Part shown: piece after piece, positions 1 to 44,421 of the stretch
How positions within the stretch are numbered: position 1 is the stretch's first letter
Layout: the number at the start of each line of letters is the position of its first letter
Virus record (IMG/VR): IMGVR_UViG_2529292911_000009
DNA from: a virus
Taxonomy: Duplodnaviria > Heunggongvirae > Uroviricota > Caudoviricetes
Length of the DNA stretch: 44,421 nucleotides
Reading direction: 5' to 3' (one strand)
Translations under genes and position numbers: made by a program
Notes under the pieces: generated by a model
Told to the model about the DNA's origin: nothing
The model's input: the letters and a program-made list of their open reading frames with translations, nothing else
Database searches by the model: none

Positions 1-150
1 ATGGTCATCTGGAGCTTACAGGTGGCCATTCGTGGGACAGTATCCCTGACAGCCTACAAAACGCAATTGAAGAACGCGAGGCATCGTCTTAACGAGGCAC
101 CGAGGCGTCGCATTCTTCAGATGGTTCAACCCTTAAGTTAGCGCTTATGG

Positions 151-197
151 GATTTGACCCCCCGGTAGAGTTGCCCCTACTCCGGTTTTCGAGACCG
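151..197. repeat. att-type direct repeat, left copy: displaced 3' fragment of tRNA-Ser
   Basis: 47-nt segment matching 42203-42249 with 3 mismatches. On the minus strand it reads as anticodon arm to T arm of a serU-type tRNA but has no 5' half. Identity is exact over roughly 180-197 (anticodon stem-loop), the likely crossover core. Confidence 0.75.
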
Positions 198-939
198 ATG
201 ATACAGAGTCGAAAAATCAAAGAGTTAAAAATTTTTCTTGGAATAAATGTCTTAAAATCGTACACGAAAAATCAATGAATTACATAACATTAAAGAAGAA
301 TATTCCAAGCCTTCTTAAGTCCACCACCTGTTTCAGGTGTCATTCAGACGTGATTTGCCCCAGATTGGGAAAGCACGCTTTTTTCTCAGCTATCGTCCTC
401 TTATTTTGCCGTTACATTTCTTTTTGCGCTCTAATGATTAATTTACAATAATAATATCGGTAATTATTGAGTAATAATAAATTGATTATTGCAAATGTAA
501 TTTAATTCCATCTTCGCGCTATATTCCAATCTTTAATCTCCGCATGGAACAAGTTGCATGCGTGACTATATTAAGACAACTTATAACCACCAAAACATTT
601 GCTTTGCAAGCAAAAACAGTGACCATTGACTCTAAGAAAATTCCGATCTATTGTTAGGGTCATCAAAGTTACTTAACAGTATTCCGAAATGAAAATACAA
701 AGCAAGCTAATTGTCTTATTAAACATTATTATTGCATTTATATTATTTGAGCTTTTAGCTCAAAAATTTGGTTTGAGTACATTATTTTAAAGCAAGATAA
801 ACAATATCGGGCACTCTAGTTTTTATAATTAACAATTAAACGTCCATAAAATGTTATTTACTTTTCTTCGCTATTGTCATATCTTAATATAGTGGCTTAC
901 GCCACTCTACTTTCATCACATTTTGTACGTTTATGTACT

Positions 940-972
940 CGCCATGAAGCTCTTTCATGGCGATTTTTTATT
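940..972 (+). terminator. putative intrinsic terminator in AT-rich prophage arm
   Basis: 9-bp stem cgccatgaa/ttcatggcg with 5-nt loop followed by attttttatt on the plus strand. Confidence 0.4.
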
Positions 973-1235
973 CTTAATCCAAGAACATACTCCCTACCTA
1001 TAGCAAAATCACTTTTTTAACAAAAGAATAACGTATTTAGGTAAAAATTACGAATTTACCCTATAGGTGCTACTGGCCATTCAATATCCGGTGCAGTTGA
1101 TGTATCAACACGGTTCAGCAACACCCGATACTTTTTCCAGGCTTCCAGCAACAAGGTTTCTTCCTCCGTTGCGATTTCCAGCTCAACAACAGTCTGAACG
1201 TACCAGGAACAGCCTCCTTCAGGGCTTGAAGGATA

Positions 1236-2505
1236 TCAATGTTCGCTTCCTGTTAACTGCCCGACAAGTGCAACCAGTTCGCTTACCTGATTTTCCAGAG
1301 TGCTGATCCGGGTGCCTGCTGTTGCCAGATTTTTACGTAGCGTTATGTTTTCCTCTTCCAGCGCGGTAACGCGACCATCTGTTTCACGGGCGACCTGAAC
1401 AAGTAACCCCGTCACGGCGGCGTAGTCAACATTCAGATAACGTGTTTCTTCACGTAATTCATTGCCGTCAACCGTTGGTCCCTGCAACTCTTCACCGTAA
1501 TGAGTAAACGATCCCACAGCTTCTGGTATCGCCTCCATTACTTCCTGTGCAATAACGCCAGCATAAGGCATCCCGTTTTCCCTGAGCGTGTAGGTGTATC
1601 CGTTCATTTTACGGATTGCTTTCGTCGCGTCGCTGATAACGAGAATATCGTCTTTAAGGTCGCGGTCTGATGACTGATTCAGCGTTGTGCAATTAATAGC
1701 GCCATTTACATCAAACAACTGGCCTGCTGACGTTTTTTGCGCATAAAACAGATACGCAGCAGACGTTCCAACCTCAAAAACGTTTTGTCGATCACTTGAT
1801 CCCCATACTTTTGCGGCAAATGATAGTTCTGTATTACCTAAGTTCTGTAAAACAAAACGATTGCCAGTCCCTGATTGTTTTGTAAGAGTTAAATCAACAG
1901 TTGAGTTAACCTCATCCTTGTTGATAGTGAGCGCCTGCGCTTTAGCACCGTTAACAGCACCTGTTTTGAGTTGAACTGCTCCATCACTGCCATTAAGTAG
2001 AATCTCTGCATTACTATGGTAGTTCTTAAGTGACACCATTTTGCTTTCGCCTGAGTGCATACCTAACACCCACGCAGCGGAACTACCTGTACTGTTAAGG
2101 CCGCGAACATAGCATGACATTGTAGAAAATCTGCAACGCTACCAAGTATCTCTACCCTACCTCCACCGGATTTAACTGGTGATGATGTTGTTACTGACTT
2201 AACAGAAAGCTCGGTTGCTGAATTGAGATCGTCAGCCGTAAGTAGTTTTTTCCATTCCTGAACCGTTCCGTTTTCAACTGTTCTTCCCCAAAAACCGGAA
2301 TTGCGGCCTCCGAACTGCACAGCATAATTTTTACTAAATTGAACATGAATGCCGCCAAGAACCATAGAGCCTGCCGGGCCGTTTGTACTACCTGCGATTG
2401 GTCTAAATTTGTCGACGTTATCAGTATGCTGAGCGTTCCAGTCATGACCTGTTAATGTTGCGATTCCTGAGTTAGCTGTAATTAACCCAGACGCTTTTAA
2501 GATTT
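1236..2505 (-). pseudogene. side tail fiber, C-terminal part in two shifted frames; includes C-terminal intramolecular chaperone (peptidase S74-like) domain
   Basis: ORFs 2063..2365 and 1236..2120 continue the tail fiber in other frames. Frame junctions fall at a T5 run (plus 2503-2507) and an A4 run (plus 2126-2129); adding one base at each restores one long ORF. The C-terminus (SFTHYGE...YLNVDYAAVTGLLVQVARE) resembles autocleaving chaperone domains. Could be genuine decay or homopolymer sequencing indels. Confidence 0.65.
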
Positions 2506-4512
2506 TTGCACATCAATTCTGTCGTTTGCGAAATTATATGCAATTGCGTTACTAACGCTTCCGGCATCATCATAATCGCGTTTCTGAATAAACCAGTCGC
2601 CAGCATTAGCAATGAGAGTATAAGTAGGCGTGTTAGCCGGGCGATCTGTTTCATTAAATCTTATTGCTGGGTTAGCGCTCCTTATTTGTAAAGGTTTTTC
2701 AACCGTGGATTTCAGTATCGCACTATCTACAATTAAATTACCTTCTGAGGTAAAGTCTAGATATTTTGTAGCACCAGTTGAACCACCGTATGTAAATCTT
2801 ATTGTTAATCGACCTTGCTCATTTGGAAAAGTCTGAACATACATATCAGCGGCAAGGCGCACAGTGTTGTCATTTGCTAACAGCCTCGTATGGAGCATTC
2901 CGCCAGTAGTGTATGCGCCAGTAGAATCACTAGTCCTATCGAGAAATAGACTATTAAGCTGAGGGCTGTTATCCCTGCCTAATCCAAGATTAGTTCTGGC
3001 ACCATCAATAGTTGCCGCACCAGTACCTCCGGCCGCGATCGAAAGCGGAATCCATCCGCTATTCTCTGCATCGAAATAACCCCATGTTCCTGAATCGTAG
3101 ATACCAAAAAATTTGCTTGCATTTTGACAATATACGCGTGTATTACCTGTTAGTTGAGTAAGCCTGTCCACTTCATCTTTTCTTGCGTGACGCGTCCACT
3201 GCGGGCCTATTGTCGGATTCCAGCGATAAGTATAAAGCGAGCGCGTAGCCCATCCCTGAAATACACCTGTATACGCTGGTGTTCCATCTACCTGACTAAT
3301 AAACCCCGTAAGACTGCTTTCACCGGATGCAATCGATGGAAAGCCTTTTGCATTACTCATAATGCGCATAAATCCGATATACCCTGATGGGTTGCCGGAA
3401 ATATCAGGACAATCACGCGGTGATGCCCCGAGGCCGATGCTGGTGCCTACAATCCCTTGCGCCTGGTTGCGATAATTAAGTGCGTCCGCTGCCGATTTCG
3501 CCGCGTTTGTTTCACTGGATTTAGCATTAGTTTCGCTGGCTTTAGCGTTGGTTTCGCTGCTCTTTGCTGCTGCCTCGCTATTTTTCGCGTTGGTTTCTGA
3601 TTTTTTGGCTGCTGTCGCGGAGTTTGCTGATGCAGTTTGTGAGTCTGCTGCCGCCTGTGCGCTGTTATCTGCATTCGTCTCAGACGTTTTTGCGGCCTTC
3701 GCGGAATTTCCTGCCGCCGTTGCCGAGGAAGCTGCACTACTGGCACTTGATGATGCGTTCGTTTCTGATGATTTCGCTGCCTCTTTTGAGGCCGACGCAT
3801 CCCGGGCTGAGGTGGCAGCTTCTGACGCCTTTGTGGTCGCTGCGGATGCAGAAGTGGCTGCAGATTTTTGTGACGCTGCCGCATTCGTTTCTGACGTTTT
3901 CGCGGCACTGGCACTGGTAGCTGCCGCGCTTTTTGAGGACTCTGCAGCAGCAGCACTTTTCGATGCTTCACTGGCCTTTGTTGATGCCGTTCCTGCGCTG
4001 GAAGACGCTGACTGAGCCGACGACGCGGCCTGTCCGGCTGACGTGCTGGCTGCGCGTGCTGAGCCTGCAGCATCAGTCGCATGGGTTGCCGCCTCACGGG
4101 CTGATGTGCTGGCATCACTGGCTGACTTCTTCGCGGCTGCCGTGTTCTGTGCCACCACGGACGCGTTACGCGCCACCTCTTCCACCATCAGTTCAAAACG
4201 GCGCAGAGCCTCCGGACGGGCATCATCCTCCGTCATGGCACCGAGAAAATCATTCAGCGTACCCGGTTGTGAGTCTTCATACACGGTGATGATCCCGGCA
4301 TGCGATGGCGGGAAGCCTTCCACCAACAGAATAACGCTGTACTGACCGTACTCAACGTCCATGCTGTAACGCCCGGCTTCATCCGGATTTTCAGATGCCA
4401 CCGTGTTCACCACCACCGTGGTGCTGTTACGTTTTGCTTTCAGCTGGATTGTGCAGTTCTGTACCGGTTTACCTGCACCGTCTTTCAGTACACCTGAAAT
4501 TTTTACTGCCAT
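2497..4512 (-). CDS. stf: side tail fiber protein (lambda Stf-like), N-terminal 671 aa
   Basis: N-terminus MAVKISGVLKDGAGKPVQNCTIQLKA matches the conserved Stf start. Long Ala/Ser/Thr-rich region with KSSETNA heptad repeats. True ATG at 4512 preceded by GGGGTGA; the ORF-track start at 4518 is a GTG. Confidence 0.85.
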   Translation of the reverse strand: MAVKISGVLKDGAGKPVQNCTIQLKAKRNSTTVVVNTVASENPDEAGRYSMDVEYGQYSVILLVEGFPPSHAGIITVYEDSQPGTLNDFLGAMTEDDARPEALRRFELMVEEVARNASVVAQNTAAAKKSASDASTSAREAATHATDAAGSARAASTSAGQAASSAQSASSSAGTASTKASEASKSAAAAESSKSAAATSASAAKTSETNAAASQKSAATSASAATTKASEAATSARDASASKEAAKSSETNASSSASSAASSATAAGNSAKAAKTSETNADNSAQAAADSQTASANSATAAKKSETNAKNSEAAAKSSETNAKASETNAKSSETNAAKSAADALNYRNQAQGIVGTSIGLGASPRDCPDISGNPSGYIGFMRIMSNAKGFPSIASGESSLTGFISQVDGTPAYTGVFQGWATRSLYTYRWNPTIGPQWTRHARKDEVDRLTQLTGNTRVYCQNASKFFGIYDSGTWGYFDAENSGWIPLSIAAGGTGAATIDGARTNLGLGRDNSPQLNSLFLDRTSDSTGAYTTGGMLHTRLLANDNTVRLAADMYVQTFPNEQGRLTIRFTYGGSTGATKYLDFTSEGNLIVDSAILKSTVEKPLQIRSANPAIRFNETDRPANTPTYTLIANAGDWFIQKRDYDDAGSVSNAIAYNFANDRIDVQKS

Positions 4513-4520
4513 ATTCACCC

Positions 4521-4552
4521 CACAAAAAAGCCCGCCTGAACCGGCGGGCTGT
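4521..4552 (-). terminator. intrinsic terminator between lom and stf
   Basis: Minus strand agcccgcc-ggttca-ggcgggct hairpin followed by TTTTTTG. Confidence 0.7.
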
Positions 4553-4576
4553 CATAACACTGTGTTACCTGGCTAA

Positions 4577-5176
4577 TCAGAATTTATAACCAACACCCAC
4601 GATGAACCCGTCAGTGCGCCAGTCACCACTGCCGGAGCCTTCATAAGCGACATCAATGGCCACGGATTCGGTCGGGTTAAACTGCACGCCAGCTCCCCAC
4701 GCCAGAGACGTGTTGCTGTGGCGACCGTCATCACTTCCGGTCAGCACATCGTGCTTTTTCCCCTTGTTGTCAGTTACGCGGAGATAATCCCCGGAGAAAG
4801 TCGACACACGGCTGTAAGCCACACCCGCCATCGCATACGCGCTGAACCATTCATTCACGCGCACAGACGGCCCCGCCATTACGCTGAACCAGCGGTTACG
4901 AACGGAATCTTCATGCCAGCGGGTATCGCTGTAACGGGTAATCTGGCGATTCTTGTCTCCTGCATAGCTGAACGACGTCACCATCCCCAGTGTGTCCGTA
5001 AACTCATAACGGTATTTCACGTTAATCCCGTTCAGATCATCACTGCCGGGAACGTTCGTCCGGGCATGAAGATACCCCGCGCTCAGCGTGGACTGATGTT
5101 CAGCCGCCCATGCAGGCGCACCGGATACGGCCAGACAGATGGCTGCGGACAAAATGGCGGCATAAAGTTTACGCAT
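4577..5176 (-). CDS. lom: Lom/Ail-family outer membrane beta-barrel protein
   Basis: Signal peptide [24 protein letters not shown], alternating beta-strand pattern, C-terminal GYKF. Sits between J and stf as in lambda. Confidence 0.9.
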
Positions 5177-5192
5177 AATTACCTCTCGCTTT

Positions 5193-5226
5193 TCTGCAAT
5201 AAAAAAGGCGCCAGAAATGGCGCCCG
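5193..5226 (-). terminator. intrinsic terminator between J and lom
   Basis: Minus strand ggcgcc-atttct-ggcgcc hairpin followed by TTTTTTATTG. Confidence 0.65.
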
Positions 5227-5244
5227 CATATGGGTTATGAAAAT

Positions 5245-8200
5245 TCAGCTAATCGTGATACCTGCTGTGGATTTCTTCATCACCACAACCAGCAAATCGC
5301 TGATGCTTGCTGTGGGATACCAGTTATTTACCAGCCATGCTGACACCGAAAACTCCAGTATCATGTGACCGTGACCGGCAGGCATATCAATAACACCACT
5401 GTAAATCAGCGTATTATCCAGCGCGGTACGGTTATAAATTTCAGCACCGTTTTTCCGCACTATCAGACGGCATGAGGAGTAAATATCAGTATGCTCTCTC
5501 TCATGCTTAGCGCCACTGAATGCCACCGCGGGAATAACAATCTGCCGGTCAAACGGCTGATCGTCATAAACCCTGACGGTAATGGTCCCTGATGGCCACC
5601 GCTCCGGTGCACGGGAGTCCCGGGGGAAAGCTTTGCCCACTGTTTTAACGAGATCGCCTTCAATCTGGTTCGCGGACAGTTTTCCCAGAACCCGACAGTT
5701 CTCGTTAATCGTGACATTGTTGAGCGTCCCTGAATTTGCATTCACATTACCGCTGATATCCGCATTTTTAGCGGTCAGCTTTCCGTCTGGTGTCAGGGAA
5801 AATGCCGGCGGATTTCCACCGCTGGTAATGGTGGGAGCCGTCAGGCGTTTCAGGAACACGTCGTTCATGAATATCTGGTTGCCCTGCGCCACAAACATCG
5901 GCGTTTCATTCCCGTTTGCCGGGTCAATAAACGCGATACGGTTAGCGGCAACCAGAAACTGGCTCAGTTTGCCTTCCTCTGTGTCCTCCATGCTGAGGCC
6001 AATACCCGCGACATAATGTTTGCCGTCTTTGGTCTGCTCAATTTTGACGCCCCACATGGCATTCCACTTATCACTGGCGTCCTTCCACTCTTTCGAAAAC
6101 TCCTCCAGTTTGCTGGCGTTATCCTCCGTCAGCTCGACTTTTTCCAGCAGCTCCTTGCCGAGATGGGATTCGGTTATCTGGCCTTTGAAAAAATCCAGGT
6201 AACCTTCCGCATCATCGCTCGCCCGACCAACAGCCTCCACGAATGCCGATTTGCCGACGGTGTTCACACTGCGGATATAAAAGTAATAATCACGACCCGG
6301 TTTGATATTGATACTGGCGGCTATCCAGTACAGCCCCGTGCCAAGATAGCGGGCTGTGGTTTCAACCTGCCTGATATCGGTAATCCGCTTTTCCGAGAAC
6401 CAGAACTCAAACTGTACCGTCGGATCATAAACCGCAAGATGCGGCGTTGCGGTTATCTGAAAATAGCCCGGCGTCAGCTCAATCCGCGACGGTGCTGCCG
6501 GTGCGGCGATCCGGAACGATACCGACGCCGGATCGCCCTGCTGTCCCCACGCATTTACCGCCCGGACCGTCAGCCTGTAGTTCCCCAGCGCCAGTTGCGT
6601 GAAGCGGTATGTGGTTTCCGTCGTCCTGGCCGTGCTGACCAGCCGCTCACTGCCGTCATCCGCTGCCACGGTCAGGCGAAGCATAAAGCTCACGCCCTTC
6701 ACCACCTTCGGCGTGTCCCATCGCGCCAGCACCTGATATTCCCCGCTGTCTGCGGTGACTTCGGCGGTCAGATGCTGCACTGCTGGCGGCGTGACACCAT
6801 TCACCGTGCCGCTCTGGTCACCGTCAAAGTGCGCCCCGTTATCCACGATGGCTTCTTTCTCCGGTACATGCTGCACGGCAGTGATGGCATACGTGCCGTC
6901 GTCGTTCTCACGGATACTCACACAGCGGAACAGGCGCTGGCGCAGCGTCGGCAGCTTCAGCCCCCACACGCTGTATCCGGCAACGCCGTCAGGAACCCGG
7001 CTCACTTTCACCTTCACGCCGTCGGTGACGGACTGGACCTCCACGCTGACCGGATTGCCACTTCCGTCAACCAGGCTTATCAGCGTGGTGCCGGAGGATG
7101 GCAGCGTGATTTCACGGTCGAGCGTCAGCGTCCGGGTCTGGCTGTTCACCGCCAGCACACGCCCGCCGATGCTGATCCCCGCATAGTCATCATCACAGAT
7201 TTCAATGACATCGCCCGGTACATGGCGAAGCCCTTCGGCACCCACGCTGAAATCCACGGTCTGCGTCTCCAGCAGCTCCGTTTTAATCAGCCACAGCCCG
7301 GCGCGGTGTGCCTGCCCCCGGCTGGTACAGCCAAAGGCATCCATCTTCGTGACGTTACGACCGTAACGGGCAATGGCCTGCGTATCCTCCACAAGCTCTG
7401 TCGCCGTCTCCCAGCCGTTATCCGGGTCAATCCAGTTCACCTCAACGGCATTATGGCGGTCCTTCAGGGCGCTGAAGCTGTAGCGGAACGGCGCGCCATC
7501 ATCCGGCATCACCACATTACTGCGGTTATAGGTCCACACCTTATCCGACGGTCGGTCCTGCACGAACGTCAGCGTCTGCCCGTTCCATACCGGCATACAG
7601 CGCATCGCCGAGCAGAAATCGCTGAGAACATCCCACGCCTTACGCTGTGTGGTCAGCCAGGCATTACAGGTGATGCGCGGCTCCGTGCCGCCAAAACCAT
7701 TCGGTACCAACTGGTCGCAGTACTGGCCGATAACGTACAGCGCCCATTTGTCCACATCTGCCGCACCAAGACGTTTCCCCATGCCGTAGCGTGGATGGGT
7801 CAGCATATCCCACAGACACCAGGCCATGTTGTTGCTGTATGCTGGCTTAAACGTTCCGTCCCAGATACCGCTGTATTGCCGCGTCTGCGGGTTATAGTTC
7901 GACGGCACCTGCAGAATACGCCCGCGCAGATGATAATTACGGCTCACCTGCTGGCTGCCGAACTGCTCCGAATCCACCTGCACGCCGACCAGTGCCGTAT
8001 TCGGGTAGCACTGTTTCACATCGATGATTTCGGTGTATGACGACCAGAGCGTTTTGTTCTGCAGCTGGTCTGTGGTGCTGTCCGGCGTCATCCTGCGCAT
8101 CCGGATATTAAACGGGCGCGGCGGCAGGTTATCCACCACCACCGAGGCCAGATACTGCGAGGTGGTTTTGCCCTTAATGGTGATGTCTTTTTCCGTCACC

Positions 8201-8640
8201 CAGCCACCGTTACGTTGTATCTGAACCAGCAGGCGGACTTCCGATGGATTCCTGTCCCCCTTTGAGGTGGTTTCCACCAGTGCCTGCACACCGAAGGTAA
8301 AGCGCAGACGGTCGATGTTTGCCGACGTGATGGTGCGGGTGATCGGCGTGTCATATTTCACTTCCGTACCCAGCACCGTCTCGGAGCCGGAGGATTCAAA
8401 TCCCTCCGGCGGTGTCTGCTCCTGCTCGCCTGCCCGGAACACCACCGTGACGCCGGAGATATTGGTATTCCCCTCGCTGTCCAGCACCGGCGTACTGTTC
8501 AGCAGCACGCTTTTTAATCCATCCACCGGACCTTCAACCGGACCTTCGCTGATGGCATCAATCACACTCAGCAACTGCGTGGACTTCAGGTTGTCCTTCG
8601 CTTCGCGCGGGGTATGCCCCTTACTGCTGCCTTTACCCAT
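5245..8640 (-). CDS. J: tail tip host-specificity protein J
   Basis: 1131 aa. N-terminus [34 protein letters not shown] and most of the length are collinear with lambda J as recalled; the C-terminal roughly 150 aa diverge. Confidence 0.95.
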
Positions 8641-8700
8641 TCCTCACGCTCCATAAACGACAAAACCGCCCGGAGGCGGTTTCACATAAAACATTTTTCA

Positions 8701-9348
8701 TCAGCGACCAATCACCACAACCTGACCACCATCACCTTCATCTGCCGTGCTGATCTCCTGAGATACCACCCGCGACCCCACACGCATTTCACCGTACAGA
8801 ACGGGCAGAACATTGCCCTGGGCAACCATGTTATCCAGTGACGAGAAATACGTGTTCTGTTTGCCGTTATCTGTACTGGCTGCCGTGGGCGTCCTGGCTT
8901 TCGGTGCCAGCATCTGCGCCACACCACCCAGGATCATACTGGCCCCTGCTGCATACATACCCGATACAGCCGCGGCCCCTAGCCAGCCCACAGGGTTCCA
9001 CCATGCCACCGCAATCAGCGCCGCACCCAGCACCGCCTGAAACACACCGCCACTTTTGGCCCCCTCCAGACGCGGAACGATGTGGATCACGGCACCATTT
9101 GCCAGCGGCTCATTAAGACGGGCAGACAATTCGGTTTCACCTGCATCACGCCCGGCAATCCGTACCTGATACCAGCCGTCACTCAGTTTCTGACGAAACG
9201 CCGGGATCTGCATGGCCAGCGCCCGGATGGCTTCGGCCCCCGTTTTCACACGAAGGTCGATGCGGCGGCCAAATCGTTGTAAATTCCCGTAAAGGCAGAT
9301 GCGTGCCATGCCCGGTGACGCCAGAGGGAGTGTGTGCGTCGCTGCCAT
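8701..9348 (-). CDS. I: tail assembly protein I
   Basis: 215 aa, MAATHTLPLASPGMARICLYGNLQRFGRR..., lambda I-like with hydrophobic C-terminal region. Position between K and J. Confidence 0.85.
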   Translation of the reverse strand: MAATHTLPLASPGMARICLYGNLQRFGRRIDLRVKTGAEAIRALAMQIPAFRQKLSDGWYQVRIAGRDAGETELSARLNEPLANGAVIHIVPRLEGAKSGGVFQAVLGAALIAVAWWNPVGWLGAAAVSGMYAAGASMILGGVAQMLAPKARTPTAASTDNGKQNTYFSSLDNMVAQGNVLPVLYGEMRVGSRVVSQEISTADEGDGGQVVVIGR

Positions 9349-9989
9349 TTGTCGGTATACCTCTCTCGTTTGCTCAGTTGTTCAGGAATATGGTGCAGCA
9401 GCTCGCCGTCGCCGCAGTAAATGGCGGCATGATTCGGCACCGATGAACCAAAACAGCACAGCAGCACATCGCCCGGCTGCGCCTCTGTCAGTGCGACACG
9501 GTAAAAACTAGTCGCCTCCATATTGTCAAGATAGAGATTCTGGCCGTTACGCCACCAGTCATCCCCGCGATAAAAATCCGGCATCTCAATTTCCGCCAGA
9601 TGGTATGCATCCCGGAACAGCGTGTAACAGTCCGTCACCCCGTGCTCAAAGCGCCGCCCGGTAAGATGTGGCACACAGCGGAACTTGTGAATCGCCCCCC
9701 GGCAGACCAGCCACCACGGCAAATCACTCTGCACCTGCAGCCGCCTGTCGACCTCACTCAGCCAGGGCAGACCACCGGGGTGGCTGTGGACCAGTGCCAC
9801 AACCTCCCCCTGCATCTCTGCCTGCAGCCAGTCCTCCGGCGACATCCGGAAATACGCCTCCGGCTCACCGGAGATATTCACGCAGGGAAAATATCTGTCC
9901 CCCTCCGGCGTTCTCACCACGAAGCCGCACGACTCCGCTGGCGCACATCGCCGGGCGTGCGCCAGAATCGCTGATTCTGTCTCTGTCAT
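9246..9989 (-). CDS. K: tail tip assembly protein K (JAB/MPN plus NlpC/P60-like)
   Basis: HSHPGG metal-binding motif and a Cys/His peptidase-like C-terminus. Start taken at MTETES; the ORF-track start at 10064 overlaps L and is probably an over-extension. Confidence 0.8.
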   Translation of the reverse strand: MTETESAILAHARRCAPAESCGFVVRTPEGDRYFPCVNISGEPEAYFRMSPEDWLQAEMQGEVVALVHSHPGGLPWLSEVDRRLQVQSDLPWWLVCRGAIHKFRCVPHLTGRRFEHGVTDCYTLFRDAYHLAEIEMPDFYRGDDWWRNGQNLYLDNMEATSFYRVALTEAQPGDVLLCCFGSSVPNHAAIYCGDGELLHHIPEQLSKRERYTDKWQRRTHSLWRHRAWHASAFTGIYNDLAAASTFV

Positions 9990-9993
9990 GGGT

Positions 9994-10692
9994 TTACTGC
10001 GAAAGTTTGTTAATGGAAAGGTAGCCGCCAAAATTGCCGACGTTATTGCGGAACTTGCAACCACTCAGGCATTTGCTGCATTTATCCTTCGTGATATCGG
10101 ACGTTGGCTGGTCATATTCATCCGCGACCGCCGGGCCATCATAACCGCACTCATCGCCGCGGTAGATCCAGGTGCAGGTGTTGGCCAGCATGATGCGCCC
10201 CGGAAAAACAGCACCATCCGTTTCCGTCGGTGTGGACAGCACAAAAGAGGCACTGACCGCGCTCAGTTCGCTGCACTGTTCGATGCGCCAGCGGCTGATC
10301 ACCTCCTGCTCCGGATCGGCGTCACTGTTTCCGTTGACGAAGTTCACCGCATCCAGAAAACGGGCGTAAACCTTACGCCGGACCACCGTTCCGCCGACCA
10401 GACTCTGCAGATCTTCCGCCATCCCGGTGACCATGCCGTACAGATTAGAGACTTTAAGCGTTGGCCTTGCACTGGCTCCTTTGCCGTTCATCTCAAATCC
10501 GCTTCCCTGAATGGGATAAGCCTGATACTGCCGCCCCTGCCAGGTGACTGGTTCACCTTTTTCGTTCTGCTCATTACAGAAGAAATAACGATCTCCGCCG
10601 ACTTCTGTCAGATCAATTTCCCAGAGCACGACCAGCGCGGATTGCTCCGTTTTAGTGCACTCATTGAGTGTTTCCTGCTGTATATCCTGCAT
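9994..10692 (-). CDS. L: minor tail protein L
   Basis: 232 aa, same length and order as lambda L. Cys cluster near the C-terminus. Confidence 0.85.
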   Translation of the reverse strand: MQDIQQETLNECTKTEQSALVVLWEIDLTEVGGDRYFFCNEQNEKGEPVTWQGRQYQAYPIQGSGFEMNGKGASARPTLKVSNLYGMVTGMAEDLQSLVGGTVVRRKVYARFLDAVNFVNGNSDADPEQEVISRWRIEQCSELSAVSASFVLSTPTETDGAVFPGRIMLANTCTWIYRGDECGYDGPAVADEYDQPTSDITKDKCSKCLSGCKFRNNVGNFGGYLSINKLSQ

Positions 10693-11048
10693 CAGTGAGT
10701 GACCTCTTCAAAGGTACAGTTAAAATCGGTATACATGGTATTATCCGAAATGCTCCACTCCCTGCAGACAACCCGGACAGTCCTGTTGTGTTTTGGCGGA
10801 CGCCACAAAAAAGCACGAATCCCGGCATGACGGGATAAAAAACTGTCCAGCGCGGCACGGGAATATTCATCTGTGACACGAAATACCGGTTTAAACGTTT
10901 TCAGATCCGCATTCAGACCACCAGCCCGTCGCTGTTCATATCCGTCACCAAACTTTACCGTAATAACTGATGGCTTTCGTGTCGTCTCCATCCCCTCACG
11001 GGGGATCCAGTTAAAAACTTCAGGCTCAGGCACTGTACAATCCTCCAT
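10692..11048 (-). CDS. M: minor tail protein M
   Basis: FGDGYEQR...GLNADLKTF...FLWRPP matches the lambda M pattern (FGDGYSQR...GLNANLKTY...FLWTPP). Start codon uncertain (11048 or 10991). Confidence 0.75.
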   Translation of the reverse strand: MEDCTVPEPEVFNWIPREGMETTRKPSVITVKFGDGYEQRRAGGLNADLKTFKPVFRVTDEYSRAALDSFLSRHAGIRAFLWRPPKHNRTVRVVCREWSISDNTMYTDFNCTFEEVTH

Positions 11049-14000
11049 CCCGACGCGATGACTGCATAATTGACACAACCCTGCTGTCGATCAGATCCAC
11101 CAGTCCCCTGGCTGAGCGCGCATCTATCTCGCCATTGCTCCCTTGATTCTGAATGCTGATGTGATACACGGGAGAATAAACAAATCCACCGCCACCATTC
11201 ACATTTCCAATGGCCCTGACCCCAAGAGAGCCGTCCGCTGCCCGTGTCAGTGGCATGATTGCTTCAGGCCCGGCCTCGCCCATCAACCCGGCACCTTTCG
11301 CAAAAGCAAAATACGTCGGTGTATCCACAATAGTGTTACTGTAAGCACTCAGATTTGCCGATGTGTAAACACCACCTTTTGCGTTTGCCACTGCCCCCGA
11401 AATCCATCCGCCGACCGTACCAAGCCACCCTCCGGCACCGGAGAGTGATTTCAGTCCGTTAACAATGGCTGCATTCATCAGAATTTTTGAAACTTCCCGG
11501 AGAACTGAACTCCCCCAGTTCCTCCAGTCCACAACATTCCCGGCCAGTGCATCGGAAATATTTGATACCAGCCCGTCCATCGTGGAAACGACAGCATCTG
11601 CCGCCTGTGAAGCATAATCGGTGGCACTGTCTGCCCAGTTGGTCAGTCCCTCCTGGAGTCCGGCATTCCAGTTATTACGTAAAGCATCGGCCTTTGCATA
11701 ATAATCCTGCTGATCGCTGAGACGCTCTTCCAGATATTTTTTATTCAGTTCTTTCTCCTGTTTCCACAGAGCTTCTTCAATTTCTCCGGCCTGATACTGT
11801 CTCAGCAGCTCGTTATTTTTCTGCTCAAACGCCTGCCGGATACTCCACATTTCCTGGAGTCGTTCACGCATCCGTGAGCCTTCACCATATCCCAGCAACT
11901 GCGCTTCGTCAGATGCCCGGGCACTGGCATTACTGTCCGCCAGACTGCTCTCATACGCAGCAAGCTGCTCACGAATCTTTTTCTGGTCGATGAGTGCTGC
12001 ATTCTGCAAAAGCGTTTTTTTCTGCGCTTCTGACAGGGTTGATAATTCGCCCTGACTGACCTGATATTTCATCTTAGCCAGTTCAGTATTCTGCCCTGCC
12101 AGTGCTATTTGTTCTTTTTGCTGTTTAATCAGCCGTTTATAAATATCTTCTGTTTTTTCCGCTTCGGTCTTTTTATGCGCTTTGGGTTTATTTGCCTGGT
12201 TATTTCGCCAGGCATCCAGTGAGTTATTGATATAATTCTGTCTGGCTGTCTGATACGCCTCTCCCACAAAGCCGAGATCATCCGCAGCATAACCCAGGCG
12301 GGCACGCTCACGGGCTTCCCCCTTCAGGCGGGACAGAGCCAGTTCGCGCTCACTGTTATTCAGTGCGGCCTGCTGTTTATCATCCAGGGTTGCCTGTGGT
12401 AGCCGTAACGGTACATTCACCAGCCCCTGTCGCTGCTGAAGTAATTCATTACCGAGCCCGAGAAGGCGATTAAACTCGGTATGCTGCCCATTCATGATCA
12501 ACAGGGACTGATACGCTTTGTTTTGTTCCGCGGCCTGTTGACGGATCAACGCCACCCGTCGCTCCTCCAGCCCGGCAAGCACATCCTGAATGGATTGCGC
12601 TTTGCCCTGCATTTGTGTGAGACGGGACTGTTCAACTGCCAGTTGATTTGTTGCTTCTGCAAGCCCTTCTGTGACAGTTTTTACCGACGTCATGTGGTTA
12701 ATCATAAAACCGTTATCGGTTGTCCAGCCCGGGTTTGCCAGCACATACTGATAGCCAGCAATTTTTTCCTGTAAGGATTTAATCTTACTTTTCTGCTCGT
12801 CAATTAACCTGTTTTGCTCATCAAGTGCCTGCCGCGTCTTTTCCTCATTATCTGACGCTTCAGGAAGCGACATTGCCGACGTTTTCTGGCGAATTTCGTC
12901 GATTGTTGCGGCATACTGGCGTGCAGATTCTCTGGCCTGCTCCTGATTCTGATACATCGTGTACCAGGCCGTCGCCCCCAGCATGACGAGTCCCGGCACA
13001 CCACCAACCAACCCCAGCGCACCACTTAACAGACGACTCCCCACTGACGTGACAGTATTCAGCGTTGTCTGTGCCGCTGTTCTGGCCGCAATATTACGGG
13101 TAAGTGACGCCTGGGCAGCTGTCAGCTTCGCTTCTGCTGCGGCCTGCCTTTCGGTACCGCGAGCAGCAACAACCGCCTGTTGCGCACGATAAACCGCCGC
13201 ACGCGCCCTGGCGGTTGCTATCTGTGTCCCCCGAAGTTGCGCTTCAGCAAGAGCCACTTCTTTTCTGGCTGCAGTAATTAATCCGGCAGTTGCAGATCCA
13301 GCAGACGACGCCATATTGCCAAAATATCGGGCTACCCCGACGGCAACCAGTGCGCCAGCTGCAGCAGCCACGGTATCCATATTGTCTGCAACACCATTCA
13401 ACACCCCGGTGAGTGTCTTTGTCACTCCGCTTGCCTCGTTCGCACCACCAACCCAGGCCATAAAGGCGTTTTCAACTTTGGTTGCAGAGGATGAAACAGT
13501 ATCAGGCATTGCTGCATATTCATCACGCAACGCCCCAAGCTGACTAATCAGTGCAGGAACAACCTTATCGGCGGTCAGTTTTCCGTTATCCGCCATGGCC
13601 TTCAGATCCTTACGGGCAACACCCATTCCCGCAGCCAGCGCACGAATAACACGATCGCCGTTCTCATTCACAGAGTTAAATTCTTCACCGCGCAGCACTC
13701 CCTGCGCCAGTGCCTGACTGAACTGCGTGATCACCGAACTGGCTTCTGCTGTACTGGCACCGGATAATTTCAGGCCCGTAGAGATCGCCTCGGTGACTTT
13801 CAGTACCTCCTCAGAACTGTAGCCATACTCCCGCATGGAAGCTGCAGAGCGGGCAAAAAGGCTGGCGTTATCAGAAAACGCCGTTCCCGTTCTCTGGCTG
13901 ATTGCCATTAATTCACGTTGTGATACCTGAAAATCATCACTGGACTGTGAAGCCTGCTTCAGACGGGCATTTACTGAATTCCACTCATCGGCGAGAGAAA

Positions 14001-14259
14001 TAAGATGACCGGTAGCAAAAGCTCCGGCAAATGCCCCCGCCATATTCAGTGCCGAAGATTTAGCTATATTTATCTGATCCGTCACTTCTGCCAGTGCACG
14101 CCGCATTTCACGGGATGCAGCAGCGGACTGCCGGCCTCCGTTCTGCATGGTACGGTAGTAATCCTGCCCCATACGCGAAGCCCGGGAGATCTCTGACTGG
14201 AATGACCGGGAATTTGCCGAGATTTTAATAATCAGTTCACGTAATGTCGCCACACTCAT
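11026..14259 (-). CDS. H: tail tape measure protein (H-like)
   Basis: 1077 aa, long predicted helical Ala/Gln-rich protein between GT and M. Gly-rich C-terminal region. Confidence 0.9.
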   Translation of the reverse strand: MSVATLRELIIKISANSRSFQSEISRASRMGQDYYRTMQNGGRQSAAASREMRRALAEVTDQINIAKSSALNMAGAFAGAFATGHLISLADEWNSVNARLKQASQSSDDFQVSQRELMAISQRTGTAFSDNASLFARSAASMREYGYSSEEVLKVTEAISTGLKLSGASTAEASSVITQFSQALAQGVLRGEEFNSVNENGDRVIRALAAGMGVARKDLKAMADNGKLTADKVVPALISQLGALRDEYAAMPDTVSSSATKVENAFMAWVGGANEASGVTKTLTGVLNGVADNMDTVAAAAGALVAVGVARYFGNMASSAGSATAGLITAARKEVALAEAQLRGTQIATARARAAVYRAQQAVVAARGTERQAAAEAKLTAAQASLTRNIAARTAAQTTLNTVTSVGSRLLSGALGLVGGVPGLVMLGATAWYTMYQNQEQARESARQYAATIDEIRQKTSAMSLPEASDNEEKTRQALDEQNRLIDEQKSKIKSLQEKIAGYQYVLANPGWTTDNGFMINHMTSVKTVTEGLAEATNQLAVEQSRLTQMQGKAQSIQDVLAGLEERRVALIRQQAAEQNKAYQSLLIMNGQHTEFNRLLGLGNELLQQRQGLVNVPLRLPQATLDDKQQAALNNSERELALSRLKGEARERARLGYAADDLGFVGEAYQTARQNYINNSLDAWRNNQANKPKAHKKTEAEKTEDIYKRLIKQQKEQIALAGQNTELAKMKYQVSQGELSTLSEAQKKTLLQNAALIDQKKIREQLAAYESSLADSNASARASDEAQLLGYGEGSRMRERLQEMWSIRQAFEQKNNELLRQYQAGEIEEALWKQEKELNKKYLEERLSDQQDYYAKADALRNNWNAGLQEGLTNWADSATDYASQAADAVVSTMDGLVSNISDALAGNVVDWRNWGSSVLREVSKILMNAAIVNGLKSLSGAGGWLGTVGGWISGAVANAKGGVYTSANLSAYSNTIVDTPTYFAFAKGAGLMGEAGPEAIMPLTRAADGSLGVRAIGNVNGGGGFVYSPVYHISIQNQGSNGEIDARSARGLVDLIDSRVVSIMQSSRRDGGLYSA

Positions 14260-14267
14260 TCTCCGGA

Positions 14268-14291
14268 CGAAAAAAACCGCCGAAGCGGTTA
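14268..14291 (-). terminator. intrinsic terminator-like hairpin between T and H inside the tail operon
   Basis: Minus strand AACCGC-UUCG-GCGGUU hairpin followed by U7, 10 nt after the T stop and directly before the H ribosome-binding site. Confidence 0.6.
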
Positions 14292-14298
14292 TGTTGAC

Positions 14299-14610
14299 TC
14301 ACTGAGACACTATTAAAAGCGCGTTTTCCAGTCCGGCAAATGGATCTGAGACGCCTTCTGTCTGCTCTTGTTCCCACTGAAGAAGCGCATCATTCAGTGG
14401 GACTTTGACACCCTGCGCACCGTAAACCGCAGAAACTATCTGGGCAGCCCGGATATCAGCCCGCTCGTCACCCAGCGGGCTGAACCTGTCAAATTCTGCC
14501 CACATCATGATTTCTGATGCGGACATTTCCCGGCGTAACTCTGACAATGTGCGCCCCATCCTGAGCGCCAGCATCATCAGAAAACGCATCCCCGGAAGCG
14601 CTACTTTTTT
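14299..14610 (-). CDS. T: T segment of the tail assembly chaperone GT fusion, reached by -1 programmed frameshift
   Basis: The -1 frame stays open from the slippery site through to the stop at 14299; no independent start or RBS is needed. Confidence 0.8.
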   Translation of the reverse strand, partial: KKVALPGMRFLMMLALRMGRTLSELRREMSASEIMMWAEFDRFSPLGDERADIRAAQIVSAVYGAQGVKVPLNDALLQWEQEQTEGVSDPFAGLENALLIVSQ

Positions 14611-14987
14611 TTAACCTCGCCGGCATCACTGATCAGTTCCAGAGACTGCCGAAGAAGCCGCGCATGCACCGGGCCATACACGGCAATCACCTGTTCACGA
14701 TCATCCTCTGAAAATACAGGTTGCAGTCCGGTATCACACAGAACATCAATGAATAGTTCAACATCTGCCTCCAGATTTCGGCGGGCGCGCTCCGCAACGG
14801 ATAACGGTGTCTCATCATCTTTTGCTTTAACGATCTCCTGCCAGCGCAACCAGGCTTCTGCAGAAGGTTCCCGTAATACAACCGTTGCCCCTTCCCATTC
14901 AGGCACATCAACAGTTTTATGGCGAAACCCCGACATCGTTGCCAGTGCCAGATTGCGGATATTTTTAGTCATCACATCTATCCTCAT
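14601..14987 (-). CDS. G: tail assembly chaperone G
   Basis: 128 aa acidic protein directly downstream of the major tail gene, ending EVKKK at the slippery site. Confidence 0.85.
   Translation of the reverse strand: MRIDVMTKNIRNLALATMSGFRHKTVDVPEWEGATVVLREPSAEAWLRWQEIVKAKDDETPLSVAERARRNLEADVELFIDVLCDTGLQPVFSEDDREQVIAVYGPVHARLLRQSLELISDAGEVKKK
14604..14612 (-). other. slippery heptamer A_AAA_AAG for -1 programmed ribosomal frameshift (G to GT)
   Basis: mRNA reads GAG GUU AAA AAA AAG UAG; shifting -1 on A AAA AAG continues into the T frame. Confidence 0.8.
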
Positions 14988-15691
14988 TAACTGACGGTAA
15001 CAGTGCAGGAAGTGGAGGTCACCTTGTTAACAGGGCTTGCTGAATCAGAAATCTCGCAGGTATACGCACCGGCATCACCTGATGCTGCTGATGCCTTACT
15101 GAATGTTGCCGCCGTCTGTCCGGAAACAGGAGAACTACCTTTCTTCCAGACATAAGAATAAGGCGGCACACCACCGGCAGCCTCAACCACCATTTCGAGT
15201 TTCGCTCCGGCAGAAACCTGCAGCGTGCTGTTTAAATCGACCTTCACTTTCAGCGGCTCTGTCGTCAGCACAGGTTTACCTTTCAGGCGCAGGGAAAACG
15301 TTGCAGCCACAACACCATTAGTTCCTGCAGACCAGGTATGCTGACGCACCTCTGCCATAAAGGTAAATCCGTTGCCTGACGGAAAAATAACTTTAAAGCC
15401 ATACGTGGTGTCATTGTCATAGGCACTGCGCAACGCGTTCTGGGCAGCATTGAGGTAAAAGTTGCCTGACATGGAAATCTCTGACGCGGCACCAAGGCCG
15501 TTAATATTTTCCTGCTCAACAGAACACAGCGTGGTGACATCAATATCCTGCTTTTGTCCTGCGGTAAACTGCACCTCTTTGATTGTACAGCTCAGGCCAA
15601 GATAGCTGGCAGAATCCAGGGTTTCTGCTGTTACCGGTGCAGACGAAATCATAATTTTCGTCAGTTGCGAACGCTCAAAATTAGAGGACAT
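14987..15691 (-). CDS. V: major tail tube protein with C-terminal Ig-like domain (V-like)
   Basis: Position upstream of G/GT/H. C-terminal Ig-like segment (TSTSCTVTVS). Start set at MSSNF (AGGAGA RBS); the upstream ORF-track extension translates the terminator hairpin. Confidence 0.8.
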   Translation of the reverse strand: MSSNFERSQLTKIMISSAPVTAETLDSASYLGLSCTIKEVQFTAGQKQDIDVTTLCSVEQENINGLGAASEISMSGNFYLNAAQNALRSAYDNDTTYGFKVIFPSGNGFTFMAEVRQHTWSAGTNGVVAATFSLRLKGKPVLTTEPLKVKVDLNSTLQVSAGAKLEMVVEAAGGVPPYSYVWKKGSSPVSGQTAATFSKASAASGDAGAYTCEISDSASPVNKVTSTSCTVTVS

Positions 15692-15702
15692 ACTCGTCTC
15701 CT

Positions 15703-15730
15703 GAAAATAAAAAACCCGCCAGCGGCGGGT
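15703..15730 (-). terminator. intrinsic terminator-like hairpin upstream of the major tail gene
   Basis: Minus strand acccgccgctggcgggt hairpin followed by TTTTTTATTTT, then RBS and V start. Confidence 0.55.
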
Positions 15731-15750
15731 GGGTAAAATCATTAACGACC

Positions 15751-16095
15751 TCAGGCTATTACCTGAAATTCAAGCGTGGCTCTGCTCAGACGGGAATCAG
15801 GATCATAACCCTGAGTTTTAGAAATAACGGAGGGTGCAAGTTGCCTTACCGCATCAAGCGCCTGCTCACGGATATCATCTGCGTCATCAGGTACTGTTGC
15901 CCAGACATCGATCTGCACGGTAATTCTGGATTCAGCCTGACCATCAAGCACATCAGACGCAGTGTCAGACACCACAGAAAATACCAGCCATGGCGGAGAT
16001 ACCGCAGGCTTTCCCTCCGTCAGCGGGACCACATAAGGATAAACCTGTCCTCCGGCCAGTTGAGACAGCAGGGAATACAGTGTGGTCTCTCTCAT
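15751..16095 (-). CDS. tail terminator / tail completion protein (U-like position)
   Basis: 114 aa, position immediately upstream of the major tail gene; start overlaps the upstream gene stop. Assignment by synteny only. Confidence 0.55.
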   Translation of the reverse strand: MRETTLYSLLSQLAGGQVYPYVVPLTEGKPAVSPPWLVFSVVSDTASDVLDGQAESRITVQIDVWATVPDDADDIREQALDAVRQLAPSVISKTQGYDPDSRLSRATLEFQVIA

Positions 16096-16541
16096 TTACT
16101 TAAGACCTCATCAATAGCCTGATTCATTCGCTGTATGGCAATCTGTGCTGCCAGTTCCTCTGTCGTATCGAAAGCCGGGCGAATGAACGGATGCGCGGGC
16201 ATGTTTATCGTTCCCAGCTCCACAAAGCGCCAGTAAAACGCATTTCGGGGATCACTGGCTTTCATGCTGTTATCACTGTTTCCGGTTCGCAGGTTCCGTC
16301 CACGAATGTGGACACCCGAGATAATTTCCCCCCGACGCTTTGAACGCTGAGTGAGAACAACCACATTTTTCTTCAGTTTCCCGGTTCGCTCCGGCGCACG
16401 TTCAACAACTGCATCCCGCATAACTTCAGCACCGGCACGGGTGGCATCGCGCAGTACCTTATTGTTTTCTGCCCTGCTGAGCGTCTCCAGATCCCGTGCA
16501 ATATCCGCCAGACCTGAAAAATCAAGACTGAAATCCATCAC
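16092..16541 (-). CDS. HK97 gp10-family head-tail joining protein
   Basis: 149 aa; pattern PERTGKLKKN...GTINMPAHPFIRPA recalled as typical of the HK97 gp10 family. Syntenic position. Confidence 0.65.
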   Translation of the reverse strand: MMDFSLDFSGLADIARDLETLSRAENNKVLRDATRAGAEVMRDAVVERAPERTGKLKKNVVVLTQRSKRRGEIISGVHIRGRNLRTGNSDNSMKASDPRNAFYWRFVELGTINMPAHPFIRPAFDTTEELAAQIAIQRMNQAIDEVLSK

Positions 16542-16876
16542 ACATTCCCCTTCTGAGAACAGAGTATCTCAAGCCGTGTGGCACGAGCATCCGGTATCGG
16601 CGGACCGTCTATACTCAGAATCGCGCCTTTGAATGCACCAGTCAGCACTTTCAGACATGAAGTTGCTGTTACATCTCGCCGGAATCTCATCCAGACCCTC
16701 ACTGTAGCCTGAGCAGTTTCTGCGCCTCCGGATATTCTCTCCCTGCCACTGATCCCCTTAACTTCTGCCCATATGGTTGCCCCCTCCGTCATTGTTTCCA
16801 CAGGGTGCCCTGACGGAGACCGAACGGTGGTGGCATTCAGAATAACCACACGATCACGTAATCTTCCTGCCTGCAT
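16538..16876 (-). CDS. head closure / head-tail adaptor protein
   Basis: 112 aa, between connector and gp10-like gene; overlapping stop/start coupling. Confidence 0.6.
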   Translation of the reverse strand: MQAGRLRDRVVILNATTVRSPSGHPVETMTEGATIWAEVKGISGRERISGGAETAQATVRVWMRFRRDVTATSCLKVLTGAFKGAILSIDGPPIPDARATRLEILCSQKGNV

Positions 16877-16884
16877 GAATCCTC

Positions 16885-17190
16885 CTATGTTCCGGGATGA
16901 AATCGATACATCCGCAGTCCGGTATAGAAAAAATCAGGCACTGCATCCTGCATTTCCCTGTTCTCGTACCAGTAGCCAACCAGTTGCATAAGACGCAGTT
17001 TTATCAGAGGTGTTATTACAAGCCCGGTCGTATCCTGCTCAGAAACAGTTTCATCGTAAAGCGTCCGGTTTAAAAACTTTTCAGCCTCTTCCCTGGCAGC
17101 AGCCAGATACATCATAAGAAGAGAATTCTCCTGTTCATTGTCATCATCAATCCGGCACTGAACACGAAGCTCTTCCAGAGTGGGCATCAT
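16885..17190 (-). CDS. head-tail connector protein (gp6-like)
   Basis: 101 aa acidic protein after the major capsid gene; typical size and position. Confidence 0.6.
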   Translation of the reverse strand: MMPTLEELRVQCRIDDDNEQENSLLMMYLAAAREEAEKFLNRTLYDETVSEQDTTGLVITPLIKLRLMQLVGYWYENREMQDAVPDFFYTGLRMYRFHPGT

Positions 17191-17201
17191 TTGGGCAACC
17201 T

Positions 17202-17390
17202 CTATGAATGCTGTTTTTTAGACTTATCAGCCCCCCGCGCAACAGGTGTTCTCTTATCAGAGACAATCCCAGCTGCAGTGGCAATTTCGCGTACCCGTTC
17301 GGGTAATTCTTTATCTTCATACTCACCGGCCCGAATAATCTCAACACGCATACCGTCCGGTGACCATTTCAGATCTTGTTTCAGGATCAT
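17202..17390 (-). CDS. small hypothetical protein in head module
   Basis: 62 aa ORF fitting exactly between capsid and connector genes, with AGGTGA RBS 7 nt before the ATG. Confidence 0.5.
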   Translation of the reverse strand: MILKQDLKWSPDGMRVEIIRAGEYEDKELPERVREIATAAGIVSDKRTPVARGADKSKKQHS

Positions 17391-17441
17391 GATTCTTTCA
17401 CCTGTCAGAACAGGGGGCGCACTTCTGCGCCCCCTGAATGA

Positions 17442-18647
17442 TTACGCCGCTGCAATCTTCAGCAGTTTGATGGCCTGCGAATCGACCAGCATGCCGCCGG
17501 TGCGCTTGGTGGTATAAAAACCGACAAACGGTTTATTGGTGTACGGGTCACGCAGAATGCGGGTACCGATACGGTCAACGATGGTGTAACCCCGTTTGAA
17601 GTTACCAAATGCAATGGCTTTCGCATCAGCGGCAATATCCGGCATCTGTTCGTTTTCAGCGATAGCGTAACCCGCCAGAGAGGACGGCTGCCCCAGCTCC
17701 AGCCCCGGACGCCACAGATAGTTACCCTCACTGTCTTTCAGCAGACGGATGGCAAACAGACTGTTGTTGTTCATCATGAACTTCGCGCCAGTGCGGTGTG
17801 CCTTACGCAGCGTGTAAATCAGTTTGATAATGGCATCTGCGGTCACCGCCGTCGCTTCGCCGGATACAATATGCTGAAGTTTGCCGAACGCCCGGACCTT
17901 GTCTGTTTCATCCGTGGACTCATACGCCAGGAACCCTTTCGGCTTCTTGGTACCATCGCCGGTGGTAAAGGCAATTTCTTCCTGTTCGGCAAATTCGGTT
18001 GCCAGCTCGCTGTTGATCCATGCTTCCACGTTGAAAAAGGCATCATCCAGCATTTTCTGGGTGGCCTGCGGGTTACCGTAGATTTCCCCCATGAAAGGTT
18101 CAATCAGGCCCAGTTTTGAGGTGGCAGTCTGGGAGCGCGCGTCAGTCTCGCCAACCCATCCGGAAGCCGTGCCGCCCAGATTCACCAGTTTTTTGTAGTC
18201 GGAACCACCAACGCTGATCACCGTGGCTTCCTGGCGCATCACCACTTCATCTTTCAGCAGGGTGAGAATGTTGCGATCCAGTGCTTCCGGCACGGCATAG
18301 CCGCCGTCTTCATCGGTGCCCACCTGTAATGCCTTGCGCTCCAGATCGCGCAGACCATCTTCACGGCCTTTACGCAGGAAGCCCACAAACGCTTCTTTAT
18401 GCTCGGTGGCCAGTTTATTTTGCGCACCACCTGCCGGACGTTTCAGCTCAAGCAGCTCTTTTTCAAGATCGCTTTTGAGGTTTTCCAGCTCGCTGAGTTT
18501 CCCGTTCAGGGTTTCCACCTGCCCGGCAAGTTTGCCTTTTTCCTGCTCAATCGCATCCACGCGCTTGTCGTTCTTTGCTTTGAAGTCGTCAAACTTCTGC
18601 TGCAGCTCCTGCGCGACCTGTTCGACATCTTTAATATCAACCGCCAT
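17442..18647 (-). CDS. major capsid protein, HK97 fold, with N-terminal delta (scaffold-like) domain
   Basis: 401 aa. N-terminal roughly 100 aa predicted coiled coil, then a capsid-like body. Follows the protease gene. Confidence 0.9.
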   Translation of the reverse strand: MAVDIKDVEQVAQELQQKFDDFKAKNDKRVDAIEQEKGKLAGQVETLNGKLSELENLKSDLEKELLELKRPAGGAQNKLATEHKEAFVGFLRKGREDGLRDLERKALQVGTDEDGGYAVPEALDRNILTLLKDEVVMRQEATVISVGGSDYKKLVNLGGTASGWVGETDARSQTATSKLGLIEPFMGEIYGNPQATQKMLDDAFFNVEAWINSELATEFAEQEEIAFTTGDGTKKPKGFLAYESTDETDKVRAFGKLQHIVSGEATAVTADAIIKLIYTLRKAHRTGAKFMMNNNSLFAIRLLKDSEGNYLWRPGLELGQPSSLAGYAIAENEQMPDIAADAKAIAFGNFKRGYTIVDRIGTRILRDPYTNKPFVGFYTTKRTGGMLVDSQAIKLLKIAAA

Positions 18648-18661
18648 CGTATTTCTCCTGA

Positions 18662-19348
18662 TTAGAAGTTTAGATTTTTCAGTGCATTCAGTGCAGAGCC
18701 CACATCCTCAGCGTCGCGCAGGGACAGTGCGCCATAGCCCCCGGCCATGAATGCTTTGGCCTGGGTACGGGAGAGTCCGACATCACGCAGGACTCTTTCG
18801 ATTTTTTTCTGTTCGGGGATTTCCCCGCGGGCCAGTGCGTTCTTGACGTCGCTGATCCGCGCCTCGTCGTTAGACGGGAACGTCACCAGGCTGACTTCCC
18901 AGAGGTCGATTTCTTTCAGCAGAAAGGCTTCTTTGCTCCGGTCGTATTCCCAGTCTTTCAGGACGTACCCAATAGAAAGGCCGGTTAACGAACCGGCCTT
19001 CATGTGTGCATGTGCGCGTTTTGCGAGGGGATCATCATCAATAAGCAACCGTCCCCTGACGTAAAGCCCGACATCGTCTTCCTTCATTTCGGTGTAAACA
19101 CCGATGGGTTCATCCATGCGGTGCTGCCAGAGCAGCGCAGGTAACGCTTTTCTGTCACTCCACGCCCGCAGTGAAGCAGCAAATGCCCCGGACATCACCA
19201 CATCATCGTGGCTGTCCTTTACACCAAAGACGGAGCCATACCCTTCAAACTCACCGGAGTCACTGACAGATTTCAGACTCAGCGGTACATCAAGACGTTG
19301 TTTCGTCTGCATTGGCGTTATCCTTCTGCTTACCGGCTTTACTGCCAT
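18662..19348 (-). CDS. prohead maturation protease (HK97 gp4-like)
   Basis: Between portal and capsid genes. Start uncertain (19348 or 19312); overlaps the portal 3' end. Confidence 0.8.
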   Translation of the reverse strand: MAVKPVSRRITPMQTKQRLDVPLSLKSVSDSGEFEGYGSVFGVKDSHDDVVMSGAFAASLRAWSDRKALPALLWQHRMDEPIGVYTEMKEDDVGLYVRGRLLIDDDPLAKRAHAHMKAGSLTGLSIGYVLKDWEYDRSKEAFLLKEIDLWEVSLVTFPSNDEARISDVKNALARGEIPEQKKIERVLRDVGLSRTQAKAFMAGGYGALSLRDAEDVGSALNALKNLNF

Positions 19349-20531
19349 CGGATGGTTTCGTGGTCATGTTCATCGGTGTGAGATAGACATCCCCACCGGG
19401 ACGCGGATTCATATCTTCCAGGTCGCGGCAGTCATTGGGAGAGTAAATTCCCCAGTTGATCCCGGTGGCGTAGGCTTCAAAACGGGACTTCATATCCCCG
19501 CGCAGTAACGCCCCGGCGTTAAATTTGGCGTAATAAACGCCCTGCTTACTTTTTCGTACCAGTCCGGTGTTGATCCGCTGTTCGATGCGGGTCAGATACG
19601 GCACCAGTGAATAGTTGATAAATCCCAGCCCCAGCTCTTCGATATTGTTGAAGGTGGCGCGATCGGTGTTCTGCACCATGTGCAACGGCACCCGGAACAG
19701 ACGACAGATTTCTTCAAGCTGAAACTTGCGGGTTTCCAGGAACTGGCTGTCCTCGGCGTTCAGCGCCATCGACTTCCAGTCCAGCCCCATCTCAAGGATC
19801 ATCGGGCGGTGAGCATTGCCAAGCCCGGTGTGACGCTCCTCAAAATCTTTCTTCAGGCGCTCATAAGCCTGATCCGACAGCGTCTGTTCTGTACGCAACA
19901 CACCGGACGTCACCGCACCATTGCTGAACAGTCTGGCCCCGTGCTCTTCGGTCGCTGCTGCCAGCGATATTGCCTCGCGGGCATAGGCGATGGGATTCAG
20001 TCCCACCAGACCGTCCAGCGTCAGCGTGCGCACATGCCAGATATCTTCCTGGCTCAGTACATCCGTGGAACCGTCCGGGAATGTGACCTGATAGACCGGC
20101 TCCCAGCGACTGTTAAGCTTCGGTACCACACAACCGGGATCGACGGGCAGCAGTTCAGCCACTTCGCCAAATGCTTTCACTTTGTAGGCGTAAAAGTTTC
20201 CCCTCAGGCACAGACAGGTGACCACCAGCTCCCAGAACTCCTGCGGCGTCATATAGCCATTGGGATGCGTGGAGATCAGCTTATGCAGACGTTCGCCGGT
20301 GGCTCTCTGTTTCAGGCTGCCGTTCAGGTGATACAGATTGCAGGGCAACATCCCGACCGACTCTGCTAGCACTCTGACGCAGGAAAAAACCGCCGTCAGT
20401 CGCATGGCCCGCTGACTGCTGATCTGCTTTCCGGTATAGGTGTCGTAAGACAACCCGATGGCATCCGCCAGCTCTGCTGGCGTGGTCACCGGCGCGTCAC
20501 TTTTTCGTTGAAATAATCCCGAAAAGAACAC
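19290..20531 (-). CDS. portal protein (HK97 family)
   Basis: 413 aa, directly downstream of terminase large subunit; acidic C-terminal tail. Confidence 0.85.
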   Translation of the reverse strand: MFFSGLFQRKSDAPVTTPAELADAIGLSYDTYTGKQISSQRAMRLTAVFSCVRVLAESVGMLPCNLYHLNGSLKQRATGERLHKLISTHPNGYMTPQEFWELVVTCLCLRGNFYAYKVKAFGEVAELLPVDPGCVVPKLNSRWEPVYQVTFPDGSTDVLSQEDIWHVRTLTLDGLVGLNPIAYAREAISLAAATEEHGARLFSNGAVTSGVLRTEQTLSDQAYERLKKDFEERHTGLGNAHRPMILEMGLDWKSMALNAEDSQFLETRKFQLEEICRLFRVPLHMVQNTDRATFNNIEELGLGFINYSLVPYLTRIEQRINTGLVRKSKQGVYYAKFNAGALLRGDMKSRFEAYATGINWGIYSPNDCRDLEDMNPRPGGDVYLTPMNMTTKPSDGSKAGKQKDNANADETTS

Positions 20532-20713
20532 TATTTACCTCCGCCGACAGACGGCTGTGTACGGTCGAGATATCGCGCCACCAGCCACGACCAGAACAGG
20601 CACAGCACCCCGGCAACAACAAAACCCGCCGGGGGATAAATCAGCCAGGCACCATACGCCAGCAAAAGCGCACCCAGCACGCCCACCAGTGGCGCGAGAA
20701 TTATCAGAAACAT
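20531..20713 (-). CDS. small two-helix membrane protein
   Basis: 60 aa, two hydrophobic segments, GAGG RBS, packed tightly between TerL stop and portal start. Confidence 0.5.
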
Positions 20714-20724
20714 AATGACCTCGG

Positions 20725-22482
20725 TTAAAGCGAACGGATGCCCACGCTGACCAGATGTTCAGACAGATCCAGCTCCGGTTCACCACCATTGACCAGCATC
20801 CGGCTCATTGCTGTAAACATCGCAACAGGGCCGTCGATTTTGGCTTCCAGCGTGGATTTATTCGGGAAGATATTGTCGTTTTTGTCCGGTTTTACCGTAA
20901 CGTTAGACATCATCCAGTTCATGACCGGATGATTGCTGTGATGGAAACGCCCGGCATAGACCAGTGATTCCGTTTCCTTCATGGCCTCTGACAGATTGCG
21001 AACCGTCTGCGGAACCTCCACCAGCGGTATCCCTTCTTCAGCCAGTGCCAGGCTGAACTGCATCGCGCTCCACGGGTCAAATCCCAGTTCCCTGAGGTTT
21101 TCACCACCAATCCATTCCAGTAAGTCACTTTTTATCTGAGCATGATCGATAACATCACCATCCGTCAGAATCAGCTTATCCATCTCCGCCCACTTCCGGT
21201 AAAGTTCTGCCTGCTGCCGCGAGCATCGTTCCAGCCGTCCTTCCGGAAGCCAGAATTTAAAATCGGCATGAACATGCCCGTTATCCGTTCGCCAGAGTTT
21301 TGCCGCCGCACAGATATCAATCTTATGAGCAAGGTCAACGCCGACCCACATGGGATACGTTTTCAGCTCATGTCGTGGGGCAATGTATTCGCACTTCTCC
21401 CACTTAATCATGTCCATCCAGGCAGACTCTGCTGTTACCCACACATTCATGTGTTTGGTAAAAAAATTCACCCGCGCAGAGACCTGTTCTTTCGCTTTTT
21501 TCGCCAGGCGACGCAGATCATCCCAGCGTTTACAGATGCCCAGGCCGGGATTCGCTTTCTGCCAGACCGTTTCATCAAACGGATCATCTCCCTCATCGAG
21601 GGTGTAAATAATCGCAAAGTAGGAGTCGTCTTTTACAGCGCCCTCCACATCGCTGTTATAGCCACGCAATACCTTGATGGCGTAATCACGCTGCTCGTAA
21701 CAAATCCCTTCCTTGTTAAACCCTGCCGTGGTGATACCAAATAACAGGGACTGCAGGCGGGCACCGGTTGCCGTTTCCAGAACGTCCCACACGTCGCGGG
21801 TTTTATGTGCATGCAGCTCATCAATAATGGCGCAGTGGATGTTCAGACCATCCAGGTTGTTTGCATCCGAGGAAAGCGGTTCAAATTTTGATGCGCTCTG
21901 CTCCTGGTAAATCGCCAGCTTGTTGAAATCAAACAACCGCCCGAGTGTCGACCGGGCTTTTCTGACCATATTTTTGGCGTCTTCAAACACAATTCTGGCC
22001 TGGTCACGCGTGGTGGCGGCTGAATACACCTCAGCACCGCCTTCACCATCTGCCCCCGTCATATACAGGCCGATACCCGATGACAGAGTTGATTTTGCGT
22101 TTTTACGGGCGACTTCGTTGTACGCCGTCCGGAACCGGCGCACCATCACCGGACGTCCGCTGCCATCGCTGCGCATGACAACTTCCCCGGTCTCTTCATT
22201 CACCAGCGGAATGACAAAACCAAAAATATTAATGAGGATAAATACATGCCAGTCCATCAGTTCAATGGGCTGGCCTGCCAGCGCCCCTTTTACATGAGGC
22301 ACAAATTTGTAGAAATTCAGGATGTGCTGCGCACGGGGTTCACTGAAATAAATCCCCCGCTCTTCGCCGTACTTCAGATCATCAAGAAAACGCTGGCAGG
22401 CCAAGCGGACAAATTCGCCAGCAACAATTTCTCCTGCAACAACACGTTCGGCGTAGCGGATCCCGTCAGCCACTTTTGCCAT
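20725..22482 (-). CDS. terminase large subunit
   Basis: 585 aa with Walker B-like IIDELH and a nuclease-like C-terminal half; follows TerS. Confidence 0.9.
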
Positions 22483-22964
22483 CAGTCTCTCGCTTTTAAA
22501 AGCTCCGCCAGCGGATCAACATCATCCGGTCCGGCGATATTTACTTTAGCCCGGCTTGCCGGTGACATACCAAACTCTGCAAGCATTGCCCGGATCCGCT
22601 TCCAGGCATCCGCTTTCATTGCCGCCGCGGGGTGCGCCTTAATCAGTACATCACCGCTCTGCGTTTCCGTGCGGTAGGTATACCCCTCAACATCGAGTGT
22701 TTCGCAGTGATGCCGATATTCGGTGTAGGCTTCCACCAGCAACTCGAGCGCACGCGCATCAAGCTGAGAAATGATCCCTTCCGCATTCAGCTCTTCCGCC
22801 ATTCGCCTGAACCAGTACTTCCCCTGAGCCCCTAAATGCTGCGGAATTTTAGGAAGACCTTTTTCATCCTTTTTAGCGGTTTTTTTGTGGTCTTTAACGG
22901 GGCGCTTTGAGGGGTTGCCTCGAATCAAATGCAGGCGTGGCGGGGTTTTCGGAGGTCCTGACAT
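22482..22964 (-). CDS. terminase small subunit (P27-like)
   Basis: 160 aa basic N-terminus; immediately upstream of and overlapping TerL; HNH gene next to it as in HK97-type packaging modules. Confidence 0.8.
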   Translation of the reverse strand: MSGPPKTPPRLHLIRGNPSKRPVKDHKKTAKKDEKGLPKIPQHLGAQGKYWFRRMAEELNAEGIISQLDARALELLVEAYTEYRHHCETLDVEGYTYRTETQSGDVLIKAHPAAAMKADAWKRIRAMLAEFGMSPASRAKVNIAGPDDVDPLAELLKARD

Positions 22965-23112
22965 AATCGGTCTTACCTATCAATCGTTTGTTCACATTTC
23001 CAAAAAAAAGTTTTCGAACCTGCGGCGATGTGAGGAAGGGTCAGGCGGCGGTACTGAGCAGCCAGGGCGGCAGAGATTTGCCCCGCCCCTCCCCTACAGA
23101 TGAGAACTGTTA
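22965..23112. other. candidate cos region
   Basis: Intergenic gap between HNH and TerS containing a GC-rich segment (aggcggcggtactgag, gccccgcccctcccc) that resembles lambda cosN in composition. Inference from position only. Confidence 0.3.
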
Positions 23113-23463
23113 TCAATTGATGCGTTCGCGCGCTGTTTTTGCTTTATGGCAGGGCCAGCACAGACTCTGCAGGTTACTGTCTGCATCCGTGCCACCATGA
23201 GCTTTCGGAATGATGTGGTCCACAGTTCTGGCTTCAACAGCTCTCCCATTGCGCAGGCAGTTCTGACACAGATGATTATCACGCTTCAGTATGCGCGCAC
23301 GTATGGCATCCCATTTCGAGCCATAGCCACGCTGGTGGCGGCTCAGTCCGCGCTGGTGCTGCACCCAGCCTTCACCCCAATGTTTATCGCAGTAGCCCGA
23401 ACTGTCTGTTGTTGTGCCTGCGCAGCCTCGCTTACGACATGCGCGGGGGATTCGTGATGGCAT
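23113..23463 (-). CDS. HNH endonuclease (packaging-associated)
   Basis: Motif DHIIPKAHGG...N...LCWPCH plus an N-terminal Cys cluster; located next to TerS. Confidence 0.85.
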   Translation of the reverse strand: MPSRIPRACRKRGCAGTTTDSSGYCDKHWGEGWVQHQRGLSRHQRGYGSKWDAIRARILKRDNHLCQNCLRNGRAVEARTVDHIIPKAHGGTDADSNLQSLCWPCHKAKTARERIN

Positions 23464-23884
23464 GGAACTTCGTTCTCCAGCGATTAAAACGTTTCTCTCT
23501 CGGGGATAACATGTATTGCATTCAGTCCCGCCGCCACAGCGTGCTGATTATGTTCATTGACAAGCTGCATTGTTTCATCAAGCAATTCACGACAGCGATT
23601 TGCATTCGTTTCGATGCTCAGCACCAGTGAATGACCCCCACACAACCGCCCATCCAATAAAAATGGAGAGTCAGCAGAAACAATTTCCGATTTTATGGGG
23701 TCAGTTCAACGGAAGGGCTGCTGTAATGCTGTGGACAATACTCCTTTTGTCGCTTACTGGTTGAATATCCTGGTTTTTATGCGCTTTATCCATTGTTAAA
23801 ATACAACCTCAGCCCTCCAGTGTTCGGACACTGTGTGAACAATGAATAAGAGCCTTGGCTGACGGCTCCGCAAAAGGAATGACA

Positions 23885-24094
23885 ATGACAAGCTTTAATA
23901 TAAATTTAAATGTAACAACAAAGGTTGAAACCATTTCTGACGTAGCTTTAGAAATTTCCCGTTTAAAAGTTACGATTGGAATATTATTGGCTAAACTACC
24001 TCCAGAACAGCGTGATTCATTCATTGCAGATCTAAAAGGCGTCGGGCTTAATGAAGAGGCCAGCTTATATAGTAATTTCAACCCAAAGATATAA
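23885..24094 (+). CDS. small hypothetical protein (moron-like, plus strand)
   Basis: AT-rich ORF opposite to the flanking operons, with AAGGA RBS and a strong downstream terminator. ATG choice among 23879/23885 is uncertain. Confidence 0.5.
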   Translation: MTSFNINLNVTTKVETISDVALEISRLKVTIGILLAKLPPEQRDSFIADLKGVGLNEEASLYSNFNPKI

Positions 24095-24115
24095 TCTGAA
24101 TCCATCGTTTACAGG

Positions 24116-24152
24116 AGCGGGGAGGGAGCACCTCCCCCCTTTTCTTTATTTG
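24116..24152 (+). terminator. intrinsic terminator
   Basis: GC hairpin ggggagg...cctcccc followed by TTTTCTTTATTT. Confidence 0.7.
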
Positions 24153-24332
24153 GTGTATGTAATATTTCCTTTTAAGTAAAACGCTCCCGTATTATCAAAT
24201 GCGCCCTCAGGTTTTTTATTGAGAATTTTTAATAATTTTGACTTCATAGCAATATTAAAAATCTTTGGGAAAAGAAACATATTTCCTCCTGAATAAATAT
24301 GCGAGGATGAATTGAGTTCACTTTATCTAACC

Positions 24333-24512
24333 TCACTGCATACACTGCCGGATGCCATCAATCAGTTGGCAGGCCTGAGAAGCAGCGTCAAAAAACTGGC
24401 GCGCCTTATCCAGGCTAACGCATCCCGCCAATAAAAAAGGCACCAGTATCGCTACCAGTGCCCATTTCGCCGCCGTTCGCGGCATTCTGTGTGTCCAGTG
24501 TTTTCTGCTCAT
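24333..24512 (-). CDS. small lipoprotein at the end of the lysis cassette (possible o-spanin-like or exclusion lipoprotein)
   Basis: Basic N-terminus, hydrophobic core WALVAILVPFLL, lipobox LAG-C, mature part about 29 aa with 3 Cys. AGGTG RBS. Confidence 0.55.
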   Translation of the reverse strand: MSRKHWTHRMPRTAAKWALVAILVPFLLAGCVSLDKARQFFDAASQACQLIDGIRQCMQ

Positions 24513-24526
24513 AACACACCTGGTTA

Positions 24527-24910
24527 TCAGCGTTTCAACTGAAAGTGAGGCCCGTCTTTCAGTGTTTTCCAGTCCCCGCCCCATTCGATGGCAGTTCCCA
24601 GCTCTGCGGCAGCCTGCTTAAATGCCTGCGCGATTTTCTCGTACAGAGGCCAGTCCCATGACACCTGGCTGCCAATGTAGGCCACAACATCCACCGCATC
24701 ACCGGTCAGGTGGCGGCTGTTCATGGTCTGGCTTTTCCCTTCCGCGACCAGCTGTTTCTGGCGATACTTACTGCGCAGGCCTTCCGTAATACCGAAATCA
24801 ACCTCCGTCAGTTCCAGCGCACGGCGAACGACAGCAACCAGCTGTGGTTTGACGCCCTCCAGATTCTTTTCGCTGCGACGACTAAATCTGAATTTACCCG
24901 ACATACTCAC
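24527..24910 (-). CDS. endolysin, peptidase M15 family (L-alanyl-D-glutamate peptidase-like)
   Basis: Zinc-site motifs SRHLTGDAVD and DGPHFQ; 127 aa; lies downstream of the membrane-protein genes. Confidence 0.75.
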   Translation of the reverse strand: MSMSGKFRFSRRSEKNLEGVKPQLVAVVRRALELTEVDFGITEGLRSKYRQKQLVAEGKSQTMNSRHLTGDAVDVVAYIGSQVSWDWPLYEKIAQAFKQAAAELGTAIEWGGDWKTLKDGPHFQLKR

Positions 24911-25185
24911 CTCAACAATGGAAAAATTCTTGCGACGTTCCCGCGTGCGCGTATTACCAGCACGCAGAACAGCAGATTAAAAAACACTTCCAGCCAGCCC
25001 GTTGCTAATGGGCGACCACACAGATAGCTGAGGGGCGCAAAGGCATACAGCAGCATCAGCAGCCAGGCCAGCCATGACATCAGCGGTTTATGTCTGGAAT
25101 CACGGCGACGATAAAAAAAGAGCGTCAGCACGATAACCGTGCATAACGCCACATTCAGCAATCCGGGAAGGTTACTTAACATTGC
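24907..25185 (-). CDS. lysis-associated membrane protein (holin or antiholin candidate)
   Basis: About 92 aa with 3 predicted transmembrane segments; overlapping start/stop with neighbours. Confidence 0.5.
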   Translation of the reverse strand, partial: AMLSNLPGLLNVALCTVIVLTLFFYRRRDSRHKPLMSWLAWLLMLLYAFAPLSYLCGRPLATGWLEVFFNLLFCVLVIRARGNVARIFPLLR

Positions 25186-25564
25186 CGCCTCCTCCACCCC
25201 GCAGGCGGGAGAACAGGCCGGACACCAGCGATGCAATATCCTGCTGGTGGATGAACGACAGAATCTTCACCGACACCACTGACACCAGCACTGCACACAA
25301 TGCGTCGACAGGCGCTCCGTCAAACCCTGTATGCTTTACCAGCCAGGATGCCAGAACCTCTGCGCCCAGCACACCGATAATGAACGACACCAGAAAATGC
25401 GCCGCCACACGCCAGGCTGAAAGCGCCTGCGGCATCGTTGCCACAAATAACGCCCCGGCGAACGCACCAAACACAATCCCGAAATCCGTTCCGGTAAACA
25501 ACCCGTACACCGTCGCCCCGCCGAGCGCCGCAGCCGTGCCGGAACCGGATAAGGGTTCAGACAT
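25172..25564 (-). CDS. putative holin
   Basis: About 130 aa with several hydrophobic helices and a Gly-rich charged C-terminus; first gene after the late terminators; AGGAG RBS. Start taken at MSEPL. Confidence 0.5.
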   Translation of the reverse strand: MSEPLSGSGTAAALGGATVYGLFTGTDFGIVFGAFAGALFVATMPQALSAWRVAAHFLVSFIIGVLGAEVLASWLVKHTGFDGAPVDALCAVLVSVVSVKILSFIHQQDIASLVSGLFSRLRGGGGGNVK

Positions 25565-25580
25565 ACTTTTTCTCCTGTAA

Positions 25581-25606
25581 ATAAAAAAGGGCCACCAGCG
25601 GCCCGT
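25581..25606 (-). terminator. intrinsic terminator immediately upstream of the lysis genes
   Basis: Minus strand gggccgctggtggccc hairpin followed by TTTTTTATTT. Confidence 0.7.
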
Positions 25607-25923
25607 AAAAAAACACCCCATCAAAGACACCCGCAGATGCCTTTTATGTGGTGTTATCTGATGTGATGTGCGCCTGACGTGGCTCGGAGAAAATGAAATA
25701 AAGCTTATCTGAAATTAAGGTTAATCCGGGGATTTAAACCATTTTTAAAGCTTAGTAATATCAAATCGTCTCCTGGAGGAGACTGATGCTTATTCTTCTT
25801 CACGGACTTTGTCCCGCGGCGTTAATCCGACAGCCGCGCTTTTTTTGCGCTCAGTTCATTATTAGCTTTCATGGCCTTGCCACACGGGTAATATCAATGC
25901 CCGTGTATTCTTTTCTGAGTTCA

Positions 25924-25954
25924 GAATAAAAAAACCGCCCGATAGAGGCGGTTA
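25924..25954 (-). terminator. intrinsic terminator downstream of the tRNA array
   Basis: Minus strand aaccgcctctatcgggcggtt hairpin followed by TTTTTTTATTCTG. Confidence 0.75.
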
Positions 25955-26220
25955 AGGATGCATTTCCAGGTTTTGCTTAATATATGATTAATCTCAATGT
26001 CATGGTGTTATTTACAACACCAGAATGATGCATCATCGGCCCCTGCCAGAAACATTGCAAATCTCTACCAATAATGCACCATTCCGGTGACGTAAAAAAT
26101 GGCACTGGTGCTGCAAGCGATATCACTCCTTACAGTACAGGGCGAGGTAAGGAGTCAGGAAAAACGCCCCACATAAAATGTGTCAGTGCCTAACACAACC
26201 TAGTATCAATCGTCCTCTGC

Positions 26221-26295
<75 letters not shown>

Positions 26296-26298
26296 ATA

Positions 26299-26374
<76 letters not shown>

Positions 26375-26376
26375 AC

Positions 26377-26453
26377 TGGACCGCCACCGGGGACTCGAAC
26401 CTCGCACACTCAACTTAAAGGGTTGACGCTCTTTCCTGATGAGCTAGTGGCGG
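26377..26453 (-). tRNA. tRNA-like gene, anticodon loop CCUUUAA (nominally Lys UUU), atypical
   Basis: Cloverleaf can be drawn (acceptor CCGCCAC/GTGGCGG, D stem GCTC/GAGC, T loop TTCGAGT, CCA) but it has C at position 33, C1-G72, U73 and one T-stem mismatch. Confidence 0.45.
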
Positions 26454-26454
26454 C

Positions 26455-26530
26455 TGGTGGCCCTTGCTGGATTTGAACCAGCGACCTGGCGATTATGAGT
26501 CGCTCGCTCTCACCACTGAGCTAAAGGGCC
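26455..26530 (-). tRNA. tRNA with CAU anticodon, ileX-like (tRNA-Ile2 lysidine type) or Met
   Basis: Acceptor GGCCCTT, anticodon loop CUCAUAA, T loop TTCAAAT. Closely resembles E. coli ileX as recalled. Confidence 0.7.
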
Positions 26531-26629
26531 GGGCGCAGGATAATAACGTTACGAAATCAATGTTGCAAGCATTCAAAAATCACCCTTATCTCCTCCACCA
26601 GCGCATTCACCATGTCTATCCGAGATAAG

Positions 26630-26659
26630 TGGCACAAAAAACCCGCTTGTGGGCGGGTT
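26630..26659 (-). terminator. intrinsic terminator just downstream of the Q-like gene (tR'-like)
   Basis: Minus strand aaacccgcccacaagcgggttt hairpin followed by TTTTTTG. Confidence 0.6.
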
Positions 26660-26724
26660 TTGTTTGCTTTTGCCATCACGTACAAAATCGGCAAAATATC
26701 AGATTTGCATGAAATATATGCCTT

Positions 26725-27420
26725 TCAATCTACTTTTGCAACACTTTGCTTTGAAAATGCCGCCTTTTGTTTTGAACGTGTTCTCATTACAAACAATAAA
26801 GCCTCACTATCAAGTCGGTGAAAAATGTGTTTCATTGCAACCCAGTGACGAGTAAATGTTTTGGACCAGTTTTTAGTTGTCACTCCCGCCAGTAATGCCA
26901 GCTCCTGGTATTCATAACCTTCCCCACCAAAAAGTTCTGCTTTTAATGCCTGCGCCGCCAGCCAGATTAATTTTTTCAGGCGTTCCTGCGTTTTCCCTGC
27001 AATTTTTCTGGTACCGGATTGAGTATTAAATTCATTCCACGCCCACTGTGTTATCGCGATCTGATATTCCCAACAAATACTCCCGCTGTAACACCACAAC
27101 AACCAGGCTTTATGATGTTCTTCAAGAGACAGAACTGCCCGTCGCCATGATGATGTCGAAAACTCAACCTGACTTACCAGAGCAATTGATGAGCCTTTCG
27201 CCAGTGATTGTTTTCCCGGTATCGGTGGACTATCCCGCGTTATCATTCTTCCAGTCACTTCATCGCGGTACCGGATTTTTTTACGCCTGTAACGCCCTGT
27301 ATCAAACATGGCATTCTCCTGCCAGGCTTCAAGCTGACCTTTTGTTGCCCCACTCAAATCAGCGGTAGCGATAATGAGCTGCTCACGCACAAACTGTAAA
27401 TACTGGTTATTCATGCGCAC
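26725..27420 (-). CDS. putative late-gene antiterminator (Q-like)
   Basis: 231 aa, between rusA and the late terminators/tRNAs/lysis genes, the canonical Q position. Family not confirmed from sequence. Confidence 0.45.
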   Translation of the reverse strand: MRMNNQYLQFVREQLIIATADLSGATKGQLEAWQENAMFDTGRYRRKKIRYRDEVTGRMITRDSPPIPGKQSLAKGSSIALVSQVEFSTSSWRRAVLSLEEHHKAWLLWCYSGSICWEYQIAITQWAWNEFNTQSGTRKIAGKTQERLKKLIWLAAQALKAELFGGEGYEYQELALLAGVTTKNWSKTFTRHWVAMKHIFHRLDSEALLFVMRTRSKQKAAFSKQSVAKVD

Positions 27421-27770
27421 TCCAGTTCTGTGATTTTTATCCCCAGCCGACCACCAGGAACAGGCAGTCCGCGCACAATATTGATTTCATCAAACTGCTC
27501 GTCGTCTATGAGAAGTCCGGCATGCGTCAGCGCATCCAGTGGTGCCTTCAGGATATTGTCCAGGTCGCGGCGGCGCTTATCCGGTGGCTCTGCAATAATT
27601 TTTATTGCCAGCCTTCCGGACAGGTTTAATTTCAACCGCTGCTGGCGAACAATTAGTGCCACATCACGGCGATAACGCTCACCGACTTTTGATACAAAAT
27701 ATGTGTTGCCACGACGTCGCCAGTAAGTATTCACCGTCGGCGGATAAGGCAAAACAAACTCTATACGCAT
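27411..27770 (-). CDS. rusA: Holliday junction resolvase RusA
   Basis: 119 aa; motifs PPTVNTYW, KRRRDLDNILKAPLDALT and GGRLGIKITE match the RusA family. Confidence 0.85.
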   Translation of the reverse strand: MRIEFVLPYPPTVNTYWRRRGNTYFVSKVGERYRRDVALIVRQQRLKLNLSGRLAIKIIAEPPDKRRRDLDNILKAPLDALTHAGLLIDDEQFDEINIVRGLPVPGGRLGIKITELECA

Positions 27771-27782
27771 CAGTAACCTCTT

Positions 27783-28904
27783 TTACCCGAGCACGCCGGT
27801 TGCAAAGGCGTGATCAAGAAAACGAAAAATTAAATCAACCTGGGAACCATGCTTTTCTTCGAACGCCAGCGGATCCGCATGAAGTTCGTTGTGATGTTCC
27901 CGGCACAACGGTAGCGTGAAAATATCGTGGGCCTTTGTTCCCATCCCTCCCTGACCGTGACCAATCAGGTGATGGGGATCGTCGGCTGGCTGACCACAAC
28001 ACGCACACGGCTGTGTCTTCACCCAGCGCGTATATTTCTCATTTACCCAACGGCGACGTTTAGGTCGCCTCATGAAAGATTCCGGAGACTCCGGATCAAC
28101 GGTGATGCATACCACCGTCTTTTCCTGTGGTGGGTTCTGTTGCTGGTGGGCATGAGGCAACGGCGCAAGATTTTTTGTGCGCTGCTTCAGTATGCTGGTG
28201 GCGGTCTGCTCTCCCGGTACGATGTCGCTTTCGCGGTACAAGGAGCGGATTTTTTCCGCACGTACCCCCAGAGAACGACGTAATACTGCCTCCGGAAGCG
28301 CGTCCGCCACCTGATTGCAGACCGCCCACCAAGATAATTCAGCCAGCGACAATTCCCGCTCCTGCGTGCCATTCATTGCATGGCGTATGACGTCAATCAT
28401 CCATGCTGACAGGTTTTGATGAGCAAGTTGCCCGAGTGATTCGGATGTCTGGTCACGCAACTGGTTGTCGCAGTGCCAGCACAACACCATCGCGCTGGTA
28501 CCGTAACGATGTATGACGATTTCACTGTGATGATAGTCACCATGAGGCCACTGGCAGGATTTGACATGACGCAACAGCCAGTCAGACAGTGCCCCAGCGC
28601 CGCCAGCAGCACGAATCACCCGCTCATCGCTGAAAAATGGCAGTAATGATTTATCCTCCGCCAGCGGCTGGCGAACGGCAGGGACGACTCCGGACGGCAG
28701 ACCGCGCATGCTTTTCGGTTCAGGCTCCACCAGCACTCGAGGGTTATGAAATACTTGCATGGATTCACGGCCCGGCCTAAGGACCACCAGCCCGAGTTCC
28801 GGTACCAGAACAGGTCGAAGTAATATCCGCACGTTACCTCCAGATCCGTTGCTGGTATGTGCGGGATGGGTGCGGTGGGCGTTCGGAATAAGGGAGCCTG
28901 ACAT
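27783..28904 (-). CDS. DUF968/YdfU-like protein with C-terminal HNH-like zinc-binding motif
   Basis: C-terminus CACCG...DPHHLIGHG...LCREHHNELH. Start uncertain (28904 or 28760). Family name is from recollection. Confidence 0.45.
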   Translation of the reverse strand: MSGSLIPNAHRTHPAHTSNGSGGNVRILLRPVLVPELGLVVLRPGRESMQVFHNPRVLVEPEPKSMRGLPSGVVPAVRQPLAEDKSLLPFFSDERVIRAAGGAGALSDWLLRHVKSCQWPHGDYHHSEIVIHRYGTSAMVLCWHCDNQLRDQTSESLGQLAHQNLSAWMIDVIRHAMNGTQERELSLAELSWWAVCNQVADALPEAVLRRSLGVRAEKIRSLYRESDIVPGEQTATSILKQRTKNLAPLPHAHQQQNPPQEKTVVCITVDPESPESFMRRPKRRRWVNEKYTRWVKTQPCACCGQPADDPHHLIGHGQGGMGTKAHDIFTLPLCREHHNELHADPLAFEEKHGSQVDLIFRFLDHAFATGVLG

Positions 28905-29112
28905 AGATTATCCAGTGACGATAATCGAGGCTGAGGGCTTTCTTAATCTCGTATCCGCGTCTGCGATAGTTATGAATTAGCCATTCGGCCTGTTCTTCAG
29001 TACATGGGTCATGCTGGAACCAGTCAGATTTGAAAGTGCGGGAACGCCGCCCGTGCCTGCTGGCAAAGACGGCAGAATCATCAGAATTGTGTAATTTGGT
29101 ATCGTGCGCCAT
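28834..29112 (-). CDS. hypothetical protein
   Basis: ORF downstream of a strong terminator, start taken at MAHDT; no recognisable motif. Confidence 0.35.
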   Translation of the reverse strand: MAHDTKLHNSDDSAVFASRHGRRSRTFKSDWFQHDPCTEEQAEWLIHNYRRRGYEIKKALSLDYRHWIIYVRLPYSERPPHPSRTYQQRIWR

Positions 29113-29182
29113 CGGTTGTCTCTGCTGGCGCAGCAGGTGCCAGTTGTTCAGGCTGGCGTGCGAATTGTAAACCAGAATGCCA

Positions 29183-29211
29183 GGAAAAAACAAAACCCGC
29201 CGAAGCGGGTA
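29183..29211 (-). terminator. intrinsic terminator
   Basis: Minus strand acccgc-ttcg-gcgggt hairpin followed by TTTTGTTTTTT. Confidence 0.7.
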
Positions 29212-29408
29212 TGCTAAAACAAACTGAAAGTAATATACCGGACTTGTAAAGGAACGATAGAATAATTATTGGATTAAACCCTGACTCAATCCAGATTTCA
29301 TAGACAACAACTACGGACTAATCATCACAGTCATGTTTGATAGACTTAGTCCACATTGGGTGAGGGTTTACGGCGTTTTCACTAATAATTTATCGTCCAA
29401 GCTATACA

Positions 29409-29801
29409 CTACTGCCCTGTTTTAACGAAGTTTTTAAAGGAAACAACTGCCTGATAGGGGTTTGGTTGACAGCCAAACATATTATCGCAAAAAGGCTTGA
29501 TGAAAATTCTTGAGGATCCATCTTCATTTGGCATTTTACTCACTTGATAAGCGAGGAATGGACTATTTGGAGAGGGATTATAAGTGGAAATTAGCGTGTC
29601 TGTCGCCGTTTGAATTTTCCATGAGGAATTATTAGCCAACCAGAATTGCGCTCGTTTCCAATAAAAGTCACATTGCTTTTCATCATTACATGTTAGTGGC
29701 TTCATTGCTTCTGCTTTCAACGCTGGATCGACCTTTGCTGCACACCCTCCCAACATTACTGTTGCAATCATTACACCTGCGACTAAAACAAGTTTCTTCA
29801 T
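29409..29801 (-). CDS. lipoprotein (moron candidate)
   Basis: Signal peptide MKKLVLVAGVMIATVMLGG-C with lipobox, Cys-rich mature domain, AT-rich codon usage unlike neighbours, terminator downstream. Confidence 0.6.
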   Translation of the reverse strand: MKKLVLVAGVMIATVMLGGCAAKVDPALKAEAMKPLTCNDEKQCDFYWKRAQFWLANNSSWKIQTATDTLISTYNPSPNSPFLAYQVSKMPNEDGSSRIFIKPFCDNMFGCQPNPYQAVVSFKNFVKTGQ

Positions 29802-29944
29802 CTCCCTGCCCCATCAATAAAAGTTCGGTTCTCTAATAACTAGAGTTAATCAACGGAAAAAACGCCGAAGCGGGTTAAGTGCGGGTGCGTTGAGGATGCC
29901 TGACACATCAGAGGTGGCGAGGGATTTCTCCCCCGCCAGGTCTC

Positions 29945-30100
29945 TTACTCCTCAGGTTCGTAAGCTGTGAAGACAGCGACCTCCGTCTGGCCGGTTCGGA
30001 TTCGTACCTCGCAGAGGTCTTTCCTCGTTACCAGTACCGTCACTATGACGGTTAAACAGATGACGATCAGGGCGATTAACATCGCCTTTTGCTGCTTCAT
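29945..30100 (-). CDS. hok: Hok/Gef-family type I toxin
   Basis: MKQQKAMLIALIVICLTVIVTVLVTRKDLCEVRIRTGQTEVAVFTAYEPEE is a typical Hok (close to hokD/relF as recalled); an in-frame upstream extension to 30157 resembles mok. Confidence 0.85.
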   Translation of the reverse strand: MKQQKAMLIALIVICLTVIVTVLVTRKDLCEVRIRTGQTEVAVFTAYEPEE

Positions 30101-30300
30101 AGCCTGCTTCTCCTTGCCTTTCGGCACGTAAGAGGCTAACCTACATTTGTGAGACATAGATTGGGCCTCAGATTAATGTTAAGCGTCTTGCAGGACGCGT
30201 AATGTTAACTGGGGCTTTTCTCTATCTGCCTTTTGGTGTTCATGCCCGAGGCAGATAGCCTCAAGCACCCGCAGCAATTCTACTTAACTCTCCTTTTCCC
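30101..30300. other. hok mRNA leader with long hairpin and probable antisense Sok region
   Basis: Inverted repeat tctatctgcc...ggcagataga at about 30222-30262 in the expected leader position. The Sok promoter was not pinned down. Confidence 0.4.
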
Positions 30301-30360
30301 GCAAACCGTTTTTGCTCACCATGATAAGTCGTTATTGTAATTAATTGACATAACGATTAG

Positions 30361-31256
30361 TCAAAACTCAATTTTTTGCGCTGGTCTTGCATTTAATATC
30401 CAACATTCTTGATGAGTGTGGTGCGCAATCAATAAATTTTGTAGTTGTGTTTTTTTGGCTTTATAATTTAACTCATTTGTCGTATCAATTATCCAATTCC
30501 CTGTCCCCGAAGAAGCCAGTGCCATGAGTTTATTACACTCTGCATGCATATTAATTATCTCACCAAACATATCTGTTTTTGTTTTTTTATTCACAAAGTT
30601 AGTAAAAATACCAGCATGCTTATAAGAATCCATTACAGTATAACGGCCATCACCATCTATATCAGAAGGTTTTGACATCCATTTAAAAACATGAAGGAGA
30701 AAAATATTGGCCGTCCAAGGAAATTCATCTCCATCAAGAAACGTTTCAGTAGTCGCTATACTCAGACTCTCAGTAAGATTAGTCGCCCCAATTAAAACAA
30801 CCTCAGGCTCGCCATCCTTTCTTTTACCCGCCCCAACAAAATTGAACGTACCTGCATAACACTGTCCAAAATAAACAATAGCATTGTTTAAATTAGGTGC
30901 TCCTTTTAAAGCCTTGAGAAGTTGATGAGGAGTAATAGGATTTTTTGCATCCAGTCCTTGTGGGCAACCATGACCAGTAACAAACATTACTATGTTATTG
31001 TAGTTATTATCACGCAAGTCATTAAAGAAATCTGCTGATGCTTTTGACGCATAAGGATACTTCGAGGCTGATGAAAAAAATCATCAAAATTCCTGTTAGG
31101 GCTGTCAATATATATTGATATGTCTCGTGGATTTATACCGGCCTTCTCAAGACATAGCACGCCAAAAACAATATCCAAAACGTGGCGCGATTCAACTTCT
31201 TCTTTAGAACGAGGCAAAAACATAACCCATTTCGTACGCTCAGACCTAAGGCTCAT
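30361..31256 (-). pseudogene. caspase-like (clan CD) cysteine peptidase homolog, interrupted by a 1-nt indel in an A7 run
   Basis: ORFs 30990..31256 and 30361..31017 are one gene in two frames. Adding one A at plus 31074-31080 gives a continuous protein of about 298 aa with strand-helix alternation and His-Gly (IVMFVTGHG) and Cys (AIVYFGQCYAG) dyad strands. Low GC. Confidence 0.6.
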
Positions 31257-31296
31257 ACATATCCTTATGATTCGAATGTTTTAAGTTAAAATTTTG

Positions 31297-31590
31297 TTAA
31301 TATTTAGGAGGCATTGCATTACTGAAAGATGGTGGCTTTGGTATATCAATAAAGTAAAAAAGCTCATCGATGCTTAAATGTTCAGTAATTTGGGTGGACG
31401 TTATTTGCCCTCTTTCATTCAAACCAAATATTTCATCGCCAGTTTTCAGAAAAAACACCACTTCAAATGTTGTGGTTACTTCATGCGCATAAGATTTGAA
31501 CAGCATCCACTGCCCGAGATTCACACACTCTTTTACTGAATCAGAAGTATCAGGTAACGCTGACGACTGTAGCCCTGTGAATTTCATCAT
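31297..31590 (-). CDS. hypothetical protein, upstream partner of the caspase-like gene
   Basis: 97 aa, AAGGA RBS, AT-rich, preceded by a hairpin terminating the upstream operon. Confidence 0.5.
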   Translation of the reverse strand: MMKFTGLQSSALPDTSDSVKECVNLGQWMLFKSYAHEVTTTFEVVFFLKTGDEIFGLNERGQITSTQITEHLSIDELFYFIDIPKPPSFSNAMPPKY

Positions 31591-31786
31591 TTATCCTTAT
31601 GAATCCGCATACGACATTCTAACAACATGGTATTTTTACGAACACAAACTGTGTGGGCGAGTTACCGACCACACAGAGAAAATATAACTTTGTGCCTCCG
31701 TTTTCGTCAACCCCAGCGGCAAATCGAATACACCACCAGCGCCACCGCCATTGCAATTCCTACCGTTGTGAATGCTTCAGGCCAGG

Positions 31787-32131
31787 TCATCGCAAAACAT
31801 CCTCCGCGCTTATCAGTTCGTTCCGCTTCAGGTAGTCCATCGCCTTATCCGGCAATTTACAGTCCGGCTTCACTTTCCTCAGTTGCCAGGTTAACTGCTT
31901 TACCAGCATGGTTAACTCGTCGACCAGACGCTGATATCCCACTGGTTTGTATTCATGCAATTTACCGGCTGGCTCTGCTGCCAGCGATGCCAATGCGATT
32001 TCCAAAACAGCAATATCCATTTTATATGTGCGGATGATGTCATGGTCGATTGTGCCTGGTATGCACAGTCTCTGTGCTTCAATAGTCTCCTCTGCGTGAG
32101 TTATTAACTGCTCTCTGGTAAAAGTGGTCAT
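31787..32131 (-). CDS. hypothetical protein (nin-like region)
   Basis: 114 aa ORF in a co-oriented gene array; no family recognised. Confidence 0.45.
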
Positions 32132-32141
32132 GTGTTACTCC

Positions 32142-32405
32142 TTAACCCGCAGTGCTTTCAACTGATGAGGGGAACAAAATCTTTTCATCAAACCCTGCAT
32201 TCATATCATGAACAGCAACACACCAATCCACCGACGAACGATTATCAAGAGCCTCCATGATTTCATCCATGCGGCGTAGGTCATACAGGTAAATGTTTTT
32301 ATCGCCAATGGTGTAAAAGCCAATTTTTTTCGGTGATGGACAGCGATCAATGACGTCCTGTAATTCGTTCAACCATGCCTGTTCTTTTTTTGTCAAAGTT
32401 GCCAT
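32142..32405 (-). CDS. hypothetical protein
   Basis: Start at MATLTKK with AAGGAAAA RBS, abutting the upstream gene stop. Confidence 0.45.
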   Translation of the reverse strand: MATLTKKEQAWLNELQDVIDRCPSPKKIGFYTIGDKNIYLYDLRRMDEIMEALDNRSSVDWCVAVHDMNAGFDEKILFPSSVESTAG

Positions 32406-32406
32406 A

Positions 32407-32625
32407 TCAGTTTTCCTTATACGGATTAATTTTATTGTGCAGTGTGTTGAACGGGGCCCATACAACGTCGTTATACAATTCAATAACGGGCTCAATTACT
32501 TTTCCGATTATCCAGGCCAGTAATAGCGGGGATATCGGTATCATCAACACGATAAACAGAATGAGAAACAAAAATTCTGTCGCTCTACTTTTTCGCGGAT
32601 ATTCTTTTCTGAATAATGTAGGCAT
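32407..32625 (-). CDS. small membrane protein
   Basis: 72 aa with two hydrophobic helices; RBS AAGGAGAG-TGAT-ATG. Confidence 0.45.
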   Translation of the reverse strand: MPTLFRKEYPRKSRATEFLFLILFIVLMIPISPLLLAWIIGKVIEPVIELYNDVVWAPFNTLHNKINPYKEN

Positions 32626-32626
32626 A

Positions 32627-32842
32627 TCACTCTCCTTTGTTGCTCCTCAAAATTTTATGCCCTGGCGCAAAAGCACGCGTTTTGTCGGCGCTTATTCGCC
32701 ACCCATCTTTACGTGCCTCTTTTGCACAGCCAGCCCATGACGTACCGATATACTCACCAAAATCTGGCGACTTATATTTGCCATTTGTACACTGGAGGCA
32801 ATCACAATAGAGATGCATGGTGTAACTTGCAGCGATAGCCAT
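32627..32842 (-). CDS. small Cys-rich (zinc-ribbon-like) protein
   Basis: 71 aa from MAIAASY with CDCLQC...C motif; same AAGGAGAGTGAT-ATG start context as the next gene. Confidence 0.45.
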   Translation of the reverse strand: MAIAASYTMHLYCDCLQCTNGKYKSPDFGEYIGTSWAGCAKEARKDGWRISADKTRAFAPGHKILRSNKGE

Positions 32843-32843
32843 A

Positions 32844-33034
32844 TCACTCTCCTTTAGTACGCAAGTGGTTTTTCCAGCGGTTTTGCGCCGCGCTGCGCTT
32901 ATCTTTGACTCCCTCTCTGGCAATTCCAGAATATAAGTACAACACCACACGGCGATTGCTAACTCTCAACCACTGGCTGGGATGGCAACGTCTGTATACA
33001 CGGGAAATAAGCATCTTTGCTTTACGGTTTTTCA
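32844..33034 (-). CDS. small basic protein, paralog B (MKNRKAK family)
   Basis: 63 aa from MKNRKAKMLIS; shares N-terminus and SNRR / AAQNR motifs with the adjacent paralog. Confidence 0.45.
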
Positions 33035-33214
33035 TCGTACTGCGTACCCTTTCTTCCGCCTGTTCTGTGCCGCGGTAGGCTTTTTGCAAAAACCACAATC
33101 CATCATCCCGTAATGTTTCATTAACCCCATCCGTCGGTTGCTGAGTCTCACCCACTGCCAGACGCCAGGAGCGTTTCTACGAACTAACAGAATCTTTGCT
33201 TTACGGTTTTTCAT
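33032..33214 (-). CDS. small basic protein, paralog A (MKNRKAK family)
   Basis: 60 aa, MKNRKAKILLVRR...VRLSNRR...AAQNRRKK; GGAGAA RBS. Confidence 0.45.
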   Translation of the reverse strand: MKNRKAKILLVRRNAPGVWQWVRLSNRRMGLMKHYGMMDCGFCKKPTAAQNRRKKGYAVR

Positions 33215-33338
33215 CGTTTTATTCTCCGATTAGTTCAGCCATTTTTATTACCGCCCTTTCGGGCGGCCTCCGGATGATTTGAGGGTGCAGAAATCCCTCC
33301 GGTTAAGGATTTGATTTTATTTACAGTGCTAAATTTAA

Positions 33339-33695
33339 TTATTCAGTTATGGATTTTGTCGCCCTGCGTATCCGCGCTTTCGCGTTACGCTCAATCTGAA
33401 TTAACTTTTCTATATTTTTCCGCCTTTCCTGTTCCTCCTGGCGCAATAGCTTTACATCATCTGCCAGCCTGGTTTCTCTTTTCGCCACAGAGAGCATCCA
33501 GTCAAATGGCTCCACAACTGCACCGCAGATTTTACAGCGGACCTGGCGCTCTTTTTCGTCAACCCGGACAGAGGCGTGATGGCAGTATGGTCTTTCCGAT
33601 GGCTCATAAAGAAAATTAACCTGATTACGTGGGTCATCCTCTTTTACCGGAAATAAAACAATATTACTTAACTCATCTTCTGGTTTTATTTCCAT
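33339..33695 (-). CDS. hypothetical protein with CxxC motif
   Basis: Start at MEIKPED with AGGAGAGGAG RBS; C-terminal basic helix. Confidence 0.45.
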   Translation of the reverse strand: MEIKPEDELSNIVLFPVKEDDPRNQVNFLYEPSERPYCHHASVRVDEKERQVRCKICGAVVEPFDWMLSVAKRETRLADDVKLLRQEEQERRKNIEKLIQIERNAKARIRRATKSITE

Positions 33696-33764
33696 GCTCC
33701 TCTCCTTTGATGCGAATGCCAGCGGCAATTGAAGCCTGATAGCTAATTTCACTCACAGCACCAC

Positions 33765-34175
33765 CTACTGAAAATTCCCCTGATAAAACGACAATATGCG
33801 CTGCATAACTTCGCTCTTCCGGCACTCGCGACAGATTATGTTTAGGCGACTGTCGTAGCGACGTATTTCTCCGTCAGGTAATGACCAGATAAGGTCCGGA
33901 TCAACCACAACCGGTTTCTTCAGCTTTGCCCTCGATAATTTTTTGCGGGCATTTTGCCAGTCCTTACGAGCCTGTTCAGACGGAAATAACCCGTAACCAG
34001 AGTTGTATACATCGCCACTAGCAACCAGCTCTCTGGCAAGAACGCTCATCAGATATCTTGTCGCACCTGTTTTGACTTCCAGTTGCCGTAACGTCTCACG
34101 CCCACTCTGGCGTACGAGTTCAACAACCTGCCCTTTAATTTTTTCTCGCTCTTCTTGTGTAAAAACTTTTGCCAC
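33765..34175 (-). CDS. hypothetical protein downstream of the replication gene
   Basis: 136 aa ORF in operon position after the O-like gene; no helicase-loader motifs seen. Confidence 0.45.
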   Translation of the reverse strand: MAKVFTQEEREKIKGQVVELVRQSGRETLRQLEVKTGATRYLMSVLARELVASGDVYNSGYGLFPSEQARKDWQNARKKLSRAKLKKPVVVDPDLIWSLPDGEIRRYDSRLNIICRECRKSEVMQRILSFYQGNFQ

Positions 34176-34215
34176 AAGTCCTCCTGAAAATTACCTCATG
34201 ACCAGAAATTAACAC

Positions 34216-35298
34216 TTACCCCCTGAAGCCCGGTGGAATTTCGGTATCCGGTTCAGAAATATGATTCACACAACGCTGGTTGTTCGTGCCGCTTACCGGG
34301 AGCAGCCAGGGGTTTTCAAAATTCCGGTCCGGTCCAAAAAACGTCGTCGCTCGCTGAACAAATTCCGTTCCCGTTTTCCCGGTAGCCGCAAGGTATCTTG
34401 CGTAACGCCTCACGCCATCCAGCATGGCCTCTGGTGACACCCCCTCGCGTAATCTGGCCTTCCAAGCACTGAAAGCGGATTTCTTCGGGTTTGCCCCAGC
34501 ACGCAACGGGTATTCCCGCCAGACCTGTTCGAACACATCCGGATAATCCACTCGTCCCACAGGCTGCCCGGTGTTTTCCGGGACTACCCGATCGGCTTCC
34601 CGCTGAATGGCGGAATCGGCTTCAGGCTGCTGCAGTTGGTGTGATTGCTCCGGCCTTGCGGTCATCACCTGCTGCACAGCGCCCGAATCGGCTTTCAGCG
34701 CATACGCTGAATCGGCTTCCGGTGTCGTGCCTGCTGGCTGACCAAGATTGACGGTCTGAACATCCCCTGCCTGGTTCGTGGCGTTTTTTACGCCATGGAC
34801 CATAGTGTTTTGATCTTCTTGATCTGTATCTGTATCTTTATCTGTATCTTTATCTGTCGTGACTCGTCGTGACATGTGCGTGACATTTCGTGACGCGCCG
34901 TGACAATCGCCATTTTGTTCCCGCTTTCTTTCCCTCTCTCGCTGCGCCCTCTTGCGCTCTGCAGGAGATTTTGCGGTTTGCGAAATATTGCCGTTGTCCT
35001 CTTTAAGCACCTGGCGTTTTTCCCATCCAGTGATTAAATCACCATCAAGTACCCGCCCCTGCATCGTCTGCAAAATTGAATCAATTACCTCTTCTGTCAC
35101 GTCGAGCGCACTTGCCAAATCTTCTGTCGTGACATCAATGTGACCTCGCGTGACATTTCGTGACGCGCTCACCAGGAGGTGGATATACACTGCCATCACT
35201 GTTGCAATTGGCTGCCCTGACACCCTGGCAATTGTTCGCCACTTAGGGTCATTTGGCATGTCATGCCATAATCTGAGCCAGGCGTTAGCCATACTCAC
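34216..35298 (-). CDS. replication initiation protein (O-like replisome organizer) containing the iteron origin
   Basis: 360 aa. N-terminal domain MANAWLRLWHDMPNDPKWRTIARV is typical of phage replisome-organizer N domains. Acidic linker DKDTDKDTDTD is encoded by the iteron DNA. Confidence 0.7.
   Translation of the reverse strand: MSMANAWLRLWHDMPNDPKWRTIARVSGQPIATVMAVYIHLLVSASRNVTRGHIDVTTEDLASALDVTEEVIDSILQTMQGRVLDGDLITGWEKRQVLKEDNGNISQTAKSPAERKRAQRERERKREQNGDCHGASRNVTHMSRRVTTDKDTDKDTDTDQEDQNTMVHGVKNATNQAGDVQTVNLGQPAGTTPEADSAYALKADSGAVQQVMTARPEQSHQLQQPEADSAIQREADRVVPENTGQPVGRVDYPDVFEQVWREYPLRAGANPKKSAFSAWKARLREGVSPEAMLDGVRRYARYLAATGKTGTEFVQRATTFFGPDRNFENPWLLPVSGTNNQRCVNHISEPDTEIPPGFRG
34822..34910. 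repeat. iteron cluster (candidate ori) inside the replication gene
   Basis: Tandem tatctgtatcttta units followed by five cgtgac-containing repeats. Confidence 0.6.
35126..35170. repeat. second iteron-like cluster
   Basis: cgtgac repeats; the 20-mer gcgtgacatttcgtgacgcg at 35148-35167 is an exact copy of 34878-34897. Confidence 0.55.
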
Positions 35299-35363
35299 CT
35301 CTTCTGATACCGAATCTTTTTACTCACGAGTTGCCGGAAGCGATTCGATATGGCTATTGTCAG

Positions 35364-35789
35364 TCAATGTACTGCCACAGCATTTCCTGCCGGGCCACCA
35401 CGGTTCATCTGATTGAAACCGGCGATTGCCACTGCGACAAAATCATCAGCGTCTCTCACCAATCGCTCCCGCGTCTCCACCAGCTCCCGAAAATAAGCTG
35501 AACTGTGGCTGCGCATTCTGGCCACCAGCAAAGGTGGCATTGCCTTTTCGATCGCTGGTAACAACGCCTGAATTTTTTCAACTGCATCAGGGGTGTCTTT
35601 CTCTACCCAGCGGAAAATTTTCTGGGTATTGCGAGCCAAGGCTTCCGGATGGCTGTCGTCATACAGTTCCGGGAACGTCATTCCCAGCTCGAAATACGCT
35701 TTGGTAATTTTCGCAGCCGGTACTTTTTCGCCGTCCGGATGCGCCCAGGCATTCATCGCCATGCGGATGTGTTCATGCTTGATTTTCAT
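35364..35789 (-). CDS. YdaT-like protein (CII-type regulator candidate)
   Basis: 141 aa immediately downstream of the Cro-like gene; N-terminus MKIKHEHIRMAMNAWAHPDGEK resembles Rac YdaT as recalled. Confidence 0.5.
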   Translation of the reverse strand: MKIKHEHIRMAMNAWAHPDGEKVPAAKITKAYFELGMTFPELYDDSHPEALARNTQKIFRWVEKDTPDAVEKIQALLPAIEKAMPPLLVARMRSHSSAYFRELVETRERLVRDADDFVAVAIAGFNQMNRGGPAGNAVAVH

Positions 35790-36040
35790 GAATCAACTCC
35801 CATCAGCTTTTTCGTAGTAGTTTTATTCCTGCCAATAGTTAAAATTGCATCGGCAGAAAATAATCCGTTTGATGCAAGAGCGATTTTTTCAGCGTAATTT
35901 GTTTCGCCGGTATATTCTGTGCGAGGCAATTTTCCGTTATCCATCCATTTATAGATTGCTCTTTGGCTGACACCACAAACGTCGGCCACAACAGCAACGC
36001 GAACAGTTTTGATTACATCTTCAAGTGTTTTCTGGTTCAT
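35786..36040 (-). CDS. Cro/YdaS-like HTH regulator
   Basis: About 84 aa from MNQKT with HTH-like segment VADVCGVSQRAIYKWM; divergent from the repressor gene. Confidence 0.65.
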   Translation of the reverse strand: MNQKTLEDVIKTVRVAVVADVCGVSQRAIYKWMDNGKLPRTEYTGETNYAEKIALASNGLFSADAILTIGRNKTTTKKLMGVDS

Positions 36041-36119
36041 ATCACCCTCATAATGTGAACTTTGAGTACATGCTATAACAGAACTGACAGTACATTCAAG
36101 AGCGAATATCATTGAACTT
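36041..36119. promoter_or_regulatory. divergent promoter/operator region of the immunity switch
   Basis: 79-bp gap between divergent regulator genes with two AGTACAT motifs (36064, 36088). Confidence 0.5.
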
Positions 36120-36539
36120 ATGGTTCATGAAGATAAAGCGCGTAAAGAGTTCGCCAGTAGGCTTGCGCTAGCCTGTGAAAACGCTGGTTATGAACAACAT
36201 GGAAGGCAGGCAGAAATTGCCCGTCGAATGAAATTAACACCAAAAGCGGTTAGCAAATGGTTTAATGGCGAAACAATTCCTCGCCGGGAGAAATTAAGGG
36301 AATTAGCAACACTAATAGGAACAACACCAACCTATCTTTTGGGAGAGGATACAGAAGAAAGTGGACAGGTACGTTTCTATCAGGAGTTAAATCCAAGACA
36401 AAAAATCATCATTGACCTTCTGGACGAGCTCCCTGACAGTGAGACAGATGAACTTTTAAAAACTCTTGAAGAGAAAAAACAGAAGTACAATGCAATTTAC
36501 GAAGAGTTAGCACGAAAGAAAAAACAAAAAGCCTCTTAA
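36120..36539 (+). CDS. prophage repressor, RacR-like HTH protein
   Basis: 139 aa with HTH segment QAEIARRMKLTPKAVSKWF, divergently transcribed from the Cro-like gene. Confidence 0.65.
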   Translation: MVHEDKARKEFASRLALACENAGYEQHGRQAEIARRMKLTPKAVSKWFNGETIPRREKLRELATLIGTTPTYLLGEDTEESGQVRFYQELNPRQKIIIDLLDELPDSETDELLKTLEEKKQKYNAIYEELARKKKQKAS

Positions 36540-36833
36540 ACCAGCATAAATCCGGTAGCGCCTTCCTCCGGGTTTGTGCTTCACTTTATCCCATCTCATT
36601 TTTTTACACACAGAATGTACTAAAAGTACTTTACAACAATGAACGCAAAGTACATTATATACCTGCCACCCACCCCGCCCCACAGAATGCAGGGCAATAC
36701 TTCGAGTTACCAGGCAGTGGTCAGGGGTTAAGTAGCCAGCCCGAGGCGTAAGAACATGACGGCAGGGTTCAACTTTAATAACTATGCAGCAGGTTTTTGT
36801 TCCGCTACCCCGGCGTTAAGGGGAAATGAGGTC

Positions 36834-36992
36834 AGCATGGATACTATCAATCTTGGCAACAGCGAATCTCTGGTATGTGGCGTGTTCCCCAACCAGGACG
36901 GTACGTTCACCGCAATGACGTATACCAAAAGCAAAACGTTTAAAACCGAATCTGGAGCGCGTCGCTGGCTGGAAAGAAATTCAGGTGGGTGA
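36834..36992 (+). CDS. small protein, YdaF-like
   Basis: About 52 aa from MDTINLG; resembles the Rac early-left small gene as recalled. Confidence 0.4.
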   Translation, partial: SMDTINLGNSESLVCGVFPNQDGTFTAMTYTKSKTFKTESGARRWLERNSGG

Positions 36993-36993
36993 T

Positions 36994-37122
36994 ATGGATT
37001 TCGACACAATCATGGAAAAGGCTTACGAAGAATACTTCGAAGGCCTTGCCGAAGGCGAAGAAGCTCTCAGCTTCAGTGAGTTTAAACAGGCGCTTTCCAG
37101 CTCGGCAAAATCTAACGGCTGA
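36994..37122 (+). CDS. small acidic protein, YdaG-like
   Basis: 42 aa ORF MDFDTIMEKAYEEYFEGLAEGEEALSFSEFKQALSSSAKSNG read directly from DNA; start overlaps the upstream stop. Below the ORF-track size cutoff. Confidence 0.4.
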   Translation: MDFDTIMEKAYEEYFEGLAEGEEALSFSEFKQALSSSAKSNG

Positions 37123-37151
37123 TAAGCGAAGCAACACCGCGAGGAATCAGT

Positions 37152-37370
37152 ATGCAGAAACGAGAACCCGTCATCATCGCGCCAGATTATACCGATGATG
37201 AACTTTATGAGTGGATGCGCCAGAAAATTAATGCAGCGCAGGATCTGAAATGGGCCAATGAAGCCAGGGCTAAGCAGGCTGAAAATCTGTCCGCTCTGGA
37301 GCAGGATATCACCAGGCTGGAAAAAGCAGCGGCATTAAGCATTGCCAGAATGATTACATACCCGCGTTAA
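37152..37370 (+). CDS. small hypothetical early protein (KilR-position candidate)
   Basis: 72 aa ORF with coiled-coil-like C-terminus; GAGGAA RBS. Confidence 0.4.
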   Translation: MQKREPVIIAPDYTDDELYEWMRQKINAAQDLKWANEARAKQAENLSALEQDITRLEKAAALSIARMITYPR

Positions 37371-37399
37371 TAGCTAACCAACGAAGCTAAGGTTGGTAA

Positions 37400-37935
37400 T
37401 TAAGGAGTTCTCCACGGGTGAGGTGGAGTGCGTGCGCCGGACACGGGTGAGCATCCGGCACTGACAGTTTACTGAAAGGATATTTCCATGAAAAGTCAGA
37501 CCATAACGCGAAAGCGCACGGCGAGGTAGCTGGTTCATAGATAGCCTGTCGTTAAATTTTCGTCGGCCGTGCGCTTCCGGTTGTGGCACTCCGCGAAATG
37601 GCGCGGCGGTAAGTATGGCGGGGTTATTCCTTCCCCGTTGAGGACACCTGGTTGTCAGGTTGACCATACGCTTAAGTGACAACCCCGCTGCAACGCCCTC
37701 TGTTATCAATTTTCTGGTGACGTTTGGCGGTATCAGTTTTACTCCGTGACTGCTCTGCCGCCCTTTTTAAAGTGAATTTTGTGATGCGGTGAATGCGGCT
37801 AAGCGCACGCGGAACAGTTAAAACCAAAAACAGTGTTATGGGTGGATTCTCTGTATCCGGCGTTAATTGTTAACTGGTTAACGTCACCTGGAGGCACCAG
37901 GCACCGCATCACAAAACTCATTGTTGAGGGCGCGA
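37400..37935. other. structured GC-rich noncoding region with nested hairpins and a long-range 15-nt inverted repeat
   Basis: No credible ORF. 14-bp hairpin 37509-37522 / 37566-37579; exact inverted repeat ttttgtgatgcggtg (37777-37791) / caccgcatcacaaaa (37902-37916); GTTAAC-TG-GTTAAC palindrome. Confidence 0.5.
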
Positions 37936-37937
37936 TA

Positions 37938-38126
37938 ATGAAAACGTTATTACCAAACGTTAATACGTCTGAAGGTTGTTTTGAAATTGGTGTCACTATC
38001 AGTAATCCTGTATTTACTGAAGATGCCATTAACAAAAGAAAACACGAACGGGAGTTATTAAATAAAGTATGCATTGTTTCAATGCTGGCCCGTTTACGTC
38101 TGATGCCAAAAGGATGTGCACAATGA
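37938..38126 (+). CDS. small hypothetical protein
   Basis: 62 aa from MKTLLPN with GAGGG RBS; first gene after the structured region. Confidence 0.45.
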   Translation: MKTLLPNVNTSEGCFEIGVTISNPVFTEDAINKRKHERELLNKVCIVSMLARLRLMPKGCAQ

Positions 38127-38314
38127 ATCCAGTATTTGCACTTATTCTGACGGTTTTTCTTGTTTCCGGAGAGCCAGTTGATATTGCAGTCAGTGTTCAC
38201 AGAACAATGCAGGAATGTATGGCAGCAGCAACCGAACAGAAAATTCCAGGCAACTGTTATCCGGTCGATAAAGTTATTCACCAGGATAATAACGAAATCC
38301 CGGCAGGTCTTTAA
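38123..38314 (+). CDS. small secreted/membrane protein
   Basis: 63 aa from MNPVFALILTVFLVSG (signal-like N-terminus) with AAGGA RBS; start overlaps the upstream stop. Confidence 0.45.
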   Translation: MNPVFALILTVFLVSGEPVDIAVSVHRTMQECMAAATEQKIPGNCYPVDKVIHQDNNEIPAGL

Positions 38315-38407
38315 AACAGCACCGTAATAAATATCCAGTTTCATTCTTATATGTCAGCAATGGCAGAGATTTGTTCACCCTTAAATCTGTGATGAGGTTT
38401 ACCAATA

Positions 38408-40849
38408 ATGAGCACTGATAAAGAAGAATTTGCACTATATTGCGAAGCAAAAAATGACAAAGTAAGAAAACGCCTAGGAATTAAAGGTGGTTTTTACTGG
38501 ACTACAGCAAAAAAATTATCTGTTGCAATCTCCCGCTGCATTACCGCAATGGATGACAACGATTATGATGAAGACGACTTTAAAAAACCCGTCCGCGTCA
38601 ATTTGCCCGTTGTTGACGACCTTCCGCCAGAAGGCGTGTTTGATACTGAATTCTGCAACCGCTATGAAAAAGGCGGGAAAGATGGCATCACAATGACATT
38701 TATCGGCCCTTCCCCCTCTGTTCAGGACAAACCAGCCAGCACTGACAATACCAACATCAACGGCGAAGACATGGCTGAGATTGAGGAGAGCATGCTTCTG
38801 CCTGTCTCCGGTCAGGAACTGCCCATTCGTTGGCTTGCTCAACACGGCAGCGAAAAACCAGTAACGCACGTTTCACGCGACGAACTCCAGGCATTACACA
38901 TTGCACGGGCTGAAGAACTACCGGCTGTTACTGCCCTGGCTATTTCGCATAAAACCAGTCTGCTCGACTCGCTGGAGATTCGCGACCTCCACAAACTGGT
39001 TCGTGACACTGACAAAGTTTTCCCTAATCCTGGTAATTCAGACCTGGGACTAATAACTGCTTTTTTCGAAGCATACCTGGACGCTGACTACACTGATCGG
39101 GGTCTGCTGACAAAAGAGTGGATGAAAGGAAATCGTGTTTCACGCATCACCCGCACGGCTTCCGGTGCTAATGCTGGCGGTGGGAACAAAACCGATCGCA
39201 ATCCGAATTTAGTACACACCCTCGACACACTGGATGTGGAGATTGCAGCAGCCACACTTCCGATGGATTTTAATATTTATGAAATTCCGGGCAGCGTTTA
39301 TCGTCGCGCAAAAGAAGTAGTCCTGAACAAAGAAAGTCCGTTCAAAGAATGGTCCGCAGCACTTCGTGCAACCCCGGGTATTCTGGACTATTCCCGCGCC
39401 GCTATTTTTGCACTTATCCGAAGCGCACACCCTGAATTTTATCACTACCCGGGACGCCTTCAGGGGTATATCAACGCCTATTTGACGGAAACTGATCACG
39501 AGAACCCCAGCAAGGAAACTCTCACAGCTGCCCGGCATACGCCGGAAAAAGATATCCTGGAAGAAATTAACCGCGAGGTGGTTACTGAGCGTGAAACAGA
39601 AGAAGAAAAACCACAACCATCTGACGCAATGGCAGGTGAACAGGCAACAACTGAAACAATGGAACCGGATACAACTGAACATGGCCAAAACGCGCAGTCG
39701 CTGGATGCTCAGTCGCAGGTGAGTTCCGCTAACCAAGTAAAAGTCACCGCTGACGAAGTAAACAAAATTATGCAGGCAGCCAATATCAGCCAGCCTGACG
39801 CCGATAAGTTACTTGCTGTATCGCGTGGTGAATTTGTTGAGGGGATTAGCGACCCGAATGATCCGAAATGGATTAAGGGGATCCAGACCCGCGATTCTGT
39901 GAACCAGAACCAGCAAGAAACGGAACAGAACGACCAGAAAGCGGAACAAAACAGCCCAAATACGCAACAAAACGAGCCAGAAACGAAACAACCTGAACCA
40001 GTAGTGCAACAGGAACCGGAAAAGATCTGCACCGCCTGCGGTCAGAGCGGTGGCGGCAACTGCCCTGATTGTGGTGCGGTGATGGGTGACGCAACATACC
40101 AGGAAATATTCGATGGAGAGAATCAGCCTGAAGTTCAGGAAAATGATCCGGAGGAAATGGAAGGCACTGCGCATCAGCACAAGGAGAACCCTGGCGGCAA
40201 TCAGCATCACGCCAGCGATAATAAAACTGGCGAGGCGACAGATCCCTTAATTAAGGTGAATGGTCATCATAAGCTCACATCCACCAGCAGAGCGGGGATT
40301 CATCTGATGATCGACCTTGAAACCATGGGAAAAAATCCCGATGCCCCGATTATCTCAATAGGCGCAATATTTTTCGATCCACAAACCGGAGATATGGGAC
40401 CGGAATTTAGCAAGACCATCGATCTGGATACTGCTGGCGGAGTCATTGATCGTGACGTCATTAAATGGTGGCTAAAGCAATCACGTGAAGCGCAGTCTGC
40501 CATTATGACCGATGAAATCCCGTTAGATGATGCACTACTGCAATTGCGGGAATTTATCGACGAAAACTCCGGTGAATTTTTTGTTCAGGTCTGGGGTAAT
40601 GGGGCCAACTTCGACAACGTGATTTTACGCCGTTCATACGAACGACAGGGTATCCCCTGCCCGTGGCGCTACTGCAACGATCGCGATGTACGCACAATCG
40701 TTGAGCTGGGGAAAGCCATAGACTTCGATGCCAGAACTGCTATCCCATTCGAAGGTGAGCGCCATAATGCACTTGATGACGCTCGTTACCAGGCAAAATA
40801 CGTTTCAGCTATCTGGCAAAAACTGATCCCGAGTCAGGCTGATTTTTAA
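38408..40849 (+). CDS. RecE-like protein with C-terminal DnaQ-like (DEDDh) 3'-5' exonuclease domain
   Basis: 813 aa. N-terminal and central parts resemble the non-catalytic part of Rac RecE as recalled, including CTACGQSGGGNCPDCG. The C-terminal roughly 200 aa carry DEDDh motifs MIDLETMG, NGANFDNVIL and HNALDDARY. Confidence 0.7.
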   Translation: MSTDKEEFALYCEAKNDKVRKRLGIKGGFYWTTAKKLSVAISRCITAMDDNDYDEDDFKKPVRVNLPVVDDLPPEGVFDTEFCNRYEKGGKDGITMTFIGPSPSVQDKPASTDNTNINGEDMAEIEESMLLPVSGQELPIRWLAQHGSEKPVTHVSRDELQALHIARAEELPAVTALAISHKTSLLDSLEIRDLHKLVRDTDKVFPNPGNSDLGLITAFFEAYLDADYTDRGLLTKEWMKGNRVSRITRTASGANAGGGNKTDRNPNLVHTLDTLDVEIAAATLPMDFNIYEIPGSVYRRAKEVVLNKESPFKEWSAALRATPGILDYSRAAIFALIRSAHPEFYHYPGRLQGYINAYLTETDHENPSKETLTAARHTPEKDILEEINREVVTERETEEEKPQPSDAMAGEQATTETMEPDTTEHGQNAQSLDAQSQVSSANQVKVTADEVNKIMQAANISQPDADKLLAVSRGEFVEGISDPNDPKWIKGIQTRDSVNQNQQETEQNDQKAEQNSPNTQQNEPETKQPEPVVQQEPEKICTACGQSGGGNCPDCGAVMGDATYQEIFDGENQPEVQENDPEEMEGTAHQHKENPGGNQHHASDNKTGEATDPLIKVNGHHKLTSTSRAGIHLMIDLETMGKNPDAPIISIGAIFFDPQTGDMGPEFSKTIDLDTAGGVIDRDVIKWWLKQSREAQSAIMTDEIPLDDALLQLREFIDENSGEFFVQVWGNGANFDNVILRRSYERQGIPCPWRYCNDRDVRTIVELGKAIDFDARTAIPFEGERHNALDDARYQAKYVSAIWQKLIPSQADF

Positions 40850-40907
40850 TGTTCAACCCTAATTGCCGCTAACCGTATATAGTTAGCGGCGGTTATGAGA
40901 TATAGCT

Positions 40908-41111
40908 ATGAGCAGCTTATTTTTAACCGAAGATGAATTGCTAATATTAACGGGCTGCAAATATGCAAGCCACCAGCGAAAATGGTTAATGGAAAACGGG
41001 CTTCCGTTCTATACCAATCGTAGTGGCAAACCGATTGTCAGCCGGGATCTATTTACCTGCAATAAAACTTTACCACCACGCGAGGTAGAGCCGAATTTTG
41101 GTGCGATCTGA
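40908..41111 (+). CDS. excisionase-like protein
   Basis: 67 aa ORF immediately upstream of, and translationally coupled to, the integrase gene. Confidence 0.55.
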   Translation: MSSLFLTEDELLILTGCKYASHQRKWLMENGLPFYTNRSGKPIVSRDLFTCNKTLPPREVEPNFGAI

Positions 41112-42135
41112 TGGGAAGACGAAGGAAAAATCCTGAACACGAAAAATTACCTCCAAATGTATACCCAAATAAATATAGTTATGTATGGAAACCAACATCC
41201 AGAGAATCTGTCACACTAACCGCCATCAAGGATGGTTTAGCTGCTTTATGGAAAAAGTATGAGGAAACTGTAAATAATCGCGATCGTGCAATGACATTCG
41301 GTCGCTTGTGGGAAAAATTCCTCGCCAGCGCCTATTACAGTGACCTTAGTCCAAGAACACAAAAAGATTATCTGCAACATCAAAAAAAGTTGCTTGCCGT
41401 ATTCGGTAAGGTACCAGCGGATTCCATAAAACCAGAACACATCCGTCGATACATGGACAAAAGAGGGGAGCAGAGTAAAACGCAAGCCAACCATGAAAAA
41501 AGCAGTATGTCCCGTGTTTACAGTTGGGGGTATGAGCGAGGGTACGTGAAGGCTAACCCATGTGCAGGTGTAAGTAAATTCAAGGCCAAAAACCGCGAAC
41601 GATATGTAACCGACAAAGAATACCAGGCAGTATTAAGCGTTGCACCTCTTCCTGTTTTTATCGCAATGGAAATTGCCTATCTGTGTGCAGCGAGGGTTTC
41701 CGATGTGTTATCGCTGAAATGGGAACAGATTGGAAACGACGGGATATTCATCCAGCAAGGGAAACCGGAAAAAAACAGATAAAAGCATGGAGTCCACGAT
41801 TACAGGCAGCGATCGAAAAAGCAAAACAGTTACCAAAATCTGCCTATGTGATCAGCAATCAATACGGCAACCGATATATGTACAAAGGCTTTAACGAAAT
41901 GTGGGTAGATGCAAGAAATCGTGCTGGAAAAATTTCAGGTATTTTAACCGACTTCACCTTTCATGATCTGAAGGCGAAAGGAATTTCAGACTATGAAGGA
42001 AGCAGCCGGGATAAGCAACTTTTCTCTGGTCACAAAACCGAAGGGCAAGTGCTAATCTATGACAGGAAGGTTAAAGTTTCACCAACACTTGATGTCCCGT
42101 TACCTGAAAATATTCCAAGAAAATATTCCAAGTAA
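41111..42135 (+). pseudogene. int: tyrosine integrase, frame interrupted by a single-base deletion in a short A run
   Basis: ORFs 41111..41782 and 41683..42135 are one integrase in two frames. Restoring one A near 41762-41764 gives IFIQQGKTGKKQIKAW, a typical integrase motif. True pseudogene or sequencing indel. Confidence 0.75.
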
Positions 42136-42187
42136 TTCCAAGTGTGATTTTTGTCACTGACTTAATGATGTGTAAGTGATTGAATTT

Positions 42188-42277
42188 TGGCGGAGAGAGG
42201 GGGATTTGAACCCCCGGTGGAGTTGCCCCCACTCCGGTTTTCGAGACCGGTCCGTTCAGCCGCTCCGGCATCTCTCC
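42188..42277 (-). tRNA. serU: tRNA-Ser (anticodon CGA), serU-type
   Basis: 90 nt with long variable arm, anticodon loop CUCGAAA, CCA encoded. 5' end GGAGAGATGCCGGAGCGG. Confidence 0.85.
42203..42249. repeat. att-type direct repeat, right copy (inside intact tRNA-Ser)
   Basis: Matches 151-197 with 3 mismatches; two of them form a compensatory base-pair change in the tRNA variable arm. Confidence 0.75.
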
Positions 42278-42370
42278 GTTCAGATGGTTGCCATGATGCC
42301 AGGAAATTTGGCATTTTAACAGTCCCTGTCCGTGCAATTTTGTTCAAGTGACGAGTTTGCGAGCAAAACG

Positions 42371-43168
42371 ATGATTAAGTGGCCCTGGAAAGTACAAGAA
42401 TCAGCACATCAAACTGCCCTTCCCTGGCAGGAAGCACTATCGATCCCCCTTTTAACGGGTCTGACGGAACAGGAACAAAGCAAATTAGTCACTCTTGCCG
42501 AACGTTTTTTACAGCAAAAGCGGCTTGTTCCTTTACAGGGCTTTGAACTGGATTCATTAAGAAGCTGCCGGATAGCACTTCTATTTTGCCTACCCGTTCT
42601 GGAGTTAGGACTGGAATGGCTGGATGGTTTTCATGAAGTCTTAATTTATCCTGCGCCATTTGTGGTCGATGATGAATGGGAAGACGATATCGGTCTGGTG
42701 CATAACCAACGTATTGTTCAGTCAGGTCAGAGCTGGCAGCAAGGGCCTATCGTTTTGAACTGGTTGGATATACAAGATTCTTTTGATGCATCTGGTTTTA
42801 ACCTGATTATTCATGAAGTCGCTCATAAGCTGGACACCCGTAACGGCGATCGCGCCAGCGGAGTTCCCTTTATTTCGTTGCGTGAGGTTGCTGGCTGGGA
42901 ACACGATCTTCATGCTGCAATGAACAACATTCAGGAAGAAATCGAATTAGTTGGTGAGAATGCAGCGAGCATTGATGCTTATGCTGCCAGTGATCCTGCT
43001 GAATGTTTTGCCGTACTTTCTGAATATTTCTTTAGCGCCCCAGAACTTTTTGCTCCTCGTTTCCCTTCATTGTGGCAACGTTTCTGTCAATTTTATCAAC
43101 AAGATCCTTTGCAGAGACTGCATCACGCTAATGATACAGACTCGTTTTCGGCGACGAATGTTCATTAA
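42371..43168 (+). CDS. mtfA: MtfA (Mlc titration factor A, zinc peptidase-like)
   Basis: Starts MIKWPWK; contains HEVAHKLD zinc motif; sits between serU and asnT as in E. coli. Confidence 0.85.
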
Positions 43169-43268
43169 TTAACAACTTTGCAGATTAATTAACCAATTGA
43201 AATGGCTTATGAAATTTAGTGTTGACAGACAAGGTACCGCTAAGTAATATGCGCTCCGTTCACACGAT

Positions 43269-43344
43269 TCCTCTGTAGTTCAGTCGGTAGAACGGCGGAC
43301 TGTTAATCCGTATGTCACTGGTTCGAGTCCAGTCAGAGGAGCCA
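43269..43344 (+). tRNA. asnT: tRNA-Asn (anticodon GUU)
   Basis: TCCTCTGTAGTTCAGTCGGTAGAACGGCGGACTGTTAATCCG...GAGCCA, anticodon loop CUGUUAA. Confidence 0.9.
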
Positions 43345-43504
43345 ATTTTCTGTTTTCATGCATCCTTGCAAATCTTTATCTGATGTTGATTCAACAGGTT
43401 AGTGTGAAAACTCTTCTCGGTGCATTCTGATTTTACCCTACGCATCGGGAAAAATTGGTGGTCAAATCTGGGATCAGGTTAGTTCGATAATGGAGTGACC
43501 CCCA

Positions 43505-44421
43505 TATGTTCCTTACCGACGCAAAAATCCGCACCCTCAAGCCTTCTGATAAACCCTTTAAAGTCTCCGATTCTCACGGTCTGTATCTGCTGGTCAAGCC
43601 GGGTGGCTCCCGCCACTGGTATCTCAAAGCTGGAGGTTGCGTCCCGCACACGGCAGCACCTGAGTAACATAATGCGCCATGCGGTCCATCAGGAGTTAAT
43701 CGATACGAACCCTGCAGCAAACCTTGGCGGCGTGACCACACCTCCTGTCAGACGGCACTATCCTGCCCTGCCGCTGGAGCGGCTGCCTGAACTGCTTGAA
43801 CGTATTGGGGCATATCATCAGGGCCGTGAACTGACCCGGCATGCCGTTCTGCTGATGCTGCATGTGTTCATTCGCTCCAGTGAACTGCGTTTCGCCCGCT
43901 GGTCAGAGATTGATTTCACAAACCGAGTCTGGACGATACCCGCGACGCGAGAACCCATTATTGGCGTGCGTTATTCCGGCCGCGGGGCAAAAATGCGAAT
44001 GCCGCATATCGTCCCCCTCTCAGAACAGTCCATCGCCATTCTGAAACAGATTAAGGATATCACCGGTAATAATGAACTGATCTTCCCCGGCGACCATAAC
44101 CCGTATAAGCCAATGTGTGAAAACACGGTCAATAAGGCACTGCGGGTGATGGGTTACGACACGAAAAAGGATATCTGCGGTCACGGCTTCCGGGCAATGG
44201 CATGCAGTGCGCTGATGGAATCGGGTTTATGGGCAAAGGACGCAGTAGAACGCCAGATGAGTCATCAGGAGCGCAATACCGTGCGCATGGCTTATATTCA
44301 TAAGGCAGAGCACCTAGAAGCCCGCAAAGCGATGATGCAGTGGTGGTCGGATTATCTGGAAGCATGCCGAGAATCTTATGCACCGCCTTATACAATTGGT
44401 AAAAATAAGTTTATCCCATAG
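43505..44421 (+). pseudogene. P4-type integrase remnant with internal out-of-frame deletion
   Basis: N-terminal MFLTDAKIRTLKPSDKPFKVSDSHGLYLLVKPGGSRHWYLK runs into a stop after 53 codons; the C-terminal catalytic region (HGFRAMACSALMESG...) continues in another frame. Roughly 115 aa appear to be missing. Confidence 0.75.

Follow-up and report, generated by a model that had tools for sequence, protein, structure and literature searches.

The window analysed here, a 44,421-nucleotide stretch of the viral record IMGVR_UViG_2529292911_000009, holds a lambdoid prophage inserted at serU, between yodB and mtfA. The prophage body (198..42202) was delineated from the PGAP annotation of a twin prophage, 14EC029, and from the Pfam content of the source contig. 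Its first part carries tail fibre, Lom, J, tail, HK97-type head, terminase and lysis genes, in this order, and the lysis genes are followed by four tRNAs, Q, the early region, a cI/cro-like pair, an exonuclease, a DUF4224 gene and int. Read from int to the tail fibre, the gene order is lambda-like, both in the annotation of the twin and in the Pfam families of the source contig. The twin is covered by a single 43.2-kb alignment at 99.67% identity and is free of insertion sequences. As the sequence-only reading had stated, an intact tRNA-Ser lies beside the integrase; ARAGORN calls it at 42188-42277 on the minus strand, with its 3' end facing the integrase ORFs at 41111-42135.

The integrase gene (41111..42135, plus strand) encodes a lambda-Int-like tyrosine integrase and carries a 1-nt deletion, GGGAAAACC to GGGAAACC, at about 41762-41765. 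One A is lost from a run of only four A, and the product ends at residue 223 of 341, with the catalytic C-terminal part lost. The intact form matches PF00589 (E=1.7e-11), PF22022 and PF14659 (central and SAM-like domains), and its alignment with lambda Int (1z1b) spans residues 1-313, lambda Int structures being found at E=1e-12. The catalytic set of tyrosine recombinases is R-K-H-R-H-Y, with residue roles as in lambda Int. The Arg of box I, the lysine region (GKTGKK), the GH motif and the tyrosine (LIYDRK) are present, and the position of the second Arg is occupied by Lys (HDLK versus HELR), a substitution that homologues of about 58% identity share. At its N-terminus, too, the protein can be aligned with lambda Int (MGRRR..LPPN.Y); for the arm-binding domain, a Pfam search of the intact form gave no match to an arm-domain model. 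PGAP flags int of 14EC029 as frameshifted, a flag that we rejected as an annotation artefact, since that sequence has an intact 341-aa ORF. The gene in front of int, in the Xis position, encodes a DUF4224 protein (40908..41111, plus strand; PF13986, E=1.9e-15, and the twin annotation), and its stop codon overlaps the int start (TGATG).

Two attP arms lie at the ends of the prophage body. The int-distal arm (198..391) is common to many serU junctions at 95-99% identity, and the int-proximal arm, from the int stop to the tRNA 3' end (42136..42187), is 98-100% identical in attP-type viral contigs. Candidate arm-type Int sites with the motif TATTCCAAG lie at 237..245 (minus strand) and 301..309 (plus strand), and three direct arm-type repeats (TATTCCAAG, TATTCCAAG and AATTCCAAG) lie on the int-proximal arm at 42111..42142 (plus strand), overlapping the end of int. 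The exact motif occurs four times in the 44-kb window against 0.28 expected, and all four copies are within about 130 nt of the junctions. When one mismatch was allowed, the motif was not enriched window-wide (12 found, 10 expected), and the arm-site evidence is restricted to the exact copies and the adjoining AATTCCAAG. The triple repeat stands at the same position in diverged homologues, where the motif varies with the integrase lineage. Int may bind TATTCCAAG. For the Citrobacter-type Int, the candidate arm motif is TATACCAAG.

A pattern search located exactly two copies of a 47-nt direct repeat in the window (0 expected, 100 shuffles), at 151-197 and 42203-42249, with three mismatches and none, respectively, relative to the tRNA copy. 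Equivalent points in the two copies are 42,052 bp apart. Alignment of the left with the right copy places the mismatches at 158 (C/A), 167 (A/G) and 178 (T/C). The left copy had been taken to repeat the 3' half of the tRNA; the repeat itself stands, but it covers tRNA nt 29-75, or 76 with one more G, rather than the whole 3' half. Within the window, the left copy lacks the last 14 tRNA nt, since it is bordered at 149/150 by one end of an IS186 element. The displaced resident, host-type serU fragment (150..197, minus strand; tRNA nt 29-76), which forms the int-distal att junction, carries the A-U alleles of the variable arm (167 and 178) together with a decay variant at T54 (158 C). In the IS-free twin prophage 14EC029 the repeat extends to 77-78 nt at 91% identity. 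The homology ends at tRNA nt 29, and the allele markers leave nt 29-47 as the interval of the exchange. With an allele marker at 178 and the homology ending at 198, strand exchange must therefore fall within 179-197. This 19-nt crossover block, ACTCCGGTTTTCGAGACCG in the left copy (179..197) and repeated in the right copy at 42231..42249, spans the anticodon stem-loop. The identical stretch, and with it the crossover, had been proposed at 180-197; the location was right, and the exact extent, 179-197, is one nucleotide wider.

The intact tRNA (42188..42277, minus strand) is a functional hybrid serU tRNA-Ser(CGA), in which at least 42188-42230 is phage DNA and 42250-42277 is host DNA. It folds into a cloverleaf with an MFE of -42.6 kcal/mol. 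In this structure tRNA nt 48 and 59 (window 42230 and 42219) are paired, in agreement with the compensatory variable-arm pair claimed from the sequence alone; the intact tRNA has G-C here, the left copy A-U. Position 158, in turn, corresponds to the unpaired first base of the T-loop. The crossover left both bases of the 48:59 pair on its phage side, and the pairing is therefore preserved. Where do the two alleles come from? In a serU survey of one genome per species, 109 of the 120 loci had A-T and 11 had G-C. K-12 serU has the same A..T allele as the left copy. Among these loci, those of Escherichia with G-C carry the int arm and those with a K-12 flank have A-T. Across complete E. coli genomes, compared by totals and not genome by genome, the G-C tRNA was found in 1179 records and the int module in 1094 of 5426 genomes (about 20%). 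The proposal that the 3' part of the tRNA is phage-donated is upheld by attP-type contigs, in which G-C is joined to phage DNA on both sides. These distributions mark A-U as the resident allele and G-C as one that moves with this integrase module. The source strain presumably had the resident allele before lysogeny, as other strains do.

The empty site in K-12, which has the order yodB, 570 bp, serU, mtfA, asnT without a prophage, agrees with the proposed junctions: the window matches K-12 at 149-197 and then again from 42173 onward. The element of about 42 kb that had been defined from the repeats recurs in other genomes with the same two junctions as one 42-kb block. In several genomes the whole 198-42202 block, 99.4-100% identical, sits in the interval from yodB to serU; near-identical prophages in this range are 14EC029, ETEC4085 and CV839-06, and the same junction without the IS is found in CV839-06 and 14EC029. 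Three IMG/VR contigs (L136, L138 and L149) join the sequence ending at 42249 to that starting at 198, which is the predicted attP joint. The order in these contigs is contiguous, with int, arm, tRNA 3' part (G-C), core and left arm, and in L149 the int arm is joined to the left arm over 1 kb of the latter. The contigs could be excised circles or joints of tandem prophages, and the same crossover is seen either way. The joint at 42249/198 is predicted to read GAGACCG directly followed by ATGATACAG, with the G-C allele.

Several phage records were set aside in this search. Phages ev099 and mEp332 matched window 42173-42249 as candidates for true serU attP sites, but their tRNA piece is the host allele and is accompanied by 278 bp of the K-12 serU-downstream flank, so that they are not attP. 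In E. coli FORC_081 the same block is found next to bioA-ybhB (the lambda att site), and it represents cargo, a fossil host-prophage junction. The records ON470583 and ON470580 were rejected as the phage itself, being prophages excised with host flanks (mtfA, asnT), and are uninformative on attP.

The left end of the window (1..149, plus strand) is the terminal stretch of a 1339-bp IS186 (IS4 family) that is complete but otherwise lies to the left of the window. It includes the 23-bp terminal inverted repeat (127-149) and is identical, at all 149 positions, to the end of K-12 IS186B. This IS end is multi-copy in E. coli genomes, with up to 24 places per genome and occurrences on plasmids. The source contig, L167, holds the full 1339-bp element with its DDE_Tnp_1 (PF01609) transposase. 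The right-hand copy of an 11-bp target-site duplication, GGATTTGACCC, occupies 150..160, and the identical 11-mer stands directly before the other IS end on that contig. The rest of the tRNA fragment (TGGCGGAGAGAGGGGGATTTGACCC) is found beyond the IS, and yodB with a K-12-type flank directly after it. The left copy therefore does not lie inside another element but is itself interrupted by IS186. The element is reportedly drawn to GC-flanked targets, with a hot spot at the lon promoter. K-12 IS186 A, B and C, the three copies from which we derived the target rule, have the target GGGG-N6-CCCC with a GG-N6-CC duplication, and the geometry here is the same, with identical terminal repeats and a duplication of 10-11 bp. 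What distinguishes this target from others is its place in the T-arm of a dead tRNA fragment, where N6 arose only after the T54 mutation. Intact tRNA T-arms have N7 spacing, and in the displaced T-arm the A-to-C change at T54 turns G5-N7-C5 into G5-N6-C6. The third mismatch (158, T54) is thus a decay mutation that predates the IS and supplies its GGGG-N6-CCCC target spacing. The IS186 split, the different nature of this mismatch and the broken Int had all escaped the earlier reading.

The attribution of the G-C pair and of both junctions to one integrase-catalysed event has to be weighed against other origins. The G-C/A-U difference might be an ordinary host polymorphism of serU rather than phage-donated, with the left copy a diverged duplicate. 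The G-C pair does occur in a few other Enterobacterales (Brenneria, Rosenbergiella, Entomohabitans) at which no int arm of the window type was detected, and it is therefore a naturally tolerated variant. In Escherichia, however, the species scan ties G-C to the int arm and A-T to the K-12 flank, the E. coli totals of allele and module are nearly equal, and in the attP-type contigs G-C has phage DNA on both sides, which makes a host polymorphism highly improbable. We give no more credence to a left copy derived from a different, older element, a remnant or a tandem partner, with 151-197 not a true boundary. Such an origin would fit the many serU junctions that share the left arm (198-391) with different partners, the fossil junction copies inside unrelated prophages at the lambda att site, and the IS adjoining the left copy. 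It is at odds with the recurrence of the 198-42202 block with both junctions from yodB to serU, with the int arm and left arm joined in attP-type contigs (in L149 over the 1 kb noted above), with the same arm-site motif on both arms, and with yodB and the K-12-type flank right behind the IS. RecA-dependent homologous recombination across the tRNA homology of about 77 nt, without the integrase, is scarcely credible. It would find a substrate in the intact configuration, whose repeats share 91% identity over 77-78 nt, but the exchange fell in the same 19-nt anticodon block at every junction examined, this block adjoins an int of the lambda type, both arms bear arm-type repeats, and the module occupies this site in about one fifth of E. 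coli genomes.

The lesions of the prophage call for a similar weighing. In addition to the int deletion, the tail-fibre gene, of 1091 aa in the intact twin, is split by +/-1 indels at 2126, 2498 and 2503; its N-terminal piece (2497..4512, minus strand) has 671 aa. Altogether seven indels separate the window from the twin, all of them +/-1 in A or T runs, and substitutions are very rare across 21-42 kb. Indels of this kind are also a signature of sequencing error. If the int and tail-fibre frameshifts were homopolymer artefacts of sequencing or assembly, the prophage would be intact and inducible. Of the lesions, those in int and at 2126 in the tail-fibre gene are the only ones with independent support. 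The exact 223-aa Int was called in three independent assemblies, one NCBI isolate and two separate metagenomes, and a 294-aa tail-fibre fragment was called in two other assemblies; the run that lost the A in int is merely four A long. We downgraded the artefact explanation for int in view of the identical truncated product in the three assemblies, and consider it unlikely overall.

We are highly confident that a lambdoid phage integrated into serU by Int-catalysed recombination at the anticodon block, producing a hybrid tRNA, and later decayed. In this reading a temperate phage entered serU by site-specific recombination, with its lambda-Int-type tyrosine integrase as the catalyst. In its attP, the phage carries its own version of the tRNA, which starts at the anticodon stem and reaches about 15 nt past the 3' end. 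Strand exchange occurred within the 19-nt anticodon stem-loop block (179-197 / 42231-42249), where the 7-nt anticodon loop (186-192 / 42238-42244) may serve as the overlap region and the stem halves as inverted core sites. The outcome is a working hybrid tRNA beside int, its 5' part from the host and its 3' part from the phage, and a resident 3' part pushed 42 kb away, beside yodB. Subsequently, the dead fragment gained the A-to-C change at T54, IS186 inserted with an 11-bp duplication and split the fragment, Int lost one A and was cut off at residue 223, and the tail-fibre gene was frameshifted. The junctions, the alleles, the IS with its duplication and the lesions are direct observations; we infer the exact cleavage positions, the binding of Int to TATTCCAAG and the loss of inducibility.

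With Int and the tail fibre damaged, the prophage can most likely neither excise on its own nor yield infectious particles, and with Int broken, an induction PCR for attP and attB in this strain would probably be negative. If the prophage were excised, serU would be left without its 3' end. It is conceivable, if rather doubtful, that this amounts to a one-way ratchet, in which a neutral T54 mutation gave IS186 a target and the insertion then eliminated the sole spare 3' half of serU. The phage-borne 3' half would then be the only one in the cell, and any precise excision would yield a serU-null cell. The strain would be expected to survive such a loss, because the serU anticodon is altered in supD strains and UCG can be read by tRNA-Ser(UGA). 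Were displaced fragments commonly to decay in this way, there would be a general passive route that fixes tRNA-integrated prophages independently of integrase loss.

This is an ordinary, already-sequenced lambda-like prophage whose biology is already known, and current understanding is unchanged. The analysis provides base-level boundaries that are of use in annotating a very common E. coli prophage type, and for this lysogeny the G-C variable-arm allele of serU offers a simple marker. The case is also a clean worked example of three known principles, namely how tRNA 3' copies in attP stay functional through compensatory change, how a crossover can be mapped by allele markers, and how displaced fragments decay. 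For induction or curing work in this strain it is relevant that the copy is most likely grounded and defective.

Phages and islands that integrate in tRNA genes are well documented (Islander, PMC4383910), and an anticodon-loop sublocation class of tRNA att sites has been described (Williams 2002, as summarised in bioRxiv 10.1101/2020.11.02.365908). The present element resembles them in carrying a tRNA 3' part, regenerating the gene and leaving the displaced fragment at the far end, and it resembles the anticodon-loop class in a repeat that extends from the anticodon stem as far as the 3' end, with symmetric stem flanks around the presumed overlap region. Nothing essential differs; what is added here is a compensated base-pair difference between the phage-borne and the resident copy, and an IS that splits the displaced fragment. 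serU itself is a known lambdoid prophage site in E. coli, as in STEC O145:H28 (PMC7067040), and the phage record SerU-LTIIb (KU052038) is assigned to the same locus. 14EC029, ETEC4085 and CV839-06 are the same phage, from which the present copy is set apart by IS186 in the displaced fragment and by the int and tail-fibre frameshifts.

A close model is phage lambda. As in lambda, the integrase appears to be a heterobivalent tyrosine recombinase, aligning from residue 1 and with the putative arm-binding N-terminus included, int adjoins attP with a small gene before it in the Xis position, candidate arm motifs are repeated on both attP arms, with three direct repeats on the int side, and the gene order is lambdoid. 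Unlike lambda, the small gene here is a DUF4224 gene in which no similarity to lambda Xis was detected, and box II reads H-D-L-K, as kept in the subfamily, instead of H-E-L-R. Whereas lambda uses the gal-bio intergenic attB, this phage targets the anticodon stem-loop of a tRNA gene, with about 77 nt of target homology that rebuild the tRNA.

A pattern search of the window returned only two matches to the 47-nt repeat, one at 42203-42249 and one, with 3 mismatches, at 151-197; 100 shuffles gave none. The right copy lies within the tRNA-Ser(CGA) gene (42188-42277, minus strand), whose 3' end points towards two integrase ORFs that overlap (41111-42135). The minimum-energy cloverleaf pairs tRNA nt 48 with nt 59 (window 42230 and 42219) in the long variable arm, the pair being G-C in the tRNA versus A-U in the left copy. 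In the structure computation, a change at nt 48 or nt 59 alone weakened the variable-arm stem, which bears out the earlier claim from sequence that these two differences compensate each other. The third mismatch, at 158, corresponds to T54, the first T-loop base, and is unpaired. The same sequence-only reading had the 3' half of the tRNA repeated at the far end. The repeat itself stands, but the full 3' half is not present in the window, as the homology of the left copy ends at 149/150, 14 nt before the tRNA 3' end.

The K-12 MG1655 locus reads yodB, 570 bp, serU, mtfA and asnT with no insertion, and its serU carries the A..T allele found in the left copy. Aligned to the window, K-12 matches 149-197 and then 42173-43345, with nothing between, so that the empty-site comparison proposed earlier yields matching junctions. 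The right-hand flank of the tRNA holds mtfA, asnT and a P4-type integrase in fragments. The arm-DNA-binding and catalytic domains of this integrase (43495-44421, and 43506-43664) are in different frames, with an apparent internal deletion. Next to it on the source contig come yersiniabactin-type genes, for a chorismate-binding enzyme, an MFS transporter, two ABC transporters and an AraC regulator; this suggests a High-Pathogenicity-Island-like element at asnT with a dead integrase.

The segment 198-42202 was found as a single contiguous block in other complete genomes at 99.4-100% identity. The IS-free prophage of E. coli strain 14EC029, annotated with serU on one side and yodB on the other, aligns to window 149-43345 over 43.2 kb in one piece (99.67%). 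There the displaced fragment is whole, and the att repeat has a length of 77-78 nt (91% identity). The annotated gene order is the standard lambdoid one: int, DUF4224, exonuclease, dicB/ydfC-type early genes, a cI/cro-like pair, replication genes, RusA, Q, four tRNAs and lysis genes, then HNH and terminase, portal, HK97-type protease and capsid, tail genes, J, Lom and tail fibre. About 115 of the 136 substitutions relative to this twin fall in window 11000-17000, the tape-measure and tail-shaft region, and the remainder is almost identical; the clustering indicates a recombinational patch, as in mosaicism. The four phage-borne tRNA genes (26221-26530, minus strand), flanked by the Q antiterminator gene and by lysis genes, are Gly-TCC, Thr-TGT, Lys-TTT and one with a CAT anticodon, called Met by ARAGORN and Ile by PGAP in the twin. 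In E. coli CV839-06 (NZ_CP025753.1), the int-distal junction (4,914,567, plus strand) and the int-proximal half of the same prophage (3,958,523-3,979,655, minus strand) are ~956 kb apart in opposite orientations, suggesting either a large chromosomal inversion with a breakpoint within the prophage or a misassembly.

Which allele came with the phage was addressed by a scan of 120 loci, one genome per species. A-T prevails, at 109 loci, and G-C is rare, at 11. Loci with the K-12-type flank are A-T, and the Escherichia G-C loci (L039 and L089) carry the window-type integrase arm at 97.7%. Among complete E. coli genomes, the exact G-C tRNA occurs in 1179 records and the two-mismatch form in 4246, and the int-DUF4224-tRNA module (coverage of at least 80%) is present in 1094. 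Three IMG/VR viral contigs (L136, L138 and L149) carry int (97.6-99.7%), the 52-nt int-proximal arm (98-100%), the G-C tRNA 3' part, the core and the window left arm, all contiguous. This is the attP joint predicted by the model and the most direct evidence on the allele. These contigs could be tandem-prophage joints and not circles; either way, the same exchange would be their source. Because G-C is tied to the integrase arm and to attP-type contigs, the 3' part of the working tRNA is phage-derived, with the resident copy at the far end, in agreement with the proposal of a phage-donated 3' half and a displaced host-type fragment. A second flank type 3' of the displaced fragment (...gtaagtgattgattttgttgaatgat followed by TGGCGG) occurs in seven IMG/VR contigs (L130, L133, L135, L139, L141, L150 and L153) and matches the flank 'gat' followed by 'tggcgg' of E. 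whittamii, E. ruysiae and Escherichia sp. E1V33. In L135 and L150 the displaced fragment has the G-C allele, implying a serU resident that would already have been G-C before a later integration.

The third mismatch differs in origin from the other two, being a product of decay in a dead copy. In E. coli genomes window 1-149 is a multi-copy sequence, present at as many as 24 places in one genome and in some cases on plasmids. It matches the final 149 nt of K-12 IS186B without a difference, the 23-bp terminal repeat (127-149) included. The source contig, NCBI AIGA01000039.1 (assembly GCA_000249695.2; 100% identity to window 31111-44421), holds the complete 1339-bp IS, bordered by ...gataaagTGGCGGAGAGAGGGGGATTTGACCC on the far side and GGATTTGACCCCCCGGTAGAG on the near side, with an 11-bp target duplication, GGATTTGACCC. 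Beyond it lie the K-12-type flank and yodB, zinT and msrQP (98.4%). Since the far-side sequence is found past the IS, the displaced serU fragment is complete but split. All three K-12 IS186 copies sit in a GGGG-N6-CCCC target with a GG-N6-CC duplication. The A-to-C change at 158 converts the T-arm from G5-N7-C5 to G5-N6-C6, the spacing of those targets, and as C is present in both duplicated copies, the change is older than the insertion; it probably enabled the IS186 hit. Comparable changes are seen in other copies that are non-functional (L148 and L129), and all intact tRNAs surveyed with a GGGGG/CCCCC T-stem retain GAACCCCC. Neither IS186 nor the separate origin of this mismatch was part of the sequence-only reading.

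The left copy has resident bases at 167 and 178, the right copy has phage bases at 42219 and 42230, and homology ends at 198/42250. Together these place strand exchange inside 179-197/42231-42249, ACTCCGGTTTTCGAGACCG, a block spanning the anticodon stem (minus its first base) and loop. The reaction would be lambda-like and of the anticodon-loop sublocation class, a known class of tRNA att sites (bioRxiv 10.1101/2020.11.02.365908), its overlap region probably being the 7-nt anticodon loop. The alignment of the twin's intact Int with lambda integrase structures covers residues 1-313 and takes in the N-terminal MGRRR..LPPN.Y segment; the protein has catalytic, central and SAM-like Pfam domains. 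Exact TATTCCAAG, a candidate arm-type site, occurs four times in the 44-kb window (0.28 expected by chance), always within ~130 nt of the junctions: at 237-245 (minus strand), 301-309, 42111-42119 and 42124-42132. A third tandem copy, AATTCCAAG, at 42134-42142 is a further candidate arm site. Between int and the tRNA, diverged homologues in other genera have a triple direct repeat, TATACCAA or TTTTCTCA, at the corresponding position. A conserved position with a motif that varies with integrase lineage is the appearance expected of arm-type sites, for which these repeats are candidates. Box II of int (~41960-41985) reads H-D-L-K, with Lys in place of the second catalytic Arg, whereas lambda Int has H-E-L-R; as H-D-L-K is kept in homologues at ~58% identity (L032, L043, L088 and L111), it is a trait of this integrase subfamily and not decay.

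Relative to intact copies, a single A is missing from int in GGGAAAACC, and the Int product stops after 223 of 341 residues, ahead of the HxxK, GH and Tyr motifs. Seven indels separate the window from the twin (three in the tail-fibre gene, one in int, one in a hypothetical gene and two intergenic). Sequencing error was suspected, all seven being +/-1 changes within A or T runs; however, the exact 223-aa Int product is called in one isolate assembly and two metagenome assemblies, and a 294-aa tail-fibre fragment in two further assemblies, so at least the int lesion and one tail-fibre lesion are real. The prophage can most likely neither excise on its own nor assemble a normal tail fibre. Its excision would fuse serU to the fragment truncated by the IS, and the gene would lose its 3' end. 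The 14EC029 int (L007 1773-2823) is flagged by PGAP as a frameshifted pseudogene, yet it contains an intact 341-aa ORF identical to that of ON470583; the flag is probably an annotation artefact that stems from a reference whose C-terminus extends further, across the TATTCCAAG repeats.

The lambdoid virion genomes ev099 (LR597635; L006 2239-2773) and mEp332 (L005) carry the window left arm, a host-allele (A-T) serU 3' fragment and 278 bp of K-12 serU-downstream flank (97%). The same block lies in a defective prophage beside bioA-ybhB, the lambda att site, in E. coli FORC_081 (L157 ~5000-8300). The block adjoins an AraC-family regulator and IS remnants, and 169 complete E. coli genomes contain at least 80% of it. 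It looks like a fossil serU host-prophage junction, in which host DNA would have been taken up by aberrant excision and later carried by lambda-site phages with a different att module.

Lambdoid phage integration at serU is already documented (PMC7067040), a phage database contains a record named after the serU site, and an essentially identical prophage is present in public genomes. The standard model (PMC4383910) has the tRNA rebuilt from a phage-borne 3' part and the displaced fragment marking the far end. The earlier finding is correct but already known, and to it the present comparison adds, on a small scale, the compensated allele as a lysogeny marker, the IS186/T54 detail and the candidate arm sites.

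Follow-up and report, generated by a model that had tools for sequence, protein, structure and literature searches.

Terminators inside phage late operons are common, and may either block non-antiterminated transcription or terminate transcription partially; their function has been described as unknown (PMC8022706). The closest described arrangement is that of HK97 (GenBank AF069529; Juhala et al. 2000), in which the gene order and the slots occupied by putative terminators are the same as in the window, the whole stretch of 44,421 nucleotides analysed in this work (IMG/VR record IMGVR_UViG_2529292911_000009). Putative HK97 terminators have been annotated between the tail terminator gene gp11 and the major tail gene gp12 (6692-6719), after gene 15 and just before the tape measure gene H (8398-8422), before J (15107-15129) and after the capsid gene 5 (5192-5213). 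They match, in this order, the slots called here U-V, T-H, I-J and post-capsid. The design is shared, as hairpin, T-run, ribosome-binding site and ATG follow one another in HK97 as in the window, but the hairpin sequences differ. HK97 also carries an additional terminator after the major tail gene, and lacks lom. Morons bring their own promoter and terminator; HK97 gene 15 sits between the tail chaperone and the tape measure genes, and the lambda Lom protein is listed among moron products (PMC3594210). The T-H slot is filled in HK97 by the gene 15 moron, whereas the same slot is empty in the window.

Lambda shares other parts of the set. Lambda and the window have near-identical versions of the lom-stf terminator and of the I-J hairpin, the identity being 95-98% over the spacers (98% for the I-J spacer). 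After J, lambda has a hairpin and a T-run in the same place as J-lom, of different sequence. In turn, the U-V gap of lambda is only 7 nt long, and T and H overlap, so that both internal terminators are missing. The lom-stf terminator may be related to the classical t'J sites of lambda (Luk and Szybalski), a link that we do not assert. The feature is already known, annotation of these slots in HK97 dating from 2000, and two of the sequences being present in lambda. HK022 has U-V, lacks the T-H terminator, and shows in the cor-to-stf region the same moron design, with a cargo other than lom between J and stf.

More distant parallels can be drawn. In the P22-like phage L a predicted intrinsic terminator lies, as in the window, within a single-promoter, antiterminated late operon, but the genes involved are podovirus morphogenesis genes, and the site marks the end of the procapsid module (PMC8022706). 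In Tn916 a terminator blocks premature expression of the element, and is overcome by dedicated antitermination (PMC11658703). This is an analogy only, Tn916 being a Gram-positive conjugative element which relies on a different antitermination mechanism. Concerning lambda-type regulation, transcription starts constitutively at pR', and in lysogeny is terminated (PMC7547250), and the nozzle formed by Q prevents terminator hairpins from forming, making the Q-loaded polymerase termination-deficient (PMC9388147).

The window corresponds to a lambda/HK97-like prophage of E. coli, the tail module of which is found in 903 of 5426 complete E. coli genomes. The gene names given in the sequence-only reading (U-like, V-like, G, T, H, J, Lom, Stf and the Q-like antiterminator) held on checking. 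The V-like major tail protein carries an Ig-like domain at its C terminus. Genes and signals relevant to the discussion are listed in Table 1.

Table 1. Positions in the window of late genes, predicted terminators and related elements.
Feature	Coordinates	Strand	Details
lom-stf intrinsic terminator	4523..4550	-	hairpin 4550-4529, 8 bp with 7 GC, then U6
lom outer-membrane protein gene (moron)	4577..5176	-	phrog_108, E 9e-110; two terminators bracket the gene
J-lom intrinsic terminator	5200..5225	-	hairpin 5225-5206, then U6
I-J hairpin	8655..8683	-	core CCGCC-UCCG-GGCGG at 8679-8666, then UUUUGUCGUUU
Tape measure gene H	11026..14253	-	likely GTG start at 14253, 7 nt after GGAG
T-H intrinsic terminator	14268..14291	-	hairpin 14290-14275, C(UUCG)G tetraloop, U7 run 14276-14270
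T segment of the G-T tail assembly chaperone	14299..14589	-	PF06223, phrog_337
Major tail protein gene (V-like), 234 aa	14987..15691	-	phrog_158, E 4e-108
U-V intrinsic terminator	15704..15730	-	7-bp stem, hairpin 15730-15714, loop GCU, then U5AU4
Tail terminator / tail completion protein gene (U-like)	15751..16095	-	phrog_347, PF11367
Post-capsid GC hairpin	17410..17435	-	strong, immediately downstream of the major capsid gene; dG about -22 to -25
pR'-like promoter and tR'-like terminator	26636..26741	-	directly downstream of Q
Q-like late antiterminator gene	26725..27420	-	phrog_304, E 2e-106; PF06323 Phage_antiter_Q, E 2e-89

The sequence-only reading had placed canonical hairpin plus U-tract terminators in four gaps of the late operon, and at each of these positions a terminator-like structure is indeed present on the minus strand, on which the late genes are encoded. 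Each is made of a compact GC hairpin directly followed by a T-run, and lies in a short intergenic gap, as expected for a canonical intrinsic terminator. The four stems span 6-8 bp and include 4-7 GC pairs, loops are 3-6 nt long, predicted energies range from -8 to -17.6 kcal/mol, and a U5-U7 stretch immediately follows the stem at all sites. The distance from the hairpin to the Shine-Dalgarno sequence of the next gene is everywhere 8-22 nt. Downstream of the U-V hairpin (ACCCGCC-GCU-GGCGGGU, dG -12.0), at a distance of 12 nt, comes the AGGAG that serves the major tail gene as ribosome-binding site. T-H (AACCGC-UUCG-GCGGUU, dG about -8) has the UUCG tetraloop and the seven U residues that had been noticed at first sight, and is followed by GGAG and by the start of H. 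J-lom (GGGCGCC(A)-UUUC-(U)GGCGCCU) and lom-stf (AGCCCGCC-GGUUCA-GGCGGGCU) are more stable, dG being -14.2 and -17.6, respectively, and stf starts directly downstream of the latter. The folding energy of T-H is unexceptional when compared to shuffled sequences (z = -0.17 in a 44-nt context); hence the case for this site is built on canonical architecture and conservation. Overall, the feature is genuine and ordinary.

Terminator prediction, suggested as a check in the sequence-only reading, was carried out with a strict motif, and recovered all four sites above chance. The motif required a fully paired stem of 5 bp or more, of which 4 or more were GC pairs, a loop of 3-7 nt, and 5 or more T residues adjoining the stem. 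The 24.4-kb late region contains six matches on the sense strand, the four sites among them, and none on the antisense strand; 0.18 +/- 0.38 matches are expected by chance, as estimated from 100 dinucleotide shuffles. A looser ViennaRNA search for hairpins with a T tail returned more than 160 candidates in the whole window, was non-discriminating, and was replaced by the strict motif and the shuffles. A search of Rfam at the gathering threshold assigned no known RNA family to any of the sites, the only matches being sok, DicF and tRNAs.

Hairpins fill all the room available to them. No more than six of the intergenic gaps from terS to stf are longer than 14 nt, the remaining junctions being at most 14 nt long or overlapping, and all six host a GC hairpin. 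In addition to the four sites, these are the I-J gap and the gap following the capsid gene. A T-rich tract follows the hairpin in five of the six, as a clean T-run at four and as UUUUGUCGUUU at I-J. I-J, with this interrupted tract, is a weaker terminator-like element. The post-capsid hairpin has no U-tract, and probably either stabilises RNA 3' ends or terminates weakly. Both I-J and post-capsid hairpins had been overlooked in the sequence-only reading.

Components of a putative Q-dependent circuit are present as well. The Q-like gene is located downstream of rusA, where the early-right operon ends. The pR'-like promoter (TTGCAA-17-TATATT, 26741-26713) was identified by consensus scan, and the tR'-like terminator, a hairpin at 26658-26641 followed by U6, by scan and folding. 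Downstream of the terminators no internal late promoter was found, except a 9/12 match at 14250-14222, which could not express H because it lies within the H coding sequence. As the products of the genes from H to J are needed to make tails, and the sole nearby promoter-like site is inside H, late transcription must cross the internal terminators, as had been surmised.

Three of the four sites can be read in terms of morons, according to the criteria of Juhala et al. (2000). Judged by homology, the T-H site of the window is an empty moron slot of the HK97 gene 15 type that has retained its putative terminator; the gap measures 45 nt, and contains neither ORFs nor cargo. The lom gene qualifies as an extra gene, being missing between J and stf in HK97 and replaced by other cargo in HK022, and has at its 3' end its own terminator, lom-stf. 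Neither the sequence preceding lom nor the T-H gap yielded a match to a promoter consensus. A distinct base composition, frequent in morons, was considered as a further mark of lom and discarded, as its GC content (0.558) does not differ distinctly from that of J (0.568); the value for stf is 0.505. In the sequence-only reading neither T-H had been seen as a gene 15 slot, nor lom as a terminator-bracketed moron. A moron slot at T-H and the bracketing of lom provide a simpler rationale for these terminators than stoichiometry.

Conservation was analysed at two levels. The 80 close IMG/VR relatives retrieved by T protein are 98-100% similar, too alike to test structure, and vary only in the length of the T-tract. 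A wider set was obtained by T-protein alignment, followed by a scan of species-level genomes. In this set the U-V hairpin and T-run are found in 37 of 37 related loci (from HK97, HK022 and approximately 30 genomes of Enterobacterales), and persist though U is only 37-61% identical and the upstream spacer cannot be aligned. In the MAFFT alignment 91% of the cells are paired, vs 84% in the shuffles, and none of 500 shuffles reaches 91%. Double-sided changes are 21, vs 8.9 in the shuffles (0/500), and slid controls are paired at 31-56%. None of the 37 loci hosts a moron at this site.

The T-H slot is variable. Among 30 informative loci, 19 carry cargo and terminator, six the terminator only, and five neither. 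Cargo genes are diverse, encoding membrane proteins and lipoproteins, and in all 19 cargo-bearing loci the insertion ends in a terminator located directly before the ribosome-binding site of H. The 22-nt hairpin and T7 of the window are identical to the terminator of a moron cassette encoding a Zn-ribbon protein of 110 aa in Leclercia/Enterobacter prophages, and homology to the cassette stops precisely where the hairpin has its 5' foot. Six sequences share this hairpin and T7 without any change, against an identity of about 80% in the neighbouring H coding sequence. In moron-bearing relatives a promoter, (N)TGACT-N17-TAGGAT, overlaps the T stop codon. At the other moron, the J-lom hairpin and T-run are present in 79 of 80 lom loci, and the stem occurs in compensatory variants (GGCGTCA/TGACGCC, GGCACCA/TGGTGCC, GGCGCCA/TGGCGCC); lom-stf is conserved in the 80 lom loci, where changes are limited to the loop, or to G-C replaced by G-U. 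At the level of sequence, the invariance of T-H, the compensation in J-lom and the covariation in U-V indicate purifying selection.

The sites are, on balance, probably Rho-independent terminators which insulate the late genes from polymerases lacking Q, and are read through by the Q-modified enzyme. Termination, Q-dependent read-through and insulation are what we infer from the arrangement of sequences described above. According to this explanation, polymerases without the Q modification, which in a lysogen would start at constitutive moron promoters, at a leaky pR' or at spurious promoters, would stop at the terminators; these would work as insulators, prevent the expression of structural and tail genes during lysogeny, and set the 3' ends of moron transcripts. 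Upon induction, Q would load onto polymerase at pR' and narrow the RNA exit channel, terminator hairpins could not form, and a single long late transcript would cross every site. T-H would be the terminator end of the gene 15 moron slot, J-lom and lom-stf would close both sides of the lom moron, and U-V, conserved universally, would be the terminator that separates head/connector from tail genes. The explanation does not cover every site equally well. The T-H slot of the window has no cargo and no moron promoter, and a role in ending moron transcripts is therefore not applicable there; since U-V is free of morons in 37 loci, insulation does not obviously account for its universality. The modest stability of the T-H hairpin also counts against insulation.

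Because hairpins precede the Shine-Dalgarno sequences by 8-22 nt, a role at the RNA level would fit the spacing equally. In this case, instead of or besides terminating transcription, the hairpins would, once endonucleases have processed the transcript, act at 3' ends as barriers to exonucleases and at 5' ends as stabilising stem-loops, and the U-rich tract preceding the Shine-Dalgarno could make initiation of translation more efficient, or uncouple it, for V, H, J, lom and stf. V-G-T is indeed bracketed by two hairpins, U-V and T-H, and might form a long-lived mRNA; the post-capsid hairpin, being devoid of a U-tract, cannot be a classical terminator, and U-V is universal without any association to morons. 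Yet, the T-run adjacent to the stem, a hallmark of termination that a stabiliser would not need, has been kept at all sites and in all relatives, and the interpretation is purely inferential. We regard it as unlikely.

The proposal that the terminators tune stoichiometry, also advanced in the sequence-only reading, is weakly supported. Hairpins would be attenuators, at each of which even the Q-modified polymerase partially terminates, so that mRNA falls stepwise, and H and the tip genes are expressed less than the tube protein. The position of T-H is the one expected, as it separates the abundant V and G from the low-copy genes H to J. Terminators have been annotated in HK97 after the major capsid and the major tail genes, in the window a hairpin follows the capsid gene, and partial termination has been named as a possibility (PMC8022706). 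However, U-V, the only universal site, lies between low-copy connector genes and the gene for the most abundant tail protein; being upstream of V, attenuation there would lower V, against the ratios required. Moreover, the Q-loaded polymerase is termination-deficient (PMC9388147), and T-H is dispensable in relatives which build the same type of tail. That T-H is needed for stoichiometry as a general rule was rejected, because lambda, HK022 and five of the 30 informative loci do without it. All considered, attenuation seems an unlikely explanation.

A composite solution, which we similarly deem improbable, would assign different roles to the two internal sites, U-V being an obligatory cis-acting RNA element of the tail module, and T-H a true cassette slot. 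If so, U-V would set the output of the major tail protein post-transcriptionally, as a 5' stem-loop, a U-rich enhancer or a processing boundary, which would explain its presence in all 37 loci without a moron. The T-H slot would consist of a constant promoter, the -35 of which overlaps the T stop codon, exchangeable cargo and a constant terminator, and the terminator-only site of the window would represent its empty form.

That T-H, and possibly other sites, are functionless scars of moron gain and loss, left after deletion of the cargo or serving as neutral landing sites, is suggested by the variability of T-H among relatives, the indel breakpoint at the foot of its hairpin and a slot lacking promoter and cargo in the window, but is very improbable given the invariance of the T-H hairpin and T7 next to a diverging H gene, the compensatory changes in the J-lom stem and the covariation of an omnipresent U-V.

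The terminators described here carry little weight as a discovery, as similar elements have been annotated in Q-antiterminated late operons since the HK97 and HK022 genomes. Of some small value is that U-V has been singled out as a universal site marked by compensatory changes across prophages of Enterobacterales, and is the best candidate for separating roles in insulation, attenuation, and RNA stability or translation. In addition, the junction between chaperone and tape measure genes has been documented as a recurrent cargo slot.

The window is a lambdoid E. coli prophage with late genes on the minus strand. The Q-like antiterminator gene is followed by four tRNA genes, lysis genes, terS/terL, portal, protease, an HK97-type major capsid gene (MCP), four connector genes and the tail genes, in the order U-like tail terminator protein, V-like major tail protein, G, T, H, M, L, K, I, J, lom and stf. 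The nearest phage record is vB_EcoS-640R1 (96%), and the V-G-T-H module is present in 903 of 5426 complete E. coli genomes. Rfam matches to the sok antitoxin RNA of a hok/sok-type locus (30095-30270, minus strand) and to the DicF sRNA (37712-37763, plus strand) reside in the early region. Genes for tRNA-Ser (42188-42277, minus strand) and tRNA-Asn (43269-43344, plus strand) lie near the right end, past phage-related genes, and this end may be host flank or integration region.

Intrinsic terminators had been proposed by the sequence-only reading at four junctions of the late operon, U-V, T-H, J-lom and lom-stf. All were found at the proposed coordinates on the coding strand, and are canonical intrinsic terminators. 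The observation is right, and its statistical support is solid. In the 24.4-kb late region a strict terminator motif has six matches on the sense strand and none on the antisense strand, against 0.18 +/- 0.38 expected by chance (100 dinucleotide shuffles); the six comprise the four proposed sites, a site immediately 5' of the holin gene, and a marginal match. Hairpin energies at the four sites range from -8 to -17.6 kcal/mol, and the weakest, T-H, is unexceptional by energy alone (z = -0.17). Placement is as telling as motif statistics. From terS to stf genes overlap, or are spaced by 14 nt at most, with six exceptions, and a GC hairpin resides in each of these six wider gaps. Two of the elements, the I-J and post-capsid hairpins, had been overlooked. 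An unannotated 62-aa ORF (17202-17390, minus strand) of lower GC (0.47) is located 3' of the post-capsid hairpin, between the capsid and adaptor genes; a Pfam search of the ORF gave no match, and it may be a small addition similar to morons, extra phage genes inserted between neighbours.

Late-side features of the window, and putative terminators in HK97 (AF069529 coordinates)
Feature	Position	Strand	Gap (nt)	Description
Q-like antiterminator gene	26725-27420	-		first in late-side gene order
Post-capsid hairpin	about 17435-17410, within 17391-17441	-	51 (MCP-orf62)	very stable, GC-rich, dG about -25, z = -5, no U-tract
U-V terminator	15730-15704	-	59	ACCCGCC-GCU-GGCGGGU, then U5AU4
T-H terminator	14290-14270	-	45	AACCGC-UUCG-GCGGUU with U7 run
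I-J terminator-like element	8655-8683 (hairpin 8679-8666)	-	60	CCGCC-UCCG-GGCGG, then UUUUGUCGUUU
J-lom terminator	5225-5200	-	68	8-bp hairpin, then U6
lom-stf terminator	4550-4523	-	64	8-bp hairpin, 7 GC pairs, then U6
HK97 putative terminator	5192-5213			after major capsid gene 5
HK97 putative terminator	6692-6719			between tail-terminator-like gp11 and major tail gp12
HK97 putative terminator	8398-8422			after moron gene 15, just before tape-measure H
HK97 putative terminator	15107-15129			before J

The elements belong to a class already annotated in HK97, and are partly sequence-identical in lambda. The HK97 GenBank record AF069529 lists late-operon features as "terminator, putative" at matching slots, and alignments with the window at these slots show a common design. 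HK022 carries the U-V hairpin, but lacks the T-H gap. In lambda, the lom-stf terminator and the I-J hairpin match the window almost base for base, and the I-J spacer is 98% identical; a hairpin with T-run also follows J, but its sequence is unlike that of the window, and both the U-V and T-H gaps are missing.

The Q apparatus of the window comprises the Q gene (PF06323), a pR'-like promoter that overlaps its 3' end, and, about 50 nt further downstream, a tR'-like terminator. Genes for tRNA Met, Lys, Thr and Gly (26221-26530, minus strand) separate tR' from the lysis genes. Three more terminator-like hairpins (including 25589-25654 and 25933-25953, minus strand) are found after the tRNAs and before the holin gene, so that Q-modified transcription must cross those too. 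Upon loading at pR', Q forms a nozzle at the RNA exit channel, blocking the formation of terminator hairpins (PMC9388147); pR' is constitutively active, yet terminated in lysogens (PMC7547250). Tails cannot be made without genes H to J, and none of the internal terminators is followed by a usable promoter. Late transcription must therefore cross them, and the earlier proposal of Q-mediated read-through is probably right. The most economical role of the sites is insulation. Polymerases lacking Q, whether started at moron promoters, by leakage from pR' or spuriously, would be stopped, and moron transcripts would be ended in the lysogen; to Q-loaded polymerase the sites would be invisible. Insulation is one of two options that the Casjens laboratory considered for sites of this kind, the roles of which are "not known" (PMC8022706), and is paralleled by the insulating terminators of Tn916 (PMC11658703).

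An alignment of T-protein homologues provided 34 loci (L083-L116), with T 49-69% identical, from about 30 Enterobacterales genomes, the genera including Leclercia, Enterobacter, Klebsiella, Pectobacterium, Pantoea, Yersinia and Serratia. The gap 5' of the major tail gene measures 43-66 nt in all 34, and invariably hosts a compact GC hairpin with a T-run that immediately precedes GGAG-N-ATG. Counting the window, HK97 and HK022 as well, hairpin and T-run occur in 37 of 37 loci. Distinct hairpins number 31, and stem pairs 2 and 3, numbered outward from the loop, are C-G and G-C in roughly equal shares. In an unfitted MAFFT alignment 91% of the cells are paired versus 84% in shuffles (0/500 as high), and double-sided changes are 21 versus 8.9 (0/500); slid controls are 31-56% paired. 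The covariation signal is moderate because the CCGC/GCGG core itself varies little, and universality is the stronger argument. The spacer from the upstream stop codon to the hairpin (L083-L116, HK97, window 15731-15750) is 15-25 nt long, C/A-rich, G-poor and unalignable, as in CCCACACCAACCC and CACCATCATCATCAC; it may serve to prevent folding here, or act as a short Rho-binding-like tract. The sites may instead have a role at the RNA level, either as hairpins that stabilise a 3' or 5' end, or as U-rich enhancers placed 8-22 nt ahead of each Shine-Dalgarno sequence. This is the best alternative to insulation for the universally conserved U-V element, but the invariant T-run speaks for termination. 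The evidence for universality of the U-V terminator in tail modules of this type is a modest addition to current knowledge.

HK97 gene 15, located between T and H, was the first element to be named moron. In the 34 loci the T-H junction (about 1985-3100 in each) is a cargo slot that recurs across Enterobacterales prophages. One or two inserted genes are present in 19 loci, and each cassette ends with a terminator directly 5' of the H ribosome-binding site; six loci are empty but retain the terminator, like the window, five are empty, with a 20-22-nt gap and no terminator, and in four H was not reached. Cargo includes HK97-gp15/YebO-like proteins of 61-68 aa, a 110-115-aa transmembrane and Zn-ribbon protein, several lipoproteins, and others; antirepressor-like ORFs are also found, on the reverse strand. 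In the window, hairpin, T7 and ribosome-binding site align colinearly with the 3' end of the Zn-ribbon cassette. Six sequences in which the adjoining H coding sequence is about 80% identical share the 22 nt AAACCGCTTCGGCGGTTTTTTT unchanged, and homology with the cassette stops precisely where the hairpin begins on its 5' side. A promoter-like (N)TGACT/A-N17-TAGGAT, the -35 of which overlaps the T stop codon, is common to the loci with cargo; the motif is missing at the T-H junction of the window. Morons have been described as carrying their own promoter and terminator (PMC3594210). The T-H site of the window, a terminator without promoter or cargo in the slot of gene 15, is therefore the empty, terminator-only state of a known moron slot, and its recognition is again a modest advance. 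The stoichiometric tuning earlier envisaged fits T-H, but is a weak explanation: attenuation at U-V would cut the most abundant tail protein, and lambda, HK022 and five related loci do without the T-H element.

At the lom flanks, the J-lom hairpin and T-run are retained in 79 of 80 lom loci (L119-L198). The stems GGCGTCA/TGACGCC, GGCACCA/TGGTGCC and GGCGCCA/TGGCGCC are all linked by compensatory changes. In the same loci the lom-stf terminator differs only in its loop, in T-tract length or through G-C to G-U changes. The HK022 cor-to-stf region follows the common plan, with a moron and a terminator ahead of the ribosome-binding site of a late gene. Conservation patterns contradict the notion that the terminators are pure scars of past insertions. 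Insulation, RNA-level, attenuation and scar readings are not mutually exclusive.

In the J-lom hairpin of the window (5206-5225, minus strand) the loop, AUUUCU, is the exact reverse complement of the AGAAAU of most relatives, with stem unchanged, and recurs in only one of the 80 lom loci (L148); sequence comparison thus suggests that the hairpin tip was inverted. Among the 80 close IMG/VR relatives (L002-L081), otherwise identical sequences differ in T-tract length (T7/T8/T9 at T-H, T6/T7 at U-V), and two contigs carry a second copy of the U-V hairpin, possibly an assembly artefact.

Follow-up and report, generated by a model that had tools for sequence, protein, structure and literature searches.

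The J protein (tip attachment protein, or central tail fibre) encoded in the window, as we call the whole 44,421-nt stretch of viral DNA analysed here (IMG/VR record IMGVR_UViG_2529292911_000009), belongs to a lambdoid E. coli prophage. Its C-terminal receptor-binding cassette most likely binds the trimeric porin OmpC, not LamB, and does so in an allele-dependent manner. OmpC is the most likely receptor because the C-terminus is nearly identical to that of 1A2, an engineered J chimera which targets OmpC. We place the probability of this reading at about 0.8, and no higher because three substitutions separate the two proteins.

The prophage and its J gene

The prophage is inserted beside tRNA-Ser(CGA), mtfA and tRNA-Asn, and four genomes of pig origin (CV839-06, ETEC1731, ETEC1747 and ETEC4085) match the right end of the window at 100% identity. 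Its head genes are not of the lambda type, the capsid protein matching Pfam Phage_capsid (HK97-like family), and four tRNA genes lie downstream of the gene for the Q antiterminator.

The J gene is intact (5245..8640, minus strand, from the open reading frame list and its translation). It is 3396 nt long and encodes 1131 aa, against 1132 aa for lambda J. The product matches, at 100% identity, the E. coli 14EC029 protein WP_000515626.1 ("phage attachment tail tip protein J"), and the gene is one that is routinely annotated as J. It carries the full J domain series in Pfam (FNIII-A_GpJ, Phage-tail_3, Ig_J, Ig_J_second, Phage_Tail_Tip and Ig_GpJ_C, all far over their cut-offs), that is, the hub domains, two FNIII/Ig domains, the tail-tip fibre and a C-terminal Ig-like receptor-binding domain. 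It also occupies the expected position in a tail-tip module of the order H-M-L-K-I-J-lom-stf, which is annotated in the same order in 14EC029. I (8701-9348) and K (9246-10064) lie upstream of J, and lom, encoding an Ail/Lom outer-membrane protein (4577..5176, minus strand; Pfam Ail_Lom, E = 2.7e-120), lies directly downstream.

A lambda-like body with a divergent C-terminal cassette

Window J is collinear with lambda J (NC_001416) with a single gap and shares 90% identity with it overall (BLASTP), but this identity is very unevenly distributed. The body (aa 1-966; 5743..8640, minus strand), which includes the hub domains, the FNIII domains, the alpha-helical shaft and the central straight fibre, is identical to lambda J at 940 of 966 positions (97.3%) and is 97.8% identical to phage 434 J. 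It is followed by a linker of 16 residues starting with NANSG (aa 967-982; 5695..5742, minus strand), 14 of which are shared with lambda and 14 or 15 with each of lambda, 434, 21 and WGPS6. From there to the C-terminus (aa 983-1131; 5248..5694, minus strand) only 62 of 149 residues (41.6%) are identical to lambda J. At the DNA level, identity to lambda drops from 95-100% to about 50-57% within nt 2880-2940 of J. Within the body, aa 902-933 (5842..5937, minus strand) are identical to the lambda J peptide defined as the trigger of the HepS abortive-infection nuclease (PMC13043305), and F924 is kept.

A sequence-only reading of this DNA had described most of J as collinear with lambda J and the last ~150 residues, after NVTINENC, as different, and both observations hold on alignment. 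The span it had given, 5245-5800, comprises the last 185 codons of J and the stop codon, while the truly divergent stretch is 5248-5694. By its own criterion, a C-terminus highly identical to that of lambda J would have overturned the idea; the proper alignment gives the 41.6% reported above.

Fold and predicted receptor-facing loops

The C-terminal domain has diverged from that of lambda but is not unrelated to it: both are Ig-like domains of the same kind. Pfam Ig_GpJ_C, an Ig-like beta-sandwich, covers aa 1001-1131 (5248..5640, minus strand; E = 1.7e-37). An AlphaFold2 monomer model of aa 954-1131, based on an alignment of 26 sequences, shows a domain made up entirely of beta structure, with a core pLDDT of 80-96 (79 overall). 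The best PDB matches to this model in Foldseek are, in order, 9wca, 9wcb and then lambda 8xck/8xcj. The same entries are found at the sequence level, where window J matches 9wca/9wcb ("A8 gpJ 713", E = 5e-169) and also lambda 8xcj/8xck. The title of 9wcb is "open state of A8 gpJ 713 with OmpC G17 from E. coli EDL933", and 9wca is the closed state. In the LamB-specific lambda J (8xck/8xcj), a homologous Ig-like domain ends an almost identical central fibre.

In lambda, four "bottom loops" of J, L1-L4, insert into LamB (Ge & Wang, PMC11101478). The text of that paper gives no residue numbers for them and the loops were therefore taken from the AlphaFold2 model, in which the receptor-facing end of the domain was assigned by following the strand order from the end attached to the fibre. 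The four loops placed at the distal end in this way would face the receptor and probably correspond to L1-L4. Predicted L1 (aa 1004-1017; 5590..5631, minus strand), between model strands A and B, is identical to lambda at 7 of 14 positions and to 1A2 at all 14, and shows a 4-residue indel with respect to phage 21 and A8. Predicted L2, placed by the model topology (aa 1047-1052, EREHTD; 5485..5502, minus strand), shares none of its six residues with lambda and five with 1A2, and differs from 21, A8 and 434 by indels of 5-6 residues. For predicted L3 (aa 1072-1078, TALDNTL; 5407..5427, minus strand) the corresponding figures are 1/7 for lambda and 7/7 for 1A2, and for predicted L4 (aa 1102-1115; 5296..5337, minus strand) they are 3/14 and 14/14.

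The predicted loops are thus less conserved than the rest of the domain in each of the comparisons with lambda (27%, or 11/41, vs 48%), phage 21 (46% vs 72%) and 434 (15% vs 51%), and nearly all indels with respect to these three phages fall within them. The loops at the fibre end, on the other hand, carry motifs conserved across all cassette types (an 11-residue motif and DMPAG). The cassette does not have the predicted loops of the LamB-binding domain of lambda.

Near-identity to the OmpC-targeting chimera 1A2

Natural J C-termini have been fused to lambda J at residue 964 in order to escape LamB dependence (Brödel et al., Nature 2024; PMC11338833). Two of the resulting gpJ chimeras, A8 and 1A2, were characterised and both recognise OmpC. 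The DNA of GpJ 1A2 was taken from supplement 1 of that paper, in which the text has dropped bases and seven positions are ambiguous. The protein was stitched together over three reading frames against the window protein, the 1A2 cassette differing from that of the window at most synonymous positions. As reconstructed, the 1A2 C-terminus agrees with that of VT1-Sakai (Sp15) of E. coli O157:H7 Sakai wherever the residue is unambiguous. Counted from NANSG (aa 967) onwards, window J is 98.1% identical to 1A2, 98.2% to VT1-Sakai and 98.8% to Stx2a_WGPS2, and 40 of the 41 predicted loop residues are identical to those of 1A2, without indels. The two proteins are also alike in overall design, since both carry the same type of cassette on a lambda-type body. 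The junction in 1A2 is, however, engineered, at lambda residue 964, whereas window J is a natural mosaic with its break at about residues 967-982.

Three substitutions distinguish the window cassette from 1A2: R1048 (K in 1A2), I1094 (T) and S1124 (A). Only the first, in predicted L2, concerns a predicted receptor-facing loop. R1048 is also found in WGPS2 and 2G7b and S1124 in WGPS2, while I1094 is the residue present in lambda and is located near the non-receptor end of the domain in the model. These three differences would probably leave the choice of receptor unchanged.

The behaviour of 1A2 particles has been described (PMC11338833). They deliver DNA into 98.7% of MG1655 cells carrying the OmpC of EDL933 (MOI 233) but into only 5.2% of wild-type MG1655 (MOI 50), a strain which has its own LamB gene and K-12 OmpC. 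The OmpC allele swap by itself restores 1A2 delivery into MG1655. In a strain without lamB and ompC, 1A2 works on several OmpC alleles (e.g. G3 and G5) and fails on G1 and G2. Over 23 OmpC alleles, 1A2 and A8 differ in those which they accept: A8 accepts both K-12 and EDL933 OmpC, while 1A2 rejects that of K-12. Recognition of EDL933 OmpC by gpJ-1A2 has been restated by the same group (bioRxiv 10.1101/2025.02.28.640725). Given 98% identity to 1A2, OmpC-dependent, LamB-independent delivery is likely to extend to the window allele. By analogy with 1A2, the window cassette most likely recognises EDL933-type OmpC and many other natural OmpC variants but not that of K-12.

We found no receptor data in the literature for natural phages with this cassette type (2G7b, PhiR47_1, PhiR46_1 and VT1-Sakai/Sp15). 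Mathieu 2020 provides J clusters only, with no receptor data for such phages, the SNIPE paper tests ManYZ only, and a 2026 receptor-prediction preprint and a porcine ETEC paper contain nothing on lambda-type J domains.

Receptor use among related J proteins

The sequence-only reading had proposed a receptor other than LamB and suggested alignment of the C-terminus with J proteins of known receptor. This alignment gives 1A2 as the closest (98.1%), and its receptor, OmpC, was among the candidates then listed; the proposal is thus supported, by the resemblance to 1A2. Divergence from lambda is by itself insufficient to infer a receptor switch, because the domain of phage 21, which has diverged from lambda to a similar degree, natively uses LamB. 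Indeed, receptor use in the J family is labile. The A8 domain is 82% identical to that of phage 21, yet uses OmpC, and the 434 domain is about 46% identical to all other types, yet also uses OmpC. It is because receptor choice in this family does not track overall divergence that near-identity to 1A2 decides the case.

Several relatives share features with window J. A8 gpJ has the same fold, is the best structural match to the model and shares the framework motifs starting with DDQ, but is only 65.8% identical to window J and differs from it in L1 and L2 by 4- and 5-residue indels. The J proteins of 434, Stx2a_WGPS6 and phi330, whose receptor is OmpC (PMC12502783; PMC11101478), belong to the same domain family as window J. 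They form a separate OmpC-binding lineage to which the window cassette does not belong: 434 J is 40.4% identical over aa 983-1131, with 15% in the predicted loops, and from NANSG onwards 434 is 45.7% and WGPS6 44.4% identical. As members of another cassette type, at about 40-46% identity, phi330, WGPS6 and 434 were rejected as evidence for the window allele. The J protein of Gifsy-1, which also uses OmpC, is uninformative as a proxy, its C-terminus being reported as just 18% identical to that of lambda (PMC12312913); no Gifsy phage is present among the protein-level matches listed.

Other readings of the cassette

It might be argued that the domain still binds LamB, as does that of phage 21 (Lambda_4C10 type), which among natural phages of known receptor has the nearest domain (70% identity; 67.6% over aa 983-1131) and whose C-terminal strand and linker are nearly identical to those of window J. 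Phage 21 natively uses LamB although its domain is only 51% identical to that of lambda, and a single J mutation adds OmpC to its range (PMC11336670). The predicted receptor-facing loops are, however, only 46% identical between the two proteins, with nine indel positions, and phage 21 was rejected as a receptor proxy in favour of 1A2, whose domain is much closer and for which direct data indicate OmpC. Chimera 1A2 barely delivers into wild-type MG1655 despite the LamB gene of this strain, and delivers into lamB-deleted cells given a suitable OmpC allele. Retention of LamB as the receptor is therefore very improbable. The reading in which J is merely a relic of a decaying prophage and no longer mediates infection is similarly remote. 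The integrase is split into two open reading frames, the same sequence being annotated as "frameshifted" in ETEC1731, and stf, encoding the side tail fibre (1236..4518, minus strand; Pfam phage_tail_N and Peptidase_S74 at its N- and C-terminus, respectively), is split over three reading frames by three homopolymer indels, at 2130, 2498 and 2503, with respect to the intact 3276-nt gene of 14EC029 and ETEC1731. With these lesions the prophage may be defective, and J may never act in the source strain. J itself, though, is full-length and identical to the protein of another genome, and the stf indels, being located in homopolymer runs and not shared by near-identical genomes, may be assembly errors. 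Moreover, lambda PaPa infects without a functional Stf, and an integrase defect is no bar to virion production or adsorption.

A subtler alternative keeps a porin as receptor but supposes that K1048R, T1094I and A1124S shift specificity, either towards other OmpC alleles (perhaps those found in porcine ETEC hosts) or by adding a second porin such as OmpF. The receptor range of J can be altered by very few mutations (PMC11336670), 1A2 and A8 already differ in the OmpC alleles which they accept, residue 1048 lies within predicted L2, and the exact window allele is rare and mostly of pig origin. Nevertheless, K/R is a conservative exchange, R1048 and S1124 recur in other phages with this cassette type, and I1094 is the lambda residue, near the end of the domain away from the receptor, so that we regard a shift of this kind as unlikely. 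That the allele defined by R1048, I1094 and S1124 has an OmpC-allele range, or an additional porin receptor, unlike that of 1A2/VT1-Sakai is itself doubtful; if true, it would be a natural instance of J and OmpC being finely matched within one host lineage.

Mosaic origin and distribution of the cassette

When phage genomes are searched by tblastn with the C-terminal 165 aa of J, four cassette types can be distinguished, and alignments confirm them. That of the window (93-99% identical) is present in VT1-Sakai, Stx2a_WGPS2, the PPompW prophages, 2G7b, PhiR46_1 and JLK-2012. The others are those of phage 21 and Lambda_4C10 (62-70%), of lambda (46%) and of 434, WGPS6 and mEp460 (41-46%). At the DNA level the cassette is 97-100% identical to those of VT1-Sakai and Stx2a_WGPS2, while the remainder of J in these two is just 60-83% identical to that of the window. 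Conversely, lambda, 434 and 4C10 share the body of window J (91-99% DNA identity per 150-nt block) but not its cassette. The homology to 434 begins again at 5283, with 38 nt left before the stop codon of J, and extends through lom. Window J is thus a mosaic in which a lambda/434-type body (aa 1-966) and a VT1-Sakai/1A2-type cassette are joined within the linker (aa 967-982), which forms the 5′ recombination junction of the cassette. These patterns of identity mark the cassette as a horizontally exchanged unit of ~0.4 kb, and its position between conserved sequences on both sides would suit exchange by homologous recombination.

The cassette type is widespread. The last 471 nt of J have a match in 3497 of 5426 complete E. 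coli genomes, 3350 of them (about 62% of all genomes) with at least 80% coverage. The median is two copies per genome and 2133 records show at least 95% identity. On the other hand, just five complete E. coli genomes carry the exact window allele (100% DNA identity), and four of these come from pigs.

Proposed mechanism and significance

The cassette retains the framework of the lambda J domain, an Ig-like beta-sandwich, but differs in its predicted receptor-facing loops. By analogy with lambda J-LamB, for which the conformational trigger has been described (PMC11101478), and with A8 gpJ-OmpC, the three tip domains would attach to the porin trimer by their distal loops and then splay apart. 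This splaying would cause the central straight fibre to twist and the helical shaft to flip, opening the tail tip and triggering DNA ejection. Because the fibre, shaft and hub parts are 97% identical to those of lambda, only the recognition step would differ, and the trigger mechanism is presumably the same in the two proteins.

Window J is a widespread, already known and already exploited J variant. Experiments have established OmpC as the target of its cassette type, which serves in engineered lambda delivery particles against O157 E. coli. The example of phage 21 sets a limit on how such cases may be read in general, since divergence of the receptor-binding domain by itself predicts no receptor switch. 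For the prophage studied here, host range should follow the OmpC allele and not the maltose-regulated LamB. About 62% of complete E. coli genomes contain this cassette type, usually more than once, and polymorphism of OmpC is therefore probably one of the main factors deciding which strains the prophages that carry the cassette can enter.

Mosaic virion module and split side tail fibre gene

The virion module of this lambdoid prophage (11026-22482, minus strand) is mosaic, joining capsid, terminase and tape-measure genes to a lambda-like tail tip. The capsid protein (17442-18647, minus strand) matches Pfam Phage_capsid, an HK97-like family, and the large terminase lies at 20725-22482 on the same strand. 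In lambda, entry through the inner membrane requires ManYZ. The tape-measure protein is 1077 aa long here compared with 853 aa in lambda and, given this difference, the inner-membrane entry requirement may also be unlike that of lambda.

The side tail fibre gene, stf (1236-4518, minus strand), is split over three reading frames into an N-terminal ORF of 673 aa, short fragments and a C-terminal ORF of 294 aa which carries the Peptidase_S74 chaperone domain. The split results from three single-base homopolymer indels at 2503, 2498 and 2130 (A5 versus A4, A4 versus A3 and T4 versus T5), taking as reference the intact gene of 3276 nt found in 14EC029 and ETEC1731, two E. coli genomes with near-identical prophage sequence. 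Either the break is genuine and stf is a pseudogene, as it is in laboratory lambda PaPa, or it stems from misassembly.

tRNA genes, exonuclease and prophage end

A short distance downstream of the Q antiterminator gene (26725-27420) are four consecutive tRNA genes (Gly-TCC, Thr-TGT, Lys-TTT and Met-CAT; 26221-26530, minus strand), at a position occupied in Stx phages by tRNA and toxin genes. An 813-aa protein (38408-40849, plus strand), annotated merely as "exonuclease" in ETEC1731, has an Exonuclease VIII (RecE-like) region and, at its C-terminus, an Rv2179c-like 3′-5′ exoribonuclease domain.

The prophage integrase (41111-42135, plus strand) is present as two overlapping ORFs of 223 and 150 aa, and the identical sequence in ETEC1731 is labelled "tyrosine-type recombinase/integrase, frameshifted". 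Since the gene is split, prophage excision may have been lost. The region beyond (42188-44421) includes tRNA-Ser(CGA) (42188-42277), which adjoins the prophage end, followed by mtfA (42332-43168), tRNA-Asn (43269-43344) and a second integrase (43495 onward). The ETEC1731 counterpart of the latter is likewise frameshifted and is located next to ybtS, in the yersiniabactin island.

Tail tip protein J

For 1A2 and A8, the OmpC-recognising gpJ chimeras of PMC11338833, supplementary file 10 (source data of Extended Data Fig. 2) lists the same values for the strain carrying EDL933 OmpC (panel C) as for K-12 OmpC (panel B). This seems to be a copying mistake, made in the file itself or when its text was extracted; panel C was therefore set aside and the other panels were used.

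Residues 902-933 of J, the tip attachment protein (5842-5937, minus strand), are identical, including F924, to the lambda J peptide reported to activate Gifsy-1-encoded HepS, an abortive-infection tRNA nuclease (PMC13043305). This identity would predict sensitivity of the phage to HepS.

Follow-up and report, generated by a model that had tools for sequence, protein, structure and literature searches.

Disruption of the outer membrane is the least understood step in phage lysis. The o-spanins, such as Rz1 of lambda, LysC of P2 and PseT.2 of T4, are small outer-membrane lipoproteins that carry a lipobox and conserved periplasmic cysteines, and their genes close the lysis cassette, following that of the endolysin; Rz1 and LysC are rich in proline (40–70 aa). 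The u-spanin gp11 of phage T1 fills the spanin slot with a single gene, whose product combines an N-terminal lipoprotein signal with a C-terminal transmembrane (TM) segment in the inner membrane. Entericidin B is another small lipoprotein, and so are the colicin lysis proteins (BRP, Lysis_col), which carry a lipidation signal and are encoded by the last gene of their operon; the mature part of the colicin lysis proteins is under 35 aa, and the signal peptide of BRP is stable. In phage phiKT, spanins are replaced by the disruptin gp28, a small helical peptide that is amphipathic, cationic and unlipidated (bioRxiv 10.1101/515445). In a survey of 677 phage genomes of Gram-negative hosts, about one phage in seven (91, or ~13%) had no recognisable spanin, and a disulfide requirement has been described for the spanins (PMC6139136).

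Here, we analysed a 44,421-nt stretch of DNA (the window), an Escherichia coli phiP27-like lambdoid prophage that contains on its minus strand (25564–24333) four tightly and translationally coupled genes in the order Phage_holin_8 (hol8), Phage_holin_3_7 (hol3_7), M15 endopeptidase and 59-aa lipoprotein. An earlier note on this DNA had described the cassette as two membrane proteins, an M15 enzyme and a lipoprotein, and all four open reading frames (ORFs) are present where it had placed them. The two holin-family genes overlap by 11 nt, and gaps of 2 nt and 14 nt separate hol3_7 from the endolysin gene and the endolysin gene from that of the lipoprotein, respectively. The same cassette type is carried by the sequenced Stx2e phage phiP27 (94% identity); identical copies (100%) occur in several E. 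coli chromosomes, and of 5426 complete E. coli genomes 378 (~7%) contain the cassette. The window has a split integrase, which is flagged as frameshifted in a near-identical strain. The Q antiterminator gene lies upstream of the cassette (26725..27420), and a terminator-like minus-strand hairpin, GGGCCGCTGGTGGCCC followed by T6, is found 25 nt before the hol8 start (25589..25604). This hairpin is probably a terminator of the Q-antiterminated late operon. A second terminator-like site of this kind is present at 25953..25933, and a neighbouring moron at 23885–24094 has its own terminator.

The product of hol8 (25564..25172, minus strand; 130 aa) matches PF16931 (E 2.8e-22) and the holin family phrog_198 (E 7.8e-43) and is annotated by PGAP as ‘putative holin’, while that of hol3_7 (25182..24907, minus strand; 91 aa), which is preceded by the Shine-Dalgarno sequence GGAGGAGG, matches PF05449 (E 2.3e-22) and the holin family phrog_217 (E 6.2e-39). 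Hydropathy bears out the membrane character of both, hol8 having three strong hydrophobic segments and, at its N-terminus, a fourth that is weak and rich in Gly/Ala, and hol3_7 having three TM segments. The basic loop between TM1 and TM2 of hol3_7 (RRRDSRHK) and its basic C-terminus are predicted to face the cytoplasm, for a predicted N-out/C-in topology like that of class I holins. Because relatives swap both genes for a single lambda-S-family holin, the two appear to act as one unit; their pN/pS values are 0.26 and 0.33. A literature search returned no functional study of Phage_holin_8, Phage_holin_3_7 or the 59-aa lipoprotein.

The endolysin gene (24904..24527, minus strand) encodes 125 aa from an ATG, or 127 aa from the GTG at 24910 that the earlier note had taken as the start. 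The M15 identity proposed there is borne out by a PF13539 match above the cut-off (E 1.6e-12), by the endolysin family phrog_465 (E 5.6e-75) and by structures in the PDB, namely 23ri, 8q2g and 5opz (ChiX) at E ~1e-43 (5opz itself 8e-43) and the T5 endolysin 2mxz at E 1.5e-23. The motifs SxHxxGxAxD and DxxH are complete (SRH65-LTG-DAV-D72 and D117-GP-H120 in 125-aa numbering), all of their residues aligning with those of ChiX (5opz), 8q2g and T5 (2mxz). By these motifs and matches the enzyme is a soluble LAS-type M15 zinc L-alanyl-D-glutamate endopeptidase. It has no signal peptide or SAR segment (maximal Kyte-Doolittle hydropathy over 19 residues 0.94), and its export should therefore depend on the holin, which fits a canonical non-SAR endolysin; its pN/pS is 0.13. 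No lysozyme or transglycosylase is encoded in the cassette, as had been claimed. Endolysins with M15 L-Ala-D-Glu endopeptidases were counted in 1013 phage records, T5-like and T4-like phages among them, and the window enzyme has in common with T5 endolysin and other members the fold family, the zinc and catalytic motifs, and a soluble, signal-less form, with nothing notable of its own. The description of the whole cassette as noncanonical is thus too broad for the enzyme and both holins, which are ordinary and have their counterparts in phiP27; what is unusual is the lipoprotein.

The lipoprotein (24512..24333, minus strand), with the sequence MSRKHWTHRMPRTAAKWALVAILVPFLLAG|CVSLDKARQFFDAASQACQLIDGIRQCMQ in which the bar marks the predicted cleavage point, has a 30-aa signal peptide with a long basic n-region and the lipobox LAGC, and its mature part is, in agreement with the earlier description of a mature part of about 29 aa with three cysteines, 29 aa long and contains Cys as its residues 1, 18 and 27, i.e., Cys31 (predicted to be lipidated), Cys48 and Cys57. 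The signal peptide is also its only hydrophobic segment (residues 14–32), and the C-terminus is polar (...GIRQCMQ). AlphaFold2 predicts with moderate confidence (pLDDT 69) a single helix over residues 12–58. The mature part has a net charge of 0 (−1 in the family consensus) and a hydrophobic moment of 0.4–0.5, which corresponds to moderate amphipathicity. Among homologues, which form 117 clusters, the lipobox is LAGC or LVGC, and neither its Gly-Cys pair nor C48 and C57 vary, even at 36–56% identity. In E. coli, the residue at position +2 decides, by the Lol sorting rule, to which membrane a lipoprotein is sent; this residue is V, A, S, T or G in the family and Asp in no member, and outer-membrane localisation is therefore predicted. 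The pN/pS of the lipoprotein gene (0.21–0.23) is similar to that of the holins; it is a real gene under purifying selection and not a chance ORF. Some family members are truncated or have a mutated lipobox Cys (e.g., P0010, P0084 and P0090).

A consensus scan found a terminator-like hairpin inside the lipoprotein ORF (24429..24463, minus strand; GGGCACTGGTA-GCGA-TACTGGTGCCT then TTTTTTATT) that overlaps signal-peptide codons 17–27. It is almost free of synonymous change across 51 unique homologous genes and is also kept in divergent members, the Mu-like L096 being without it. Covariation was not significant (63–94 of 500 shuffles reach the observed values), and the hairpin is therefore treated as conserved sequence with possible structure. 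The unusually conserved signal peptide recalls the stable one of BRP.

The family of the lipoprotein is narrow and enterobacterial. In a scan of one genome per species it was detected only in Salmonella enterica and Citrobacter braakii, and a profile search of 1.84 billion representatives retrieved 22 proteins, all of the same small family and with no tie to a known o-spanin family. Pfam, NCBIfam and PADLOC contain no family for it, and PHROGs only phrog_7528, of unknown function (E 7.6e-35). Sub-threshold matches were to DUF7442 (E 0.13), the Rz-like phrog_6073 (E 0.032) and QseG (E 0.087), and no spanin, colicin-lysis or entericidin family matched at E<=1. With the o-spanins it has in common the small size, the lipobox, the predicted outer-membrane location, the place at the end of the cassette behind the endolysin and the conserved periplasmic Cys, which parallel the disulfide requirement of spanins and may form inter- or intramolecular bonds, but it has no i-spanin partner here or in most relatives, its mature part (29–30 aa) is predicted to be helical and is free of proline, it matches neither the Rz1 nor the LysC Pfam model, and its mature helix is far shorter than any characterised spanin. 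It resembles T1 gp11 in that one gene fills the spanin slot and its product begins with a lipoprotein signal, but it lacks the C-terminal inner-membrane TM segment. Like the disruptin it is one small helical protein, a proposed breaker of the outer membrane in a phage without a spanin, except that gp28 is cationic and unlipidated whereas the window protein has a lipobox and a charge of 0 to −1. From the colicin lysis proteins, with which it shares only size, lipidation signal and last-gene position, and from entericidin B it is separated by the lack of a Lysis_col or Entericidin match at E<=1 for 15 family members, and from the former also by its position in a holin-endolysin cassette instead of a bacteriocin operon.

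No ORF with the N-terminal TM segment and periplasmic C-terminal domain of an i-spanin was found within or flanking the cassette, and neither TM segments nor lipoboxes occur in the same-strand ORFs embedded in it; that the cassette lacks an Rz/Rz1 pair and that its lipoprotein stands alone, both claimed by the earlier note, thus withstand a search for out-of-frame spanins. The only other lipobox ORF in the window belongs to an unrelated 130-aa early-region protein (29801..29409), and the PGAP annotation of a 98.9%-identical prophage contains no spanin. Small ORFs downstream of the lipoprotein in relatives were considered as i-spanins and rejected as soluble proteins. Formally, however, a standard pair is on record for this cassette type, as Kongari et al. 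2018 (PMC6139136) list phiP27 with a two-component spanin of ‘separated’ architecture, a singleton family and the shortest pair of their set, composed of a 64-aa i-spanin with 32 periplasmic residues (20348–20542) and a 51-aa o-spanin (20706–20861). The latter is a true homologue of the window lipoprotein (79% identity), so that a canonical Rz/Rz1-like pair, with the lipoprotein as o-spanin and the i-spanin encoded nearby, has this listing in its favour. The i-spanin ORF lies, however, within a ~470-nt insertion that neither the window nor 86 of 88 related loci contain; it starts with TTG, matches no PHROG family, shrinks to 36 aa in L064 and is situated wholly antisense inside a conserved 90-aa gene on the opposite strand (phrog_36812, E 5e-20; 46% identical between phiP27 and L064), and is therefore probably spurious. 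With no other N-terminal-TM ORF beside the lipoprotein in the window, a canonical pair is improbable in the extreme. Since the listed i-spanin is missing here and antisense in phiP27, the point of the lone lipoprotein stands and is strengthened.

A partner of another kind is suggested by 32 of the 88 loci, in which small TM ORFs of recognised phage protein families (phrog_4493/1115, 57–60 aa; sometimes also phrog_4906, 44 aa) are situated between endolysin and lipoprotein, abutting the start of the latter behind either type of endolysin. The lipoprotein could accordingly belong to a reduced two-part system with an ancestral small TM partner, of which the window copy either uses a host or holin partner in the inner membrane or is crippled. 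These small proteins, however, have a basic N-terminus and their TM segment at the C-terminus, with at most 8–11 residues beyond it, and are thus without the periplasmic domain by which an i-spanin is defined. Further, the endolysin directly adjoins the lipoprotein in the majority of loci (53 of 88), also where the family diverges most (in Yersinia, in the Mu-like phage and in cassettes of the lambda-S type), and purifying selection on the lipoprotein is equal in loci with and without the small TM ORFs, so that we consider a reduced system rather unlikely.

Across relatives, the lipoprotein gene is always the last of the lysis cassette, and in many cases it either overlaps the gene before it (ATGA) or follows it within <20 nt. 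It follows hol8, hol3_7 and an M15 enzyme, as in the window, in 48 of 88 loci, the same two holins and a GH108 muramidase in Yersinia (L083, L086) and the Mu-like L096, and a lambda-S-type holin together with either an M15 enzyme (L088, L090) or GH108 (L092, L094). With two unrelated types of endolysin and two unrelated sets of holins in front of it, it is tied to the lysis module and to no single partner. A dedicated partnership with one of the two holins was rejected since the lipoprotein also follows single lambda-S-family holins, and a role as an endolysin-specific regulator since M15 peptidases as well as GH108 muramidases precede it. The Serratia chiWXYZ locus (type 10 secretion) and P2-like M15 cassettes have the order of holin, M15 enzyme and outer-membrane component in common with the window. 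There, however, the slot is occupied by an overlapped, DUF2570-like i-spanin and a Pro-rich LysC-type o-spanin (PF23793, E 1.2e-13, in a P2-like phage whose M15 endolysin is 79% identical to that of the window) in place of the one unrelated lipoprotein found here. Homology to Serratia ChiY, which was tested because ChiX resembles the endolysin, was likewise rejected, as the chi locus encodes just such an overlapped i-spanin and Pro-rich lipoprotein.

The phages that carry the lipoprotein have P27-type, Terminase_2, GpA-type or Mu-type packaging genes and varied tail genes. This distribution bears on whether the lipoprotein is a late-expressed, moron-like accessory outside lysis, e.g., one that excludes superinfecting phages or masks a receptor, as Cor/Llp-type lipoproteins do, or one that benefits the lysogen, with rupture of the outer membrane requiring no dedicated protein. 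Small phage lipoproteins with exclusion roles do exist (Cor, Llp and Bor), about 13% of the surveyed phages have no identifiable spanin, and the region downstream of the lysis genes is a common site for morons, a true one adjoining the cassette. The lipoprotein gene, however, lacks a separate promoter, its translation is coupled to that of the endolysin, and its product matches neither the PADLOC defence models nor Pfam families of the Bor/Cor type. The association with a particular receptor-binding or tail module that would be expected of a Cor- or Llp-like protein is absent; the gene travels with the lysis module among phages that differ in their tail and packaging genes, so that a function specific to one receptor is less likely, and we regard an accessory role as unlikely. 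Nor is it probable that the lipoprotein is a vestigial o-spanin, left functionless after the loss of its partner. The weak, non-significant likeness to the Rz-like phrog_6073 and the occasional truncated or lipobox-mutated members are what such a remnant could leave, but its pN/pS is on par with that of functional lysis genes, the lipobox, C48 and C57 do not vary even among members with 36% identity, and the gene is kept in at least four cassette combinations and in the 378 complete E. coli genomes, which makes decay highly unlikely.

What stands out in this cassette is the lone lipoprotein, which suggests that the outer-membrane step may proceed without a two-protein spanin. In the likeliest reading, to which we give about an even chance, the lipoprotein is an outer-membrane-disrupting factor that acts without a phage i-spanin in a phiP27-like late lysis cassette; its outer-membrane localisation, role in lysis, independence of a partner and biophysical mechanism are what we infer from the sequence comparisons. 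The cassette would be transcribed from a Q-dependent late promoter, the two holin-family proteins would open the inner membrane at a programmed moment, and the cytoplasmic M15 L-Ala-D-Glu endopeptidase would thereby be released to cut the stem peptides of the peptidoglycan. From the spanin slot, the tiny outer-membrane lipoprotein, a 29-aa helix with two conserved free Cys, would then disrupt the outer membrane. Without an i-spanin, a lipid-anchored, disulfide-linked amphipathic helix may destabilise or fuse the outer membrane after loss of the wall, or its action may resemble that of the small colicin-release lipoproteins. That the lipoprotein represents a third, self-sufficient kind of outer-membrane disruptor besides the spanins and the disruptin, in the form of a minimal lipid-anchored helix, is conceivable but doubtful. 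Such a disruptor might work as in colicin release, e.g., by activation of phospholipase A and with a functional, unusually conserved signal peptide, or an uncleaved precursor in the inner membrane might pair with the mature form in the outer membrane through the Cys-containing helix common to both.

Several points count against this reading. The position in a cassette is circumstantial evidence, and the protein resembles no spanin, colicin-lysis or entericidin family at E<=1. A 29-aa helix (~4 nm) cannot bridge the periplasm, to our knowledge no o-spanin functions without an i-spanin, and the small TM proteins of the related loci may be partners that were lost from the window. The neutral net charge of the mature peptide, unlike that of the cationic gp28, argues against a disruptor role, and the prophage copy may be defective, which we count against an explanation through lysis.

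For the databases, the finding means a correction, as the two-component spanin entry of phiP27 rests on an antisense ORF, a case which illustrates how cassettes without a spanin can escape notice under heuristics based on ORFs plus TM segments. Should the lipoprotein act alone, it would offer a compact tool to permeabilise the outer membranes of Gram-negative bacteria. With a single gene and a mature part of 29 aa, its family may represent a minimal system for the outer-membrane step of lysis, in a type of cassette that releases the Stx2e and LT-II toxins.

The four lysis genes, all on the minus strand, occupy 24333-25564 and are tightly coupled, with an 11-nt overlap and gaps of 2 nt and 14 nt at successive junctions and a Shine-Dalgarno-like sequence at each. 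The first two encode a 130-aa Phage_holin_8 protein (hol8, 25564..25172; PF16931, E 2.8e-22; phrog_198 holin) and a 91-aa Phage_holin_3_7 protein (hol3_7, 25182..24907; PF05449, E 2.3e-22; phrog_217 holin), followed by a Peptidase_M15_4 endolysin (24904..24527; E 1.6e-12; phrog_465 endolysin, E 5.6e-75) of 125 aa from an ATG start or 127 aa from an upstream GTG, and a 59-aa prolipoprotein (24512..24333; phrog_7528, unknown function, E 7.6e-35). Upstream lie the Q antiterminator gene (26725..27420), two terminator-like hairpins and, between Q and the lysis genes, four minus-strand tRNA genes (26221-26530), while a plus-strand moron, an HNH gene and a P27-family terminase follow downstream, which together mark this region as the beginning of a lambdoid prophage's late operon. 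The tRNAs are Gly-UCC, Thr-UGU, Lys-UUU and one with a CAU anticodon (Met according to ARAGORN, Ile according to PGAP), and at their site the Stx2e phage phiP27 has its stx2e genes. The moron-like 69-aa ORF (23885-24094, plus strand; phrog_6806, unknown function) between the cassette and the HNH/terminase genes has its own strong terminator (24119-24137, plus strand) and is variable among relatives.

The M15 peptidase with zinc motifs that the earlier note had read from the sequence is borne out by full-length alignment with M15 L-Ala-D-Glu endopeptidases of known structure (23ri and 8q2g, E ~1e-43), which shows conservation of SRH65...D72 and D117-G-P-H120; ChiX (5opz) and the T5 endolysin (2mxz) align at E 8e-43 and 1.5e-23, respectively. 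The same note called the cassette noncanonical, a term that is not justified for the enzyme, as it has homologues in 1013 phage records. Hydropathy analysis of the endolysin found no hydrophobic segment, so that it needs a holin for export. The three hydrophobic segments, basic TM1-TM2 loop and basic C-terminus predicted for hol3_7 are the layout of a class I holin, and hol8 has three strong hydrophobic segments and one weak one. Because a single lambda-S-family holin stands in for both in some relatives, the two form one functional unit; a search for literature on Phage_holin_8 and Phage_holin_3_7 found none.

In a synteny survey of 88 loci, the lipoprotein gene closes the lysis cassette in every case: immediately behind the endolysin in 53, which is the arrangement of the window, behind one or two small TM ORFs in 32, and behind an inserted opposite-strand gene in two (the phiP27 type), the remaining locus (L058) beginning 12 nt upstream of the lipoprotein gene, so that the context above is not covered. 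Divergent members are found behind hol8, hol3_7 and a GH108 muramidase with an ATGA overlap (L083 from Yersinia, L086 and the Mu-like L096), behind a lambda-S-type holin with an M15 enzyme (L088, L090) or behind such a holin with GH108 (L092, L094), in phages whose packaging and tail modules also vary. The gene is therefore part of the lysis module, and its product is not bound to one endolysin chemistry, holin family, tail or receptor type. That it serves some accessory purpose other than lysis we consider unlikely. A role as enzyme regulator is countered by its partnering with both M15 and GH108, one as holin partner by its presence behind different holin families, and one as receptor-specific exclusion protein by the differing tail modules, which leaves a generic envelope function.

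The lipoprotein, MSRKHWTHRMPRTAAKWALVAILVPFLLAG/CVSLDKARQFFDAASQACQLIDGIRQCMQ, is one of a family whose proteins, from E. coli, Salmonella, Citrobacter and Yersinia, fall into 117 clusters when grouped at 90% identity. When 1.84 billion representative proteins were searched with a profile, just 22 members came up, a search of one genome per species gave two matches, and no Pfam model matched family members at E<=1. Members as little as 36% identical still share the lipobox Gly-Cys, C48 and C57 without exception, and none has Asp at +2. AlphaFold2 models a single continuous helix with moderate confidence, in agreement with the 83% helix listed for the phiP27 homologue; the net charge of the mature peptide is 0, and L34, A37, F41, A44, C48 and I51 form a hydrophobic seam in it, spaced much like heptads. 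With a pN/pS of 0.23 over its whole length and 0.21 in the part for the mature peptide, where the two holin genes have 0.26 and 0.33 and the endolysin gene 0.13, this is a selected gene, and we regard the idea that it is a vestige as highly improbable. Apart from the lipoprotein gene, the window has a single lipobox ORF (130 aa, 29409-29801, minus strand, starting MKKLVLVAGVMIATVMLGGC/AAK...), which maps to the early region, upstream of Q and outside the lysis cassette, and has no Pfam family.

No ORF combining an N-terminal TM segment with a periplasmic domain was found within or beside the cassette, and the earlier claim that a Rz/Rz1 pair is missing thus stands; nor does the PGAP annotation of a 98.9%-identical prophage (strain CV839-06) contain a spanin anywhere. 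Kongari et al. (2018) listed for phiP27 a "separated" spanin pair, the shortest of their survey, whose o-spanin is the homologue of our lipoprotein and whose i-spanin is a 64-aa ORF with a TTG start. This ORF (L001, NC_003356, 3314-3508, minus strand) sits in an insertion of ~470 nt not shared by the window, lies wholly antisense to a 90-aa gene (3252-3524, plus strand; phrog_36812, E 5e-20) that is 46% identical between phiP27 and one other locus, is shortened to 36 aa in that locus, matches no PHROG family, and is absent from the window and most relatives. Being insertion-borne, antisense to a conserved gene, cut in the other locus and without a PHROG, the i-spanin call is probably an artefact, a false positive of the spanin database, and it is scarcely credible that the lipoprotein is half of a canonical pair. 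In contrast, a P2-like phage with a 79%-identical M15 endolysin has an i-spanin and a LysC o-spanin (PF23793, E 1.2e-13) in the slot of the lipoprotein, and the Serratia chiWXYZ locus resembles it in the content of this slot. A partner that was lost or is supplied by the host seems quite unlikely. The small TM ORFs that roughly one in three related prophages has between endolysin and lipoprotein come from families of unknown function (phrog_4493/1115, 57-60 aa; phrog_4906, 44 aa; for example L019 3826-3999, L030 3826-3999, L066 3662-3844 and 3862-3996). Their N-termini are basic and their TM segments C-terminal, with <=8-11 residues beyond, which is not an i-spanin topology; they may act as additional regulators of lysis or as partners of the lipoprotein.

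At 94% identity the cassette matches that of phiP27, and several E. coli chromosomes carry it at 100% identity; of 5426 complete E. coli genomes, 378 have a match. In the window, the integrase beside tRNA-Ser (41111-42135, plus strand) is divided between two overlapping ORFs; it is marked frameshifted in the CV839-06 prophage, as is the tape-measure gene there, and the copy in the window may not be excisable. Heat-labile-enterotoxin-like A (253 aa) and B (127 aa) subunit genes are inserted within the cassette of L049 and L055 (1675-2820), where they separate the endolysin gene from the second holin gene, in agreement with a SerU-LTIIb phage match and parallel to stx2e of phiP27. In phage phiSTEC1575-Stx2k (L099), the stretch 3951-4515 upstream of hol8, hol3_7 and the M15 gene holds a gene for a class II holin next to a further ORF; the two may be a second lysis cassette, either remnant or additional.

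Codons 17-27 of the lipoprotein signal peptide, which overall shows stronger conservation than the mature part, contain a terminator-like hairpin (24463..24429, minus strand) with an 11-bp stem, GCGA loop and T-run. Among 51 unique homologous genes, synonymous variation is nearly nil across these codons and the rare Ile codon ATA is invariant; an Ile(CAU)-type tRNA would decode this AUA. Divergent members have a hairpin at the same site with some paired changes, for which a covariation test was not significant, and the sole member in a Mu-like phage, whose locus, as far as read, has genes for Mor and GemA and none for Q, is missing it. The hairpin may be a terminator overridden by Q.

The analysis establishes which genes these are, the catalytic motifs, the conserved lipobox and Cys residues, the purifying selection, the place of the lipoprotein in the spanin slot and the lack of an i-spanin; the course of lysis is inferred. 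It would proceed by permeabilisation of the inner membrane by the holin pair, followed by breakdown of the cell wall by the M15 enzyme and a final outer-membrane step by an outer-membrane-anchored, Cys-containing helical lipopeptide acting without a phage inner-membrane partner. A peptide of 4 nm might destabilise the membrane as a lipid-anchored amphipathic helix, promote local fusion as the inner membrane bulges against the outer, or act like a colicin-release protein; colicin lysis proteins, which activate phospholipase A, are likewise lipoproteins of small size whose genes stand at the end of the operon, and the phage lipoprotein has no sequence similarity to them. We give a lysis role without an i-spanin about an even chance of being correct. 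The cassette and the M15 enzyme were already known, and the lipoprotein family had a single earlier listing, in which it formed one half of a spanin pair, while a literature search found no functional study of it; new here are the probably spurious nature of that partner and the lone-lipoprotein arrangement as the rule across several cassette types. If experimentally confirmed, an autonomous lipoprotein would represent a new class.

What the first reader, a model, noticed from the sequence alone, without database searches (positions are those of the whole stretch)
26377..26453. Atypical tRNA-like gene with C33 and C1-G72
The third gene of the array folds as a cloverleaf, but the anticodon loop is CCUUUAA (C rather than the near-universal U at position 33), the acceptor starts C1-G72 with U73, and the T stem has an A-C mismatch. 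It may be a Lys(UUU) isoacceptor with odd identity elements, a pseudo-tRNA, or a tRNA-like decoy.
Basis: seen in the sequence. Interest (0 to 1): 0.45.

Follow-up and report, generated by a model that had tools for sequence, protein, structure and literature searches.

The report
Prophage Arg-type tRNA turned "Lys" with C33
This is a real tRNA gene in an E. coli prophage tRNA operon: a copy of a phage arginine tRNA whose anticodon loop has two point changes, so it now reads as lysine and lacks the near-universal U33, and whether it still decodes is not settled.

Summary
On the minus strand, 26377-26453 encodes a 77-nt cloverleaf with loop CCUUUAA (C33, anticodon UUU), C1-G72, U73 and an A51·C63 mismatch. 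No other register restores U33.

It is the second of four tightly packed tRNA genes, CAU/Ile2-type, this gene, Thr-UGU and Gly-UCC. They lie between antiterminator Q and the holin of a lambdoid E. coli prophage.

It is unrelated to host tRNA-Lys. It belongs to a broad phage tRNA-Arg family, mostly UCU, that includes argN of Shiga-toxin phages. Related prophages carry CAU-Arg(UCU)-Thr-Gly in the same order. C1-G72 is a family trait, U73 is shared with argN, and A51·C63 also occurs in canonical Arg(UCU) members.

Only U33C and C35U (CUUCUAA to CCUUUAA) change decoding. The allele is in 798 of 5,426 complete E. coli genomes, and by my estimate nearly half of those copies carry further damage.

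My leading reading (about 0.5) is a decoding-impaired Arg(UCU) derivative kept as a folded processing unit. The main rival (about 0.3) is a Lys(UUU) decoder that host tRNA nucleases (PrrC, PARIS, P2-OLD) do not recognise. Interest is moderate to low.

The parts
26377..26453 (-). The tRNA gene in question: 77 nt, anticodon UUU, loop CCUUUAA (C33), C1-G72, U73, A51·C63, encoded CCA. It is the slot-2 gene of the operon and an orthologue of phage tRNA-Arg(UCU)/argN.
   Evidence: ARAGORN; Rfam tRNA 44.4 bits; family table and alignment
26455..26530 (-). First gene of the operon: a CAU-anticodon tRNA of the ileZ/Ile2 type. PGAP names it tRNA-Ile. It is separated from the next gene by 1 nt.
   Evidence: (72.5 bits); 100% identical to the CAU gene of loci L239 and L231
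26299..26374 (-). Third gene: tRNA-Thr(UGU), identical to host thrU except U20C. The spacer on its 5' side is 2 nt.
26221..26295 (-). Fourth gene: tRNA-Gly(UCC), identical to host glyT except the compensatory pair change C6U/G66A. The spacer is 3 nt.
26540..26568 (-). Sigma-70-like promoter TTGCAA-17-TATTAT with a G+C-rich discriminator (CCTGCGCCC), ending about 10 nt upstream of the first tRNA. It is a candidate promoter for the operon itself.
   Evidence: Consensus scan; the TATTAT-CCTGCGCCC element is also present upstream of ileZ in VT2-Sakai. Inferred, not shown.
26638..26661 (.). G+C-rich hairpin with T runs on both strands, in the position of a lambda tR' terminator between Q and the tRNA operon.
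26713..26741 (-). Second promoter-like site, TTGCAA-17-TATATT, just downstream of Q. It is a candidate late promoter pR'.
   Evidence: inferred from its position
26179..26197 (-). Terminator-like hairpin 24 nt downstream of the last tRNA.
26725..27414 (-). Late antiterminator Q gene, upstream of the operon.
   Evidence: Pfam PF06323, 299 bits; PGAP annotation of an identical region
25172..25630 (-). Holin gene, the first lysis gene downstream of the operon.
   Evidence: Pfam PF16931, 78.8 bits

Best explanation
Shown:
- The gene is a genuine, cloverleaf-folding tRNA gene.
- It is second in a four-gene tRNA operon between antiterminator Q and the lysis genes of a lambdoid E. coli prophage.
- It descends from the phage tRNA-Arg family that fills this slot in related prophages: Arg-UCU in CAU-Arg-Thr-Gly arrays, and argN (Arg-UCG) in Shiga-toxin phages.
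- Against the closest canonical Arg(UCU) alleles, which have the same anticodon stem UCAAC/GUUGA, its loop differs by two transitions, U33C and C35U. CUUCUAA became CCUUUAA.

Inferred:
- Loss of C35 removes arginine identity.
- U34U35U36 plus 36-UAA-38 would let LysRS and the t6A enzymes act on it.
- U73 in place of A73, and C33 in place of the U that makes the U-turn, should make it at best a weak lysine decoder.

My leading reading is that it is a decoding-impaired derivative of the Arg(UCU) gene. On this reading its body persists for two reasons. The allele is young. The spacers are only 1-3 nt, so an RNase P-recognisable acceptor/T-arm is needed to release the 3' end of the upstream Ile2-type tRNA. 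It spread by hitch-hiking on a successful Q-tRNA-lysis module.
For: Origin and context:
- The scaffold CCGCCAY...GGCGG-N73-CCA is shared with more than 60 distinct phage tRNA genes, most of them canonical Arg(UCU) with loop CUUCUAA and A73.
- L254 carries CAU-Arg(UCU)-Thr(UGU)-Gly(UCC) in the same order. Its neighbours are 96-100% identical to the window, and its slot-2 gene is 88% identical.
- L232 differs from the window gene at only 7 of 77 positions, including positions 33 and 35.
- Family covariation supports the cloverleaf: 98.1% of cells paired, 7 pairs with changes on both sides, 0 of 500 shuffles as high.

Signs of impairment or decay:
- Canonical family members score 54-58 bits on the Rfam tRNA model. 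This gene scores 44.4.
- Non-U33 occurs nowhere else in the loci examined (79 of 79 non-family tRNAs have U33). Within the family it marks this lineage, a YeP1-like lineage with chaotic loops that its own record labels 'tRNA-Pseudo-TTG', and L257, an Arg(UCU) with C33 in a visibly decaying array.
- Decay of single genes in these arrays is common: a dead Thr copy in L231 and a Gly remnant in L230.
- Derived Lys-type copies are broken repeatedly: a D-stem 1-nt deletion in PPompW prophages, anticodon-arm deletions in Stx2c phages and one IMG/VR contig, and U8C.
- PGAP leaves the 97.4% and 96.1% identity forms unannotated. From the evenly spaced sample I estimate these at nearly half of the 798 genomes.

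Need and processing:
- AAA/AAG are not rare codons, whereas ATA, ACA, GGA and AGA/AGG are enriched in the prophage. The lost Arg(UCU) function was therefore the useful one.
- The spacers of 1, 2 and 3 nt can be read directly from the sequence.
Against: - The major haplotype has every stem intact except the A·C state that the family tolerates.
- The allele is about 2.5 times commoner in E. coli genomes than the canonical Arg(UCU) alleles: 798 against 294+16.
- It sits in very different flanking backgrounds. That is unexpected for a long-dead gene.
- C33 never varies in 113 copies, while C32 does.
- No U33 version on the same stem exists in IMG/VR or the JGI metagenomes.
- Per-gene divergence is Ile 0.3%, Lys 1.2%, Thr 1.7%, Gly 2.8% and upstream region 2.2%. 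The gene is not decaying faster than its neighbours.
- From memory of older literature, not checked here: U33 substitutions lower but do not abolish decoding (Bare et al. 1983; Dix et al. 1986; Ayer and Yarus 1986), and LysRS readily charges foreign tRNA bodies that carry U35 (Normanly et al. 1990).
Confidence: 0.5

Rival explanations
1. It is an anti-defence tRNA. An Arg-family body was switched to anticodon UUU, so the prophage makes a lysine decoder that host-tRNA-specific nucleases do not recognise. C33 lies at the PrrC scissile bond (33|34). A foreign anticodon stem replaces the sites used by PARIS AriB and P2-OLD. On induction it would keep AAA/AAG decoding alive when host tRNA-Lys is cut.
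For: - tRNA-Lys(UUU) is the target of PrrC, which cuts 5' of U34 (PMC3025547).
- It is also the target of PARIS AriB, which cuts U36AAUC|A41. U39A alone abolishes that cleavage, and Thr-UGU and Asn-GUU are further targets (PMC12409363).
- It is a secondary target of P2-OLD, which needs a paired CNG motif at 28-30/40-42 (PMC12445682).
- Phage tRNA-Lys genes rescue infection from PARIS and PrrC (PMC11464382, PMC11555353).
- The lambdoid phage 21 Thr(UGU) rescues from P2-OLD.
- The window gene has G39-U40-U41 where host lysT has U39-C40-A41. It has A30-U40 where argN has the CNG-forming G30-C40.
- AAA is not a rare codon, so codon supply does not explain a Lys gene.
- The allele is the commonest of its family in E. 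coli, and C33 is invariant.
- UUU anticodons arose at least twice more on this scaffold, in L230 and L172.
- The t6A determinant 36-UAA-38 is present, and bacterial TsaBD makes no base-specific contact with position 33 (PMC13276492).
Against: - Differing from host tRNA-Lys in the anticodon stem follows automatically from Arg-family ancestry. It is not evidence of selection.
- The companion Thr(UGU) is a near-exact copy of host thrU, including the AriB and OLD sites. The operon as a whole is therefore not built for nuclease resistance.
- U73 and C33 should both weaken lysylation or decoding.
- Many lineages carry broken copies.
- The other two UUU cases sit in decaying or aberrant genes.
- No data on the effect of U33C on PrrC were found in the papers read.
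Confidence: 0.3
2. It is a non-decoding tRNA-like decoy. The RNA is made and folded but is not used in translation. It binds and titrates an anticodon nuclease or another tRNA-binding defence protein.
For: - The body is conserved while the anticodon loop is non-canonical.
- The sister YeP1-like lineage keeps all stems intact while loop positions 35-38 vary freely. Its loops are CAUUGCC, CAUUGCU, CAUUGAU, CAUUAUU, CAUUUAA and CAUAUAA. That pattern fits selection on the body rather than on decoding.
- The authors of PMC12409363 raise competitive inhibition of AriB by over-expressed viral tRNAs as a possibility.
Against: - There is no direct evidence.
- The same pattern is explained by a requirement for RNase P processing.
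- In PMC12445682 the resistance of the rescue tRNAs was judged not to be competitive inhibition.
- Broken copies are common.
Confidence: 0.08
3. It is an ordinary supplementary Lys(UUU) isoacceptor that raises lysine decoding capacity for A-rich phage genes.
For: - AAA use in the prophage early region is high, at 49 per 1000 codons.
- PGAP annotates the intact form as tRNA-Lys.
- The other three genes of the operon match codons enriched in the prophage: ATA, ACA and GGA.
Against: - AAA is already among the best-supplied codons. K-12 has several tRNA-Lys(UUU) genes: lysT and lysW appear, and the rest are from memory.
- A supply gene would be expected to keep U33 and A73.
- The ancestry is Arg, not Lys.
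Confidence: 0.07

Closest known systems
argN, the tRNA-Arg(UCG) of the ileZ-argN-argO cluster of Shiga-toxin phages (933W, VT2-Sakai, Stx2a_F349)
   Same: - It occupies the same slot: second gene after an ileZ-type CAU tRNA, downstream of Q.
- It has the same scaffold, with C1-G72, CCGCCAY/RUGGYGG acceptor strands, U73 and T loop UUCGAGU. The F349 form even shares CGAGG/CCCCG with A51·C63.
- Identity to the window gene is 80.5-84.4%.
   Different: - argN has a canonical loop CUUCGAA, with U33 and anticodon UCG.
- Its anticodon stem carries the G30-C40 pair.
- Of the 13 differences from the F349 form, 9 lie between positions 30 and 47 (my count from the sequences).
Phage tRNA-Arg(UCU) of CAU-Arg-Thr-Gly and CAU-Arg prophage arrays (IMG/VR loci L232, L239, L254, L197, L231; also in about 310 complete E. 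coli genomes)
   Same: - These are the closest relatives, at 88-91% identity.
- L232, L239, L254 and L197 have an identical anticodon stem UCAAC/GUUGA; L231 has UCAGC/GCUGA.
- The array order and the flanking genes are the same: the CAU gene is up to 100% identical and Gly is 100% identical in L254.
   Different: - They have loop CUUCUAA (U33, C35).
- Most have A73 (G73 in L254, U73 in L231) and A51-U63 or G51-C63.
- They score 54-58 bits on the Rfam tRNA model, against 44.4 for the window gene.
E. coli tRNA-Lys(UUU), lysT family
   Same: - The anticodon is UUU.
- The loop is identical at 6 of 7 positions (CUUUUAA against CCUUUAA).
- 36-UAA-38 is present.
   Different: - The body is unrelated: a different acceptor stem (G1-C72 in lysT), anticodon stem and T stem.
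- lysT has A73 where this gene has U73, and U33 where this gene has C33.
Nuclease-evading phage tRNAs: T5 tRNA-Lys(UUU) against PARIS, SP15 tRNA-Lys against PrrC170, phage 21 and other phage Thr(UGU) against P2-OLD
   Same: - It is phage-encoded.
- It has the same anticodon as the nuclease target.
- It differs from the host tRNA in the anticodon arm at or near the cleavage sites.
   Different: - Those tRNAs were shown to decode and to rescue infection. This one is untested.
- The passages I read describe their resistance changes in the anticodon stem and make no mention of position 33.
- This one comes from a different isoacceptor family.
Eukaryotic cytoplasmic initiator tRNA-Met with C33 (from memory, not checked here)
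   Same: It is a naturally occurring functional tRNA with C at position 33.
   Different: It is an initiator that binds the P site directly, it is eukaryotic, and it is unrelated in sequence.

Membership tests
tRNA (Rfam RF00005) | Cloverleaf with the conserved core: U8, A14, G18G19, T loop UUCRA, 7-nt anticodon loop | tested here: met
   44.4 bits against a gathering score of 29, full-length match to model positions 1-71. ARAGORN calls it. U8, A14, G18G19 and UUCGA can be read in the sequence.
tRNA (Rfam RF00005) | U at position 33, which makes the U-turn | tested here: not met
   The loop is CCUUUAA, and no alternative register pairs. In the same loci, 79 of 79 non-family tRNAs have U33.
Prophage tRNA-Arg family (argN / Arg-UCU, slot 2 of the Q-proximal array) | Shared scaffold: C1-G72, acceptor CCGCCAY/RUGGYGG, D arm GCUC...GGA.AGAGC with A20, T arm CGRGG-UUCGAGU-CCYCG | tested here: met
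   Alignment A1 and covariation counts; family table.
Prophage tRNA-Arg family (argN / Arg-UCU, slot 2 of the Q-proximal array) | Position immediately after the CAU (ileZ-type) tRNA, downstream of Q and upstream of lysis or stx genes | tested here: met
Prophage tRNA-Arg family (argN / Arg-UCU, slot 2 of the Q-proximal array) | Arginine anticodon with C35, the major ArgRS identity element together with A20 (identity rule from memory) | tested here: not met
   The anticodon is UUU, so U35 replaces C35. A20 is retained. The gene is a descendant of the family but is no longer an Arg tRNA.
E. coli-type tRNA-Lys(UUU) isoacceptor | Anticodon U34U35U36, the main LysRS identity set (from memory) | tested here: met
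E. coli-type tRNA-Lys(UUU) isoacceptor | Discriminator A73 | tested here: not met
   The gene has U73. lysT has A73.
E. coli-type tRNA-Lys(UUU) isoacceptor | Common descent with lysT-family genes | tested here: not met
   The acceptor, anticodon and T stems are unrelated to lysT. The nearest relatives are Arg genes.
E. coli-type tRNA-Lys(UUU) isoacceptor | Aminoacylation with lysine and decoding of AAA/AAG | not testable with these tools
   This needs acid-gel Northern blots or tRNA-seq and in vitro charging.
Nuclease-evading (anti-defence) phage tRNA | Same anticodon as a tRNA targeted by a host or prophage nuclease | tested here: met
   UUU is the target of PrrC, PARIS AriB and, secondarily, P2-OLD.
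Nuclease-evading (anti-defence) phage tRNA | Sequence differs from the host tRNA at the recognition or cleavage site | tested here: met
   Positions 39-41 are GUU against UCA in lysT. The CNG pair 30-40 is A-U. C33 flanks the PrrC cut. The stem differences follow from ancestry, so this is weak evidence.
Nuclease-evading (anti-defence) phage tRNA | Resists cleavage and rescues translation or infection | not testable with these tools
   No experimental data were found. A full-text search for the sequence returned nothing.

The most novel reading that the evidence does not exclude
A temperate lambdoid phage has converted its Arg(UCU) tRNA into a lysine decoder by an anticodon switch. On this reading the fixed U33C change is adaptive: it protects the 33|34 bond from PrrC-type anticodon nucleases, while the foreign anticodon stem escapes PARIS AriB and P2-OLD. 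This would be a naturally selected, functional C33 elongator tRNA in bacteria, and the first Lys-type anti-defence tRNA described in prophages carried by about 15% of E. coli genomes.
Probability: 0.25. Interest if true: 0.65.

Novelty: new variant of a known kind. Interest (0 to 1): 0.35.

Why it matters
- Annotation: public annotation calls the intact form of this gene tRNA-Lys in several hundred E. coli genomes and leaves the other forms unannotated. Its Arg-family origin and its C33 loop mean that label is a guess about function.
- If the gene is a relic, it shows how prophage tRNA operons decay while keeping folded bodies. It also cautions against counting such genes as added decoding capacity.
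- If it decodes lysine despite C33, it would be a natural test case for how essential U33 is.
- In that case it would also extend the tRNA-based anti-defence strategy, so far shown mainly for virulent T5-like phages, to common E. coli prophages. The change would sit at the exact bond cut by PrrC.

Tried and rejected
- Re-folding. No alternative anticodon-stem register pairs, so U33 cannot be restored.
- Single-sequence minimum-free-energy folding. It fails to give a cloverleaf even for the thrU copy and the CAU tRNA, so it says nothing here.
- Decay-rate tests.
  - Haplotype analysis of 94-114 copies of each gene in IMG/VR and per-gene divergence show all four genes with similar low divergence and occasional broken copies.
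  - These tests therefore cannot separate a relic from a functional gene.
- Search for a U33 precursor or a C33+UCU intermediate on the same stem.
  - IMG/VR gave none.
  - The only U33 UUU member (L230) and the only C33 UCU member (L257) have different stems and sit in decaying arrays.
  - The single JGI metagenome hit is an unrelated tRNA-Lys in a large array.
- Species range. The exact T-arm/acceptor motif occurs in only four of the 185,579 species representative genomes. E. coli and Shigella are the only enterobacterial ones. The other two hits (an archaeal and a Pirellulales MAG) were not examined.
- Literature.
  - Searching for ileZ, argN and argO together found nothing.
  - Searching for the sequence itself found nothing.
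  - The supplement of the P2-OLD paper, which holds its phage tRNA library, is not available as text.
- Chance match or non-gene: rejected, given the covariance-model score, the covariation across the family and the operon context.

Full report
**1. What is in the sequence**

ARAGORN finds six tRNA genes in the window. Four are packed on the minus strand: Gly-UCC at 26221-26295, Thr-UGU at 26299-26374, Lys-UUU at 26377-26453 and a CAU tRNA at 26455-26530. The Rfam tRNA model matches all four. The gene in question scores 44.4 bits (gathering score 29), while its neighbours score 65.6-72.5.

Read 5' to 3', the gene is CCGCCAC UA GCUC AUCAGGAAA GAGC G UCAAC CCUUUAA GUUGA GUGUG CGAGG UUCGAGU CCCCG GUGGCGG U CCA. 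Shifting the anticodon stem by one position gives G-A or A-A oppositions. No re-folding restores U33.

**2. Context**

A 100% identical stretch lies in E. coli CV839-06. There PGAP annotates tRNA-Ile, tRNA-Lys, tRNA-Thr and tRNA-Gly between 'bacteriophage antitermination protein Q' and holin genes of a prophage.

In the window itself, Q is at 26725-27414(-) (Pfam PF06323, 299 bits). A holin is at 25172-25630(-) (PF16931).

Between Q and the tRNAs the consensus scan finds three sites in this order:
- a promoter-like site at 26741-26713;
- a strong hairpin with T runs at 26638-26661;
- a second promoter-like site, TTGCAA-17-TATTAT, at 26568-26540, followed by a G+C-rich discriminator about 10 nt before the first tRNA.

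This is the pR'-tR' layout of lambdoid phages with an added tRNA operon. That reading is inferred from position. The intergenic spacers are 1, 2 and 3 nt, so the four genes must be co-transcribed and separated by processing.

**3. Relatives**

The array occupies the place of ileZ-argN-argO of Shiga-toxin phages. argN shares the scaffold of the window gene: C1-G72, acceptor CCGCCAU/…GG, U73 and the same T loop. It has a canonical loop CUUCGAA with anticodon UCG.

A scan of IMG/VR for the 5' half of the scaffold showed that argN and the window gene belong to a much larger phage tRNA family. More than 60 distinct sequences were recovered. Most are ordinary tRNA-Arg(UCU) with loop CUUCUAA or CUUCUAC and A73.

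Several come from arrays with the same architecture as the window. L254 carries CAU-Arg(UCU)-Thr(UGU)-Gly(UCC). L197 carries CAU-Arg-Gly-Thr. L232, L239 and L231 carry CAU-Arg.

In L254 the CAU, Thr and Gly genes are 96.1%, 98.7% and 100% identical to those of the window, while the slot-2 gene is 88.3% identical. In L239 and L231 the CAU gene is 100% identical and slot 2 is 88-90% identical.

The closest canonical allele, L232, has the same anticodon stem UCAAC/GUUGA. It differs from the window gene at seven positions: 20a, 26, 33, 35, 44, 63 and 73. The window gene is therefore an orthologue of a phage tRNA-Arg(UCU), not a diverged tRNA-Lys. Its body is unrelated to host lysT.

An alignment of 20 family members supports the cloverleaf by covariation. 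In it, 98.1% of cells are paired, 7 pairs show changes on both sides, and 0 of 500 shuffles reach the observed values.

**4. Which oddities belong to the gene and which to the family**

- C1-G72 is invariant in the family.
- U73 is shared with all argN forms and with L231, an E. coli-prophage Arg(UCU).
- The 51:63 pair varies across the family: A-U in 6 members, G·U in 6, G-C in 2 and unpaired in 6. Members carrying A·C include the otherwise canonical Arg(UCU) genes L186 and L194.
- The window combination, CGAGG as in L232 with CCCCG-GUGGCGG-U as in L231, looks like a mixture of two allelic T stems. That is inference.
- Host thrU, the only Thr-UGU tRNA of E. coli according to PMC12445682, itself has an A·C in its T stem. 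Such a mismatch does not disqualify a tRNA.
- Canonical family members score 54-58 bits on the Rfam model. About 14 bits of the deficit against the neighbours therefore come from the scaffold, and about 10-13 bits are specific to this allele.
- The changes that matter are U33C and C35U.

**5. How unusual C33 is**

I ran ARAGORN on all loci fetched, about 250 prophage fragments. All 79 distinct tRNAs outside the family have U33. Inside the family, 49 have U33, 15 have C33 (all variants of this allele) and 7 have A33.

The A33 group consists of Yersinia phage YeP1 and relatives. It has an extra nucleotide before the anticodon stem and loops that differ from one another: CAUUGCC, CAUUGCU, CAUUGAU, CAUUAUU, CAUUUAA and CAUAUAA. 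A related copy with the same scaffold has a 5-nt loop. YeP1's own record labels its copy 'tRNA-Pseudo-TTG'.

One further C33 case, L257 (CCUCUAA, Arg-UCU), lies in an array whose CAU gene is visibly degenerate.

**6. Distribution and state of the allele**

The Lys-type allele is in 798 of 5,426 complete E. coli genomes. Of these, 279 copies are identical to the window. Canonical Arg(UCU) alleles of the family are in 294+16 genomes. Among the species representative genomes, the only enterobacterial ones with the exact motif are E. coli and Shigella.

All 113 Lys-type copies in IMG/VR keep C33, while C32 varies: C32U twice and C32A once.

Derived forms are often damaged:
- a 1-nt deletion in the D stem, in PPompW prophages of EHEC;
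- a C4U/U8C/C11U form;
- single pair-breaking changes;
- deletions of the anticodon arm, in Stx2c phages (L132) and in one IMG/VR contig.

In the evenly spaced sample, PGAP annotates the 100% and 98.7% forms as tRNA-Lys and leaves the 97.4% and 96.1% forms unannotated. From that sample I estimate the unannotated forms at nearly half of the carriers.

The neighbours also show broken copies in some loci. Mean divergence among Lys-type loci is Ile 0.3%, Lys 1.2%, Thr 1.7%, Gly 2.8% and upstream non-coding 2.2%. The whole module is young, and these numbers cannot tell a constrained gene from a neutral one.

No U33 version on the same stem, and no C33+UCU intermediate on it, was found in IMG/VR. 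The single JGI metagenome hit to the U33 pattern is an unrelated tRNA-Lys.

**7. What the operon is for**

The Thr gene equals host thrU apart from U20C. The Gly gene equals host glyT apart from a compensatory C6U/G66A change.

In the near-identical prophage of CV839-06, ATA, ACA and GGA are used at 11.4, 18.7 and 12.4 per 1000 codons in the early region, and AGA and AGG at 8.8 and 7.3. From memory, these are well above E. coli averages.

The canonical array CAU-Arg(UCU)-Thr(UGU)-Gly(UCC) therefore matches four A-ending codons that the host supplies poorly. AAA is not such a codon. The mutation removed the useful AGA/AGG reader and produced a reader of a codon the host already serves well.

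**8. Mechanistic readings**

*(a) Relic or processing unit, my first choice at about 0.5.* U33C and C35U are loss-of-function hits in an Arg(UCU) gene. The body persists because the allele is young. It also persists because, with 1-3 nt spacers, RNase P cleavage at its 5' end is what frees the 3' end of the upstream Ile2-type tRNA. From memory, RNase P reads the acceptor/T-arm stack and not the anticodon arm, and Mohanty and Kushner (2007) showed RNase P separating closely spaced E. coli tRNA operons. This reading also explains the YeP1-like lineage, where the body is conserved and the loop drifts.

*(b) Anti-defence lysine decoder, about 0.3.* tRNA-Lys(UUU) is cut by three nucleases:
- PrrC cuts 5' of U34 (PMC3025547).
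- PARIS AriB cuts at U36AAUC|A41, and U39A abolishes that cleavage (PMC12409363).
- P2-OLD cuts less efficiently, at paired CNG motifs in the anticodon stem (PMC12445682).

Phage tRNA-Lys genes rescue infection from PARIS and PrrC. A lambdoid phage 21 Thr(UGU) rescues from P2-OLD. SfI-type lambdoid phages carry Asn(GUU) and Thr(UGU) at this very position (PMC3636060).

The window gene has G39U40U41 instead of U39C40A41, A30-U40 instead of the CNG-forming G30-C40 of argN, and C33 next to the PrrC scissile bond. The t6A determinant 36-UAA-38 is intact, and TsaBD does not read base 33 (PMC13276492). The allele's high frequency and the invariance of C33 fit this reading.

Against it:
- The stem differences are inherited, not acquired.
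- The Thr copy in the same operon is host-like and so should be sensitive.
- U73 and C33 should weaken function.
- Broken copies are frequent.

*(c) Decoy, about 0.08, and (d) plain supply of tRNA-Lys, about 0.07.* Both are less well supported. The evidence for and against each is listed under the rival explanations.

**9. Comparison with what is known, and novelty**

The kind of element is known: Q-proximal tRNA operons of lambdoid prophages, including ileZ-argN-argO. The gene itself is already annotated as tRNA-Lys in RefSeq.

Three things appear not to have been described, as far as the searchable literature shows:
- The gene is an Arg-family orthologue with an anticodon switch.
- C33 is fixed in the whole lineage.
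- It is the commonest allele of its family in E. coli.

I classify it as a new variant of a known kind, with moderate to low interest at 0.35. The interest would rise to about 0.65 if C33 proved to be an adaptive escape from PrrC-type nucleases in a still-functional lysine tRNA. I give that about 0.25.

Noticed in passing
L129 2728-2802 (Yersinia phage YeP1); IMG/VR loci L165, L217, L196, L172, L150, L182, L192: A sister lineage of the same scaffold keeps its acceptor, D, T and anticodon stems intact. It has A33, an extra nucleotide before the anticodon stem, and anticodon loops that differ from copy to copy: CAUUGCC, CAUUGCU, CAUUGAU, CAUUAUU, CAUUUAA, CAUAUAA and one 5-nt loop. A conserved body with a freely changing loop is not what uniform decay predicts.
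   Followed up: partly
window 26221-26374 (-): The Thr(UGU) and Gly(UCC) genes of the operon are near-exact copies of host thrU (1 difference) and glyT (a compensatory C6U/G66A pair). In the host, tyrU separates these two genes. They look like host genes captured by the prophage.
   Followed up: yes
L231 about 2795-2870; L230 downstream of 1395-1471; L257 upstream of 13956: Related prophage arrays hold clearly dead neighbours that ARAGORN does not call: a heavily mutated Thr(UGU) copy after an intact Arg(UCU), a 3' remnant of tRNA-Gly, and a degenerate CAU gene. Gene-by-gene decay is common in these operons.
   Followed up: partly
window 26636-26709 (-): There are weak, sub-threshold Rfam matches to the Salmonella prophage sRNAs isrJ and isrK (24.5 and 22.7 bits). 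They cover the short promoter-to-terminator unit between Q and the tRNA operon, which is probably the pR'-tR' leader RNA.
   Followed up: no
window 25928-25997 (-): There is a weak CyaR/RyeE-like match (23.5 bits, gathering score 47) that ends in a strong terminator hairpin at 25953-25933. It lies between the tRNA operon and the holin gene and could be a small prophage RNA.
   Followed up: no
window 42188-42277 (-) and 43269-43344 (+): Host tRNA-Ser(CGA) and tRNA-Asn(GUU) lie at the integrase end of the prophage. In the near-identical strain CV839-06, the integrase next to tRNA-Ser and the tape-measure gene are annotated as frameshifted, so the prophage may be defective there.
   Followed up: no
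L132 401-466 (Stx2c phage PV98-693) and about 20 similar Stx2c records: Stx2c-converting phages carry the Lys-type scaffold with the anticodon arm deleted, in place of argN. The records leave it unannotated.
   Followed up: partly
L131 671-876 (phage phi367, downstream of argO): There is a strong match to the sRNA family STnc100 (158 bits) just downstream of the ileZ-argN-argO cluster of an Stx-type phage.
   Followed up: no

Follow-up and report, generated by a model that had tools for sequence, protein, structure and literature searches.

The window, a 44,421-nt stretch of Caudoviricetes virus DNA (IMG/VR record IMGVR_UViG_2529292911_000009), carries on its minus strand an open reading frame of 51 codons plus stop, with the ATG at 30100 and the stop codon at 29945-29947 (ORF listing), encoding the Hok-type protein MKQQKAMLIALIVICLTVIVTVLVTRKDLCEVRIRTGQTEVAVFTAYEPEE (first residues MKQQKAML, last residues AYEPEE). 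A longer frame, mok, starts 57 nt upstream of the hok ATG and shares frame and stop codon with hok. Both frames are embedded in a predicted 414-nt mRNA, and a putative antisense RNA, Sok, is located on the opposite strand. The features are given below, position n of the mRNA corresponding to window position 30271-n.

29945-30100, minus strand: hok toxin gene, 51 aa plus stop, with a Shine-Dalgarno (SD) sequence GGAG at 30110-30113 (Pfam PF01848, NCBIfam Hok subfamily, RefSeq name hokD on an identical gene)
29959-29962, minus strand: TACG motif, read from the sequence, formed by the TAC codon of Hok Tyr47 and the G after it; candidate TadA A-to-I site at 29961
29945-30157, minus strand: mok reading frame, in frame with hok and giving a 70-aa Mok-Hok product if read through (ORF list; 89% identical to MokW of 933W; 57-nt offset)
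30277-30305, minus strand: candidate hok promoter read from the sequence, with -10 TAGAAT (30277-30282), a 17-nt spacer and a weak -35 TTTGCG (30300-30305); mRNA start at about 30269-30270
29857-30270, minus strand: predicted full-length mok-hok mRNA, 414 nt (5' end from the alignment with the R1-type +1 and the start of the Rfam model, 3' end from a T-run after a short hairpin)
30259-30270, minus strand: tac (translational activator), mRNA nt 1-12, GGGUGCUUGAGG (from folds; identical in eight hokD-clade loci)
30209-30217, minus strand: ucb, or anti-SD box, mRNA nt 54-62, AAGCCCCAG (from folds; the tac/ucb stem is in the Rfam consensus structure)
30165-30169, minus strand: mok SD region GAGGC, mRNA nt 102-106, 8 nt upstream of the mok AUG (G102-C106 invariant in nine loci)
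30132-30136, minus strand: dcb (downstream complementary box) GCCUC, mRNA nt 135-139, pairing with the mok SD in the trimmed folds (invariant in nine loci; Rfam consensus hairpin)
29917-29938, minus strand: GC-rich 3' UTR hairpin, mRNA nt 333-354, a 10-bp stem in all folds
29883-29895, minus strand: fbi (fold-back inhibition), CCUCAACGCACCC, mRNA nt 376-388, forming 12 pairs and one bulge with tac in the minimum free energy (MFE) fold; covered by the inverted repeats I4 and I6
29857-29872, minus strand: weak terminator, a 3-bp CGC/GCG stem with a UUCG loop followed by UUUUUU (read from the sequence and the folds)
30114-30142, plus strand: putative Sok promoter, -35 TTGCCT (30114-30119), 17-nt spacer, -10 TAACCT (30137-30142), read from the sequence at the position of the R1-type TTGCGC-17-TATCCT
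30149-30219, plus strand: putative antisense RNA Sok of about 71 nt, covering by complementarity the start codon and SD of mok together with the leader upstream (coordinates taken over from sokW, a misc_RNA annotated in 933W)

The interval 29945-30300, to which a previous reading of the sequence without database searches (hereafter the sequence-only reading) had assigned the locus, covers the ORFs and the leader hairpins, but cuts off the candidate hok -35 hexamer and leaves outside the terminator and the whole 3' UTR with fbi.

Toxin gene and its relatives

The 70-aa Mok-Hok product matched the Pfam profile PF01848 (HOK_GEF) over its full length (profile positions 1-42/42) with E=5.2e-23 and 80.8 bits, the cut-off being 22, and the 51-aa Hok matched the NCBIfam Hok subfamily with E=1e-12 and 47.7 bits, under the strict cut-off of 73 set for that model. 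By alignment, Hok is 98% identical to HokD of K-12, 90% to HokW of 933W, 92% and 96% to two additional hokD-type copies and 43% to Hok of an R1-type plasmid. Twenty columns are invariant, including the core TRK-LCE-R-R-G-EV-F-YE, and those shared with the R1-type Hok are C15, T25-R26-K27, L29-C30-E31, R33, R35, G37, E40-V41, F44 and Y47-E48. A hydrophobic stretch, AMLIALIVICLTVIVTVLV, is found in the N-terminal part, in accordance with the layout of the Hok/Gef family (about 50 aa, a hydrophobic N-terminal helix and a conserved core). The clear Hok toxin announced by the sequence-only reading is therefore confirmed by the full-length Pfam match and by a protein one residue off K-12 HokD; the alignment proposed there as a check, against hokD/relF and the R1-type Hok, retrieved the conserved residues whose absence had been named as the refuting outcome.

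The residue in question is V22, where K-12 HokD has alanine, the RefSeq gene name being shared. In a screen of diverse Hok peptides 42 out of 45 were toxic, HokD among them (10.1101/2025.08.07.668861), and by analogy we infer that the V22 variant (A22V with respect to K-12) would also act by damaging the inner membrane. As to the TACG motif, A-to-I editing by TadA at such motifs in hokC/D/E recodes Tyr to Cys, and editing of hokD has been described (PMC5630033, PMC12214031).

Megablast found the 601-nt region 100% identical in four E. coli chromosomes, where the RefSeq gene name is hokD, and a much larger part of the window (17801-42399, 24.6 kb) was 99.955% identical to the CV839-06 prophage, which is integrated by tRNA-Ser/mtfA. 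The 449-nt locus (29857-30305) was present, at a coverage of at least 80%, in 3950 of the 5426 complete E. coli genomes, i.e., about three quarters, with a median of 2 and a maximum of 10 copies per genome. It was also found in 102 phage records and, at lower identity, in 1599 plasmid records. Full-length alignment was obtained with 933W, an IncY P1-like plasmid and other chromosomal copies and, more distantly, with an R1-type IncF plasmid.

Among phage relatives, the hokW/mokW/sokW locus of 933W shares 94.3% DNA identity over 441 nt with the window copy, as well as an in-frame mok at a 57-nt offset, identical tac and fbi sequences and identical Sok promoter hexamers, and its annotated 71-nt sokW maps to window positions 30149-30219. 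The two copies differ in the N-terminus of Mok and in the C-terminus of Hok (FTAYEPEE here, FVDYESEK in HokW). They also differ in location, the 933W module being found at 58.4-58.7 kb beside the tail-region (tail-fibre) end, whereas the window copy lies between replication genes and DUF968-RusA-Q. The function of hokW-sokW was shown experimentally (PMC8621323), that of the window copy being predicted.

In K-12, hokD (relF) of the Qin prophage has a similar neighbourhood, with DicF/dicB on one side and DUF968 (ydfU) and Q (ydfT) downstream, and like the window copy it keeps the 3' UTR with fbi. The gene analysed here indeed combines its identity to K-12 HokD with the PGAP name hokD and a position in a Qin-like lambdoid prophage, as is characteristic of hokD orthologues. 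On the contrary, the K-12 locus is truncated: relE adjoins it, and farther than about 15 nt upstream of the hok ATG the similarity is lost. K-12 thus lacks the native promoter, tac, ucb, Sok and the mok start, which the complete window copy retains; in keeping with this, the match in a K-12-sized genome (H74) covers query positions 1-258 only, 57% of the locus.

The archetype, hok/sok (parB) of plasmid R1, agrees with the window copy in gene order and in its RNA elements (tac, metastable hairpin, ucb, mok SD, dcb and fbi), with Sok promoter hexamers at the corresponding place, and in the R1-type sequence the pairing of the mRNA ends was predicted by the same algorithm as in the window copy. 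In addition to the lower identity of its Hok, R1-type hok/sok differs in the Sok/target hairpin, which is 16 nt longer in the window, where the Rfam alignment shows an insertion. The R1 locus is carried by a plasmid, and its post-segregational killing is proven. Taken together, the locus is a complete hokD/hokW-type module, already annotated and very common, hence an ordinary and already known one.

Leader, antisense RNA and predicted folding

A leader frame with its own SD overlapping hok, by which hok/mok/sok loci are recognised, is present here as the 70-aa ORF preceded by a GAGG sequence 8 nt upstream of the mok ATG, and the in-frame mok-like extension described by the sequence-only reading stands as such, the ORF ending at the hok stop. 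Among nine loci compared, the mok-hok offset was 57 nt in six, 58 nt in two and 56 nt in one, where a 19-codon mok ends at the hok start. In R1, according to the published numbering (mok AUG 116-118, hok AUG 174-176; derived from PMC9841398), the two start codons are 58 nt apart and mok and hok are in different frames, in contrast with the window copy, while in the R1-type plasmid sequence that was fetched mok is in frame at 57 nt. Any special status of the 70-aa product was thus rejected, six of the nine loci being in frame and the frame varying between loci; the frame of mok relative to hok is no defining feature of the locus type. The variable offset fits the published conclusion that translation of mok, and not its product, is what matters (PMC9841398).

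A scan of positions 29700-30500 for consensus promoters and terminators did not report any. The candidate hok promoter scores 8/12, under the scan threshold, and its -10 hexamer shares alignment columns with TACAAT of the IncY plasmid and TATGAT of the R1-type plasmid. The -10 of the Sok promoter matches the consensus in only three of six positions and the promoter is likewise under the threshold; being all sub-consensus, both promoters and the terminator were placed by homology. The Sok promoter hexamers and their spacer are identical to those of 933W. Since we take Sp5 and 933W to be near-identical, the promoter data available for Sp5 were carried over to the 933W hexamers. In Sp5 the sokW promoter was experimentally active, and mutating it unmasked toxicity (PMC8621323). 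As to the prediction of a Sok promoter, suggested as a check by the sequence-only reading, candidate hexamers are present at the homologous position, in a sub-consensus promoter that the scan did not report. At the other end of the transcript, the terminator stem, 5 bp long in K-12 and strain 0-4 (CCCGC-TTCG-GCGGG), lacks two G in the window, and given this shortening the real 3' end may differ from the modelled one.

The long upstream inverted repeat reported by the sequence-only reading was found with arms at 30211-30231 and 30249-30269 (21 nt, 76% complementary) and corresponds to the tac stem in the 5' leader of the hok mRNA. Another long hairpin, at about 30165-30210, corresponds to the putative Sok terminator together with its target hairpin. 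In its predicted fold (-31.1 kcal/mol, z=-5.1) Sok has a single-stranded 5' tail of about 13 nt, a long hairpin and a U-rich tail. The Rfam model RF01794, named 'sok', matched positions 30270-30095 on the minus strand over its whole length (1-157/157) with E=5.9e-27 and 120 bits (gathering score 59). As the match is to the minus strand and extends down to the hok AUG, what the model describes is the hok-mRNA leader in sense orientation; it does not represent the Sok transcript.

For the 414-nt mRNA an MFE of -168.4 kcal/mol (z=-7.64) was predicted, which none of 100 shuffled sequences attained. In the full-length MFE structure, tac (nt 1-12) is paired with fbi (nt 376-388) through 12 pairs, which are also present in the centroid fold, and nt 56-62 of ucb are paired with the mok SD region (nt 100-106). 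When the RNA is trimmed to nt 1-368 or 1-372, tac (nt 1-8) is instead predicted to pair with nt 54-60 of ucb, and the mok SD with dcb (nt 135-139), both stems being included in the Rfam consensus. In a nascent RNA of 40 nt a metastable hairpin is predicted, in which tac is sequestered by nt 19-29. These three predicted states are exactly those published for R1 (PMC9841398), where the full-length mRNA is closed by tac/fbi with ucb on the mok SD, the truncated form has the tac/ucb and SD/dcb stems, and the nascent RNA folds into a metastable hairpin.

The tac/fbi pairing, which the sequence-only reading had put forward for prediction, held in silico, the end-pairing being predicted in all nine homologous loci folded, R1-type plasmid included. 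A 9-nt perfect inverted repeat (I6) was rejected as stand-alone evidence for it, as chance alone would yield about 0.5 such repeats in 531 nt; support for the pairing comes from its position, its extension to 12 pairs, its conservation and the MFE folds. The helix is invariant within the hokD clade, and its covariation consists of a single compensatory pair with respect to the R1 type, U4-A385 here against C3-G there. This was read by hand, because MAFFT misplaces the R1-type fbi by two columns and helix 1 reads 'other:1' instead of a compensatory pair. When the structure was projected on the nine-sequence alignment, 91.2% of the cells were paired, against 36-44% in slid controls, a difference inflated by the structure having been derived from the window sequence itself. 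Pairs changed on both sides numbered 21, compared with 3-5 in the slid controls, and none of 500 shuffles reached this value. The GC-rich 3' UTR hairpin (helix 16 of the alignment) has six of its ten pairs changed on both sides. By analogy with R1, where mutation of the last stem-loop of the truncated mRNA abolished function (PMC9841398), this hairpin is likely to be the stop point and the protective hairpin for 3' exonucleolytic trimming.

Prophage neighbourhood

According to the CV839-06 annotation, hok is flanked on one side by early/replication-side genes (DUF977, DUF4014 and others) and on the other by DUF968-RusA-Q, and is co-oriented with both groups. The immunity region, DicF and dicB lie farther on. 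DicF, dicB, ydfB/C, DUF968 and Q are all features that this prophage has in common with Qin. The assignment of the toxin to a nin-like region is in agreement with this arrangement, the site being the nin-equivalent position of a lambdoid prophage, as for hokD in Qin of K-12. The early-right transcription, with which hok is co-oriented, would converge on the putative Sok promoter. The integrase ORF of the prophage is split into frames of 223 and 150 aa, a possible sign of a defective prophage.

Upstream of hok, the gene at 30361-31256 encodes a member of a protein family of about 298 aa, 70%-identical representatives of which match the Pfam family Peptidase_C13 (clan CD, legumain/caspase fold) with E of about 3e-6, above the gathering score. 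The window version gave no direct match in Pfam, NCBIfam or PADLOC and the family is seen only through these homologues. In the window the gene is split into frames of 88 and 218 aa, as one base is missing, relative to CV839-06, from an A-run near 31073; CV839-06 in turn is one base short in a T-run at 30450. The 'caspase-like' label given to this neighbour by the sequence-only reading appears defensible for a clan-CD (legumain/caspase-type) peptidase homologue, but the gene as it stands in the window is interrupted by a homopolymer frameshift. A 130-aa lipoprotein and a 97-aa ORF retrieved nothing in PADLOC, Pfam or NCBIfam, and PADLOC-DB v2 did not contain any match for Mok-Hok, the peptidase-like neighbour or the lipoprotein.

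The same reading had also marked the segment as a toxin/defence hotspot. In a small and unsystematic sample of 11 related contexts, made up of the window and ten others, a known toxin-antitoxin or defence gene was found beside hok in four, namely relBE in K-12, an AAA_13 ATPase recognised by PADLOC as PDC-S06 (1067 bits), RmrA/RmrT (RmrTA) and an AbiH-family protein; the remaining contexts have unknown genes, IS200 or nothing at this place. The variable flanks of hok are suggestive of a cargo slot and lend the hotspot modest support, which has to be set against the lack of genome-wide enrichment of hok beside defence systems (10.1101/2025.08.07.668861). A stronger proposal, in which the conserved hokD module would mark a site of lambdoid prophages where toxin-antitoxin and defence cargo is swapped, with the peptidase-like neighbour as a new defence candidate and Hok maybe as an effector timed by induction, is regarded as speculative and unlikely.

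Regulation and role of the module

Our preferred reading, which we hold with high confidence, is that the hok/mok/sok locus of the window is an intact type I toxin-antitoxin module belonging to the hokD/hokW clade and that a lambdoid E. coli prophage of the Qin/DicF type carries it in its nin-equivalent region, with R1-like control and a likely link to induction. The behaviour of the window copy is here inferred from that of its R1 and hokW-sokW relatives. A weak promoter would give rise to a stable 414-nt mok-hok mRNA, silenced while nascent by the metastable 5' hairpin and, once completed, by the pairing of tac with fbi in the 3' UTR, with ucb masking the mok ribosome-binding site. Slow exonucleolytic trimming from the 3' end would then remove fbi, allowing tac to re-pair with ucb and the mok SD to move into the SD/dcb hairpin, and the trimmed mRNA would be translatable and also accessible to Sok. 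The short-lived Sok, of about 71 nt and transcribed from the opposite strand, would pair across the mok start region and lead to destruction of the duplex. Once the supply of Sok ends, ribosomes would translate mok and, coupled to it, hok, and the 51-aa Hok would insert into the inner membrane and collapse it. For R1 it is documented that the mRNA is processed at its 3' end, that RNase III cleaves the duplex with Sok and that cells are killed once Sok decays (PMC9841398).

As to the role, hokW-sokW of Sp5 is an active type I toxin-antitoxin in which HokW, located in the inner membrane, arrests growth and is neutralised by sokW expressed from its own promoter, with partial dependence on RNase III and Hfq (PMC8621323). 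After mitomycin C treatment sokW RNA disappears, HokW is made in a RecA-dependent manner and growth arrest occurs about 40 min earlier; the locus doubles phage release, which is halved by its deletion (PMC8621323). By analogy, the supply of Sok in the window prophage would stop at induction, and Hok would advance growth arrest and help lysis and phage release, with post-segregational killing or abortive infection as possible additional roles. This transfer is an extrapolation, since hokW sits elsewhere in its phage, beside the tail end and not in the nin region. The induction/lysis role taken from hokW-sokW is regarded as the most likely one; its fit is no better and no worse than that of stabilisation or abortive infection, the functions put forward by the sequence-only reading.

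That the module is active but serves mainly for prophage addiction or for abortive infection against superinfecting phages, and not for the lysis brought about by the prophage itself, is a conceivable reading, although we consider it rather unlikely. It draws on the stabilisation of plasmids by R1 hok/sok and on a 42% drop in T4 plating efficiency with R1 hok/sok on a high-copy plasmid (as cited in PMC8621323), on the roughly fourfold enrichment of hok genes in prophages (10.1101/2025.08.07.668861) and on the four of 11 contexts with a toxin-antitoxin or defence gene beside hok. Direct evidence for such a role exists for none of the prophage hok loci, no PADLOC model matches the protein, no genome-wide association of hok with defence was found, and the sole functional study of a close relative pointed to a pro-phage role at induction (PMC8621323). 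Moreover, the chromosomal hokA/B/C loci, as summarised in the preprint cited above (10.1101/2025.08.07.668861), showed neither post-segregational killing nor activation by rifampicin. This last observation speaks at the same time for a different reading, namely that the locus, though structurally complete, is silent or decaying, as in the case of the chromosomal hok loci of laboratory strains, and is carried along by a cryptic prophage without serving any present role.

The silent reading would also account for the weakness of the signals, with a Sok -10 at three of six positions, a weak hok -35, no promoter or terminator in the consensus scan of the region and a terminator stem 2 nt shorter than in K-12 and strain 0-4, as well as for the split integrase ORF and the frameshifted neighbour. 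Nevertheless, the ORFs are intact, every RNA element is present and the predicted folds are R1-like; the Sok promoter is that of 933W, whose Sp5 counterpart is active (PMC8621323); HokD belongs to the Hok peptides toxic in the screen; and the high conservation across 3950 genomes argues for selection. A silent locus is thus regarded as improbable. As for a chance ORF accompanied by chance hairpins, with no Hok locus at all, short ORFs and 9-nt inverted repeats do arise by chance, but this explanation is refuted, its probability being negligible, by the Pfam (E=5e-23) and Rfam (E=6e-27) matches, by the single residue separating the protein from K-12 HokD and by thousands of annotated orthologues.

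The intact module, as preferred here, carries little weight as a discovery, since RefSeq already names the gene, and its phage counterpart, annotated along with 933W, was studied by experiment in 2021. For annotators, a match to the Rfam 'sok' model marks the sense strand of the hok mRNA. The full-length locus is a better template than the truncated K-12 copy for the native regulation of hokD, and the variable genes flanking the hok module are a possible place in which to seek prophage-borne defence genes.

Prophage context

Features noted elsewhere in the prophage were the following:
37712-37763, plus strand: DicF, an antisense RNA matched in Rfam at 76.7 bits
26221-26530, minus strand: four phage tRNA genes, between the Q and holin genes
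41111-42135, plus strand: integrase frame
42188-42277: tRNA-Ser (CGA) attachment site region

DicF is full-length and sits in a dicB-type operon of the same prophage that carries the hok module, thus identifying the prophage as Qin-like. The tRNA cluster is made up of Gly-TCC, Thr-TGT, Lys-TTT and one tRNA with a CAT anticodon, assigned as Met by ARAGORN versus Ile by RefSeq. The integrase frame, which adjoins the attachment site at tRNA-Ser (CGA) beside mtfA, is broken into ORFs of 223 aa and 150 aa; the integrase of the nearly identical prophage of E. coli CV839-06 is likewise frameshifted according to RefSeq, with a one-A difference between the window and that assembly at 41761. Judging from the sequence, the prophage may be incapable of excision.

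Coding and antisense features of the hok module

Motifs and regions noted within the module were:
29959-29962, minus strand: TACG motif at the Hok Tyr47 codon
30003-30006, minus strand: second TACG, spanning Val32/Arg33
30098-30157: mok start region, compared with the equivalent region of the related loci L002 and L004-L010

TACG is the TadA editing motif; the first copy falls at Tyr47, for which Tyr-to-Cys recoding is reported in hokC/D/E (PMC5630033, PMC12214031), and editing at the second motif would be synonymous. The frame of the leader ORF mok relative to hok is not constant among these closely related loci, the offset between the two start codons being 57 nt (in frame) in six loci, 58 nt in two and 56 nt in one, where mok consists of 19 codons and terminates at the hok start. 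The Rfam model RF01794 ("sok antitoxin") matched at 30095-30270 on the same strand as the hok mRNA, ending at the hok AUG, and therefore on the strand opposite to the actual Sok RNA (≈30149-30219, plus strand); name and matched strand are thus at odds, a pitfall for automatic annotation.

Genes flanking hok and a possible cargo slot

The surroundings of the module comprise:
29857-29872, minus strand: hok terminator hairpin (CGC-UUCG-GCG)
29409-29801, minus strand: predicted 130-aa lipoprotein, signal peptide with terminal lipobox LGGC
30361-31256, minus strand: clan-CD peptidase-like gene, by homology
Slots in relatives of window 29400-31300 (each record's own coordinates): L008 3904-6300; L007 1190-2924; L014 3315-4223; L003 2347-2873

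The terminator stem has 3 bp only, because two G found in K-12 and strain 0-4 are absent from the window, and transcription into the lipoprotein gene, immediately downstream of hok (≈55 nt past the terminator), is possible. The lipoprotein matched no family in Pfam, NCBIfam or PADLOC; its position is held by rem in K-12 and by a YgiW/YdeI-like gene in the Stx2 phage 933W.

On the other side, the "caspase-like" cassette of the sequence-only reading does correspond to a homologue of ≈298-aa clan-CD proteins (Peptidase_C13/legumain, caspase-like), but its frame is broken in the window into ORFs of 88 aa and 218 aa, since an A-run near 31073 is shorter by one base. The CV839-06 copy has a T-run shorter by one base at 30450 and a 275-aa CDS. 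These homopolymer differences may be either sequencing errors or genuine pseudogenisation. A PADLOC search of this gene gave no match.

The same reading had called the segment a toxin/defence hotspot. In related lambdoid prophages, the cargo adjoining the conserved hokD module differs among the 11 contexts compared, some carrying PDC-S06 (AAA_13 ATPase), RmrA/RmrT, an AbiH-family protein or relBE, others genes of unknown kind or IS200. These differences suggest, though in a sample of only 11 contexts, that the site beside hokD is a variable slot for toxin-antitoxin/defence cargo.
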